The position numbers and the translations under genes were made by a program. DNA of 64,000 nt from Auanema rhodensis (lineage: Eukaryota > Animalia > Nematoda), in NCBI GenBank assembly GCA_964057225.1, contig OZ059900.1:9548001-9612000 (forward strand), read 5' to 3'. Positions 1 through 64,000 of the stretch are shown in pieces. The notes below the pieces were generated by a model, which was given only the letters and a program-made list of their open reading frames with translations, was not told where the DNA came from and did not search any database. Positions within the stretch are counted from its first letter, which is position 1. Each line of letters opens with the position of its first letter.

Positions 1-1
1 T

Positions 2-1099
2 CTTTTCTACAAATTAGAACATGTACCTACTTCGGACGACATATTTGAAGTATTTAAATGTGAAGATTGGACAACATCTTCAACTTTTGAAATTACAACA
101 CATATTGTTAAAGATAAAAATATTTATAATATCACAATTCCACCATATTTGAAGATGAATTACTCTTTTTTCAATATGACGATCAATACACAAGACAAAC
201 CTCCTACTCCACTTCATAATTATTATTTTGTTGCTTCAAACAATCAAATCTTTGCTGTTGAACCACATTTTCCATTTATGGTACAATGTATTTCGAAGGC
301 AGACACTTCCGACAATTTTTCAAGATGTACAACGGTTATCGATTGTACTTGTAACAAAATCAATAATGATGTTGCTGGCTGTATATGTCCACAACATAAT
401 TTCACACATTTTTCTCATATTTTACCTCTGTATATGGCCAATACGGAAACAATCTATAAACCCGATACATCCTTAACTTTTCGAACTCAGTCTGATGAAA
501 CTACAGTTTCAATTGATTCTGAACTTTTATATGACAGTAATACATTTTCCTATGATATACCTTGTCGTCCCTTATTGATCAGTCTCTCCGGATGTTATTC
601 CTGTGGGCAGGGTGCATCTGCATTGTTTTCTTGTATGTCATCTAAAGAAACATGGATACCGATCGAGTGTTCAAAAGATGTATTCATGATTAAATGTTCA
701 CCCTTCAATGAAATTACAAATATCAATATTAAAAGAGATAATTCAATTATAAATGAAGTTTGTCATACTAAATGTAATCATGAAAAAATTGATATAATTG
801 TAACGGGACAATTATATTTTAATTCATCTACTAATGAACCAAATGAAATTCATTCCAATCAGAATTCAGTTATAATACCTGACATAATTCCTTTTTTGAA
901 ACTTTTTAAAGAACACTGGATGATGTTTTCAATCTGCGTTGTTTTTCTGATCATCATATGTTTTTTGGGATACCTAGGTTGTACTCCAGCCATTTATTTT
1001 TTCTTGATCACAGCTTTCCGTACTATTAAAATCATAATAGATACAACAACCAAGTTTTTCTTTATTCTTAGAAATCTTTGTTTTGATAGAAGATTTTAA
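2..1099 (+). CDS. env: Phlebovirus Gc (G2)-like envelope glycoprotein, C-terminal part of a BEL/Pao retroelement ORF (5' end outside window)
   Basis: The frame of ORF 149..1099 is open back to base 2 (LFYKLEHVPTSDDIFEVFKCEDW...). Cys pattern CTTVIDCTC, CICPQ and LISLSGCYSCGQGASALFSC matches Phlebovirus G2-type domains known from nematode Cer elements; C-terminal hydrophobic anchor WMMFSICVVFLIIICFLGYLGCTPAIYFFLI; followed directly by a PPT-like tract and LTR. Confidence 0.85.
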   Translation, partial: LFYKLEHVPTSDDIFEVFKCEDWTTSSTFEITTHIVKDKNIYNITIPPYLKMNYSFFNMTINTQDKPPTPLHNYYFVASNNQIFAVEPHFPFMVQCISKADTSDNFSRCTTVIDCTCNKINNDVAGCICPQHNFTHFSHILPLYMANTETIYKPDTSLTFRTQSDETTVSIDSELLYDSNTFSYDIPCRPLLISLSGCYSCGQGASALFSCMSSKETWIPIECSKDVFMIKCSPFNEITNINIKRDNSIINEVCHTKCNHEKIDIIVTGQLYFNSSTNEPNEIHSNQNSVIIPDIIPFLKLFKEHWMMFSICVVFLIIICFLGYLGCTPAIYFFLITAFRTIKIIIDTTTKFFFILRNLCFDRRF

Positions 1100-1207
1100 C
1101 ATTGAACTAATTCCGTACTATCCTTAAAAATCTTACTATATAAGCATCATGGGTCATTATGCGACGGACAACGTCGCAAAAGGCCAATGGCTTAGCTGCG
1201 GCGGCAG

Positions 1208-1509
1208 TGTCGCGGTTAGCGATTATTTTTTATTCTTTTTTCTATGTTTTGTTCCATTTCAGTTTTGTTTTTATCGTTTTCCTTTACTTTGTCTATTTCA
1301 GATTGTACTTTTCGACCCGCCTTCCCATATCTTCATCTTTGGGATCGGAAAATACAAGACATACCTCAACTTACTTCAACGGAGTATAGACGATCTATAT
1401 TGTGTTGATATTGTTAACTGTCTCTTTAATAAAGCATTCTACCACTGACTATCTGTTCTATTAATTCTCAGCGGAATACCGACAACCGAATACCTTCGCC
1501 GAAGCGACA
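1208..1509 (+). repeat. 3' LTR (302 bp)
   Basis: Starts TGTCGC (1208-1213) immediately after the PPT-like tract and ends GCGACA (1504-1509), a perfect 6-bp terminal inverted repeat; internal AATAAA at 1428-1433. Partner LTR not visible. Confidence 0.72.
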
Positions 1510-1975
1510 CAACTTTTGGCAAAAATAAAACATCGCGTTATGTTCTTTTATTCTTTATGTTCAGTTCTAATGTAATCTTACTTTTAGCTTTGTTTTATTA
1601 TATTATACTTATAGTTATATAGTTAATAAACCTTTTTATCTCTCTTACTCTTTGATTTCTTATTTCACAGTAAATCACACTTCATACATTCTTAATACAG
1701 TTCCATACTCCTTCATTCTCTCTTAGTCTCCCCCTCTTAGGTTCTGTTATAATTACTATGAAACGCTAACTAAATTATATAAACTGTAATTATATGGATT
1801 GCGAATTCAAATGCTATTTTTATGAAGAAAAAAAAACTTATTTAACACTACTTCACTTCTAATCAATGCATTTTTTATAAGAGCTAATAAGTAATGAAGA
1901 AACTTTTAACCATATTTCGATATAAAATTTATTAATTATTTTCTTATTACAGTTGTGTGATAGAATGTAAACAAA

Positions 1976-4900
1976 CTAGTAGTACTCAGAAACACATATA
2001 ACACGGCTATCTATGAAATCTGAATGTTGAACAACATTTTTACCAAACCATTCTTTCTTATTGTTTTTCCTATAAAACGAAATGAAATAAAACAATCGTA
2101 TGGTTAATCGACTTTGTAAAAACTTACGATTTCAGGCATTGCAAGTGATAAATTAATTTTAAGCCATTGCTCGAATTATTCGTGGTTGACTTCGTCGAAG
2201 TACTGCTCGAAGAAGTCTCAGTTGACTTTTTCGTTGGCGGAGTTTTCGTTGATGGGGCCTTGGTTGATGGAGCTTTTGTAGACTTCATGGTAGTACTCAT
2301 GTTAGGATCTTTAGTCGACTTCGGCGTTGACGGAGCCTGGGTTGAGGGAGCCTTTGTGGATTTCTTGGTCGTACTCATGTTAGGATCCTTAGTAGACTTC
2401 GGCGTTGACGGAGCCTTGGTTGATGGAGTCTTTGTGGATTTCTTGGTAGTACTCATGTTAGGATCTTTAGTTGACTTCGGCGTTGACGGAGCCTTGGTTG
2501 ATGGAGCCTTTGTGGATTTCTTGGTAGTACTCATGTTAGAATCTTTAGTAGACTTCTTCGTTGGTGAAGTCTTTGTCGATGGAGTCTTTGTGTATTTCTT
2601 GGTCGTACTCATGTTAGGATCTTTAGTAGACTTCTTCGTTGGTGAAGTCTTCGTCGATGGAGTCTTTGTGGATTTCTTGGTCGTACTCATGTTAGAATCT
2701 TTAGTATACTTCTTCGTTGGTGAAGTCTTCGTCGATGGAGTCTTTGTGGATTTCTTGGTCGTACTCATGTTAGCATCTTTAGTAGACTTCTTCGTTGGTG
2801 AAGTCTTCGTCGATGGAGTCTTTGTGGATTTCTTGGTCGTACTCATGTTAGGATCTTTAGTAGACTTCTTCGTTGGTGAAGTCTTCGTCGATGGAGTCTT
2901 TGTGGATTTCTTGGTCGTACTCATGTTAGGATCCTTAGTATACTTCTTCGTTGGTGAAGTCTTCGTCGATAGAGTCTTTGTGGAATTCTTGGTAGTACTC
3001 ATGTTAGGATCCTTAGTAGACTTCGGCGTTGACGGAGCCTTGGTTGATGGAGTCTTTGTGGATTTCTTGGTAGTACTCATGTTAGGATCTTTAGTTGACT
3101 TCGGCGTTGACGGAGCCTTGGTTGATGGAGTCTTTGTGTATTTCTTGGTAGTACTCATGTTAGGATCCTTAGTATACTTCTTCGTTGATGAAGTCTTCGT
3201 CGATGGAGTCTTTGTGGATTTCTTGGTCGTACTCAGGTTAGGATCCTTAGTATACTTCTTCGTTGGTGAAGTCTTCGTCGATGGAGTCTTTGTGGATTTC
3301 TTGGTAGTACTCATGTTAGGATCTTTAGTTGACTTCGGCGTTGACGGAGCCTTGGTTGATGAAGCCTTTGTCGACTTCATGGTCGTACTCATGTTAGGAT
3401 CCTTAGTAGACTTCGGCGTTGACGGAGCCTTGGTTGATGGAGCCTTTGTAGACTTCATGGTAGTACTCATGTTAGGATCTTTAGTTGACTTCGGCGTTGA
3501 CGGAGCCTTGGTTGATGGAGCCTTTGTAGACTTCATGGTAGTACTCATGTTAGGATCTTTAGTTGACTTCGGCGTTGACGGAGCCTTGGTTGATGGAGCC
3601 TTTGTAGACTTCATGGTAGTACTCATGTTAGGATCTTTTGTTGACTTCGGCGTTGACGGAGCCTTGGTTGATGGAGCCTTTGTGGATTTCTTGGTCGTAC
3701 TCATGTTAGGATCCTTAGTATACTTCTTCGTTGGTGAAGTCTTCGTCGATAGAGTCTTTGTGGATTTCTTGGTAGTACTCATGTTAGGATCCTTAGTAGA
3801 CTTCTTCGTTGGTGAAGTCTTCGTCGATGGAGTCTTTGTGTATTTCTTGGTCGTACTCATGTTAGGATCCTTAGTATACTTCTTCGTTGGTGAAGTCTTC
3901 GTCGATAGAGTCTTTGTGGATTTCTTGGTAGTACTCATGTTAGGATCCTTAGTAGACTTCGGCGTTGGTGAAGTCTTCGTCGATGGAGTCTTTGTGGATT
4001 TCTTGGTCGTACTCATGTTAGGATCCTTAGTATACTTCTTCGTTGGTGAAGTCTTCGTCGATAGAGTCTTTGTGGATTTCTTGGTAGTACTCATGTTAGG
4101 ATCCTTAGTAGACTTCTTCGTTGGTGAAGTCTTCGTCGATGGAGTCTTTGTGTATTTCTTGGTAGTACTCATGTTAGGATCCTTAGTATACTTCTTCGTT
4201 GGTGAAGTCTTCGTCGATGGAGTCTTTGTGTATTTCTTGGTAGTACTCATGTTAGGATCCTTAGTATACTTCTTCGTTGGTGAAGTCTTCGTCGATGGAG
4301 TCTTTGTGGATTTCTTGGTAGTACTCATGTTAGGATCCTTAGTAGACTTCTTCGTTGGTGAAGTCTTCGTCGATGGAGTCTTTGTGTATTTCTTGGTCGT
4401 ACTCATGTTAGGATCCTTAGTATACTTCTTCGTTCGTGAAGTCTTCGTCGATGGAGTCTTTGTGTATTTCTTGGTAGTACTCATGTTAGGATCCTTAGTA
4501 TACTTCTTCGTTGGTGAAGTCTTCGTCGATGGAGTCTTTGTGGATTTCTTGGTAGTACTCATGTTAGGATCCTTAGTAGACTTCTTCGTTGGTGAAGTCT
4601 TCGTCGATGGAGTCTTTGTGTATTTCTTGGTCGTACTCATGTTAGGATCCTTAGTATACTTCTTCGTTCGTGAAGTCTTCGTCGATGGAGTCTTTGTGTA
4701 TTTCTTGGTAGTACTCATGTTAGGATCCTTAGTATACTTCTTCGTTGGTGAAGTCTTCGTCGATGCAGCCTTTGTAGACTTCATGGTAGTACTCATGTTA
4801 GGATCTTTAGTTGACTTCGGCGTTGACGGAGCCTTGGTTGATGGAGCCTTTGTCGACTTCATGGTAGTACTCATGTTAGGATCCTTAGTTGACTTCGGCG

Positions 4901-7900
4901 TTGACGGAGCCTTGGTTGATGGAGCCTTTGTCGACTTCATGGTAGTACTCATGTTAGGATCTTTAGTTGACTTCGGCGTTGACGGAGCCTTGGTTGATGG
5001 AGCCTTTGTCGACTTCATGGTAGTACTCATGTTAGGATCTTTAGTTGACTTCGGCGTTGACGGAGCCTTGGTTGATGGAGCCTTTGTCGACTTCATGGTA
5101 GTACTCATGTTAGGATCTTTAGTTGACTTCGGCGTTGACGGAGCCTTGGTTGATGGAGCCTTTGTCGACTTCATGGTAGTACTCATGTTAGGATCTTTAG
5201 TAGACTTCGGCGTTGACGGAGCCTTGGTTGATGCAGCCTTTGTAGACTTCATGGTAGTACTCATGTTAGGATCTTTAGTAGACTTCGGCGTTGACGGAGC
5301 CTTGGTTGATGCAGCCTTCGTAGACTTCATGGTAGTACTCATGTTAGGATCTTTAGTTGACTTCGGCGTTGACGGAGCCTTGGTTGATGAAGCCTTTGTC
5401 GACTTCATGGTAGTACTCATGGTAGGATCTTTAGTTGACTTCGGCGTTGACGGAGCCTTTGTTGATGCAGCCTTTGTAGACTTCATGGTAGTACTCATGG
5501 TAGGATCTTTAGTTGACTTCGGCGTTGACGGAGCCTTTGTTGATGCAGCCTTTGTAGACTTCATGGTAGTACTCATGGTAGGATCTTTAGTTGACTTCGG
5601 CGTTGACGGAGCCTTGGTTGATGGAGCCTTTGTCGACTTCATGGTAGTACTCATGTTAGGATCTTTAGTTGACTTCGGCGTTGACGGAGCCTTGGTTGAT
5701 GCAGCCTTTGTAGACTTCATGGTAGTACTCATGGTAGGATCTTTAGTAGACTTCGGCGTTGACGGAGCCTTGGTTGATGGAGCCTTTGTCGACTTCATGG
5801 TAGTACTCATGTTAGGATCTTTAGTTGACTTCGGCGTTGACGGAGCCTTGGTTGATGCAGCCTTTGTAGACTTCATTGTAGTACTCATGTTAGGATCTTT
5901 AGTTGACTTCGGCGTTGACGGAGCCTTGGTTGATGGAGCCTTTGTCGACTTCATGGTAGTACTCATGTTAGGATCTTTAGTAGACTTCGGCGTTGACGGA
6001 GCCTTGGTTGATGGAGCCTTTGTCGACTTCATGGTAGTACTCATGTTAGGATCTTTAGTAGACTTCGGCGTTGACGGAGCCTTGGTTGATGGAGCCTTTG
6101 TCGACTTCATGGTAGTACTCATGTTAGGATCTTTAGTAGACTTCGGCGTTGACGGAGCCTTGGTTGATGGAGCCTTTGTCGACTTCATGGTAGTACTCAT
6201 GTTAGGATCTTTAGTAGACTTCGGCGTTGACGGAGCCTTGGTTGATGGAGCCTTTGTCGACTTCATGGTAGTACTCATGTTAGGATCTTTAGTAGACTTC
6301 GGCGTTGACGGAGCCTTGGTTGATGGAGCCTTTGTAGACTTCATGGTAGTACTCATGTTAGGATCTTTAGTAGACTTCGGCGTTGACGGAGCCTTGGTTG
6401 ATGCAGCCTTTGTCGACTTCATGGTAGTACTCATGTTAGGATCTTTAGTTGACTTCGGCGTTGACGGAGCCTTGGTTGATGGAGCCTTTGTCGACTTCAT
6501 GGTAGTACTCATGGTAGGATCTTTAGTTGACTTCGGCGTTGACGGAGCCTTGGTTGATGGAGCCTTTGTCGACTTCATGGTAGTACTCATGTTAGGATCT
6601 TTAGTTGACTTCGGCGTTGACGGAGCCTTGGTTGATGGAGCCTTTGTCGACTTCATGGTAGTACTCATGTTAGGATCTTTAGTTGACTTCGGCGTTGACG
6701 GAGCCTTGGTTGATGGAGCCTTTGTCGACTTCATGGTAGTACTCATGTTAGGATCTTTAGTTGACTTCGGCGTTGACGGAGCCTTGGTTGATGGAGCCTT
6801 TGTCGACTTCATGGTAGTACTCATGTTAGGATCTTTAGTTGACTTCGGCGTTGACGGAGCCTTGGTTGATGGAGCCTTTGTCGACTTCATGGTAGTACTC
6901 ATGTTAGGATCTTTAGTAGACTTCGGCGTTGACGGAGCCTTGGTTGATGCAGCCTTTGTAGACTTCATGGTAGTACTCATGTTAGGATCTTTAGTTGACT
7001 TCGGCGTTGACGGAGCCTTGGTTGATGGAGCCTTTGTCGACTTCATGGTAGTACTCATGTTAGGATCTTTAGTTGACTTCGGCGTTGACGGAGCCTTGGT
7101 TGATGGAGCCTTTGTCGACTTCATGGTAGTACTCATGTTAGGATCTTTAGTTGACTTCGGCGTTGACGGAGCCTTGGTTGATGGAGCCTTTGTAGACTTC
7201 ATGGTAGTACTCATGTTAGGATCTTTAGTTGACTTCGGCGTTGACGGAGCCTTGGTTGATGGAGCCTTTGTCGACTTCATGGTAGTACTCATGTTAGGAT
7301 CTTTAGTAGACTTCGGCGTTGACGGAGCCTTGGTTGATGCAGCCTTTGTAGACTTCATGGTAGTACTCATGTTAGGATCTTTAGTTGACTTCGGCGTTGA
7401 CGGAGCCTTGGTTGATGCAGCCTTTGTAGACTTCATGGTAGTACTCATGTTAGGATCTTTAGTTGACTTCGGCGTTGACGGAGCCTTGGTTGATGCAGCC
7501 TTTGTCGACTTCATGGTAGTACTCATGGTAGGATCTTTAGTTGACTTCGGCGTTGACGGAGCCTTGGTTGATGCAGCCTTTGTAGACTTCATGGTAGTAC
7601 TCATGTTCGGATCTTTAGTAGACTTCGGCGTTGACGGAGCCTTGGTTGATGGAGCCTTTGTCGACTTCATGGTAGTACTCATGGTAGGATCTTTAGTTGA
7701 CTTCGGCGTTGACGGAGCCTTGGTTGATGCAGCCTTTGTAGACTTCATGGTAGTACTCATGTTCGGATCTTTAGTAGACTTCGGCGTTGACGGAGCCTTG
7801 GTTGATGAAGCCTTTGTCGACTTCATGGTAGTACTCATGTTCGGATCTTTAGTAGACTTCGGCGTTGACGGAGCCTTGGTTGATGGAGCCTTTGTCGACT

Positions 7901-10900
7901 TCATGGTAGTACTCATGGTAGGATCTTTAGTTGACTTCGGCGTTGACGGAGCCTTGGTTGATGCAGCCTTTGTAGACTTCATGGTAGTACTCATGGTAGG
8001 ATCTTTAGTTGACTTCGGCGTTGACGGAGCCTTGGTTGATGGAGCCTTTGTTGACTTCATGGTAGTACTCATGGTAGGATCTTTAGTTGACTTCGGCGTT
8101 GACGGAGCCTTGGTTGATGGAGCCTTTGTTGACTTCATGGTAGTACTCATGGTAGGATCTTTAGTTGACTTCGGCGTTGACGGAGCCTTGGTTGATGGAG
8201 CCTTTGTCGACTTCATGGTAGTACTCATGTTAGGATCTTTAGTTGACTTCGGCGTTGACGGAGCCTTGGTTGATGGAGCCTTTGTCGACTTCATGGTAGT
8301 ACTCATGGTAGGATCTTTAGTTGACTTCGGCGTTGACGGAGCCTTGGTTGATGGAGCCTTTGTCGACTTCATGGTAGTACTCATGGTAGGATCTTTAGTT
8401 GACTTCGGCGTTGACGGAGCCTTGGTTGATGGAGCCTTTGTCGACTTCATGGTAGTACTCATGTTAGGATCTTTAGTTGACTTCGGCGTTGACGGAGCCT
8501 TGGTTGATGGAGCCTCTGTCGACTTCATGGTAGTACTCATGGTAGGATCTTTAGTTGACTTCGGCGTTGACGGAGCCTTGGTTGATGGAGCCTCTGTCGA
8601 CTTCATGGTAGTACTCATGGTAGGATCTTTAGTTGACTTCGGCGTTGACGGAGCCTTGGTTGATGGAGCCTTTGTCGACTTCATGGTAGTACTCATGTTA
8701 GGATCTTTCGTTGACTTCGGCGTTGACGGAGCCTTGGTTGATGGAGCCTTTGTCGACTTCATGGTAGTACTCATGTTAGGATCTTTAGTAGACTTTGGCG
8801 TTGACGGAGCCTTGGTTGATGCAGCCTTTGTAGACTTCATGGTAGTACTCATGTTCGGATCTTTAGTAGACTTCGGCGTTGACGGAGCCTTGGTTGATGC
8901 AGCCTTTGTAGACTTCATGGTAGTACTCATGTTAGGATCTTTAGTAGACTTTGGCGTTGACGGAGCCTTGGTTGATGGAGCCTTTGTCGACTTCATGGTA
9001 GTACTCATGTTAGGATCTTTAGTTGACTTCGGCGTTGACGGAGCCTTGGTTGATGGAGCCTTTGTAGACTTCTTGGTAGTACTCATGTTAGGATCTTTAG
9101 TAGACTTCGGCGTTGACGGAGCCTTGGTTGATGGAGCCTTTGTCGACTTCATGGTAGTACTCATGGTAGGATCTTTAGTTGACTTCGGCGTTGACGGAGC
9201 CTTGGTTGATGCAGCCTTTGTAGACTTCATTGTAGTACTCATGGTAGGATCTTTAGTTGACTTCGGCGTTGACGGAGCCTTGGTTGATGCAGCCTTTGTA
9301 GACTTCATGGTAGTACTCATGGTAGGATCTTTAGTTGACTTCGGCGTTGACGGAGCCTTGGTTGATGGAGCCTTTGTTGACTTCATGGTAGTACTCATGG
9401 TAGGATCTTTAGTTGACTTCGGCGTTGACGGAGCCTTGGTTGATGGAGCCTTTGTTGACTTCATGGTAGTACTCATGGTAGGATCTTTAGTTGACTTCGG
9501 CGTTGACGGAGCCTTGGTTGATGGAGCCTTTGTCGACTTCATGGTAGTACTCATGTTAGGATCTTTAGTTGACTTCGGCGTTGACGGAGCCTTGGTTGAT
9601 GCAGCCTTTGTAGACTTCATTGTAGTACTCATGTTAGGATCTTTAGTTGACTTCGGCGTTGACGGAGCCTTGGTTGATGGAGCCTTTGTCGACTTCATGG
9701 TAGTACTCATGTTAGGATCTTTAGTAGACTTCGGCGTTGACGGAGCCTTGGTTGATGGAGCCTTTGTCGACTTCATGGTAGTACTCATGTTAGGATCTTT
9801 AGTAGACTTCGGCGTTGACGGAGCCTTGGTTGATGGAGCCTTTGTCGACTTCATGGTAGTACTCATGTTAGGATCTTTAGTAGACTTCGGCGTTGACGGA
9901 GCCTTGGTTGATGGAGCCTTTGTCGACTTCATGGTAGTACTCATGTTAGGATCTTTAGTAGACTTCGGCGTTGACGGAGCCTTGGTTGATGGAGCCTTTG
10001 TCGACTTCATGGTAGTACTCATGTTAGGATCTTTAGTAGACTTCGGCGTTGACGGAGCCTTGGTTGATGGAGCCTTTGTAGACTTCATGGTAGTACTCAT
10101 GTTAGGATCTTTAGTAGACTTCGGCGTTGACGGAGCCTTGGTTGATGCAGCCTTTGTCGACTTCATGGTAGTACTCATGTTAGGATCTTTAGTTGACTTC
10201 GGCGTTGACGGAGCCTTGGTTGATGGAGCCTTTGTCGACTTCATGGTAGTACTCATGGTAGGATCTTTAGTTGACTTCGGCGTTGACGGAGCCTTGGTTG
10301 ATGGAGCCTTTGTCGACTTCATGGTAGTACTCATGTTAGGATCTTTAGTTGACTTCGGCGTTGACGGAGCCTTGGTTGATGGAGCCTTTGTCGACTTCAT
10401 GGTAGTACTCATGTTAGGATCTTTAGTTGACTTCGGCGTTGACGGAGCCTTGGTTGATGGAGCCTTTGTCGACTTCATGGTAGTACTCATGTTAGGATCT
10501 TTAGTTGACTTCGGCGTTGACGGAGCCTTGGTTGATGGAGCCTTTGTCGACTTCATGGTAGTACTCATGTTAGGATCTTTAGTTGACTTCGGCGTTGACG
10601 GAGCCTTGGTTGATGGAGCCTTTGTCGACTTCATGGTAGTACTCATGTTAGGATCTTTAGTAGACTTCGGCGTTGACGGAGCCTTGGTTGATGCAGCCTT
10701 TGTAGACTTCATGGTAGTACTCATGTTAGGATCTTTAGTTGACTTCGGCGTTGACGGAGCCTTGGTTGATGGAGCCTTTGTCGACTTCATGGTAGTACTC
10801 ATGTTAGGATCTTTAGTTGACTTCGGCGTTGACGGAGCCTTGGTTGATGGAGCCTTTGTCGACTTCATGGTAGTACTCATGTTAGGATCTTTAGTTGACT

Positions 10901-13900
10901 TCGGCGTTGACGGAGCCTTGGTTGATGGAGCCTTTGTAGACTTCATGGTAGTACTCATGTTAGGATCTTTAGTTGACTTCGGCGTTGACGGAGCCTTGGT
11001 TGATGGAGCCTTTGTCGACTTCATGGTAGTACTCATGTTAGGATCTTTAGTAGACTTCGGCGTTGACGGAGCCTTGGTTGATGCAGCCTTTGTAGACTTC
11101 ATGGTAGTACTCATGTTAGGATCTTTAGTTGACTTCGGCGTTGACGGAGCCTTGGTTGATGCAGCCTTTGTAGACTTCATGGTAGTACTCATGTTAGGAT
11201 CTTTAGTTGACTTCGGCGTTGACGGAGCCTTGGTTGATGCAGCCTTTGTCGACTTCATGGTAGTACTCATGGTAGGATCTTTAGTTGACTTCGGCGTTGA
11301 CGGAGCCTTGGTTGATGCAGCCTTTGTAGACTTCATGGTAGTACTCATGTTCGGATCTTTAGTAGACTTCGGCGTTGACGGAGCCTTGGTTGATGGAGCC
11401 TTTGTCGACTTCATGGTAGTACTCATGGTAGGATCTTTAGTTGACTTCGGCGTTGACGGAGCCTTGGTTGATGCAGCCTTTGTAGACTTCATGGTAGTAC
11501 TCATGTTAGGATCTTTAGTAGACTTCGGCGTTGACGGAGCCTTGGTTGATGGAGCCTTTGTCGACTTCATGGTAGTACTCATGGTAGGATCTTTAGTTGA
11601 CTTCGGCGTTGACGGAGCCTTGGTTGATGCAGCCTTTGTAGACTTCATGGTAGTACTCATGTTCGGATCTTTAGTAGACTTCGGCGTTGACGGAGCCTTG
11701 GTTGATGCAGCCTTTGTAGACTTCATGGTAGTACTCATGTTAGGATCTTTAGTAGACTTTGGCGTTGACGGAGCCTTGGTTGATGGAGCCTTTGTCGACT
11801 TCATGGTAGTACTCATGGTAGGATCTTTAGTTGACTTCGGCGTTGACGGAGCCTTGGTTGATGGAGCCTTTGTCGACTTCATGGTAGTACTCATGTTAGG
11901 ATCTTTAGTTGACTTCGGCGTTGACGGAGCCTTGGTTGATGCAGCCTTTGTCGACTTCATGGTAGTACTCATGGTAGGATCTTTAGTTGACTTCGGCGTT
12001 GACGGAGCCTTGGTTGATGGAGCCTTTGTCGACTTCATGGTAGTACTCATGTTAGGATCTTTAGTTGACTTCGGCGTTGACGGAGCCTTGGTTGATGCAG
12101 CCTTTGTCGACTTCATGGTAGTACTCATGGTAGGATCTTTAGTTGACTTCGGCGTTGACGGAGCCTTGGTTGATGGAGCCTTTGTCGACTTCATGGTAGT
12201 ACTCATGGTAGGATCTTTAGTTGACTTCGGCGTTGACGGAGCCTTGGTTGATGCAGCCTTTGTAGACTTCATTGTAGTACTCATGTTAGGATCTTTAGTT
12301 GACTTCGGCGTTGACGGAGCCTTGGTTGATGCAGCCTTTGTAGACTTCATGGTAGTACTCATGTTAGGATCTTTAGTTGACTTCGGCGTTGACGGAGCCT
12401 TGGTTGATGGAGCCTTTGTCGACTTCATGGTAGTACTCATGTTAGGATCTTTAGTTGACTTCGGCGTTGACGGAGCCTTGGTTGATGCAGCCTTTGTAGA
12501 CTTCATGGTAGTACTCATGTTAGGATCTTTAGTAGACTTCGGCGTTGACGGAGCCTTGGTTGATGCAGCCTTTGTAGACTTCATTGTAGTACTCATGTTA
12601 GGATCTTTAGTTGACTTCGGCGTTGACGGAGCCTTGGTTGATGCAGCCTTTGTAGACTTCATTGTAGTACTCATGTTAGGATCTTTAGTTGACTTCGGCG
12701 TTGACGGAGCCTTGGTTGATGCAGCCTTTGTCGACTTCATGGTAGTACTCATGGTAGGATCTTTAGTTGACTTCGGCGTTGACGGAGCCTTGGTTGATGG
12801 AGCCTTTGTCGACTTCATGGTAGTACTCATGGTAGGATCTTTAGTTGACTTCGGCGTTGACGGAGCCTTGGTTGATGGAGCCTTTGTCGACTTCATGGTA
12901 GTACTCATGTTAGGATCTTTAGTTGACTTCGGCGTTGACGGAGCCTTGGTTGATGCAGCCTTTGTAGACTTCATTGTAGTACTCATGTTAGGATCTTTAG
13001 TTGACTTCGGCGTTGACGGAGCCTTGGTTGATGCAGCCTTTGTCGACTTCATGGTAGTACTCATGGTAGGATCTTTAGTTGACTTCGGCGTTGACGGAGC
13101 CTTGGTTGATGCAGCCTTTGTAGACTTCATTGTAGTACTCATGTTAGGATCTTTAGTTGACTTCGGCGTTGACGGAGCCTTGGTTGATGCAGCCTTTGTA
13201 GACTTCATGGTAGTACTCATGTTAGGATCTTTAGTAGACTTTGGCGTTGACGGAGCCTTGGTTGATGGAGCCTTTGTCGACTTCATGGTAGTACTCATGG
13301 TAGGATCTTTAGTTGACTTCGGCGTTGACGGAGCCTTGGTTGATGGAGCCTTTGTAGACTTCATGGTAGTACTCATGTTAGGATCTTTAGTTGACTTCGG
13401 CGTTGACGGAGCCTTGGTTGATGGAGCCTTTGTCGACTTCATGGTAGTACTCATGGTAGGATCTTTAGTTGACTTCGGCGTTGACGGAGCCTTGGTTGAT
13501 GGAGCCTTTGTCGACTTCATGGTAGTACTCATGGTAGGATCTTTAGTTGACTTCGGCGTTGACGGAGCCTTGGTTGATGCAGCCTTTGTCGACTTCATGG
13601 TAGTACTCATGGTAGGATCTTTAGTTGACTTCGGCGTTGACGGAGCCTTGGTTGATGGAGCCTTTGTCGACTTCATGGTAGTACTCATGGTAGGATCTTT
13701 AGTTGACTTCGGCGTTGACGGAGCCTTGGTTGATGCAGCCTTTGTCGACTTCATGGTAGTACTCATGGTAGGATCTTTAGTTGACTTCGGCGTTGACGGA
13801 GCCTTGGTTGATGGAGCCTTTGTCGACTTCATGGTAGTACTCATGTTAGGATCTTTAGTAGACTTCGGCGTTGACGGAGCCTTGGTTGATGCAGCCTTTG

Positions 13901-16900
13901 TCGACTTCATGGTAGTACTCATGTTAGGATCTTTAGTAGACTTCGGCGTTGACGGAGCCTTGGTTGATGGAGCCTTTGTAGACTTCATGGTAGTACTCAT
14001 GGTAGGATCTTTAGTTGACTTCGGCGTTGACGGAGCCTTGGTTGATGGAGCCTTTGTCGACTTCATGGTAGTACTCATGTTAGGATCTTTAGTAGACTTC
14101 GGCGTTGACGGAGCCTTGGTTGATGCAGCCTTTGTCGACTTCATGGTAGTACTCATGGTAGGATCTTTAGTTGACTTCGGCGTTGACGGAGCCTTGGTTG
14201 ATGGAGCCTTTGTCGACTTCATGGTAGTACTCATGGTAGGATCTTTAGTTGACTTCGGCGTTGACGGAGCCTTGGTTGATGCAGCCTTTGTCGACTTCAT
14301 GGTAGTACTCATGGTAGGATCTTTAGTTGACTTCGGCGTTGACGGAGCCTTGGTTGATGGAGCCTTTGTCGACTTCATGGTAGTACTCATGTTAGGATCT
14401 TTAGTAGACTTCGGCGTTGACGGAGCCTTGGTTGATGGAGCCTTTGTAGACTTCATGGTAGTACTCATGTTAGGATCTTTAGTTGACTTCGGCGTTGACG
14501 GAGCCTTGGTTGATGGAGCCTTTGTAGACTTCATGGTAGTACTCATGTTAGGATCTTTAGTTGACTTCGGCGTTGACGGAGCCTTGGTTGATGGAGCCTT
14601 TGTCGACTTCATGGTAGTACTCATGTTAGGATCTTTAGTAGACTTCGGCGTTGACGGAGCCTTGGTTGATGGAGCCTTTGTAGACTTCTTGGTAGTACTC
14701 ATGTTAGGATCTTTAGTTGACTTCGGCGTTGACGGAGCCTTGGTTGATGGAGCCTTTGTAGACTTCATGGTAGTACTCATGTTAGGATCTTTAGTAGACT
14801 TCGGCGTTGACGGAGCCTTGGTTGATGGAGCCTTTGTAGACTTCATGGTAGTACTCATGTTAGGATCTTTAGTAGACTTCGGCGTTGACGGAGCCTTGGT
14901 TGATGGAGCCTTTGTCGACTTCATGGTAGTACTCATGGTAGGATCTTTAGTTGACTTCGGCGTTGACGGAGCCTTGGTTGATGGAGCCTTTGTCGACTTC
15001 ATGGTAGTACTCATGTTAGGATCTTTAGTTGACTTCGGCGTTGACGGAGCCTTGGTTGATGCAGCCTTTGTAGACTTCATTGTAGTACTCATGTTAGGAT
15101 CTTTAGTTGACTTCGGCGTTGACGGAGCCTTGGTTGATGCAGCCTTTGTCGACTTCATGGTAGTACTCATGGTAGGATCTTTAGTTGACTTCGGCGTTGA
15201 CGGAGCCTTGGTTGATGCAGCCTTTGTAGACTTCATTGTAGTACTCATGTTAGGATCTTTAGTTGACTTCGGCGTTGACGGAGCCTTGGTTGATGCAGCC
15301 TTTGTAGACTTCATGGTAGTACTCATGTTAGGATCTTTAGTTGACTTCGGCGTTGACGGAGCCTTGGTTGATGCAGCCTTTGTAGACTTCATGGTAGTAC
15401 TCATGTTAGGATCTTTAGTTGACTTCGGCGTTGACGGAGCCTTGGTTGATGCAGCCTTTGTAGACTTCATGGTAGTACTCATGTTAGGATCTTTAGTTGA
15501 CTTCGGCGTTGACGGAGCCTTGGTTGATGCAGCCTTTGTAGACTTCATGGTAGTACTCATGTTAGGATCTTTAGTTGACTTCGGCGTTGACGGAGCCTTG
15601 GTTGATGCAGCCTTTGTAGACTTCATTGTAGTACTCATGTTAGGATCTTTAGTTGACTTCGGCGTTGACGGAGCCTTGGTTGATGCAGCCTTTGTAGACT
15701 TCATTGTAGTACTCATGTTAGGATCTTTAGTTGACTTCGGCGTTGACGGAGCCTTGGTTGATGCAGCCTTTGTAGACTTCATGGTAGTACTCATGTTAGG
15801 ATCTTTAGTTGACTTCGGCGTTGACGGAGCCTTGGTTGATGCAGCCTTTGTAGACTTCATGGTAGTACTCATGTTAGGATCTTTAGTAGACTTTGGCGTT
15901 GACGGAGCCTTGGTTGATGGAGCCTTTGTCGACTTCATGGTAGTACTCATGGTAGGATCTTTAGTTGACTTCGGCGTTGACGGAGCCTTGGTTGATGCAG
16001 CCTTTGTCGACTTCATGGTAGTACTCATGGTAGGATCTTTAGTTGACTTCGGCGTTGACGGAGCCTTGGTTGATGGAGCCTTTGTCGACTTCATGGTAGT
16101 ACTCATGGTAGGATCTTTAGTTGACTTCGGCGTTGACGGAGCCTTGGTTGATGCAGCCTTTGTCGACTTCATGGTAGTACTCATGGTAGGATCTTTAGTT
16201 GACTTCGGCGTTGACGGAGCCTTGGTTGATGGAGCCTTTGTCGACTTCATGGTAGTACTCATGTTAGGATCTTTAGTAGACTTCGGCGTTGACGGAGCCT
16301 TGGTTGATGCAGCCTTTGTCGACTTCATGGTAGTACTCATGTTAGGATCTTTAGTAGACTTCGGCGTTGACGGAGCCTTGGTTGATGGAGCCTTTGTAGA
16401 CTTCATGGTAGTACTCATGGTAGGATCTTTAGTTGACTTCGGCGTTGACGGAGCCTTGGTTGATGGAGCCTTTGTCGACTTCATGGTAGTACTCATGTTA
16501 GGATCTTTAGTAGACTTCGGCGTTGACGGAGCCTTGGTTGATGCAGCCTTTGTCGACTTCATGGTAGTACTCATGGTAGGATCTTTAGTTGACTTCGGCG
16601 TTGACGGAGCCTTGGTTGATGGAGCCTTTGTCGACTTCATGGTAGTACTCATGGTAGGATCTTTAGTTGACTTCGGCGTTGACGGAGCCTTGGTTGATGC
16701 AGCCTTTGTCGACTTCATGGTAGTACTCATGGTAGGATCTTTAGTTGACTTCGGCGTTGACGGAGCCTTGGTTGATGGAGCCTTTGTCGACTTCATGGTA
16801 GTACTCATGTTAGGATCTTTAGTAGACTTCGGCGTTGACGGAGCCTTGGTTGATGGAGCCTTTGTAGACTTCATGGTAGTACTCATGTTAGGATCTTTAG

Positions 16901-19900
16901 TTGACTTCGGCGTTGACGGAGCCTTGGTTGATGGAGCCTTTGTAGACTTCATGGTAGTACTCATGTTAGGATCTTTAGTTGACTTCGGCGTTGACGGAGC
17001 CTTGGTTGATGGAGCCTTTGTCGACTTCATGGTAGTACTCATGTTAGGATCTTTAGTAGACTTCGGCGTTGACGGAGCCTTGGTTGATGGAGCCTTTGTA
17101 GACTTCTTGGTAGTACTCATGTTAGGATCTTTAGTTGACTTCGGCGTTGACGGAGCCTTGGTTGATGGAGCCTTTGTAGACTTCATGGTAGTACTCATGT
17201 TAGGATCTTTAGTAGACTTCGGCGTTGACGGAGCCTTGGTTGATGGAGCCTTTGTAGACTTCATGGTAGTACTCATGTTAGGATCTTTAGTAGACTTCGG
17301 CGTTGACGGAGCCTTGGTTGATGGAGCCTTTGTCGACTTCATGGTAGTACTCATGGTAGGATCTTTAGTTGACTTCGGCGTTGACGGAGCCTTGGTTGAT
17401 GGAGCCTTTGTCGACTTCATGGTAGTACTCATGTTAGGATCTTTAGTTGACTTCGGCGTTGACGGAGCCTTGGTTGATGCAGCCTTTGTAGACTTCATTG
17501 TAGTACTCATGTTAGGATCTTTAGTTGACTTCGGCGTTGACGGAGCCTTGGTTGATGCAGCCTTTGTCGACTTCATGGTAGTACTCATGGTAGGATCTTT
17601 AGTTGACTTCGGCGTTGACGGAGCCTTGGTTGATGCAGCCTTTGTAGACTTCATTGTAGTACTCATGTTAGGATCTTTAGTTGACTTCGGCGTTGACGGA
17701 GCCTTGGTTGATGCAGCCTTTGTAGACTTCATGGTAGTACTCATGTTAGGATCTTTAGTTGACTTCGGCGTTGACGGAGCCTTGGTTGATGCAGCCTTTG
17801 TAGACTTCATGGTAGTACTCATGTTAGGATCTTTAGTTGACTTCGGCGTTGACGGAGCCTTGGTTGATGCAGCCTTTGTAGACTTCATGGTAGTACTCAT
17901 GTTAGGATCTTTAGTTGACTTCGGCGTTGACGGAGCCTTGGTTGATGCAGCCTTTGTAGACTTCATGGTAGTACTCATGTTAGGATCTTTAGTTGACTTC
18001 GGCGTTGACGGAGCCTTGGTTGATGCAGCCTTTGTAGACTTCATTGTAGTACTCATGTTAGGATCTTTAGTTGACTTCGGCGTTGACGGAGCCTTGGTTG
18101 ATGCAGCCTTTGTAGACTTCATTGTAGTACTCATGTTAGGATCTTTAGTTGACTTCGGCGTTGACGGAGCCTTGGTTGATGCAGCCTTTGTAGACTTCAT
18201 GGTAGTACTCATGTTAGGATCTTTAGTTGACTTCGGCGTTGACGGAGCCTTGGTTGATGCAGCCTTTGTAGACTTCATGGTAGTACTCATGTTAGGATCT
18301 TTAGTAGACTTTGGCGTTGACGGAGCCTTGGTTGATGGAGCCTTTGTCGACTTCATGGTAGTACTCATGGTAGGATCTTTAGTTGACTTCGGCGTTGACG
18401 GAGCCTTGGTTGATGGAGCCTTTGTAGACTTCATGGTAGTACTCATGTTAGGATCTTTAGTTGACTTCGGCGTTGACGGAGCCTTGGTTGATGGAGCCTT
18501 TGTCGACTTCATGGTAGTACTCATGGTAGGATCTTTAGTTGACTTCGGCGTTGACGGAGCCTTGGTTGATGGAGCCTTTGTCGACTTCATGGTAGTACTC
18601 ATGGTAGGATCTTTAGTTGACTTCGGCGTTGACGGAGCCTTGGTTGATGCAGCCTTTGTCGACTTCATGGTAGTACTCATGGTAGGATCTTTAGTTGACT
18701 TCGGCGTTGACGGAGCCTTGGTTGATGGAGCCTTTGTCGACTTCATGGTAGTACTCATGGTAGGATCTTTAGTTGACTTCGGCGTTGACGGAGCCTTGGT
18801 TGATGCAGCCTTTGTCGACTTCATGGTAGTACTCATGGTAGGATCTTTAGTTGACTTCGGCGTTGACGGAGCCTTGGTTGATGGAGCCTTTGTCGACTTC
18901 ATGGTAGTACTCATGTTAGGATCTTTAGTAGACTTCGGCGTTGACGGAGCCTTGGTTGATGGAGCCTTTGTAGACTTCATGGTAGTACTCATGGTAGGAT
19001 CTTTAGTTGACTTCGGCGTTGACGGAGCCTTGGTTGATGGAGCCTTTGTCGACTTCATGGTAGTACTCATGTTAGGATCTTTAGTAGACTTCGGCGTTGA
19101 CGGAGCCTTGGTTGATGCAGCCTTTGTCGACTTCATGGTAGTACTCATGTTAGGATCTTTAGTAGACTTCGGCGTTGACGGAGCCTTGGTTGATGGAGCC
19201 TTTGTAGACTTCATGGTAGTACTCATGGTAGGATCTTTAGTTGACTTCGGCGTTGACGGAGCCTTGGTTGATGGAGCCTTTGTCGACTTCATGGTAGTAC
19301 TCATGTTAGGATCTTTAGTAGACTTCGGCGTTGACGGAGCCTTGGTTGATGCAGCCTTTGTAGACTTCATGGTAGTACTCATGGTAGGATCTTTAGTTGA
19401 CTTCGGCGTTGACGGAGCCTTGGTTGATGGAGCCTTTGTCGACTTCATGGTAGTACTCATGTTAGGATCTTTAGTAGACTTCGGCGTTGACGGAGCCTTG
19501 GTTGATGCAGCCTTTGTCGACTTCATGGTAGTACTCATGGTAGGATCTTTAGTTGACTTCGGCGTTGACGGAGCCTTGGTTGATGGAGCCTTTGTCGACT
19601 TCATGGTAGTACTCATGGTAGGATCTTTAGTTGACTTCGGCGTTGACGGAGCCTTGGTTGATGCAGCCTTTGTCGACTTCATGGTAGTACTCATGGTAGG
19701 ATCTTTAGTTGACTTCGGCGTTGACGGAGCCTTGGTTGATGGAGCCTTTGTCGACTTCATGGTAGTACTCATGGTAGGATCTTTAGTTGACTTCGGCGTT
19801 GACGGAGCCTTGGTTGATGGAGCCTTTGTCGACTTCATGGTAGTACTCATGGTAGGATCTTTAGTTGACTTCGGCGTTGACGGAGCCTTGGTTGATGGAG

Positions 19901-22900
19901 CCTTTGTCGACTTCATGGTAGTACTCATGTTAGGATCTTTAGTAGACTTCGGCGTTGACGGAGCCTTGGTTGATGGAGCCTTTGTAGACTTCATGGTAGT
20001 ACTCATGTTAGGATCTTTAGTTGACTTCGGCGTTGACGGAGCCTTGGTTGATGGAGCCTTTGTAGACTTCATGGTAGTACTCATGTTAGGATCTTTAGTT
20101 GACTTCGGCGTTGACGGAGCCTTGGTTGATGGAGCCTTTGTCGACTTCATGGTAGTACTCATGTTAGGATCTTTAGTAGACTTCGGCGTTGACGGAGCCT
20201 TGGTTGATGGAGCCTTTGTAGACTTCTTGGTAGTACTCATGTTAGGATCTTTAGTTGACTTCGGCGTTGACGGAGCCTTGGTTGATGGAGCCTTTGTAGA
20301 CTTCATGGTAGTACTCATGTTAGGATCTTTAGTAGACTTCGGCGTTGACGGAGCCTTGGTTGATGGAGCCTTTGTAGACTTCATGGTAGTACTCATGTTA
20401 GGATCTTTAGTAGACTTCGGCGTTGACGGAGCCTTGGTTGATGGAGCCTTTGTCGACTTCATGGTAGTACTCATGGTAGGATCTTTAGTTGACTTCGGCG
20501 TTGACGGAGCCTTGGTTGATGTAGCCTTTGTCGACTTCATGGTAGTACTCATGTTAGGATCTTTAGTTGACTTCGGCGTTGACGGAGCCGTGGTTGATGC
20601 AGCCTTTGTAGACTTCATTGTAGTACTCATGTTAGGATCTTTAGTAGACTTCGGCGTTGACGGAGCCTTGGTTGATGGAGCCTTTGTAGACTTCATGGTA
20701 GTACTCATGTTAGGATCTTTAGTTGACTTCGGCGTTGACGGAGCCTTGGTTGATGGAGCCTTTGTAGACTTCATGGTAGTACTCATGTTAGGATCTTTAG
20801 TAGACTTCGGCGTTGACGGAGCCTTGGTTGATGGAGCCTTTGTCGACTTCATGGTAGTACTCATGTTAGGATCTTTAGTTGACTTCGGCGTTGACGGAGC
20901 CTTGGTTGATGGAGCCTTTGTAGACTTCATGGTAGTACTCATGTTAGGATCTTTAGTTGACTTCGGCGTTGACGGAGCCTTGGTTGATGGAGCCTTTGTC
21001 GACTTCATGGTAGTACTCATGTTAGGATCTTTAGTTGACTTCGGCGTTGACGGAGCCGTGGTTGATGCAGCCTTTGTAGACTTCATTGTAGTACTCATGT
21101 TAGGATCTTTAGTAGACTTCGGCGTTGACGGAGCCTTGGTTGATGGAGCCTTTGTAGACTTCATGGTAGTACTCATGTTAGGATCTTTAGTTGACTTCGG
21201 CGTTGACGGAGCCTTGGTTGATGGAGCCTTTGTAGATTTCATGGTAGTACTCATGTTAGGATCTTTAGTTGACTTCGGCGTTGACGGAGCCTTGGTTGAT
21301 GGAGCCTTTGTAGACTTCATGGTAGTACTCATGTTAGGATCTTTAGTAGACTTCGGCGTTGACGGAGCCTTGGTTGATGGAGCCTTTGTCGACTTCATGG
21401 TAGTACTCATGGTAGGATCTTTAGTTGACTTCGGCGTTGACGGAGCCTTGGTTGATGGAGCGTTTGTCGACTTCATGGTAGTACTCATGTTAGGATCTTT
21501 AGTAGACTTCGGCGTTGACGGAGCCTTGGTTGATGGAGCCTTTGTAGACTTCATGGTAGTGCTCATGTTAGGATCTTTAGTTGACTTCGGCGTTGACGGA
21601 GCCTTGGTTGATGGAGCCTTTGTCGACTTCATGGTAGTACTCATGTTAGGATCTTTAGTAGACTTCGGCGTTGACGGAGCCTTGGTTGATGGAGCCTTTG
21701 TCGACTTCATGGTAGTACTCATGTTAGGATCTTTAGTAGACTTCGGCGTTGACGGAGCCTTGGTTGATGGAGCCTTTGTAGACTTCATGGTAGTACTCAT
21801 GTTAGGATCTTTAGTTGACTTCGGCGTTGACGGAGCCTTGGTTGATGGAGCCTTTGTAGACTTCATGGTAGTGCTCATGTTAGGATCTTTAGTTGACTTC
21901 GGCGTTGACGGAGCCTTGGTTGATGGAGCCTTTGTAGACTTCATGGTAGTACTCATGTTAGGATCTTTAGTTGACTTCGGCGTTGACGGAGCCTTGGTTG
22001 ATGGAGCCTTTGTAGACTTCATGGTAGTACTCATGTTAGGATCTTTAGTTGACTTCGGCGTTGACGGAGCCTTGGTTGATGGAGCCTTTGTAGACTTCAT
22101 GGTAGTGCTCATGTTAGGATCTTTAGTTGACTTCGGCGTTGACGGAGCCTTGGTTGATGGAGCCTTTGTAGACTTCATGGTAGTACTCATGTTAGGATCT
22201 TTAGTAGACTTCGGCGTTGACGGAGCCTTGGTTGATGGAGCCTTTGTCGACTTCATGGTAGTACTGATGTTAGGATCTTTAGTTGACTTCGGCGTTGACG
22301 GAGCCTTGGTTGATGGAGCCTTTGTCGACTTCATGGTAGTACTCATGTTAGGATCTTTAGTAGACTTCGGCGTTGACGGAGCCTTGGTTGATGGAGCCTT
22401 TGTAGACTTCATGGTAGTACTCATGTTAGGATCTTTAGTTGACTTCGGCGTTGACGGAGCCTTGGTTGATGGAGCCTTTGTAGACTTCATGGTAGTACTC
22501 ATGTTAGGATCTTTAGTAGACTTCGGCGTTGACGGAGCCTTGGTTGATGGAGCCTTTGTCGACTTCATGGTAGTACTCATGTTAGGATCTTTAGTAGACT
22601 TCGGCGTTGACGGAGCCTTGGTTGATGGAGCCTTTGTCGACTTCATGGTAGTACTCATGTTAGGATCTTTAGTAGACTTCGGCGTTGACGGAGCCTTGGT
22701 TGATGGAGCCTTTGTCGACTTCATGGTAGTACTCATGTTAGGATCTTTAGTTGACTTCGGCGTTGACGGAGCCTTGGTTGATGGAGCCTTTGTCGACTTC
22801 ATGGTAGTACTCATGTTAGGATCTTTAGTAGACTTCGGCGTTGACGGAGCCTTGGTTGATGGAGCCTTTGTAGACTTCATGGTAGTACTCATGTTAGGAT

Positions 22901-25900
22901 CTTTAGTTGACTTCGGCGTTGACGGAGCCTTGGTTGATGGAGCCTTTGTAGACTTCATGGTAGTACTCATGTTAGGATCTTTAGTTGACTTCGGCGTTGA
23001 CGGAGCCTTGGTTGATGGAGCCTTTGTAGACTTCATGGTAGTACTGATGTTAGGATCTTTAGTTGACTTCGGCGTTGACGGGGCCTTGGTTGATGGAGCC
23101 TTTGTCGACTTCATGGTAGTACTCATGTTAGGATCTTTAGTTGACTTCGGCGTTGACGGAGCCTTGGTTGATGGAGCCTTTGTAGACTTCATGGTAGTAC
23201 CCATGTTAGGATCTTTAGTTGACTTCGGCGTTGACGGAGCCTTGGTTGATGGAGCCTTTGTCGACTTCATGGTAGTACTGATGTTAGGATCTTTAGTTGA
23301 CTTCGGCGTTGACGGAGCCTTGGTTGATGGAGCCTTTGTAGACTTCATGGTAGTACTCATGTTAGGATCTTTAGTAGACTTCGGCGTTGACGGAGCCTTG
23401 GTTGATGGAGCCTTTGTCGACTTCATGGTAGTACTCATGTTAGGATCTTTAGTTGACTTCGGCGTTGACGGAGCCTTGGTTGATGGAGCCTTTGTAGACT
23501 TCATGGTAGTACTCATGTTAGGATCTTTAGTAGACTTCGGCGTTGACGGAGCCTTGGTTGATGGAGCCTTTGTCGACTTCATGGTAGTACTGATGTTAGG
23601 ATCTTTAGTTGACTTCGGCGTTGACGGAGCCTTGGTTGATGGAGCCTTTGTCGACTTCATGGTAGTACTCATGTTAGGATCTTTAGTAGACTTCGGCGTT
23701 GACGGAGCCTTGGTTGATGGAGCCTTTGTAGACTTCATGGTAGTACTCATGTTAGGATCTTTAGTTGACTTCGGCGTTGACGGAGCCTTGGTTGATGGAG
23801 CCTTTGTAGACTTCATGGTAGTACTCATGTTAGGATCTTTAGTTGACTTCGGCGTTGACGGAGCCTTGGTTGATGGAGCCTTTGTAGACTTCATGGTAGT
23901 ACTCATGTTAGGATCTTTAGTAGACTTCGGCGTTGACGGAGCCTTGGTTGATGGAGCCTTTGTAGACTTCATGGTAGTACTCATGTTAGGATCTTTAGTA
24001 GACTTCGGCGTTGACGGAGCCTTGGTTGATGGAGCCTTTGTAGACTTCATGGTAGTACTCATGTTAGGATCTTTAGTAGACTTCGGCGTTGACGGAGCCT
24101 TGGTTGATGGAGCCTTTGTAGGCTTCATGGTAGTACTCATGTTAGGATCTTTAGTAGACTTCGGCGTTGACGGAGCCTTGGTTGATGGAGCCTTTGTAGA
24201 CTTCATGGTAGTACTCATGTTAGGATCTTTAGTAGACTTCGGCGTTGACGGAGCCTTGGTTGATGGAGCCTTTGTAGACTTCATGGTAGTACTCATGTTA
24301 GGATCTTTAGTAGACTTCGGCGTTGACGGAGCCTTGGTTGATGGAGCCTTTGTAGACTTCATGGTAGTACTCATGTTAGGATCTTTAGTAGACTTCGGCG
24401 TTGACGGAGCCTTGGTTGATGGAGCCTTTGTAGACTTCATGGTAGTACTCATGTTAGGATCTTTAGTAGACTTCGGCGTTGACGGAGCCTTGGTTGATGG
24501 AGCCTTTGTAGACTTCATGGTAGTACTCATGTTAGGATCTTTAGTTGACTTCGGCGTTGACGGAGCCTTGGTTGATGGAGCCTTTGTCGACTTCATGGTA
24601 GTACTCATGTTAGGATCTTTAGTAGACTTCGGCGTTGACGGAGCCTTGGTTGATGGAGCCTTTGTAGACTTCATGGTAGTACTCATGTTAGGATCTTTAG
24701 TAGACTTCGGCGTTGACGGAGCCTTGGTTGATGCAGCCTCTGTAGACTTCATGGTAGTACTCATGTTAGGATCTTTAGTTGACTTCGGCGTTGACGGAGC
24801 CTTGGTTGATGGAGCCTTTGTCGACTTCATGGTAGTACTCATGTTAGGATCTTTAGTAGACTTCGGCGTTGACGGAGCCTTGGTTGATGGAGCCTTTGTA
24901 GACTTCATGGTAGTACTCATGTTAGGATCTTTAGTTGACTTCGGCGTTGACGGAGCCTTGGTTGATGGAGCCTTTGTAGACTTCATGGTAGTACTCATGT
25001 TAGGATCTTTAGTTGACTTCGGCGTTGACGGAGCCTTGGTTGATGGAGCCTTTGTAGACTTCATGGTAGTACTCATGTTAGGATCTTTAGTAGACTTCGG
25101 CGTTGACGGAGCCTTGGTTGATGGAGCCTTTGTAGACTTCATGGTAGTACTCATGTTAGGATCTTTAGTAGACTTCGGCGTTGACGGAGCCTTGGTTGAT
25201 GGAGCCTTTGTAGACTTCATGGTAGTACTCATGTTAGGATCTTTAGTAGACTTCGGCGTTGACGGAGCCTTGGTTGATGGAGCCTTTGTCGACTTCATGG
25301 TAGTACTCATGGTAGGATCTTTAGTTGACTTCGGCGTTGACGGAGCCTTGGTTGATGGAGCCTTTGTCGACTTCATGGTAGTACTCATGTTAGGATCTTT
25401 AGTTGACTTCGGCGTTGACGGAGCCTTGGTTGATGCAGCCTTTGTAGACTTCATTGTAGTACTCATGTTAGGATCTTTAGTAGACTTCGGCGTTGACGAA
25501 GCCTTGGTTGATGGAGCCTTTGTAGACTTCATGGTAGTACTCATGTTAGGATCTTTAGTTGACTTCGGCGTTGACGGAGCCTTGGTTGATGGAGCCTTTG
25601 TAGACTTCATGGTAGTACTCATGTTAGGATCTTTAGTAGACTTCGGCGTTGACGGAGCCTTGGTTGATGGAGCCTTTGTCGACTTCATGGTAGTACTCAT
25701 GTTAGGATCTTTAGTAGACTTCGGCGTTGACGGAGCCTTGGTTGATGGAGCCTTTGTAGACTTCATGGTAGTACTCATGTTAGGATCTTTAGTTGACTTC
25801 GGCGTTGACGGAGCCTTGGTTGATGGAGCCTTTGTAGACTTCATGGTAGTACTCATGGTAGGATCTTTAGTTGACTTCGGCGTTGACGGAGCCTTGGTTG

Positions 25901-28900
25901 ATGGAGCCTTTGTCGACTTCATGGTAGTACTCATGTTAGGATCTTTAGTTGACTTCGGCGTTGACGGAGCCTTGGTTGATGGAGCCTTTGTAGACTTCAT
26001 GGTAGTACTCATGTTAGGATCTTTAGTTGACTTCGGCGTTGACGGAGCCTTGGTTGATGGAGCCTTTGTAGACTTCATGGTAGTACTCATGGTAGGATCT
26101 TTAGTTGACTTCGGCGTTGACGGAGCCTTGGTTGATGGAGCCTTTGTAGACTTCATGGTAGTACTCATGTTAGGATCTTTAGTAGACTTCGGCGTTGACG
26201 GAGCCTTGGTTGATGGAGCCTTTGTCGACTTCATGGTAGTACTCATGGTAGGATCTTTAGTTGACTTCGGCGTTGACGGAGCCTTGGTTGATGGAGCCTT
26301 TGTAGACTTCATGGTAGTACTCATGTTAGGATCTTTAGTAGACTTCGGCGTTGACGGAGCCTTGGTTGATGGAGCCTTTGTAGACTTCATGGTAGTACTC
26401 ATGTTAGGATCTTTAGTAGACTTCGGCGTTGACGGAGCCTTGGTTGATGGAGCCTTTGTCGACTTCATGGTAGTACTCATGGTAGGATCTTTAGTTGACT
26501 TCGGCGTTGACGGAGCCTTGGTTGATGGAGCCTTTGTCGACTTCATGGTAGTACTCATGTTAGGATCTTTAGTTGACTTCGGCGTTGACGGAGCCTTGGT
26601 TGATGGAGCCTTTGTAGACTTCATGGTAGTACTCATGTTAGGATCTTTAGTTGACTTCGGCGTTGACGGAGCCTTGGTTGATGGAGCCTTTGTAGACTTC
26701 ATGGTAGTACTCATGGTAGGATCTTTAGTTGACTTCGGCGTTGACGGAGCCTTGGTTGATGGAGCCTTTGTCGACTTCATGGTAGTACTCATGTTAGGAT
26801 CTTTAGTAGACTTCGGCGTTGACGGAGCCTTGGTTGATGGAGCCTTTGTAGACTTCATGGTAGTACTCATGTTAGGATCTTTAGTTGACTTCGGCGTTGA
26901 CGGAGCCTTGGTTGATGGAGCCTTTGTAGACTTCATGGTAGTACTCATGTTAGGATCTTTAGTTGACTTCGGCGTTGACGGAGCCTTGGTTGATGCAGCC
27001 TTTGTGGACTTCATGGTAGTACTCATGGTAGGATCTTTAGTTGACTTCGGCGTTGACGGAGCCTTGGTTGATGGAGCCTTTGTAGACTTCATGGTAGTAC
27101 TCATGTTAGGATCTTTAGTTGACTTCGGCGTTGACGGAGCCTTGGTTGATGGAGCCTTTGTAGACTTCATGGTAGTACTCATGTTAGGATCTTTAGTTGA
27201 CTTCGGCGTTGACGGAGCCTTGGTTGATGGAGCCTTTGTAGACTTCATGGTAGTACTCATGTTAGGATCTTTAGTTGACTTCGGCGTTGACGGAGCCTTG
27301 GTTGATGCAGCCTTTGTGGACTTCATGGTAGTACTCATGGTAGGATCTTTAGTTGACTTCGGCGTTGACGGAGCCTTGGTTGATGGAGCCTTTGTAGACT
27401 TCATGGTAGTACTCATGTTAGGATCTTTAGTTGACTTCGGCGTTGACGGAGCCTTGGTTGATGGAGCCTTTGTCGACTTCATGGTAGTACTCATGTTAGG
27501 ATCTTTAGTAGACTTCGGCGTTGACGGAGCCTTGGTTGATGGAGCCTTTGTAGACTTCATGGTAGTACTCATGTTAGGATCTTTAGTTGACTTCGGCGTT
27601 GACGGAGCCTTGGTTGATGGAGCCTTTGTAGACTTCATGGTAGTACTCATGTTAGGATCTTTAGTAGACTTCGGCGTTGACGGAGCCTTGGTTGATGCAG
27701 CCTCTGTAGACTTCATGGTAGTACTCATGTTAGGATCTTTAGTTGACTTCGGCGTTGACGGAGCCTTGGTTGATGGAGCCTTTGTCGACTTCATGGTAGT
27801 ACTCATGTTAGGATCTTTAGTAGACTTCGGCGTTGACGGAGCCTTGGTTGATGGAGCCTTTGTAGACTTCATGGTAGTACTCATGTTAGGATCTTTAGTT
27901 GACTTCGGCGTTGACGGAGCCTTGGTTGATGGAGCCTTTGTAGACTTCATGGTAGTACTCATGTTAGGATCTTTAGTTGACTTCGGCGTTGACGGAGCCT
28001 TGGTTGATGGAGCCTTTGTAGACTTCATGGTAGTACTCATGTTAGGATCTTTAGTAGACTTCGGCGTTGACGGAGCCTTGGTTGATGGAGCCTTTGTAGA
28101 CTTCATGGTAGTACTCATGTTAGGATCTTTAGTAGACTTCGGCGTTGACGGAGCCTTGGTTGATGGAGCCTTTGTAGACTTCATGGTAGTACTCATGTTA
28201 GGATCTTTAGTAGACTTCGGCGTTGACGGAGCCTTGGTTGATGTAGCCTTTGTCGACTTCATGGTAGTACTCATGGTAGGATCTTTAGTTGACTTCGGCG
28301 TTGACGGAGCCTTGGTTGATGGAGCCTTTGTCGACTTCATGGTAGTACTCATGTTAGGATCTTTAGTTGACTTCGGCGTTGACGGAGCCTTGGTTGATGC
28401 AGCCTTTGTAGACTTCATTGTAGTACTCATGTTAGGATCTTTAGTAGACTTCGGCGTTGACGGAGCCTTGGTTGATGGAGCCTTTGTAGACTTCATGGTA
28501 GTACTCATGTTAGGATCTTTAGTTGACTTCGGCGTTGACGGAGCCTTGGTTGATGGAGCCTTTGTAGACTTCATGGTAGTACTCATGTTAGGATCTTTAG
28601 TAGACTTCGGCGTTGACGGAGCCTTGGTTGATGGAGCCTTTGTCGACTTCATGGTAGTACTCATGTTAGGATCTTTAGTAGACTTCGGCGTTGACGGAGC
28701 CTTGGTTGATGGAGCCTTTGTAGACTTCATGGTAGTACTCATGTTAGGATCTTTAGTTGACTTCGGCGTTGACGGAGCCTTGGTTGATGGAGCCTTTGTA
28801 GACTTCATGGTAGTACTCATGGTAGGATCTTTAGTTGACTTCGGCGTTGACGGAGCCCTGGTTGATGGAGCCTTTGTCGACTTCATGGTAGTACTCATGG

Positions 28901-31900
28901 TAGGATCTTTAGTTGACTTCGGCGTTGACGGAGCCTTGGTTGATGGAGCCTTTGTCGACTTCATGGTAGTACTCATGTTAGGATCTTTAGTTGACTTCGG
29001 CGTTGACGGAGCCTTGGTTGATGCAGCCTTTGTAGACTTCATGGTAGTACTCATGTTAGGATCTTTAGTTGACTTCGGCGTTGACGGAGCCTTGGTTGAT
29101 GCAGCCTTTGTCGACTTCATGGTAGTACTCATGTTAGGATCTTTAGTTGACTTCGGCGTTGACGGAGCCTTGGTTGATGGAGCCTTTGTCGACTTCATGG
29201 TAGTACTCATGTTAGGATCTTTAGTTGACTTCGGCGTTGACGGAGCCTTGGTTGATGGAGCCTTTGTCGACTTCATGGTAGTACTCATGTTAGGATCTTT
29301 AGTTGACTTCGGCGTTGACGGAGCCTTGGTTGATGCAGCCTTTGTAGACTTCATGGTAGTACTCATGTTAGGATCTTTAGTAGACTTCGGCGTTGACGGA
29401 GCCTTGGTTGATGCAGCCTTTGTAGACTTCATTGTAGTACTCATGTTAGGATCTTTAGTTGACTTCGGCGTTGACGGAGCCTTGGTTGATGCAGCCTTTG
29501 TAGACTTCATTGTAGTACTCATGTTAGGATCTTTAGTTGACTTCGGCGTTGACGGAGCCTTGGTTGATGGAGCCTTTGTAGACTTCATGGTAGTACTCAT
29601 GTTAGGATCTTTAGTTGACTTCGGCGTTGACGGAGCCTTGGTTGATGCAGCCTTTGTCGACTTCATGGTAGTACTCATGTTAGGATCTTTAGTTGACTTC
29701 GGCGTTGACGGAGCCTTGGTTGATGGAGCCTTTGTAGACTTCATGGTAGTACTCATGTTAGGATCTTTAGTTGACTTCGGCGTTGACGGAGCCTTGGTTG
29801 ATGCAGCCTTTGTCGACTTCATGGTAGTACTCATGTTAGGATCTTTAGTTGACTTCGGCGTTGACGGAGCCTTGGTTGATGCAGCCTTTGTCGACTTCAT
29901 TGTAGTACTCATGTTAGGATCTTTAGTTGACTTCGGCGTTGACGGAGCCTTGGTTGATGCAGACTTTGTCGACTTCATGGTAGTACTCATGGTAGGATCT
30001 TTAGTTGACTTCGGCGTTGACGGAGCCTTGGTTGATGCAGCCTTTGTCGACTTCATGGTAGTACTCATGTTAGGATCTTTAGTTGACTTCGGCGTTGACG
30101 GAGCCTTGGTTGATGCAGCCTTTGTAGACTTCATTGTAGTACTCATGTTAGGATCTTTAGTTGACTTCGGCGTTGACGGAGCCTTGGTTGATGCAGCCTT
30201 TGTAGACTTCATTGTAGTACTCATGTTAGGATCTTTAGTTGACTTCGGCGTTGACGGAGCCTTGGTTGATGCAGCCTTTGTCGACTTCATGGTAGTACTC
30301 ATGGTAGGATCTTTAGTTGACTTCGGCGTTGACGGAGCCTTGGTTGATGGAGCCTTTGTCGACTTCATGGTAGTACTCATGGTAGGATCTTTAGTTGACT
30401 TCGGCGTTGACGGAGCCTTGGTTGATGCAGCCTTTGTCGACTTCATTGTAGTACTCATGTTAGGATCTTTAGTTGACTTCGGCGTTGACGGAGCCTTGGT
30501 TGATGCAGCCTTTGTAGACTTCATTGTAGTACTCATGTTAGGATCTTTAGTTGACTTCGGCGTTGACGGAGCCTTGGTTGATGCAGCCTTTGTAGACTTC
30601 ATTGTAGTACTCATGTTAGGATCTTTAGTTGACTTCGGCGTTGACGGAGCCTTGGTTGATGCAGCCTTTGTAGACTTCATTGTAGTACTCATGTTAGGAC
30701 CTTTAGTTGACTTCGGCGTTGACGGAGCCTTGGTTGATGCAGCCTTTGTCGACTTCATGGTAGTACTCATGGTAGGATCTTTAGTTGACTTCGGCGTTGA
30801 CGGAGCCTTGGTTGATGGAGCCTTTGTCGACTTCATGGTAGTACTCATGGTAGGATCTTTAGTTGACTTCGGCGTTGACGGAGCCTTGGTTGATGCAGCC
30901 TTTGTAGACTTCATTGTAGTACTCATGTTAGGATCTTTAGTTGACTTCGGCGTTGACGGAGCCTTGGTTGATGCAGCCTTTGTCGACTTCATGGTAGTAC
31001 TCATGGTAGGATCTTTAGTTGACTTCGGCGTTGACGGAGCCTTGGTTGATGGAGCCTTTGTCGACTTCATGGTAGTACTCATGGTAGGATCTTTAGTTGA
31101 CTTCGGCGTTGACGGAGCCTTGGTTGATGCAGCCTTTGTAGACTTCATTGTAGTACTCATGTTAGGATCTTTAGTTGACTTCGGCGTTGACGGAGCCTTG
31201 GTTGATGCAGCCTTTGTCGACTTCATGGTAGTACTCATGGTAGGATCTTTAGTTGACTTCGGCGTTGACGGAGCCTTGGTTGATGGAGCCTTTGTCGACT
31301 TCATGGTAGTACTCATGGTAGGATCTTTAGTTGACTTCGGCGTTGACGGAGCCTTGGTTGATGCAGCCTTTGTAGACTTCATTGTAGTACTCATGTTAGG
31401 ATCTTTAGTTGACTTTGGCGTTGACGGAGCCTTGGTTGATGGAGCCTTTGTCGACTTCATGGTAGTACTCATGTTAGGATCTTTAGTTGACTTTGGCGTT
31501 GACGGAGCCTTGGTTGATGGAGCCTTTGTAGACTTCATGGTAGTACTCATGTTAGGATCTTTAGTAGACTTCGGCGTTGACGGAGCCTTGGTTGATGGAG
31601 CCTTTGTCGACTTCATGGTAGTACTCATGGTAGGATCTTTAGTTGACTTCGGCGTTGACGGAGCCTTGGTTGATGGAGCCTTTGTCGACTTCATGGTAGT
31701 ACTCATGTTAGGATCTTTAGTTGACTTCGGCGTTGACGGAGCCTTGGTTGATGCAGCCTTTGTAGACTTCATTGTAGTACTCATGTTAGGATCTTTAGTT
31801 GACTTTGGCGTTGACGGAGCCTTGGTTGATGGAGCCTTTGTCGACTTCATGGTAGTACTCATGTTAGGATCTTTAGTTGACTTTGGCGTTGACGGAGCCT

Positions 31901-34900
31901 TGGTTGATGGAGCCTTTGTAGACTTCATGGTAGTACTCATGTTAGGATCTTTAGTAGACTTCGGCGTTGACGGAGCCTTGGTTGATGGAGCCTTTGTCGA
32001 CTTCATGGTAGTACTCATGGTAGGATCTTTAGTTGACTTCGGCGTTGACGGAGCCTTGGTTGATGGAGCCTTTGTCGACTTCATGGTAGTACTCATGTTA
32101 GGATCTTTAGTTGACTTCGGCGTTGACGGAGCCTTGGTTGATGCAGCCTTTGTAGACTTCATTGTAGTACTCATGTTAGGATCTTTAGTTGACTTCGGCG
32201 TTGACGGAGCCTTGGTTGATGCAGCCTTTGTAGACTTCATGGTAGTACTCATGTTAGGATCTTTAGTTGACTTCGGCGTTGACGGAGCCTTGGTTGATGC
32301 AGCCTTTGTAGACTTCATTGTAGTACTCATGTTAGGATCTTTAGTTGACTTTGGCGTTGACGGAGCCTTGGTTGATGGAGCCTTTGTCGACTTCATGGTA
32401 GTACTCATGTTAGGATCTTTAGTTGACTTTGGCGTTGACGGAGCCTTGGTTGATGGAGCCTTTGTAGACTTCATGGTAGTACTCATGTTAGGATCTTTAG
32501 TAGACTTCGGCGTTGACGGAGCCTTGGTTGATGGAGCCTTTGTCGACTTCATGGTAGTACTCATGGTAGGATCTTTAGTTGACTTCGGCGTTGACAGAGC
32601 CTTGGTTGATGGAGCCTTTGTCGACTTCATGGTAGTACTCATGTTAGGATCTTTAGTTGACTTCGGCGTTGACGGAGCCTTGGTTGATGCAGCCTTTGTA
32701 GACTTCATTGTAGTACTCATGTTAGGATCTTTAGTTGACTTCGGCGTTGACGGAGCCTTGGTTGATGCAGCCTTTGTCGACTTCATGGTAGTACTCATGT
32801 TAGGATCTTTAGTTGACTTCGGCGTTGACGGAGCCCTGGTTGATGGAGCCTTTGTCGACTTCATGGTAGTACTCATGTTAGGATCTTTAGTTGACTTCGG
32901 CGTTGAAGGAGCCTTGGTTGATGCAGCCTTTGTAGACTTCATTGTAGTACTCATGTTAGGATCTTTAGTTGACTTCGGCGTTGACGGAGCCTTGGTTGAT
33001 GGAGCCTTTGTCGACTTCATGGTAGTACTCATGTTAGGATCTTTAGTTGACTTCGGCGTTGAAGGAGCCTTGGTTGATGCAGCCTTTGTAGACTTCATTG
33101 TAGTACTCATGTTAGGATCTTTAGTTGACTTCGGCGTTGACGGAGCCTTGGTTGATGCAGCCTTTGTAGACTTCATGGTAGTACTCATGTTAGGATCTTT
33201 AGTTGACTTCGGCGTTGACGGAGCCTTGGTTGATGCAGCCTTTGTAGACTTCATGGTAGTACTCATGTTAGGATCTTTAGTTGACTTCGGCGTTGACGGA
33301 GCCTTGGTTGATGCAGCCTTTGTCGACTTCATGGTAGTACTCATGTTAGGATCTTTAGTTGACTTCGGCGTTGACGGAGCCTTGGTTGATGCAGCCTTTG
33401 TAGACTTCATTGTAGTACTCATGTTAGGATCTTTAGTTGACTTCGGCGTTGACGGAGCCTTGGTTGATGGAGCCTTTGTCGACTTCATGGTAGTACTCAT
33501 GGTAGGATCTTTAGTTGACTTCGGCGTTGACGGAGCCTTGGTTGATGGAGCCTTTGTAGACTTCATGGTAGTACTCATGTTAGGATCTTTAGTAGACTTC
33601 GGCGTTGACGGAGCCTTGGTTGATGGAGCCTTTGTAGACTTCATGGTAGTACTCATGTTAGGATCTTTAGTTGACTTCGGCGTTGACGGAGCCTTGGTTG
33701 ATGCAGCCTTTGTAGACTTCATGGTAGTACTCATGTTAGGATCTTTAGTTGACTTCGGCGTTGACGGAGCCTTGGTTGATGCAGCCTTTGTAGACTTCAT
33801 TGTAGTACTCATGTTAGGATCTTTAGTTGACTTCGGCGTTGAAGGAGCCTTGGTTGATGGAGCCTTTGTCGACTTCATGGTAGTACTCATGTTAGGATCT
33901 TTAGTTGACTTCGGCGTTGACGGAGCCTTGGTTGATGCAGCCTTTGTCGACTTCATGGTAGTACTCATGGTAGGATCTTTAGTTGACTTCGGCGTTGACG
34001 GAGCCCTGGTTGATGGAGCCTTTGTAGACTTCATGGTAGTACTCATGTTAGGATCTTTAGTAGACTTCGGCGTTGACGGAGCCTTGGTTGATGCAGCCTT
34101 TGTAGACTTCATGGTAGTACTCATGTTAGGATCTTTAGTAGACTTCGGCGTTGACGGAGCCTTGGTTGATGGAGCCTTTGTAGACTTCATTGTAGTACTC
34201 ATGTTAGGATCTTTAGTTGACTTCGGCGTTGAAGGAGCCTTGGTTGATGGAGCCTTTGTCGACTTCATGGTAGTACTCATGTTAGGATCTTTAGTTGACT
34301 TCGGCGTTGACGGAGCCTTGGTTGATGCAGCCTTTGTAGACTTCATGGTAGTACTCATGTTAGGATCTTTAGTTGACTTCGGCGTTGACGGAGCCTTGGT
34401 TGATGCAGCCTTTGTAGACTTCATGGTAGTACTCATGTTAGGATCTTTAGTAGACTTCGGCGTTGACGGAGCCTTGGTTGATGGAGCCTTTGTAGACTTC
34501 ATGGTAGTACTCATGTTAGGATCTTTAGTTGACTTCTTCGTCGGTGGAACAGGAGTACTTTTGGAATGATCCTTAGTATACTTCTTCGTCGGGGGATTCT
34601 TCGTCCATGGAGTCTTTGTGGGCTTCTCGGTAGTACTTTTGGAATGATCCTTAGTATACTTCTTTGTCGGGGGATTCTTCGTCAATGGAGTCTTTGTGGG
34701 CTTCTCGGTAGTACTTTTGGAAAGATCCTTAGTATACTTCTTTGTCGGGGGATTCTTCGTCCATGGAGTCTTTGTGGGCTTCTCGGTAGTACTTTTGGAA
34801 AGATCCTTAGTATACTTCTTCGTCGGTGGAACTTTCGTCCATGGAGTCTTTGTGGGCTTCTCGGTAGTACTTTTGGAATGATCCTTAGTATACTTCTTTG

Positions 34901-37900
34901 TCGGGGGATTCTTCGTCCATGGAGTCTTTGTGGGCTTCTCGGTAGTACTTTTGGAATGATCCTTAGTATACTTCTTTGTCGGGGGATTCTTCGTCCATGG
35001 AGTCTTTGTGGGCTTCTCGGTAGTACTTTTGGAAAGATCCTTAGTATACTTCTTCGTCGGTGGAACTTTCGTCCATGGAGTCTTTGTGGGCTTCTCGGTA
35101 GTACTTTTGGAATGATCCTTAGTATACTTCTTTGTCGGGGGATTCTTCGTCCATGGAGTCTTTGTGGGCTTCTCGGTAGTACTTTTGGAATGATCCTTAG
35201 TATACTTCTTTGTCGGGGGATTCTTCGTCCATGGAGTCTTTGTGGGCTTCTCGGTAGTACTTTTGGAATGATCCTTAGTATACTTCTTCGTCGGGGGATT
35301 CTTCGTCCATGGAGTCTTTGTGGGCTTCTCGGTAGTACTTTTGGAATGATCCTTAGTATACTTCTTCGTCGGTGGAACTTTCGTCCATGGAGTCTTTGTG
35401 GGCTTCTCGGTAGTACTTTTGGAATGATCCTTAGTATACTTCTTTGTCGGGGGATTCTTCGTCCATGGAGTCTTTGTGGGCTTCTCGGTAGTACTTTTGG
35501 AATGATCCTTAGTATACTTCTTTGTCGGGGGATTCTTCGTCCATGGAGTCTTTGTGGGCTTCTCGGTAGTACTTTTGGAATGATCCTTAGTATACTTCTT
35601 TGTCGGGGGATTCTTCGTCCATGGAGTCTTTGTGGGCTTCTCGGTAGTACTTTTGGAATGATCCTTAGTATACTTCTTTGTCGGGGGATTCTTCGTCCAT
35701 GGAGTCTTTGTGGGCTTCTCGGTAGTACTTTTGGAATGATCCTTAGTATACTTCTTTGTCGGGGGATTCTTCGTCCATGGAGTCTTTGTGGGCTTCTCGG
35801 TAGTACTTTTGGAATGATCCTTAGTATACTTCTTCGTCGGTGGAACTTTCGTCCATGGAGTCTTTGTGGGCTTCTCGGTAGTACTTTTGGAATGATCCTT
35901 AGTATACTTCTTTGTCGGGGGATTCTTCGTCCATGGAGTCTTTGTGGGCTTCTCGGTAGTACTTTTGGAATGATCCTTAGTATACTTCTTCGTCGGTGGA
36001 ACTTTCGTCCATGGAGTCTTTGTGGGCTTCTCGGTAGTACTTTTGGAATGATCCTTAGTATACTTCTTTGTCGGGGGATTCTTCGTCCATGGAGTCTTTG
36101 TGGGCTTCTCGGTAGTACTTTTGGAATGATCCTTAGTATACTTTTTTGTCGGGGGATTCTTCGTCCATGGAGTCTTTGTGGGCTTCTCGGTAGTACTTTT
36201 GGAATGATCCTTAGTATACTTCTTCGTCGGTGGAACTTTCGTCCATGGAGTCTTTGTGGGCTTCTCGGTAGTACTTTTGGAATGATCCTTAGTATACTTC
36301 TTTGTCGGGGGATTCTTCGTCCATGGAGTCTTTGTGGGCTTCTCGGTAGTACTTTTGGAATGATCCTTAGTATACTTCTTTGTCGGGGGATTCTTCGTCC
36401 ATGGAGTCTTTGTGGGCTTCTCGGTAGTACTTTTGGAATGATCCTTAGTATACTTCTTTGTCGGGGGATTCTTCGTCCATGGAGTCTTTGTGGGCTTCTC
36501 GGTAGTACTTTTGGAATGATCCTTAGTATACTTCTTCGTCGGTGGAACTTTCGTCCATGGAGTCTTTGTGGGCTTCTCGGTAGTACTTTTGGAATGATCC
36601 TTAGTATACTTCTTTGTCGGGGGATTCTTCGTCCATGGAGTCTTTGTGGGCTTCTCGGTAGTACTTTTGGAATGATCCTTAGTATACTTCTTTGTCGGGG
36701 GATTTTTCGTCCATGGAGTCTTTGTGGGCTTCTCGGTAGTACTTTTGGAAAGATCCTTAGTATACTTCTTTGTCGGGGGATTCTTCGTCCATGGAGTCTT
36801 TGTGGGCTTCTCGGTAGTACTTTTGGAATGATCCTTAGTATACTTCTTTGTCGGGGGATTCTTCGTCCATGGAGTCTTTGTGGGCTTCTGGGTAGTACTT
36901 TTGGAATGATCCTTAGTATACTTCTTTGTCGGGGGATTCTTCGTCCATGGAGTCTTTGTGGGCTTCTCGGTAGTACTTTTGGAATGATCCTTAGTATACT
37001 TCTTTGTCGGTGGAACTTTCGTCCATGGAGTCTTTGTGGGCTTCTCAGGAGTACTTTTGGAATGATCCTTAGTATAGTTCTTCGTTGGTGGAGGCTTCGT
37101 CCATGGAGTCTTTGTGGGCTTTTCAGGAGTACTTTTGGAATGATCCTTAGTATACTTCTTTGTCGGGGGAATCTTCGTCCATGGAGTCTTTGTGGGCTTC
37201 TCGGTAGTACTTTTGGAATGATCCTTAGTATACTTCTTTGTCGGTGGAACTTTCGTCCATGGAGTCTTTGTGGGCTTCTCAGGAGTACTTTTGGAATGAT
37301 CCTTAGTATACTTCTTTGTCGGTGGAACTTTCGTCCATGGAGTCTTTGTGGGCTTCTCAGGAGTACTTTTGGAATGATGCTTAGTATACTTCTTTGTCGG
37401 TGGAACTTTCGTCCATGGAGTCTTTGTGGGCTTCTCGGTAGTACTTTTGGAATGATCCTTAGTATACTTCTGCGTTGGTGGAACCTTCGTCCATGGAGTC
37501 TTTGTGGGCTTCTCGGGAGTATTTTCGGAATGATCCTTAGGAGGTCTTCCTGTTGATTTGGTTGTTTTTCTGAATGCAGTTCTTGTTGTACTGCTTTGAG
37601 TATTTCCTGCTGTTCTACTCACAAACTTTATTCCGTTTTGTTTGTTTTGATTAGTCTGCGATAGTATGTTGTGGAATAGTTGAGCTTTATCTGTATTTTC
37701 TGAATTAGTATGAATATCTCTTTTAGTATGTTTCGAAGAGATTTCTGTAATGATATATTTGTCTGAGTTTCTTTAGAAAGTGTTTCAATTTAACTGACCT
37801 CGTTTAGAATTTTTCTTAATATCAAGCAGGTTTTTATTAGCGAATAATAGGGTGTCATAGTTCGAATTATATCGAGAAGTAATATGGGTGGTAGTGGCCA

Positions 37901-37967
37901 AACTTTTCGTGTCGTTAACATGTTCTGTACAGCAAGCAGAGATTAATAGAATTAAAATATATAGCAT
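1976..37967 (-). CDS. Giant secreted Thr/Ser/Lys/Pro-rich mucin-like protein (predicted 11,959 aa) with C-terminal Cys/Trp half-domain
   Basis: Exon 1 37967-37799 (signal peptide MLYILILLISACC); 54-nt intron 37798-37745 (GTCAGT...TTACAG) removes two in-frame stops; exon 2 37744-2128 is open throughout; 58-nt intron 2127-2070 (GTAAGT...TTATAG); exon 3 2069-1976 encodes KNNKKEWFGKNVVQHSDFIDSRVICVSEYY*. Exon total 35,880 nt is divisible by 3. TATATAAAAG at 38022-38013 and AATAAA at 1933-1928 bracket the model. Confidence 0.85.
2220..37540 (-). repeat. Coding tandem array, 78-bp (26-aa) unit, about 450 copies in three sequence blocks
   Basis: Period 78 seen directly (e.g. CGGCGTTGAC at 4818 and 4896). 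N-terminal block ~34540-37540 TKKYTKDHSKSTTEKPTKTPWTKNPP (~38 units); middle block ~4760-34540 TPKSTKDPNMSTTMKSTKAPSTKAPS (~380 units); C-terminal block ~2220-4760 mostly TKKYTKDPNMSTTKKSTKTPSTKTSP (~32 units). Copy numbers are length/78 estimates. Confidence 0.97.
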
Positions 37968-38012
37968 TTCACATTTGCCACTTTCGACATCTTTTTCAAA
38001 ATAGTTGTTTTT

Positions 38013-38046
38013 CTTTTATATATGGTGTGCATGGGAGAAACGTGTC
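38013..38046 (-). promoter_or_regulatory. Putative core promoter (TATA box) of the giant mucin gene
   Basis: Minus strand reads GACACGTTTCTCCCATGCACACCATATATAAAAG, ending about 45 nt upstream of the ATG at 37967. Confidence 0.55.
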
Positions 38047-38453
38047 TGTGATTTTTTTCGTAATTTCATTATGAATCAGTTATCAATACAGATATTGTTT
38101 GTTGTCTTCTTTTGATATGTTCAACTTTTCACTCTTGTTTTCTTATATATGGAAAATTGCTGGAATAATTCTATTTCAATACCTTGTCTTTAATGACGGA
38201 ATGCGGAACTCATTGAATCATCTTATATTGTATAAGAATGGAACAGCTTGTTACTGAATTGTGTAAGATGAGTGTTAACATGTGTTTGTATGTCAAGTTG
38301 CTCTAGCTGTTTTCTCAAATATGAGTAGTGGAAGTTCGACTTCTTAATAGTTTAAGCATATATAGTTGTTGTTGTTTTTTCAAATCAATATATTCAATCT
38401 GAAAATTAAATTAGTAAAGGCACTTATCAGTTCAATAATTTATTCAAAATTCT

Positions 38454-39414
38454 TCAGTTATATTTAACAATGCACTCCATGTGGCTATCAAGAGTGATAT
38501 ATCTGCCACGATGATTTCTTCCTTGCCAATCTTTTTCAGGGAAAGTGCTATAAAATATAATTGTTGATATGAATATTGTGATTTGTGGGACTACCTGTGA
38601 TAATCACAACGAGCTCTATAGGTTAATTCTAAGTCTGAAGTATATCTTTCAGTAGTTGTCGTTATATCGATAGCTTGAATCATTTGAAGGTTATCGATTG
38701 CTACTTCTGGTTGGACAGTAGTTGTATCGGACTCTGCTGCACTGGCTGCTTGAATAGTGTCAGGGAACGTTACCTTGCCAGCAGCAACACTAGCCGTTTG
38801 CATTTGCCCAGTTTGCTTGAATGTTTCGGATACCTCAGCTCCGCTTCCTTCTTCCAAATCATCAGCTACTTCTGTTGGCACTTCAGTTGATGTGGTAGTT
38901 TCAACAAATTCTTCTACAGCCAACATATTTTGTGTTTCCTCATTTTCTGCAGCTTGACGACGATGTCTTGAGTGACTGTGTCTATTGACAATTTTCAAGA
39001 CGTTGCCATTGGAGTCAACCAATTTCAGAGATTCACAGTTGTGGCCGCATGAACATTTAATTGTCATTAAATCTCTTGAGCTTCTGCTTCTGTGAATGAA
39101 AACGTTTTATGCAGTTAATACTATGAGCTGATACCGGTAGTTAGAAAATTGCACACAGTTCTTCTCGTGTTCAGAATCAGGACATGTATCTACAAGCTTT
39201 GGACACTTCTCATCTGAAAGTAACAAAACTCAAATTTTCAATAACGTTAAAGCATCATACTTCTATAGTCGGAATAGTAATGGTAGGGGTACGAATGTGG
39301 GACATAGGAAGGAGAAATATGATTCAAAGAGTATGATGTTGGGGAATTGGATGGTGCATAACCATAGCCGCTAACAATTGTTGCTACAGCAAGAAAATTG
39401 ACAATTTTCAGCAT
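38454..39414 (-). CDS. Secreted 8-Cys-domain protein with an acidic Thr/Glu-rich insertion (candidate chondroitin proteoglycan)
   Basis: Exons 39414-39261, 39213-39135, 39089-38595, 38547-38454 with 45-47 nt GT-AG introns give one open frame: MLKIVNFLAVATIVSG-YGY...KCPKLVDTCPDSEHEKNC...IKCSCGHNCESLKLVDSNGNVL...RHRR...DDLEEGSGAE...LELTYRARCDYHSTFPEKDWQGRNHRGRYITLDSHMECIVKYN*. TATATAA-like box about 40 nt upstream. Confidence 0.85.
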
Positions 39415-39992
39415 TATAATATAAGATAAACAATGGAAAGAAGCAAATCTTATATATACTATCATTTTATTTACGTTCATGACGACATTGGCATTTACGA
39501 CGAATTTCGACTTTAAAATGAATCAGAATAATAACAAAACATAATTTAGGCAATTGCCATTTGACATTCACATATGTGAAGAATTGGTTATGTAGTTTAA
39601 ATGATAATTTGACAATAAATAAACTATAAAGTATTATCATAATAAGAAGAAAAGTACAAATTATCGCATAAGACTGATAACTTTCATCAGTTTTATCTCC
39701 ATGCTTTTTTTTATTTCATTTTTCGATTAAAATATCGAAATGTTTTGAAAATGTTAAGAAAACATTTTCGTCAACGATCGAAAATGTTTAATTTTCGTTA
39801 TGATATTCATTCAACGTTGCATTAAAAATATTAATATATTAGTGCGTCATCTATCGGTGAAACAGACGTCAGAAAAAGCCTATACAAGTTTGAAAATGAT
39901 ATTGTGACACATGGAGCTTTTATTAATATTTCCCTATGGGTACACCGTATATAAAGAAAGCAAAGTCTGTTTTGGACAACACATTCTTAACA

Positions 39993-40652
39993 ATGTTCAA
40001 GGTTCTCATTCTTGGTGCCATCACTGGCCTCGCTATCGCCGGATACGGAGTTCCAGCCGCTGACACCGCTTCTGCTCCAGGATACGGAGTTGCTGCAAAT
40101 CCACCAGCAACCGGATATGTTCCAGCTAACCCAGTTCCAGTTTACTACCAACCACAAATTCTTCCAGTTCTTCCAGCTCGCCACGATCTTGTAATAATAT
40201 TTTTAAGTAGTATCATGTTTACGTATCATTTCCAGCTCTTCCCACGTCGCCACCATCACCATCACTCTAGCTCTAGCTCTGAAGAACACAGACATAGATC
40301 TTGCCGCAAACCAACCATCACTTGCAAAAATAGTAATTGCAAAAATTTGGAAGCCAACCGGTACAATGTTTCTTCAAATCAGCAACACAATTTTGAAAAT
40401 TTTACAGCAACGGAAATGATGAAGTTACCTTCAAATGCGAATGCCAATATTCAAGCTGTAATGGACTAATTCTTGTTAGTGGAGACAACCAATACCTCGG
40501 TTCCACCACTTATAATTCTATCACCTACACAGCTACCTGTGGAAGACACGGGTAATCATAATCATTCCAAGTTTCATAAAATAAATTGAAATTTCAGAAA
40601 ATGGCGCAAGGACGGAAAATCTTTCAAGAATGTCCAGTGCATCGTTTTGTAA
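39993..40652 (+). CDS. Small secreted Pro/Ala/Tyr-rich, His-tract, 8-Cys-domain protein (paralog A)
   Basis: Exons 39993-40190, 40236-40360, 40408-40551, 40598-40652. Signal peptide MFKVLILGAITGLAIA; GYGVPAA-type repeats; RRHHHHHSSSSSEE; domain CRKPTITCKNSNC...FKCECQYSSCNGLILV...ITYTATCGRHGKWRKDGKSFKNVQCIVL*. TATATAAA at 39948-39955; AATAAA about 40 nt after stop. Confidence 0.88.
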
Positions 40653-40896
40653 GAAACTAGCATTTGTTTTTGTATTTTCTGAGCATAATAAGAATAAACA
40701 TTTTTATAGTATTCAAGTATTTTAATGAGTGAAAAGTTGTTACAAATTAAACAAAATATGAGAATAGGAAATAAAATTTCTAAATAACTATATGAATTAC
40801 CGATATATGGAAACTTACTTCAACTTTAACTGGAAACAAAACATATAGGAATGTTCTATGAGTATAAACCAACAACTAGCATATATTTCAAGAAAA
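40138..40896 (+). repeat. Near-identical direct copy of 44675-45433 (3' two-thirds of paralog gene plus 3' flank)
   Basis: Constant offset of 4537 bp (intron 1 donor 40191 vs 44728; stop 40652 vs 45189); introns and 3' flank match with only scattered substitutions. Confidence 0.9.
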
Positions 40897-41051
40897 TTAT
40901 AAAGATTGATCGTTTCGATAGACATACCGCGGTTTTAGTATATCATCAGAACAACAACAAAAAACAAGGTTTTGAATTCAAAACTATATTTATTAATGAG
41001 TTATTTTAGATTTATCATTACAAAAAGCATTAATAATGTTCAAAATATTTT

Positions 41052-41689
41052 TCAAAAAAATATGGTAATGAATGTGATGTAAAGTAATTGAGAACACCAT
41101 GTTTTTTTCAGAGGATGCTGAATATTGTCAAAAACATGTATGAGTTCATGAATTAACACATGTAAGAAATCAGGGAACTTATGAACAATGAAGGAGCAAG
41201 AATAATTCTTCCTAGTCTCAAAAAAAGCAGAGCTATACATAGTAATGGAAGCAGAATTGTCAAGAAAAATTGTGTTGGCTAAAGTAGTAGGAGACACATT
41301 CCCTTGAGAAGCGAACCGTAATTTGACTGTGCCATTAAAAGTAAAAATAGTGTCGTTGAAAAAATACGAGTCCAGAAGCTTTGCTAATGTTCTTAAGTTC
41401 TGCCAATCAGAAATTGATTCTGGCATAAAACTCTCAAGTTCATTCATGAAACTGTCCAATTTTCTCAATGGTGAAGGATAGGGATAATTTTGAAAATTGG
41501 ACACATCAAACTTTTCTACACTGGTCTGAAATCCAAAATAAAAAAGAGTTTAACTATATAACTTAACTTCTTTCATATATTGATCACGTCTGATTTTAGT
41601 TTTTTTCGTAACTTGGAATGGTTTTTTGATTACTTCGAAATATTCAATTCTGTTGAGAATTTTATTTTGAATTTTCAAAAAAAGATCAT
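41052..41689 (-). pseudogene. SprT-like HExxH zinc metalloprotease gene, partial and possibly frameshifted
   Basis: Exon 41689-41568 splices in frame (42-nt intron) to 41525-41052: ...TLAKLLDSYFFN...VKLRF...LANT...ITMYSSAFF...FLHVLIHELIH. This layout resembles SprT-family proteases. Start codon not identified; the expected downstream HG appears only in another frame after an A7 run. Confidence 0.5.
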
Positions 41690-42449
41690 CTAGAATGATT
41701 CATAAGAATATGGTATAATGAGAAATGTGAAAAAAATAGTTCAATACAAAAAAAAAACAAAAAAAAAACATTTATCTTACTTTTTCTATAAATACAGCCG
41801 GTTACTTGCGTTGAAAGTAAAAAAATGATTTTAATGCACCAACGTGAACTTTTCACGTAAAACGCGCAAACACCAGTCAGACCCATTTTGTTAACTTACA
41901 TACAACTAATTAATTAGCTGCCATAGAAAATAAATAAAATATAATTTTCTCAATAGATTTTTCCGCTTTTTTTAATTTTAACAATTTTAGACAACTTCCT
42001 CATTTTTTAATGTTATCATAATTTAGTATAAAGCGCTCAATCCCAGATCGGTGTAGAGTATCAGGCAATCCCAATTCCGTGTAGATCATCAGGATACTAC
42101 TCTCGGCATATAAGATACCTTTTCTTTCACTAAGAACCAATAAAACAAACAAAATAAAGTATATAAAATTTATTTACAAACATTTTACAAATACATAAAT
42201 TTACCAAAACTATATATTATCATAGTTCAGAGAAATCTTTGAATCGATTCCCTGAATGGCTTTGCGAATAGCCGTGACATTATTTTTCTTCTTTTCGGCT
42301 GCTTTCTTCTTTTTCTGGCGGTTGAGTTGGCACTCTTTATAAATAAAAAAAAATATATATATAAGAGTCACTCTTTATAAATATAAACTTTTAACTTACA
42401 TACCACATTTCTATTATTTTTTTCAGATATGCGTAACGATTAGCAAACC

Positions 42450-42575
42450 AAAGTAGATTCTTTTGAACATAGTTCTGAACTGTATGAATATCAATTTGCT
42501 TATAACTAGTGGCCAATAGTTGTAAGCAAATTAATATACATACAGTACAGAACTATGTTCACCAGAATCTACTTT
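42450..42575. repeat. 126-bp loopless imperfect palindrome
   Basis: Left arm AAAGTAGATTCTTTTGAACATAGTTCTGAACTGTATG... pairs with right arm ...CATACAGTACAGAACTATGTTCACCAGAATCTACTTT around the centre TGG|CCA (42512/42513); 7 mismatches in 63 pairs by manual count. Confidence 0.9.
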
Positions 42576-42579
42576 TCAG

Positions 42580-43865
42580 ACCATTGATATGCCAAACAAT
42601 TTGCGAACCAAAATAAGATCGGGTGAAGCAAGACCAATGAGTTTGCAAGACTTGAAAAAAGGTAATTATACCACTAATCGATTAAAATAAACTGAACAAA
42701 TCAGGTGCTTTTGCAAAATCAGACATATTATCTGGCACAGTTATAACAGCCTATTACGGCTCATTTTCGGACACATCAACCTGGTAAGAGTTATCATTGC
42801 ATAAAGTTTTACTTCTATATTGTTTCAGTGTGAATATGAATTGTTGCTTTGTGGACAGCCTATTAGGTGATTCTTACAAAATAGTTTTGAATAAGAACCA
42901 GTTTTTATACGGACATGTTGCACTCGAGTTAAAAACTAAACAAAACGGTTTTTTTTGCTGGTGCTTACCTGAATCACAGTAAGATTCATTACAACTGTAA
43001 AGTGAGCAGATCCGAATTTGAACATATTACCGGCAATGGTATATTAATTATCAGTTTATAAAAGTATACTTTTACTTCAGATTTCATTCAAAAACCGCTA
43101 TTCATTAAAGCCATCCGAGACATCAAAAATGACGATAAATCATTTTGGAGTGACGGTGATGGTCTGCCAACATCCATTAATTTGGAGTACATCTCGTACT
43201 ACAATGTGTGTCCATGTGAGCGATTTAAAGGTCGGAAACCATAAACAATGATATTCATAAATGAATATTCAGGCCGATGCTCTTGTAGTGAGTGCCAAAC
43301 TCACCTTATTCATGGAAGAGATAGTATGGAAACAGCCCTTTTTTTATATAAGAACTACTCAGTCAAGGTTGGAGAATAATTTAAAGTTTAACTTATTGAT
43401 TAATAGGCAAGTAGCTACGGCTTACAAGCCTTACGATTGCTGATAGAACACCAAAATGAAACAATTGTCAAAGTAAATGAGAAGGCAGGCTCGAAAACAT
43501 CGAAATAACTTTGAAATTGTTCATTTTAGAATGTTGAAACTTTGGCTACCTTCTGGAACAGTAATACCCATGACGATTTTGATTTTTATAAGCCCTTCGT
43601 AGGAAAGATCAGAGGGCAAGCAACTGACGAAATTCTCCGCTCATTGGAGACATGTTTGAGAGCCTACAGAGAAAACCCAAATGTGTGTTCGATATATATA
43701 AGATAGTCATGATATAATTTATAGAAGTTATGGGAAATCATTAGTCCATGGCTGAACAACTGCATTCTTGTAGTTCAAGATTGGGATAGGAGCTATGAAT
43801 GCTATATCACCAGGAACATTGGAAATTGTCCTCTCCAATGTCTTCAAATAGATATACATATATAA
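42580..43865 (+). pseudogene. Divergent SET-domain (lysine methyltransferase-like) gene, frameshifted/degenerate
   Basis: Spliced exons give ordered SET motifs: GAFAKSDILSGTVITAYYG, GAYLNHSKIHYNC, LFIKAIRDIKNDDKSFWSDG, then Cys cluster CPCERFKGRCSCSEC and a spliced C-terminal region ending IDIHI* at 43865, AATAAA near 43906. A T8 run at 42949-42956 shifts the frame just before NHS; start not identified. Confidence 0.68.
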
Positions 43866-44351
43866 TGGTGATGTTTATCTTCTCTGTAAGAAGTAAAGCT
43901 GTTGAATAAATCATTGTTGATGTAACAAATCTGTTCTTGTATATGATAAGGCGAAGGATGACTATTATATAGAGTAGGGCGTCAATGACAAGGTGTAGGA
44001 AAATCGATACACCATATCCAAAGTGCTATCTGGAGATGTAACTTATGAATGACTTTTTAATTCTGTCGATGTAACTAATACGTTACAAAATAATAAAATT
44101 CCTCATCAACATAAACATTCAAAAAACAAAATTTGATCCTCTGTGTTAGAAGCGTTTATGAAGCGAGAGCTTCGTTTATTCAGTATTCACCCAATTGACT
44201 TGAAACATGGTGAAAAGAAAAAAGTGATATCACATTAATTCAAAATTAACGTATTAGTCACTAATTGATTTGATTGATTCAGTTAGCGCTGTATGCTCAA
44301 GTTAGAGATTAAGCCATACATGTATAAAGTTCATCATTTTGAGAAACTGCG

Positions 44352-46731
44352 TCGATGAGTATCAAAATATGAAATAGATTTGAATCGTTCAATGATCCCC
44401 ATGAGTAAGTTGTGACGCAATTTTATTAAATTATTCACTGAAATCATTTGTATAAAAGCCGCACGTCTCGAGGAAGGAATCACATCGCCCTCAACAATGT
44501 TCAAAGTTCTCATTCTTGGTGCCATCGCTGGCCTCGCTATTGCTGAATATGGAGTTCCAGCTGCTGATCCAGCTCCAGCTTATGAACCAGCTGCTGATAC
44601 CGTTTCTGCTCCCGCATATGGAGTTGCTTCTGATCCAGTACCAACCTCCGGATATGCTGCAGTTCAACCAGCCACAGTTTACTACCAACCACAAATTCTT
44701 CCAGTTCTGCCAGCTCGCCACGATCTTGTAATAATATTTTTAAGTAGTATCATGTTTACGTATCATTTCCAGCTCTTCCCACGTCGCCACCATCACCATC
44801 ACTCTAGCTCTAGCTCTGAAGAGCACAGACATAGATCTTGCCGCAAACCAACCATCACTTGCAAAAATAGTAATTGCAAAAATTTGGAAGCCAACCGGTA
44901 CAATGTTTCTTCAAATCAGCAACACAATTTTGAAAATTTTACAGCAACGGAAATGATGAAGTTACCTTCAAATGCGAATGCCAATATTCAAGCTGTAATG
45001 GACTAATTCTTGTTAGTGGAGACAACCAATACCTCGGTTCCACCACTTATAATTCTATCACCTACACAGCTACCTGTGGAAGACACGGGTAATCATCATC
45101 ATTCCAAGTTTCATAAAATAAATTGAAATTTCAGAAAATGGCGCAAGGACGGAAAATCTTTCAAGAATGTCCAGTGCATCGTTTTGTAAGAAACTAGCAT
45201 TTTTTTTTGTATTTTCTGAGCATAATAAGAATAAACATTTTTATAGTATTCAAGTATTTTAATGAGTGAAAAGTTGTTACAAATTAAACAAAATATGAGA
45301 ATAGGAAATGAAATTTCTAAATAACTATATGAATTACCGATATATGGAAACTTACTTCAACTTTAACTGGAAACAAAACATATAGGAATGTTCTATGAGT
45401 ATAAACCAACAACTAACATATATTTCAAGAAAAAGATATAAAGAGAAATATAGTTTTCACATGATATTTAGAGAATATTTGTCTTTTTCTTTCAATTTTT
45501 TATCTTTTTATAACTATAATTATTTTTTATTTTTAAATACAAAGTATGAATATTTTTATGAAATTTGAAAAAAAAAGTTTGTTTGCAATGAGAAAGGAAT
45601 AATTCAAATGAAAATTTACAAATAAAGTTGTTTATTGATTGAAGAACAAAGTGTGATCATACTATATTCATTGGAAAAATACAAAATTATTTCGAACAAA
45701 TCTCAGATATATAATAGAATTGGGTTTATTGTCTGTTTTTTATTTATACTTTGATCACTGTTTTTCGATTCTTCGATTAAAATATCGAATACATTATTTT
45801 CATTTTCAAAAGGCGATATAGTATTTATACTAAGTTTAATATAAGTTCTACCTGCTTAACTCAATTTACTATAAGGTATTAAAAATTAATTTTGGAAGAA
45901 AATAGAGAATATAGTGAAAAGTCAAAATCAAAAGATTATCGAAAGATACATAAAAAGTTATATGAAGCGCTAAATTCGAATATTATCTTTGCTGGAAACA
46001 TTAGTTTACTATTTTTTATCTGATCAGGCTAATCAGTTAATTATAAACACATTTTTGTGTTTTTCCAACATGAAATGCAACTCTCACAAAAAATAATACT
46101 ACTGTAATACTAGAGTAGAGCATTTAATAACTTAATTTGATACATATTAGTATTTTTGTTTTGCCTGGTGGTACACATTTGAAAACTACTTTTCAGGTTT
46201 GCCTATTTCATTTCTTTTTAGTACAGCTCAATGATATACATCTGTACATACTTAGTTCAAGGGGAGCAAGTTGCTACCAATCCTAGTAATCATGATCCGG
46301 CCCTGAACTGAAAGTTAAGTTTAGCTCGCAGGGCACGGATACAAGATACGGATGTTATCTAATCAATAGATAATAATATAAATATTTATAAAAGTAAAAA
46401 TCACAAATCAAACATTTATATTGCAAAATTGAAACAACAGAATAGCGTAGATCAATTATCTTATCCTGATATATACGACTTTGTTTATACTAGGAGAACT
46501 GTTAAAAAATTTGGTTTCTTGCTTTATTGGTAGAATAAATAAACTTTATTTGAATTCAAAATTACTTCTATTTTTTTCGACTGTATCATTGTTCTCGAAT
46601 ATATTTGATAAAAAATCAACACATTTACGATAACATGTTACAGAAGAGATTTGTTCTAGAATAAGTTGAAGTTGGAAATTGAAAATCAATAATCAATAGC
46701 GTTAAATAGTTTATTTCAGATTAAATTTTTA
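44352..46731 (+). repeat. Left arm of 6.1-kb inverted duplication
   Basis: Reverse complement of 48052-50442; 44352 pairs with 50442 and ATG 44497 with ATG 50297 (same coordinate sum 94794); inner ends TTAAATTTTTA / TAAAAATTTAA. Confidence 0.93.
44497..45189 (+). CDS. Small secreted His-tract 8-Cys-domain protein (paralog B)
   Basis: Same 4-exon structure as paralog A; N-terminus MFKVLILGAIAGLAIAEYGVPAADPAPAYEPAAD...; same C-terminal domain; TATAAAA at ~44451. Confidence 0.88.
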
Positions 46732-46772
46732 TTGGGTTTATTGTCTGTTTTTCATTTATACTTTGATGCTTC

Positions 46773-46870
46773 GAATACAATAATCAGAAAACTCTCACCT
46801 ACACCGCTACCTGCGGAAGACATGGCTAATCATCATCATTCCAATTTTCACAAAAATTAATTGAAATTTC
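46773..46870 (+). pseudogene. Fragment of a further paralog (end of exon 3 plus intron 3)
   Basis: Encodes EYNNQKTLTYTATCGRHG followed by CTAATCATCATCATTCCAA..., the intron-3 sequence of paralog B with donor GT changed to CT and the acceptor truncated. Confidence 0.75.
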
Positions 46871-47260
46871 TTTCTTTGAAATTTTTTAATTAGAATTTTG
46901 AAAAAATACAAAATTATTTCGAACAAATCTCAGATATATAATAGAATTGGGTTTATTGTCTGTTTTTTATTTATACTTTGATCACTTTTTTCGATTCTTC
47001 GATTAAAATATCGAAATGTTTGGAAAATTTTAAGAAAACATTTTCTTCAACGATCGAAAATGTTTAATTTTTGTTATGATATTCATTCAACGTTGCATTA
47101 AAAATATTAATATATTACTGCGTCATCTATCGGAGAAACAGATGTCAGAGAAGCCGATAGATACAAGTTTGAATATCATGACACATGGAGCTTTCTCCCA
47201 TTGGGTACAGCGTATATAAAGCAAGTAAAATCTTCTTAGGACACCACATCGTTTTCAACA

Positions 47261-47955
47261 ATGTTCAAGGTTCTCCTTCTTGGTGCCATCACTGGCCTCG
47301 CTGTCGCCGGATACGTAGCTCCAGCTGCTGATCCAACTCCAGCTTATCAACCAGCTGCTGATACCGCTACTGCACCAGCGTACGGAGTTGCAGCCAATCC
47401 ACCTACAACAGGATATGTTCCAGCTAACCCAGTTCCAGTTTACTATCAACCACAAGTTTTCCCTGTACTTTTCTTGAGCCATACAATCATTCATATTTAT
47501 AACCCAGTAAACAAGAAAAAAGATTTCAGGTTTTCCCCCGTCGTCATCACCATCATCATTCCAGCTCTAACTCTCACGAAACACACGTAAAGTGGTGCCG
47601 TGCTCCTAAGCAATTGTGCAAAAATGATTCGAACTGTGAAAAATTTGACTTGAACAAGTAAGTAAAATATTAGTTTAGCTCGGTCAAATTATAAATTTTA
47701 GTTACAACTGGGGAGATGACGATATCGAAATTTCGTGCACATGTTCCAATTGCGCTCAACTACTTCTTCTCAACGAAAACGACGTAATTCTTAGCAGTAG
47801 CTCTAAAAACATCACCTACACTGCCACTTGCGGAAAACACAGGTATGTTAGCAAAACAGATATACCTGTAATGTCAAATTTGTAGTAAATGGCGCAAGAA
47901 TGGAAATTCTTTCATTGGAGCCAAATGCTTGAAATTCAGAAATATTCCAGTATAG
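47261..47955 (+). CDS. Small secreted His-tract 8-Cys-domain protein (divergent paralog C)
   Basis: Exons 47261-47464, 47530-47657, 47702-47842, 47886-47955: MFKVLLLGAITGLAVA...VFPRRHHHHHSSSNSHETHVKWCRAPKQLCKNDSNC...ISCTCSNCAQLLLL...ITYTATCGKHSKWRKNGNSFIGAKCLKFRNIPV*. TATATAAA at 47213-47220; AATAAA right after the stop. Confidence 0.87.
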
Positions 47956-48051
47956 AAATAAATATATTTTTTACACATTTAGCCGTTTATTCAAACATTT
48001 TAAACAAAAACGCATAATTTACAGAGTAATTCAGTTATGACATTTTACAAG

Positions 48052-50442
48052 TAAAAATTTAATCTGAAATAAACTATTTAACGCTATTGATTATTGATTT
48101 TCAATTTCCAACTTCAACTTATTCTAGAACAAATCTCTTCTGTAACATGTTATCGTAAATGTGTTGATTTTTATCAAATATATTCGAGAACAATGATACA
48201 GTCGAAAAAAATAGAAGTAATTTTGAATTCAAATAAAGTTTATTTATTCTACCAATAAAGCAAGAAACCAAATTTTTTAACAGTTCTCCTAGTATAAACA
48301 AAGTCGTATATATCAGGATAAGATAATTGATCTACGCTATTCTGTTGTTTCAATTTTGCAATATAAATGTTTGATTTGTGATTTTTACTTTTATAAATAT
48401 TTATATTATTATCTATTGATTAGATAACATCCGTATCTTGTATCCGTGCCCTGCGAGCTAAACTTAACTTTCAGTTCAGGGCCGGATCATGATTACTAGG
48501 ATTGGTAGCAACTTGCTCCCCTTGCACTAAGTATGTACAGATGTATGTGATTATATCATTGAGCATGCTGTACTAAAAAGAAATGAAATAGGCAAACCTG
48601 AAAAGTAGTTTTCAAATGTGTACCACCAGGCAAAACAAAAATACTAATATGTATCAAATTAAGTTATTAAATGCTCTACTCTAGTATTACAGTAGTATTA
48701 TTTTTTGTGAGAGTTGCATTTCATGTTGGAAAAACACAAAAATGTGTTTATAATTAACTGATTAGCCTGATCAGATAAAAAATAGTAAACTAATGTTTCC
48801 AGCAAAGATAATATTCGAATTTAGCGCTTCATATAACTTTTTATGTATCTTTCGATAATCTTTTGATTTTGACTTTTCACTATATTCTCTATTTTCTTCC
48901 AAAATTAATTTTTAATACCTTATAGTAAATTGAGTTAAGCAGGTACAACTTATATTAAACTTAGTATAAGTACTATATCGCCTTTTGAAAATGAAAATAA
49001 TGTAATCGATATTTTAATCAAAGAATCGAAAAAAAGTGGTCAAAGTATAAATGAAAAACAGGCAATAAACCTAATTCTATTATATATCTGAGATTTGTTC
49101 GAAATAATTTTGTATTTTTCCAATGAAGATAGTATGATCACACTTTGTTCTTCAATCAATAAACAACTTTATTTGTAAATTTTCATTTGAATTATTCCTT
49201 TCTCATTGCAAACAAACTTTTTTTTTCAAATTTCATAAAAATATTCATACTTTGTATTTAAAAATAAAAAATAATTATAGTTATAAAAAGATAAAAAATT
49301 GAAAGAAAAAGACAAATATTCTCTAAATATCATGTGAAAACTATATTTCTCTTTATATCTTTTTCTTGAAATATATGTTAGTTGTTGGTTTATACTCATA
49401 GAACATTCCTATATGTTTTGTTTCCAGTTAAAGTTGAAGTAAGTTTCCATATATCGGTATTTCATATAGTTATTTAGAAATTTCATTTCCTATTCTCATA
49501 TTTTGTTTAATTTGTAACAACTTTTCACTCATTAAAATACTTGAATACTATAAAAATGTTTATTCTTATTATGCTCAGAAAATACAAAAAAAAATGCTAG
49601 TTTCTTACAAAACGATGCACTGGACATTCTTGAAAGATTTTCCGTCCTTGCGCCATTTTCTGAAATTTCAATTTATTTTATGAAACTTGGAATGATGATG
49701 ATTACCCGTGTCTTCCACAGGTAGCTGTGTAGGTGATAGAATTATAAGTGGTGGAACCGAGGTATTGGTTGTCTCCACTAACAAGAATTAGTCCATTACA
49801 GCTTGAATATTGGCATTCGCATTTGAAGGTAACTTCATCATTTCCGTTGCTGTAAAATTTTCAAAATTGTGTTGCTGATTTGAAGAAACATTGTACCGGT
49901 TGGCTTCCAAATTTTTGCAATTACTATTTTTGCAAGTGATGGTTGGTTTGCGGCAAGATCTATGTCTGTGCTCTTCGGAGCTAGAGCTAGAGTGATGGTG
50001 ATGGTGGCGACGTGGGAAGAGCTGGAAATGATACGTAAACATGATACTACTTAAAAATATTATTACAAGATCGTGGCGAGCTGGAAGAACTGGAAGAATT
50101 TGTGGTTGGTAGTAAACTGTGGCTGGTTGAACTGCAGCATATCCGGAGGTTGGTACTGGATCAGAAGCAACTCCATATGCGGGAGCAGAAACGGTATCAG
50201 CAGCTGGTTCATAAGCTGGAGCTGGATCAGCAGCTGGAACTCCATATTCAGCAATAGCGAGGCCAGCGATGGCACCAAGAATGAGAACTTTGAACATTGT
50301 TGAGGGCGATGTGATTCCTTCCTCGAGACGTGCGGCTTTTATACAAATGATTTCAGTGAATAATTTAATAAAATTGCGTCACAACTTACTCATGGGGATC
50401 ATTGAACGATTCAAATCTATTTCATATTTTGATACTCATCGA
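48052..50442 (-). repeat. Right arm of 6.1-kb inverted duplication
   Basis: Reverse complement of 44352-46731 with few substitutions and small indels (e.g. near 48545-48570). Confidence 0.93.
49605..50297 (-). CDS. Small secreted His-tract 8-Cys-domain protein (paralog D, inverted copy of B)
   Basis: 693-bp span equal to paralog B; ORF-track translation 49788..50297 is identical to 44497..45006; same splice sites. Confidence 0.88.
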
Positions 50443-50758
50443 TGACAGATGAAATATTTATTGAAATGTTGTGTTTTTCCTTTTGTTGACCATGTAACAT
50501 TTATTTTTGATTTGTAATCTAAGATAAAAGCGTTTATAAGAAATTATTGCAATTTTCACAGACTGGTTGAAGCTTTGTTCAATTATTTTTTTGTTTATTC
50601 ATATGATATATGCTACTATTCAACTCAGTATTATTGTCAAAAAAAGATTTATTATATGAATAACTAACTATATGTTTTGTTTAAATATTCATTATCATCA
50701 TATTTATGCATATTGATTTGAAAACATATGTTTAAATACAAATATCAACATTTTTTTA

Positions 50759-52281
50759 GATAAATTGAGATGGATGCACATTCGTCATTGGAGATTTGTC
50801 AAAGTTGGCTGGATCTGCTGAAAATAGCTTCATAAACTAATCAAGCTCACTGATAAATCTGACATTTTCAATCAAATCAATGAGTTTTTTCAGCTGCTCA
50901 ATAGCTGTAGCCGCTTTCTGGTATTGAATTCGACTTGTTTCAGATCTAAGAATCAGAGTATAAGCCTATTGCAACGCTATGAAATGGCTTACATATTCTG
51001 TTTTGGATAAAACTCATTGGTAATCATAATCGGTTGCTTTATATCTCGTGAGCAATTATTTTTCTATAACACATGAAGCAATTAAATCAAATCCAGCGAT
51101 ATCAAAAAAAACTTTTTGTAAATGAACAATCAATTCTTCTAAGCCCTCAATTGCTTTCAGAGCTTTCTGGAAATAACGCAGTTCTTTGTTTCTGAAATGT
51201 TAAAGTAATGATTCAAATTTTATTTAAATAAATATTCTTTACATTTCATTTAGCTGTGGGCTATACACGGCTGCAATAAAGTTATCAGATTTCGATACAT
51301 CCAAGTTAAGAATAGGATATTTCTGAAGAAGAAGAAACAAATTAATAAAAAGTGAAATGAAATTCTACCTGTAGGAAATACTTCTTCACGTGCCAACTCA
51401 TTGTCAATCGAACTGTATGCAAATGAGAAAAAACGAAGAAGAAGAAGAAGAAGAAGCAACTACTGGTTTGTTATTGCATGAATTTTTAATGTTGACTAAA
51501 TTACGCCAAAAATGTTTTGACAACTAATAGTTTTATCAACATCGTCAGAGAAAATAATTGTGTTGATTGTATATTCGAAAGCAATGGACAGACATCTCTC
51601 TGAAATTTAGAGAAATATGAAATAGTAATTAAACATGTGAAGAATTAATTTTTAAAATTTATGATTTGAATGAAAAAGACATTCAAATCAGCTATTATCA
51701 TGATAGTTAGAAAAGATTTGATGATTTTTTGAAAAATAATTGGATACATGTGAAAGATAAGGAATTTTAATGAAAAAAAAAGATGAATTCTTCCAGACAA
51801 TAGGTTCCTCATGTGATATTGCACAGATAAAATAATGCAATTCGGCGAGGAAAACAGATAAATGTAAATTTGGACTTCGATCTCTGAACAAATACTCATT
51901 TGGTGCGGTTAAGCAAATGTGTGGAACAGTTGAAATCTCAGTTATTCAACTAATCGTCTTGAAAAGTTGAACAAGTGATTAGAGAAGCTGATAATAGTAT
52001 AGTGAAATGAATTGAAGTCTATGTGCATTATAACATAATCCGTTTGTTATACATCAACATAATAAGACGATATTTTGTGTTATAATTCTTTTCTCGAAAG
52101 GTAGAGTGTAAAATGTGTCAGTATATAGTGCTATTATCTGATAAGAACAAATAATCTGGGAGGTTTTGTGATGTTTCATCTTGCTTGCCCAGCCCCCTGT
52201 AGACTTTTGCTCAAGAACAGTGGTCAAGACTATTTAAGGCTCAATTCCTGATACAGACTTCCATTTCTGCCAGTTAGGAGC
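50759..52281 (-). pseudogene. Decayed multi-exon gene of unknown product
   Basis: Several exon-like blocks after TTTCAG/TTAG acceptors with protein-like reads interrupted by stops, e.g. NKELRYFQKALKAIEGLEELIVHL...VIEK*LL, SETSRIQYQKAATAIEQLKKLIDLI...ELD*FMK, ERCLSIAFEYTINTIIFSDD. No recognisable family; boundaries approximate. Confidence 0.4.
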
Positions 52282-53040
52282 TGAAAGAAATGTCATCTCT
52301 GACATGCAAAAAAGCTTGTTCAGAATGGTATTTCTAACTTGAATAAGCGATATATCCTTAAATAGTTTGAAAAGTATTTCAAACTCATTCTGTTCATGTT
52401 CATTGTTTGTTTAGCAGATATGGCTGTGGTGCAGTGCTCTAATTGAGTTAAATATATGATTTTGTTGTTGTACTTCTTCTATTTAACAACTTCTTGTCGT
52501 AATAAAATGTTATTCTCTTATATTTTTTTCGAGAATTTCACTATGTAATCAGTAGTATCCGAGAAACAAAAGTGAAGATGAACAGTTGATTTTCTTGGTT
52601 TGTTATCACTTTGATCTTTGAGTATCATAACAAACTGTACCCGGTACACTTCTTGAGCTTTCAAACCATTTATACGACTTCAATCCAATGATAGAAATAG
52701 AATTGCAATATTTAATAGGCAATTGGAAGCTTTTACGATATTCTCCACGTACCGAGTTCTTGATTTTATATCGTTTTTCCTCTCTATGTCTCTCTATAAT
52801 GCATATCATTTTGCATCATATCACTCATCAAATGTTATATGCTTATTGCAGCAGCAATCAGTTAATTTTATTTTTATTCCTTGATTCTCAGAAGTTGAAT
52901 GAGCCTATTCAAACATTGGTCTTCTATCCAACTCAAAAACCACTGTTACACAAGTTTCCTTGTATTCTCGTTATCTTGTTTCTATATAACTCCTAATCCA
53001 GGATATGTAATATTATATCTAACTAATCACATAATTATAG

Positions 53041-56000
53041 ATGGATGTAGCGAATCTATCGCAGGAAATAAATGATCTCAAAGCACAATTATATACATTA
53101 GAGAGAGATTTATCAGAAAATCAGAATGCTTTCTTCTTGTGTTCTATGGCTCTAATCATTTTTCGTAAGTTGCTCATCAACAACTTTATCTTTCAAATTG
53201 GATTTGAAACAAATTCTGATATTATAGTTATGCAATGCGGGTTTGCTTTTCTTGAAGCTGGAGCCGTCCGTAGTAAAAATACAACAAACATTCTTATTAA
53301 AAACTTATTAGATTCTTGTATGTTACAGTCTAACTATGCCGAATAGCAGTTAACTCAAAATAATTATTAGGTCTTGCTATTGTTGGTTATTGGTCTTTGG
53401 GTTGGGCTTTTGCCTTCGGTACATCTTCAAATGAAGTAATTGGCTTATTTATTGGACATACGGAATTTTTCTTAGCTGGAATGACCGATTATCCAAAGTA
53501 TATAGTTTGATTCATAACATAAAAATTACAAAAAAATCAATTCACCTCAACATATAAAATGATTTTCAGATTTTTTTTCCAATACGTTTTTGCCGCCACA
53601 TCAGCTACAATTGTGTCTGGAGCTGTAGCGGAACGTTGTGAATTCTTTAACTACGTAACATATTGTACTGTTATCTCGAGTAAGTTTAATATAGAATTAT
53701 TCATAAAAATAGCTTTGCTGAACAATTAAATGACTCGTAAAGAGCTTTGTGCCGCTCTTTTTGTCAAAAAGAATTATTTTGAAGTGTTCATTGGAAATAT
53801 TACAAAGATTATGCAGTATTGACTTATACTTTAATCAATCGTATAGCATTCGTTTATCCAATCTTGACACATTGGGGTTGGAATGAGGAAGGATGGATGT
53901 ATAAGGGAATTAAACATGGTGATATTCATACCACTTATCTGGTAATACAAGCAGCAGTTTGATGAATATGAACGCATTTGATTGTTTTAGGATTTTGCTG
54001 GATCCGGAGTTGTTCATCTCTGTGGTGGAACTATCTCATTTGCTGCTGCTTATATTATTGGACCTCGTATTGGACGTTTCCCAGAGGATGGAGAAGAAGA
54101 ATCTATTGAAATCAAGGGTCACAGTGTACCAGTGAGTTGCTGTAGAATTTCAATTTCAAAAAGTTATATAATTAAATTTTCATTATGAAAAAAACAAAAA
54201 TAAGATTTTTATTTGAATAAAAAAGTTTATTGTAGTTTGCTGCCTTGGGAGGTTTCATTCTCATGTTCGGTTTCCTTGCTTTCAACGGAGGTATTTTGTA
54301 GCGGTTTGAGAGTCTGATGCATATTTTACTTTTCAAGGATCAATGGCTGATATTGTGAAGGCCGGTGAAGGAGAAATCGTTGCTCTTGCAATGATCAACA
54401 CCATGTTATGTGGTGCTTTTGCCGCTTTAACTTATCTTCTTATTCATTACCTCTTCAACGGAAAATGGACTCTGCTTCTTACTATCAATGCTTGCTTAGC
54501 TGGTAAGTACATGATTTAGAAGCTGGTTGAAAAGTGAAATCAGCAGGAAGTAGTTATACTGTATTTAGATATAATTATATAGTTATACATACATGTAGGT
54601 GCATAAAAACGAGTTAATATGCTATATGTTAGCATATTTGATTATATGCTTAAGACACATAATTTCCAAAGAAATTATTACTATGATATCATTTTGAGCA
54701 TAAACATTCGCACTGCTAATGCGCTACATTTACAGCTTGCTCGTCATATCAGGCAATGCTTCGTTAATTCGCGGAAAACTGTTGGAGCGTTCAATTTTTA
54801 TTGCCAAAATTGCTTATCATGAATGAAAAATAAAATAGCTGTGATGCAATATAATATTCAGATTTGAATTTATATTCAATATAATTAAAAACCAATGAAA
54901 AATTTTATATTTATGTTTGTATTTCAAGGTATGGTGTCATCTTGTGCTGGGTGCAATAATATGGAGCCATGGGCCTCTTCATTTACAGGAATTGGAGCCG
55001 GTCTTATCTACTTAGGACTGAGCAAGTTAATGATTAGGTATGTTCATAAAAAGTCTTGTTCTATCGTATATACCTTCAAAATTTCATTTTGATTTTATGA
55101 TGTTCGATTTTCTGCTCTTTTGCCTTGTTTGACACAATTTAATCTGTTAAAAGACTCGGCTAATATCAACTGCTTATAACAGTGAAAATGTGATAAAGCA
55201 CTGAATAAGTTTAATCTAGTTGTAATCAGTAGTTTTTGAGACAAGATTGATAAGAGAAAAATGAAAACAAGACGACAATTAAAGGTTGTGTTTTTAGATG
55301 GAAAATTGATGATCCATTGGATGCTTTTGCTGTACATGCTGGAGGTGGATTCTGGGGACTGTTTTCAACTTGCATAATCTGTAAGAGATAACAATGCAAG
55401 TATATGAAAGTAAACAATACAAATGTTTCAGCTAAACAAGGAATTGTTTATACTGTATATGATGCTGCTGCCGGGCTACCTAATAAGCGTCTTGTTGGCC
55501 AAGCTTTTGCTGTAAGATGAAGTGATTTTGATTGGTTTAATCAATTCATTGCAGCAACTTGGATGGCAAATGATTTGCGTTTTGGCTATTATTACTTGGT
55601 CACTTTTGTGGATGGTACCCATTTTCTTGCTTCTCAGAAAGGTTTTCATTTGATTTATTCAATTTTTTTATTGGTCCATTCCAGATTGGCAAATTACGTG
55701 TAACCGAAGAGGTTGAAATTAACGGTTTGGATATTTACAAGCATGGTGAAGCTGCTTATCCACTTCATGCTTACGGACATGGATGGGACGAGTTTGAAGC
55801 TGTAAAGGTTGACTCAAGTCAGAATCAAAGTATTGAACATCGCAGAAAATCAGTGATGCCATCTAATCAAGAAAGTAAGCCTAATAATAGTTCATATCAA
55901 CGCTGATCAGTAGCAGTTTTAAAACTATTTACACGACGAATACAAGACACGTGATAACAAATTTAGTGAATTTATTATTTTGATAACTGATTATAAAAAT

Positions 56001-56495
56001 AAGTAACCGATCAGATCTTATCTATGGTGAAAAATTTCAGTTTCATTTGAACAATTAGCTGCTGCTTATGATCGTCGTACCAGCATTGCACCGACTGGCT
56101 TCGGTAATCCTGTACCCGGTCCCCGCAAGAAGAGTTTGTACATAAATCCCAAGCAGTATGAACACCCTGAGCATCATCATAAGGCTAAGGATCGCAATGA
56201 ACATTCACGAAATGTGAGTAAAAAATTTCTTGAATAGATGAAAATCGATCTAATTGCTTAATTATATATAATATATCTCTGCAATATTTTGAATCTAATC
56301 TGTTTCACAAATGAATGACAGTAGATGATTTTCAAAAATTATTTTCAGGTGATTATCGAAGAAGATGAAACTGAGGACAATCATCCCGAAACCATCCAAT
56401 TGTCCAGAAAGGCTGTTGTCAAACCTGAAGGAAAGACAAATCCAGCTTTTGACATGTATGATGATAAGCCATCTACTCAATCATGGAAGCTTTAA
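53041..56495 (+). CDS. amt-3: Amt/Mep family ammonium transporter with long C-terminal tail (amt-3-like)
   Basis: Multi-exon; motifs [109 protein letters not shown] (both pore His present), [13 protein letters not shown]; last exon ends KPSTQSWKL* at 56495. Family is certain; amt-3 versus amt-1/amt-4 is from recalled similarity and the long tail only. Confidence 0.92.
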
Positions 56496-59400
56496 TAATT
56501 TAATATTAATAGATTTAATATACTATCAGTTGTTTATAGAAGAAAAACGGAATTATAATTATAAGCACAAATATATCATCGATTTGAATGTTGAAGTGCA
56601 ATTTATACATAGCTCTCTATACATATATGCGTATTTTGTTCAAATATGAATAAATAATTTTTAAAAGTTTTGATAATTTGCATAACTATGTCAAGCATAG
56701 CACATAATTAAGCGTTAGAAACACGTGATTATACTTCACAACTGCATATCTGTATATATCCTCAAACAAAAGATGTGATTCATCTGCGTCAAAGCTATAG
56801 AATGAAGTAGTTGAATGCTCAATTCTTTTATGTAGTTCTGCACTCTTGATTGTTACACATAAACACAATGGAAATTGAATTGTTCTACTCTTCTTTTAGT
56901 GTACGTTAAACGCATGTATATACATGCGCATGCACATCCGCATCATTTAGATCTATATTGACGCAATAAACTGGGCGCCAAATTTTGAGCCTAATGTCAG
57001 ACAAAGTATGTTACCGTTAATGTTTTTTTATTTGTTTAAGAACTAACTGATTAAATAACTGAAATTAGTTTTTTCTTTCTAATCAAGACATTCCTTCTGT
57101 CCTTCTAGTGCTTGAATGGCTATATGATTATCCGTTTTTTTTTAACTGAAATTGTTTTTCTGCTATACTTGCAAACCTTTTCCACTACTTTACGAAAAAG
57201 ACCACAATTTTACATTCATTCCCAGGATGTCACGCAATTTTGTTCAATTCAAAGCACTTTTCCGGCAATATAGTTTATGTGTAAAAAATTATATTTGTGA
57301 CCCACCCTCTATTTCAGTCATTTTTACCAAAAATTACTACAATTTGTTGTGACATACTTGAATTTATTAGCTTTGACGCATAAATCTTAACTTTTAAATG
57401 TTTCCGCATCATTTTCACGCTGCTAATACATACATTAATAATTGCTTTGTCAATATTGATAACATTTTTCCATAAAGATTACCTTTTCCGCATAATAAAT
57501 TATAATTTCATGCTATCTAATGAGATGTAAGGATCAATAGGTTCATGTTTTAGTTACATTTATGAAAAATTACTATATTTACACAGTTTTTCTCAAATTT
57601 TCTGAATATAATACTTTCGATTGAAAATTCGGAAGTAGTGCTATTGGCAAAATGTAATGTTCCATATCTGTTTCTTCTAACCTATAACTAATGCATATAG
57701 TAATTTCTGATAATTACACTGTTTATCGCTATAAATCCTTTCCTTCCATCGCTCTCTGAATCACTCAGCATACTATATGGAACACCATATGCGCAGACGA
57801 CAGAATGTGCTTGCTATATGTATTTGCCGCATTGAGTAGTCTCCTGATTCGTAATCCAGGTGCACCTGTCATATTTGATTGTATTATGCTGAGCGAAGCC
57901 GTCAACAAGCAAAGGTCGCGAATTTGTTGAACTGCAATTGTAGAATTATACTTTTCTTTTTTTTTTAACAAGAATAATTTAAATTTTACTTATTTTAAAC
58001 ATTTTTCTGTTCTTTTGGTAATTTTTTAAGCAGAATTGTTATTTCTTTTTAAAGTTATATTAAATTGGCGCATATAGCTATGCATTAATCAATCTGCGAA
58101 AAAAAGCACGAACACCAGATGTTATTAGTTTTCAAAATTGTTTGCGTTTTTTTTTCTGACATTTTCTTCTTATAAGCTTAATTTTACAATTTCTATATAT
58201 AGTGAAATGTGTGGGAAGATTCTAAAACTTTGTGACATTCACATTAGATGAGGAAAAGCGATACCCAATTACTCAACCAAGTGGATTTATCAATGCTTAT
58301 TTGTATCACTACTTAGCTAATTAGAATTATTGAATTCTGGATCTAGAGATGAATTCTCATTTTACAACATCTTCATAGTAAATGGATTTTGATTATGCTT
58401 AATATGCGCTAAAAGTATTATATCAAACTAGATTAATTCATTTACAATTATATTTAATTCCAATATGAATTATTCCTTTTGGACAAAATTATTCAATTCA
58501 ATCAGATATGCAGTTGTTGAGTATTTAGTAGTTGAATATCTTATTCAGAGAGAGAGAGAACTATTTTTATCCTTTCAGTTATCTGTCTTTAATTTTTCGT
58601 GAGCAAAGCTTTTGATGATTTAGCAATTATTCAGAAATATCCAGTTTAGAAGGAAATTGATGTAATCATGATCCCTTCTTATGGCATAGTGCCAAATGTC
58701 AATTCAACAATTACGTTTATAAATGAAGAGATGCTTATATTTTCTTTTTTATCCTTCTCAATCTTTTTTCTTTTTGAAAATCAAAAAGAAGCACATATTA
58801 TAACAGAAATATCTAGATTATATGCATATTTTCTAGATGTTTATGGATATTTTCCAGAGTTCTTTCTATATATCATTGGCTAGTCGTGTTATATAGCGTA
58901 TATTTATATGTACTATTTCAATCAAATTTTCGGAGCAACTTGCCTTGACCAAATCTTCTTCCATTTTCCGGATAATTCGATTTGAAAGGCTGCGAAATGT
59001 TCAAGCATTTTGAAGCAGAATATAAAATTTTTTTGGCGCCATTGTTACAAGCTAGAATGTTAGAAGATATATACGTATATATAAATTATTTTCTTCTTTA
59101 ACTATAAACAATAGAATATTATATTTTATTTATGCATTTGATTAACCAACCTATGAGTGATTTCGAATGTTTCCAATGCTTTCAGCTGTCATTTGTGTTA
59201 GAGATTTGGCTATATCAAGCATAACTATTTACTTTACTGAATGTAGTCTTGGTCTCTATTTGGTGAAATGTTCTGCTAGTGCTTCTTTAAATTATTTACT
59301 AATTACCTTTATTCGAATTTCCATTCAATATTCACCTGAATACAATTCTAATTATCTTTCTTTTAAATGTTTTGCATAGTTAGTTATACTATATAAACTA

Positions 59401-62039
59401 AACTATGTATACTTGTCTATGTTAAGTAAAGTCTTTTGTGTTTCTTGTTGTTCATGCTCATGACCTCATGCTCTATCTCTCTGAATGTGCCATAGCTGCA
59501 TATAAAAGATGACAAGAGAATAGAACGAAGAAGGAGAGCAAAGAGATAGAGAGAGAAAGACAGAGAGAGAAAAGAGAAAAGGGTGGTGAGTACATGTGAA
59601 TATAACTATGGCTGTGTTCACACAGCCAGCCGGAGGCCATTATGACCGCTTCAAAGTAAGAATGGTGCGAATATGTAATAACCTCACACTAATAAGCTCT
59701 TCAGTAGCAATTGTATGCTTACGATGTATTGTCATTTAAATGCTCATGCTTGTTCCAAAGACTGCTCATAACTTAGTGTTATGAATAATGTACGGCATTC
59801 ATCATTTTTCTTCAAACTTTTCAACATGTATACACATATATGTCCATCCATCTATCCATCTATCTATCTGTCGAACAATCTATCTAACTATATAGTATAT
59901 TTTTATTTATTTATGCTTCTCTCAATTCTATTCTAATCGTGTTTAATTGAAAAATAGTTCGTGCTCAGTAGTTCGTATTCATCTTTTTGTTAAACTTTTG
60001 CGGTAAAATTCAATTTCTAGTTAGTTTCAGTTATGCCATTTGAGATATTTATCTTGTTTTTTCACTATATCGCATATGACGTTATGAAAAAAGCAATAAA
60101 AGCAATATATATACTTACAATTACCTCTATTTCAAATTATAGCTTATTAATAGCAATAGAAATTGATTACATATTACGAAAAATACAATCTATCTTATGA
60201 TCTTTATATAAAACTTTGAATAGGAGGTGCATGTAAGATGAAATTCATAAACTATATGCATATCTCAGTTTCAAAATTGCTTAAATTGCTCATACATTTT
60301 AACGTTTTCATTTGAAATCAAATTCTTTTTTTTTTTGATATTTCTTAGTTTTCTTTTTAAGGTTGATAGCATCAACTTATATTTATTTACTAAACATGTT
60401 GTTAATTGTTGCATCAAAAGTGAATCTCCATTTATTAAACGTTCTCATCAAACAAGAAATATCAATGGCTGTGAATTTGTCAACATTCTTCTATCAATCT
60501 TGACCACATGCCACAATACAAATGGGCTACTTGATCGAAGAACATTTTTGACATCTTTTCGGTTAATAACAATCAGACAATGTAACATTTAACTGGTCTT
60601 GTATGCCAAAACAATTGCTTTTCAATATTATAATTTTGTCCAACTGTTTAAAAACTTATCCAAAAATAATATTTTTTAGTTTCATGCCAATTCTTCCAGT
60701 AATGAGGCTATTAAGAGATTGATATAGTATATCATTTCCTATCGAGTATCCAGGCTTTTTCCAACTTATAAGAAGCATTTCCATGTTATATTTAAGAGCC
60801 ATTAAACACATTCCTGCTGTCCTATTTTGCAAGTATTTCAAGCGGAATTTTTTCAATTGTGCGATGCATTTGGTTCACTGCATCTTTGTGCAATTTATTT
60901 TTGAAGCGCTTTCTACAGCTGTAGAACTAGAGTTGAAATAACATTCACTTAGTTTTTTTTTCTCAAATAATTACTACATCCTTAAATGATTCTAATTTTC
61001 TCAGTATGAAAGATATAACTTCATTTTCAAGGAACAAAATTGAATTTTTTTTCATGAAAAGCTTCACATAGTTAAAATAACAAGTAGAGAACAAGTCTTG
61101 GTTAAAAAATTTGTTCCAAAGTTTGCATTTTCGAAATTACTAAACATTCACATGCAGCACTTCTTTGTAAATCCTAGCAACATGCCGTAATGTCTTTCAT
61201 TATTCGTCTCTTTATTGTTCAGACGTTTCTTTGTTCACTGACGGCAGTTTGTCGATTTTCAAAAGTTTTCATACTTTTCTTTTCATCTTTTGATAGAACA
61301 TGATAGCGAAGGGTCAGCCTAGCTAACGTACTAATAAAGCGACAGCGGCCAACTCCTTGATGACATTCATCTGACACATCTCTGCCAATATCTTGGTCTT
61401 CTTTTTGAATTTCTTTTGTCTGTTCCTCTCTTCCATTCTTGCTTTATCTTATATTTTGAAATGCAAGTTGTTGAGATAGCTCGGCTATGACATATACGCA
61501 TACGAGTTACTTTTACGAGCTTCAACCCAGTACACATACATATGTGCATAATGTGAGTATATTGACCAGCACATACATGAAGAAATATGAGGAAATTCGA
61601 TATAACATTGCAGAATAGAAGTCAGTTTTCTAACTTGCATTGGTCAGTTCCAACTATTTTCCCCAACTATTTTTTATAATTTTTCTCAATCTCAATAGCG
61701 CAAGTAACTTATTGAGAGAGAGAAAGTCTTATTCTATACGCGTCCTCTCACTGCTTATTCATCCATCACGGCTTTGTCAGATTTTGTTTTTTTTTCGAGC
61801 AAAAAAGAAAACAAAATACGCTGAAATATAGGCAGTTGAGTTTTCATAAAAATTTTTGTCGGCAACTACGAATCATTATTATTTTTTTCACGACATATTT
61901 GATACGACGTTATATCTAAATGTGAGATTATCTATACAATGTGCGTTAGGTCAGAATTTTGTTCATATTTTCAGCCGTCCGGTTGGTGTTGTTGACAGAG
62001 ACTATTAGCAAACATTGCATTGAAGGTTATTCTTGCCAT

Positions 62040-62360
62040 CTCTCTTATTTCTCTCTCTCTCCCTCTTTCTCTCTCTCTCTCGTTCTCTCTATTCTCCTCT
62101 TTCTTTATCTTTATCTATCTCCCTCTGTTGGTCTCTCTCAATTTCAAAGTCACTTTCATGCTCTTACCTCTCTAGCCCTTTTCCTCTTTGTGAAACAAGA
62201 GAGAATGTACGAGATATACATAAAGCATACGAAAGAAGAAGAAATAGAAAGCAGATGAGAGAATGATTTTGAGCGAACGAGCATACGAAAAGAGAAATGT
62301 AGGAGATGACATAGAAAAGCTATAGAGAATGAGAGAGAGAAAAGGGGAGAAATAGGAAGC
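62040..62360. repeat. Low-complexity CT-rich tract followed by GA-rich tract
   Basis: Imperfect (CT)n runs 62040-62190 then purine-rich (GA)n-like runs to ~62360; a similar GA-rich tract lies at ~59510-59585. Confidence 0.6.
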
Positions 62361-64000
62361 TAGAGCTACGCACAAGGCGATTTGAGTCATGGCCACCGAC
62401 TTCAGTTGTATGATTCTAATCTTGATCTTCCTAACGTCTTTGTGTCCGCTTCCGGGCCATTCTGGCATTTCATTTCAACGACTTCGTTGTTGCTATCATC
62501 TAGTTTTTTTTCCTCGAAAAACACATCAACATACATACACGCGTGCCCCTCGCATACACCCTTTCTAAATCGCACATGTATGCGCAACGAACAGACATAT
62601 GCACCAACTATCTCAAAGGAATACTATATGTAGCCCTCGACTATATGAATATTACATGTTTATATCTGTTTAATAATACTATTATATCAACATTTCTTGT
62701 ATATTCGACATCTATCTGCTATTCTTAGCGTGATGAATATGCTTATATATGCGTATGTGATGCACCTAGTTCCCTAACACTCACAAATCCAGAGCATTTT
62801 ATATAATGTTTGATGCGTATTCTGCTATCTAACCTACTTTTACAACATGTCAGATACTCTCTGTCGTATTTCTACTTTTCGTTATCTTGTATGCATCCAT
62901 CTATCGCAAAGTTCGTAGTATTTCACTTCATCATCTCATGTTATTTATGTGTTTTATACTAGCTACAATGCTTTCTTTAAAAAAATGCCAAATACGTGTT
63001 AGAAGTCAAAATAACATCAATTTGAGTTTTGTTGTCTTCTTTTCCCCTGATAGACTAAATTGAATGTCTCAGTCATACAGCCATACAAGGATATTTTTAA
63101 GTTGAACAAATGGCTTTGTGTATATAGCAATGACCGCAATACAAGTATTTTTACATGTCCTTCCTGTATTTGTATGCACTTTTTGCATTTTATCCTTACA
63201 TTTTCTCAATTATTTCAAGAATCTTTCGACGGGTGAAAGCACATCATTTTTAATTTTTTGTTCTTTCTTATAAACTGCTTATTTTTCGATTTGGCTGTTC
63301 ACCACATTTAATCTTTGTTGATTCTGGACACGCGTTGTATTTCAATGCCAAAAAATATTTTCTCAAGCTGTAAGAATAATTGAGTTCATTTGGATGCTTC
63401 ATCCGTTAATCGGTAAAGACATCACATTTGACTGAGCCTCAAATGTGTGATGTTTAGCCAATTATATTTTTTCAGGTCATTGGAGTGCTTAAAAAGCTCC
63501 AATCAGTGTCAAGAATGTTGACGTTAAATGAGAGAAACAGATCTTCTTCCAGCGAAATGCATACTTAATCGAATTCTCAAGCACATCTAGAAGCGTAGTT
63601 TGCAATTAAACTCTTGCAATTGCCTGCTTTTAAAAATTTCTTTACTTTTAATAGATTTCGAGAGCTATAAATACAAATGAAGGTATATACTAAGTTTTAA
63701 GCTGCAGCTATCTGCCGGAAAAGATCAAAATAACGTTAGTTGGAAGTAAAAATAAAAAAATAGAAGAGCGGTGATAGTTAATTTTTAACTGCATTTTCTT
63801 AAAAGATGGCAGGACTGAATGAACGATTCGCCATGGTGTATATGAGAGTAAAGACGCCTGACTCAAATTAGGCGACGCATATATGTATATGTATATACCG
63901 AAAATGAAAAAGCGCATGCACGTGAGAGACGCAGACAGGAAATGTCACAACTTGTTGTCTACACAACATATATTTGGCAGACTGCCGAGTAACAACAAGA

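What the first reader, a model, noticed from the sequence alone, without database searches (positions are those of the whole stretch)
1976..50297. The 12,000-aa mucin appears to be an exploded member of the neighbouring small 8-Cys-domain family: one loop at about 5, 120 and 11,800 residues
Seen: after splicing, the three gene types end alike. Giant: LKLIYHLQCLKS^KNNKKEWFGKNVVQHSDFIDSRVICVSEYY. 38.5-kb gene: LELTYRARCDYHS^TFPEKDWQGRNHRGRYITLDSHMECIVKYN. Paralogs A-D: SITYTATCGRHG^KWRKDGKSFKNVQCIVL. All have Y-x3-C, a phase-2 intron 3-4 codons after that Cys, a Trp and a final Cys. In A-D the preceding strand (LILVSGDNQYL) is only about 5 aa before this module. In the 38.5-kb gene the equivalent strand (LKLVDSNGNVL) is separated from it by a basic site and ~120 Thr/Glu-rich residues. 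In the giant a weak remnant (LLFANKNLLDI...SSKHTKR) precedes the whole repeat array and the six N-terminal Cys are gone. Inference: mucin birth by expansion of one loop inside a folded domain, with all stages preserved side by side. The ORF track hides this because the giant ORF stops at a splice donor.
Basis: partly seen in the sequence, partly recalled or inferred. Interest (0 to 1): 0.88.

Follow-up and report, generated by a model that had tools for sequence, protein, structure and literature searches.

The report
Giant worm mucin sharing neighbour's tail
A nematode gene for a roughly 12,000-residue lysine-rich mucin ends in a 42-residue two-cysteine module that matches the end of the small secreted-protein gene next door, so the mucin probably grew out of a copy of that neighbour; only this tail link can be shown, not the proposed 'exploded loop'.

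Summary
Transcript contigs confirm every intron of gene E (the '38.5-kb gene') and of paralog A, plus the giant's first intron. E is a true member of the A-D 8-Cys family (z 7-9.5). It carries a 121-residue insert that MAFFT and a fragment AlphaFold model place in a beta-hairpin turn.

The giant is 11,959 aa: 38 + 414 copies of a 26-aa unit, T+S 42%, K 20%. Its last 42 aa match E's tail (z 8, 0 of 20,000 shuffles). Both halves around a same-phase intron are separately significant, and both final exons are 30 codons long.

Three limits:
- The signal is to E only. A profile of A-D-type tails gives p 0.31, the whole-family profile 0.19.
- The giant's 'N-terminal remnant' is no better than chance (p 0.11-0.9), and E's acidic, non-repetitive insert is not a small version of the basic array.
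- The giant's last intron has no RNA support. It rests on a consensus donor over the ORF's stop and on the homology itself.

So shared descent of the tail is well supported. In-loop explosion is plausible but cannot be told from 3'-end fusion. The family has no Pfam or database relatives beyond one related-species contig. The scan holds an unchecked note of a similar split domain elsewhere in this genome.

The parts
37799..37967 (-). Giant mucin exon 1: ATG at 37967, hydrophobic N-terminus MLYILILLISACC, 56 codons plus 1 nt
   Evidence: Reading of the sequence. An X12 transcript contig covers 37799-37978 and is joined to exon 2.
37745..37798 (-). Giant intron 1, 54 nt, phase 1, GT..AG on the minus strand
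   Evidence: RNA joint 37744->37799 in run X12.
2128..37744 (-). Giant exon 2, 35,617 nt, uninterrupted frame. About 68 unique residues, then arrays U1 and U2, then a Ser/Thr-rich unique linker and LKLIYHLQCLK(S)
   Evidence: ORF list, translation. Composition: T 24, K 20, S 18, P 14, A 8, M 7 %.
34554..37540 (-). Array U1: 38 copies of a 78-bp (26-aa) unit, KKYTKDHSKSTTEKPTKTPWTKNPPT
   Evidence: TRF: 95% matches. Units listed. 15 of 26 residues identical to the U2 consensus (my count from those consensus units).
2247..34536 (-). Array U2: 414 copies of a 78-bp unit, TTMKSTKAPSTKAPSTPKSTKDPNMS. The last ~30 units are older K/Y/T variants intermediate to U1
   Evidence: TRF: 97% matches, 0% indels. 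Unit census. Variants are enriched at third positions and synonymous sites of the minus-strand frame.
2070..2127 (-). Predicted giant intron 2, 58 nt, phase 2. Donor AAATC|GTAAGTTTTT overlaps the ORF's TAA stop; acceptor TTTTATAG|G
   Evidence: Strongest donor of the 11 introns tabulated. It uses the first downstream AG and the same TTTTATAG acceptor as E's RNA-verified intron 3. It is the only acceptor that gives a long open frame. No RNA evidence.
1976..2069 (-). Predicted giant exon 3: 30 codons, KNNKKEW...RVICVSEYY, plus TAG stop. AATAAA lies at 1928-1933
   Evidence: Reciprocal best hit with E's last exon. 0 of 20,000 shuffles reach its score.
38454..39414 (-). Gene E (the '38.5-kb gene'), 273 aa, 8 Cys. 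Exons 39414-39261, 39213-39135, 39089-38595, 38547-38454; intron phases 1, 2, 2
   Evidence: Model. All three introns confirmed by X12 RNA joints.
38637..38999 (-). E's insert (coordinates approximate): KIVNRHSHSRHRR (an R-H-R-R site) followed by 108 acidic, Thr/Glu/Ala-rich residues, lying between the strand LKLVDSNGNVL and LELTYRARC
   Evidence: MAFFT places it as a single gap in A, C and L001. Net charge -19, no internal repeat. AlphaFold: residues 64-150 have pLDDT below 50, flanks 72-89.
39993..40652 (+). Paralog A, 173 aa, 8 Cys, 4 exons, intron phases 0, 2, 2
   Evidence: All three introns confirmed by RNA joints.
44497..45189 (+). Paralog B, 184 aa. Its domain is identical to A's
47261..47955 (+). 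Paralog C, 180 aa, the diverged member. Exon 1 ends at 47464
   Evidence: An X12 loose end shows the exon 1-2 junction.
49605..50297 (-). Paralog D, 184 aa, an inverted copy of B
   Evidence: Lies in a 2.4-kb inverted duplication at 98.8% identity.

Best explanation
The locus holds a lineage-restricted family of small, highly expressed secreted proteins of an Auanema-type nematode. Each has a signal peptide, a Pro/Ala/Tyr-rich and His-rich stretch, and an all-beta 8-Cys domain.

Gene E is a member whose domain is split by a 121-residue insert. The insert begins with a furin-type R-H-R-R site, is acidic and Thr-rich, is predicted to be disordered, and sits at a beta-hairpin turn.

The giant gene lies directly downstream of E on the same strand. 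It encodes a secreted, extremely basic PTS-type mucin: 452 copies of a 26-aa unit. Its last 42 residues are a strand, a loop containing a Trp, and a second strand, with two Cys. These residues are homologous to E's tail, including the phase-2 intron and the 30-codon last exon.

Most likely (inferred) a tandem duplicate of an E-like gene kept only its first exon layout and its tail. Everything between was lost or overwritten, and one 26-aa unit amplified. The array has old variants at its edges and a young, 97%-identical core.

The retained two-Cys tail probably forms a disulfide-closed hairpin cap, or alternatively an intermolecular cross-link. This is inference and was not tested.
For: - Gene models and RNA joints.
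- E against A: z 6.95 with the insert removed, z 9.55 full length. The insert aligns as one gap.
- AlphaFold of A's exon 3: pLDDT 85.7, four strands, with the insert point in the 3-residue turn between strands 3 and 4.
- AlphaFold of E's exon 3: ordered flanks around a disordered stretch, residues 64-150.
- Giant tail against E tail: z 8.0, 0 of 20,000 shuffles, and both halves separately significant. E-only HMM: 10.9 bits, 0 of 20,000. Reciprocal best hits within the window.
- Same intron phase, both last exons 30 codons, same Trp-to-Cys spacing.
- Consensus donor lying over the ORF's stop.
- The array behaves as coding sequence: no indels in 32 kb; distinct synonymous variants 19 of 56 possible against nonsynonymous 25 of 178; the 5' end is spliced in RNA.
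- The two genes are adjacent and share orientation.
Against: - No RNA evidence for the last intron. The RNA-like run that holds the giant's 5' end holds none of the sampled words of its 3' end.
- Window-wide E-values for the last exon alone are only 0.2-0.4.
- The giant's tail is not significantly like the A-D tails or the whole-family profile.
- No N-terminal homology, no relic Cys exons near the giant's 5' end, and no DNA similarity of the flanks.
- No orthologues in any database searched, so neither the order of events nor conservation of exon 3 can be checked.
- The array's length rests on a single assembly.
Confidence: 0.6

Rival explanations
1. 3'-end capture or gene fusion. A mucin gene of independent origin (or a de novo repeat ORF with its own signal-peptide exon) acquired the end of exon 3 and the last exon of a neighbouring E-like paralog by deletion or unequal exchange. 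On this reading the array was never inside the domain's loop.
For: Only the tail is homologous. The giant's N-terminus, pre-repeat region and repeats show nothing in common with E or A-D. The chemistry of the array is opposite to that of E's insert. The cluster is structurally dynamic, with direct and inverted duplications and a relic exon.
Against: Both genes have a signal-peptide first exon of similar size (56 and 51 codons) that ends in a phase-1 intron; that is a 1-in-3 coincidence. They are tandem, head to tail, about 490 bp apart. No second, tail-less mucin or donor pseudogene is visible in the window.
Confidence: 0.27
2. Chance resemblance. The giant protein ends at TAA 2124-2126, and the downstream 30-codon frame is not coding.
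For: No RNA across the junction. E-values of 0.2-0.4 in the six-frame window search. A 31-codon open frame has about a 13% chance in this AT-rich DNA.
Against: Pairwise z 8 with 0 of 20,000 shuffles, plus an independent pre-intron match at p 0.0045. Same phase, same exon length, and a consensus GTAAGTTT donor exactly over the stop. My rough product of the window-wide E-value, the upstream motif and the phase match is about 5e-4.
Confidence: 0.07
3. The 35-kb array is a non-coding satellite or an assembly artefact that merely stays open in several frames. Both strands carry giant ORFs.
For: The plus strand also has ORFs of 10,800 and 996 aa. The array is 97% homogeneous. Short-read contigs cannot span it.
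Against: The unit is 78 bp, which is 26 codons. There are no indels in 414 copies. Variation is concentrated at third positions and synonymous sites of the minus-strand frame only. The 5' end is transcribed and spliced in the minus sense, behind a signal peptide. The composition is typical of a PTS domain.
Confidence: 0.06

Closest known systems
De novo 'mucinization' of secreted non-mucin genes by gain of exonic PTS repeats (Pajic et al. 2022, PMC9417175)
   Same: A lineage-specific mucin sits beside non-mucin relatives in a tandem cluster. A densely Ser/Thr/Pro repeat array is amplified within one exon, and the repeats turn over rapidly.
   Different: That work concerns mammals (the SCPP locus and others) and proline-rich, largely unstructured precursors. 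Here the host is a nematode. The relative is a disulfide-rich beta domain, the shared part is only a 42-aa tail, the array is about 11,750 residues long, and it is unusually lysine-rich (20%).
Toxocara canis TES-120 surface-coat mucins (MUC-1 to MUC-5), which have C-terminal six-Cys SXC/ShK domains (from my own knowledge, not checked here)
   Same: Secreted nematode mucins made of a Ser/Thr-rich tract capped by a small Cys-rich module at the C-terminus.
   Different: Their caps are complete SXC/ShK domains and the mucin tracts are short (tens to about 100 aa). Here the cap is a two-Cys fragment of an unrelated 8-Cys domain. Pfam found no SXC or C6 match in the exon pieces tested.
C. elegans PLG-1 copulatory-plug mucin (from my own knowledge, not checked here)
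   Same: A large, lineage-variable nematode mucin encoded mostly by one repeat-filled exon. Expression is probably condition-specific: here E, A and the giant appear in only one of three runs that may be RNA.
   Different: No sequence relationship was found. The function of the giant here is unknown, and no sex or tissue information could be read from the coded runs.
Same-genome note s1-384155: 'three-finger-like domain split by a ~190-aa acidic, furin-site and mucin loop' (an unchecked first-reader note)
   Same: By its title it has the same architecture as gene E: a small Cys domain split by an acidic loop that starts at a furin-type site.
   Different: It lies on another piece of the genome. 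I could not see its sequence, and the sequence look-up returned nothing, so kinship with E is untested.

Membership tests
Local 8-Cys secreted family (paralogs A-D and the L001 homologue): membership of gene E | Eight Cys in the order C-x6-C-x4..7-C ... C-x-C-x2..4-C ... TY-x-A-x-C ... W ... C | tested here: met
   All 8 Cys align. z 6.95-9.55 against shuffles.
Local 8-Cys secreted family: membership of gene E | Two phase-2 introns at equivalent positions, one before the C4 strand and one 4 codons after C7 | tested here: met
   Phases 0,2,2 in A-D and 1,2,2 in E. All are RNA-confirmed in A and E.
Local 8-Cys secreted family: membership of the giant | Complete 8-Cys domain | tested here: not met
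   There are only 4 Cys in 11,959 aa: two in the signal peptide, plus C7 and C8. No relic Cys exons. N-terminus against the family profile: p 0.12-0.25.
Local 8-Cys secreted family: membership of the giant | C-terminal module (L-x-L-x-Y-x3-C, phase-2 intron, W, final C) significantly similar to a member | tested here: met
   Against E: z 8.0, 0 of 20,000 shuffles. Against A-D alone it is not significant.
Local 8-Cys secreted family: membership of the giant | The tail exon is actually spliced on | not testable with these tools
The index shows no RNA holder of 1940-2330. Only the sequence signals support it.
Mucin (functional class: secreted protein with a dense O-glycosylated PTS tandem-repeat domain) | Tandem repeats rich in Pro, Thr and Ser | tested here: met
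   452 units of 26 aa, T+S 42%, P 14%.
Mucin (functional class) | Secretory signal peptide | tested here: inconclusive
   A hydrophobic N-terminus, MLYILILLISACC, was read by eye. No signal-peptide predictor was available.
Mucin (functional class) | Dense O-glycosylation | not testable with these tools
   Needs biochemistry.
Nematode C6 (PF01681) or SXC/ShK six-Cys domains | Match to the Pfam profile | tested here: not met
   No such hit even at E up to 10 for A exon 3, C exon 3, E exon 3 or the giant's tail. Caveat: only single-exon pieces could be submitted.
Gel-forming mucins (VWD-C8-TIL, CTCK) | VWD or cystine-knot terminal domains | tested here: not met
   No Pfam hit in the giant's exon 1, its first 200 aa of exon 2, or its tail.
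Ig-like beta-sandwich | Fold-level match of the domain | tested here: inconclusive
   The 47-aa exon-3 model (pLDDT 85.7) has as best shape matches an I-set Ig cluster (TM 0.67 by query) and MAG Ig domains (Foldseek E 2.2). The only hits of the exhaustive profile search were Ig-repeat and bacterial repeat proteins, through summed weak stretches. The fragment is too short for a verdict.

The most novel reading that the evidence does not exclude
A folded beta-sandwich-like 8-Cys domain was split at one hairpin turn. The split holds first a ~120-aa disordered, furin-primed insert (gene E) and, in a sister duplicate, a runaway 26-aa repeat that grew to about 11,750 residues while the N-terminal half-domain decayed. 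What remains is a disulfide hairpin as the mucin's C-terminal cap. That would be a nematode case of mucin birth from inside a structured domain, with the relatives still adjacent and co-expressed.
Probability: 0.4. Interest if true: 0.7.

Novelty: new variant of a known kind. Interest (0 to 1): 0.55.

Why it matters
Mucins are defined by function, not ancestry, and how new ones arise is known mainly from mammalian cases of repeat gain in unstructured proline-rich proteins (PMC9417175).

This locus would add an invertebrate example in which the non-mucin relatives, an intermediate-looking split-domain gene and a 12,000-residue mucin lie within 50 kb. That makes the origin testable by synteny across Auanema species.

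It also documents three further things. First, an orphan, highly expressed 8-Cys secreted family with no Pfam or database relatives. Second, a rare, extremely basic mucin (20% Lys). Third, a practical annotation point: the giant ORF's stop is a splice donor, so ORF-based calls miss the Cys-bearing tail.

Tried and rejected
- Database kin. ORF B gave only P0001/L001 from one related-species run. E exon 3 gave nothing. The giant's last 200 aa gave nothing among 8,000 candidates.
- The exhaustive profile search with the exon-3 alignment returned only Ig-repeat and bacterial repeat proteins, scored through summed weak stretches. I rejected these as homologues and kept them only as a fold lead.
- Pfam, the ESM-Atlas feature search and Rfam gave nothing.
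- RNA for the giant's 3' end: two run searches listed no RNA holder. That validated E, A and the giant's 5' end but left the key intron untested.
- Similarity between E's insert and the giant's unique regions or repeat units: none. Internal repeats in E's insert: none.
- DNA similarity of the promoters, UTRs or introns of E and the giant: none.
- The full spliced domain could not be folded or scanned. The tools take only contiguous window translations and I avoided typing long sequences, so only exon-3 fragments were modelled.
- Findings look-ups by sequence and by relatives were blank.
Full report
**Setting**

The window is AT-rich eukaryotic DNA with 43-65-nt GT..AG introns. Earlier notes of this scan call the genome an Auanema-type nematode; I did not test that independently.

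A single minus-strand ORF of 11,832 codons runs from 37622 to 2124. The plus strand is also open there. GC content and strand skew are shifted across 2-38 kb.

**Gene models and RNA**

I rebuilt all the models from the sequence.

- Paralogs A (39993-40652, +), B (44497-45189, +), C (47261-47955, +) and D (50297-49605, -) each have four exons with intron phases 0, 2, 2. They encode 173-184 aa with 8 Cys.
- Gene E (39414-38454, -) has four exons with phases 1, 2, 2, and encodes 273 aa with 8 Cys.
- The giant has exon 1 at 37967-37799, exon 2 at 37744-2128 and a predicted exon 3 at 2069-1976, giving 11,959 aa.

The only read-laying run was laid on 37650-43600. Run X12 is labelled 'RNA?' and behaves as RNA: its contigs carry GT..AG or CT..AC joints at exactly my boundaries. 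These cover all three introns of E, all three of A, and the giant's intron 1 at 37745-37798. A loose end also corrected C's exon 1 donor to 47464. Of the three runs from that study, only X12 holds these transcripts; X11 holds traces and X13 none.

The giant's last intron (2127-2070) was not covered, and the run index lists no RNA holder of 1500-2300 or 1940-2330. That is a real gap, and weakly negative, because X12 does hold the giant's 5' end.

**The giant as a coding mucin**

TRF finds two arrays with the same 78-bp period. There are 38 copies at 37540-34554 and 414 copies at 34536-2247, with 95-97% matches and no indels.

The two 26-aa consensus units share 15 of 26 residues (my count). The last ~30 units of the big array are K/Y/T variants intermediate between the two types, so the edges are old and the core is young.

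Differences from the consensus cluster at third codon positions of the minus-strand frame (482 against 208 and 152). Distinct synonymous variants are 19 of 56 possible, against 25 of 178 nonsynonymous.

Together with the spliced 5' end behind a hydrophobic N-terminus, this argues for a translated PTS domain and against a satellite. Composition is T 24, K 20, S 18, P 14, A 8, M 7 %, with a net charge of about +1900. That is a very basic mucin.

**Is E a family member with an insert?**

Yes.

- E against A scores z 9.55 full length and z 6.95 with the insert removed.
- MAFFT places E's extra residues as one block between ...NGNVL and LELTYRARC. In A, C and the related-species homologue L001 the equivalent link is a 6-7-residue Ser/Thr-rich stretch.
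- The insert consists of KIVNRHSHSRHRR, which contains a furin-type R-x-R-R site, followed by 108 residues. These are acidic (net -19), 18% Thr, proline-poor and not internally repeated.
- AlphaFold of A's exon 3 (47 aa, 4-row alignment) gives pLDDT 85.7 and four strands. The insert point falls in the three-residue turn between strands 3 and 4.
- The E exon-3 model has ordered flanks (pLDDT 72-89) around residues 64-150, which are below 50.

These are fragment models that lack exons 2 and 4. They support a hairpin-loop location but do not prove it.

**Is the giant's tail homologous?**

To E, yes.

- Smith-Waterman of the giant's last 42 aa against E's last 43 gives 52 (z 8.0) with one 1-aa gap. 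None of 20,000 shuffles reaches it.
- The 30-codon last exons alone also give 0 of 20,000. The pre-intron nonamers, LKLIYHLQC and LELTYRARC, give p 0.0045.
- An HMM built from E alone gives 10.9 bits, 0 of 20,000.
- In an unbiased six-frame database of the whole window the two last exons are reciprocal best non-self hits, but only at E 0.36 and 0.22.
- Both introns are phase 2. Both final exons are exactly 30 codons. The Trp-to-Cys spacing and the five residues after the last Cys agree.

My rough product of the window-wide E-value, the independent upstream motif and the phase match is about 5e-4.

The giant's tail is not significantly like the A-D tails. Pairwise p is 0.42 and the A-type profile gives p 0.31. 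A tail-only family profile that includes E gives p 0.02. A whole-protein family profile gives p 0.19.

**Is exon 3 real?**

The sequence signals are good.

- The ORF's TAA lies inside AAATC|GTAAGTTTTT, the best donor of the 11 introns I tabulated.
- The first downstream AG sits in TTTTATAG, identical to E's RNA-verified last acceptor.
- That acceptor is the only one that opens a long frame.
- An AATAAA follows the TAG stop by about 45 nt.

A 31-codon open frame alone has about a 13% chance in this DNA. I rate use of exon 3 as likely, at about 0.85, mostly because of the homology itself.

**What is not supported**

- The giant's first 124 residues show no similarity to E or A-D (p 0.59-0.93).
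- No relic Cys-rich exon lies around the giant's 5' end, and no flank or UTR DNA similarity exists.
- E's insert and the giant's units or unique linkers are unrelated and chemically opposite.

Hence the series '5, 120, 11,800 residues in one loop' is a positional analogy for the giant, not a demonstrated homology. E is a cousin, not an intermediate stage. The only extra hint for whole-gene descent is that E and the giant both have a first exon of about 51-56 codons closed by a phase-1 intron, together with their tandem arrangement about 490 bp apart.

**Relatives and known families**

The family is an orphan in every resource I could reach.

- One related-species contig, L001, carries a complete A-type gene.
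- There are no Pfam hits, including none for C6, SXC or VWD-type domains, on the exon pieces.
- The ESM Atlas feature search gave nothing.
- The exhaustive profile search found only repeat proteins.
- Shape searches of the 47-aa model point weakly to Ig-like sandwiches: TM 0.67 by query in the Atlas and Foldseek E 2.2 in the PDB. This is a lead only.

Conceptually the closest precedent is mucin birth by exonic repeat gain in mammals (PMC9417175). Nematode mucins with Cys-rich caps (Toxocara TES-120) and the C. elegans plug mucin PLG-1 are analogies from my own knowledge.

**Mechanism, with status**

- Shown: secreted-type gene structures, expression of A, C, E and the giant's 5' end, E's split domain, tail similarity, and an array under coding constraint.
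- Inferred: the giant derives from a tandem E-like duplicate; the tail forms a disulfide-closed hairpin (C7-C8) or serves in cross-linking; E is cleaved at R-H-R-R; the array is O-glycosylated.

Probabilities: the tail is homologous, about 0.9. Whole-gene descent with in-place expansion, about 0.4-0.6. Fusion or capture, about 0.27. Chance, about 0.07. Non-coding array, about 0.06.

**Verdict**

This is a real and fairly interesting locus. It is a new variant of a known kind of event. The decisive data are junction reads and synteny in sister species, both of which exist in principle but were out of reach here.

Noticed in passing
window 46790-46830 (+): A relic family exon encoding ...KTLTYTATCGRHG, with its donor mutated (GGCTAATC in place of GGGTAATC). 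It lies between paralogs B and C and is the remnant of a further paralog.
   Followed up: partly
window 44352-46734 and 48048-50442; also 40053-40905 against 44587-45444: A 2.4-kb inverted duplication at 98.8% identity carries paralogs B and D and flanks C. A and B share an 858-bp direct duplication at 96%. The cluster is recently rearranged.
   Followed up: partly
window 37650-40833 (runs X11, X12, X13): Of three equal-sized runs from one study, only X12 holds contigs of E, A/C and the giant's 5' end. X11 has traces and X13 none. This suggests sex-, stage- or tissue-specific co-expression. The run identities are coded.
   Followed up: no
window 37792: A DNA contig of run X9 (organism C) leaves the window sequence at 37792, inside the giant's intron 1, while another X9 contig runs straight through. 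This may be a structural variant or a repeat copy.
   Followed up: no
window 2167-34569 and 34566-37556 (+): The strand opposite the mucin also has ORFs of 10,800 and 996 aa. The codon-position pattern of variants fits the minus-strand frame, so these look like by-products of a stop-free repeat unit.
   Followed up: partly
window 53041-55089 (+): Exons of an ammonium transporter gene (Pfam Ammonium_transp, E 1.6e-06 and 3.9e-04).
   Followed up: partly
window 41052-41504 (-): A 150-aa ORF with an HELIH motif and a weak Peptidase_M76 match (E 0.028, below the cut-off). Its identity is unclear.
   Followed up: no
window 1-1509: An earlier scan note places the end of an envelope-bearing BEL/Pao-type retroelement here, about 470 bp downstream of the giant's stop codon. 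I did not examine it.
   Followed up: no
L001 519-917: The database protein P0001 was called with an in-frame TGA read as Trp and with intron read-through. It is a prokaryote-style call on a nematode contig, and the real gene starts at L001 648.
   Followed up: yes
window 37928-37967 (giant residues 1-13): The signal peptide ends in Ala-Cys-Cys. Depending on the cleavage site, the mature mucin could begin with two Cys, which together with the two tail Cys could allow end-to-end disulfide linking. This is speculation.
   Followed up: no
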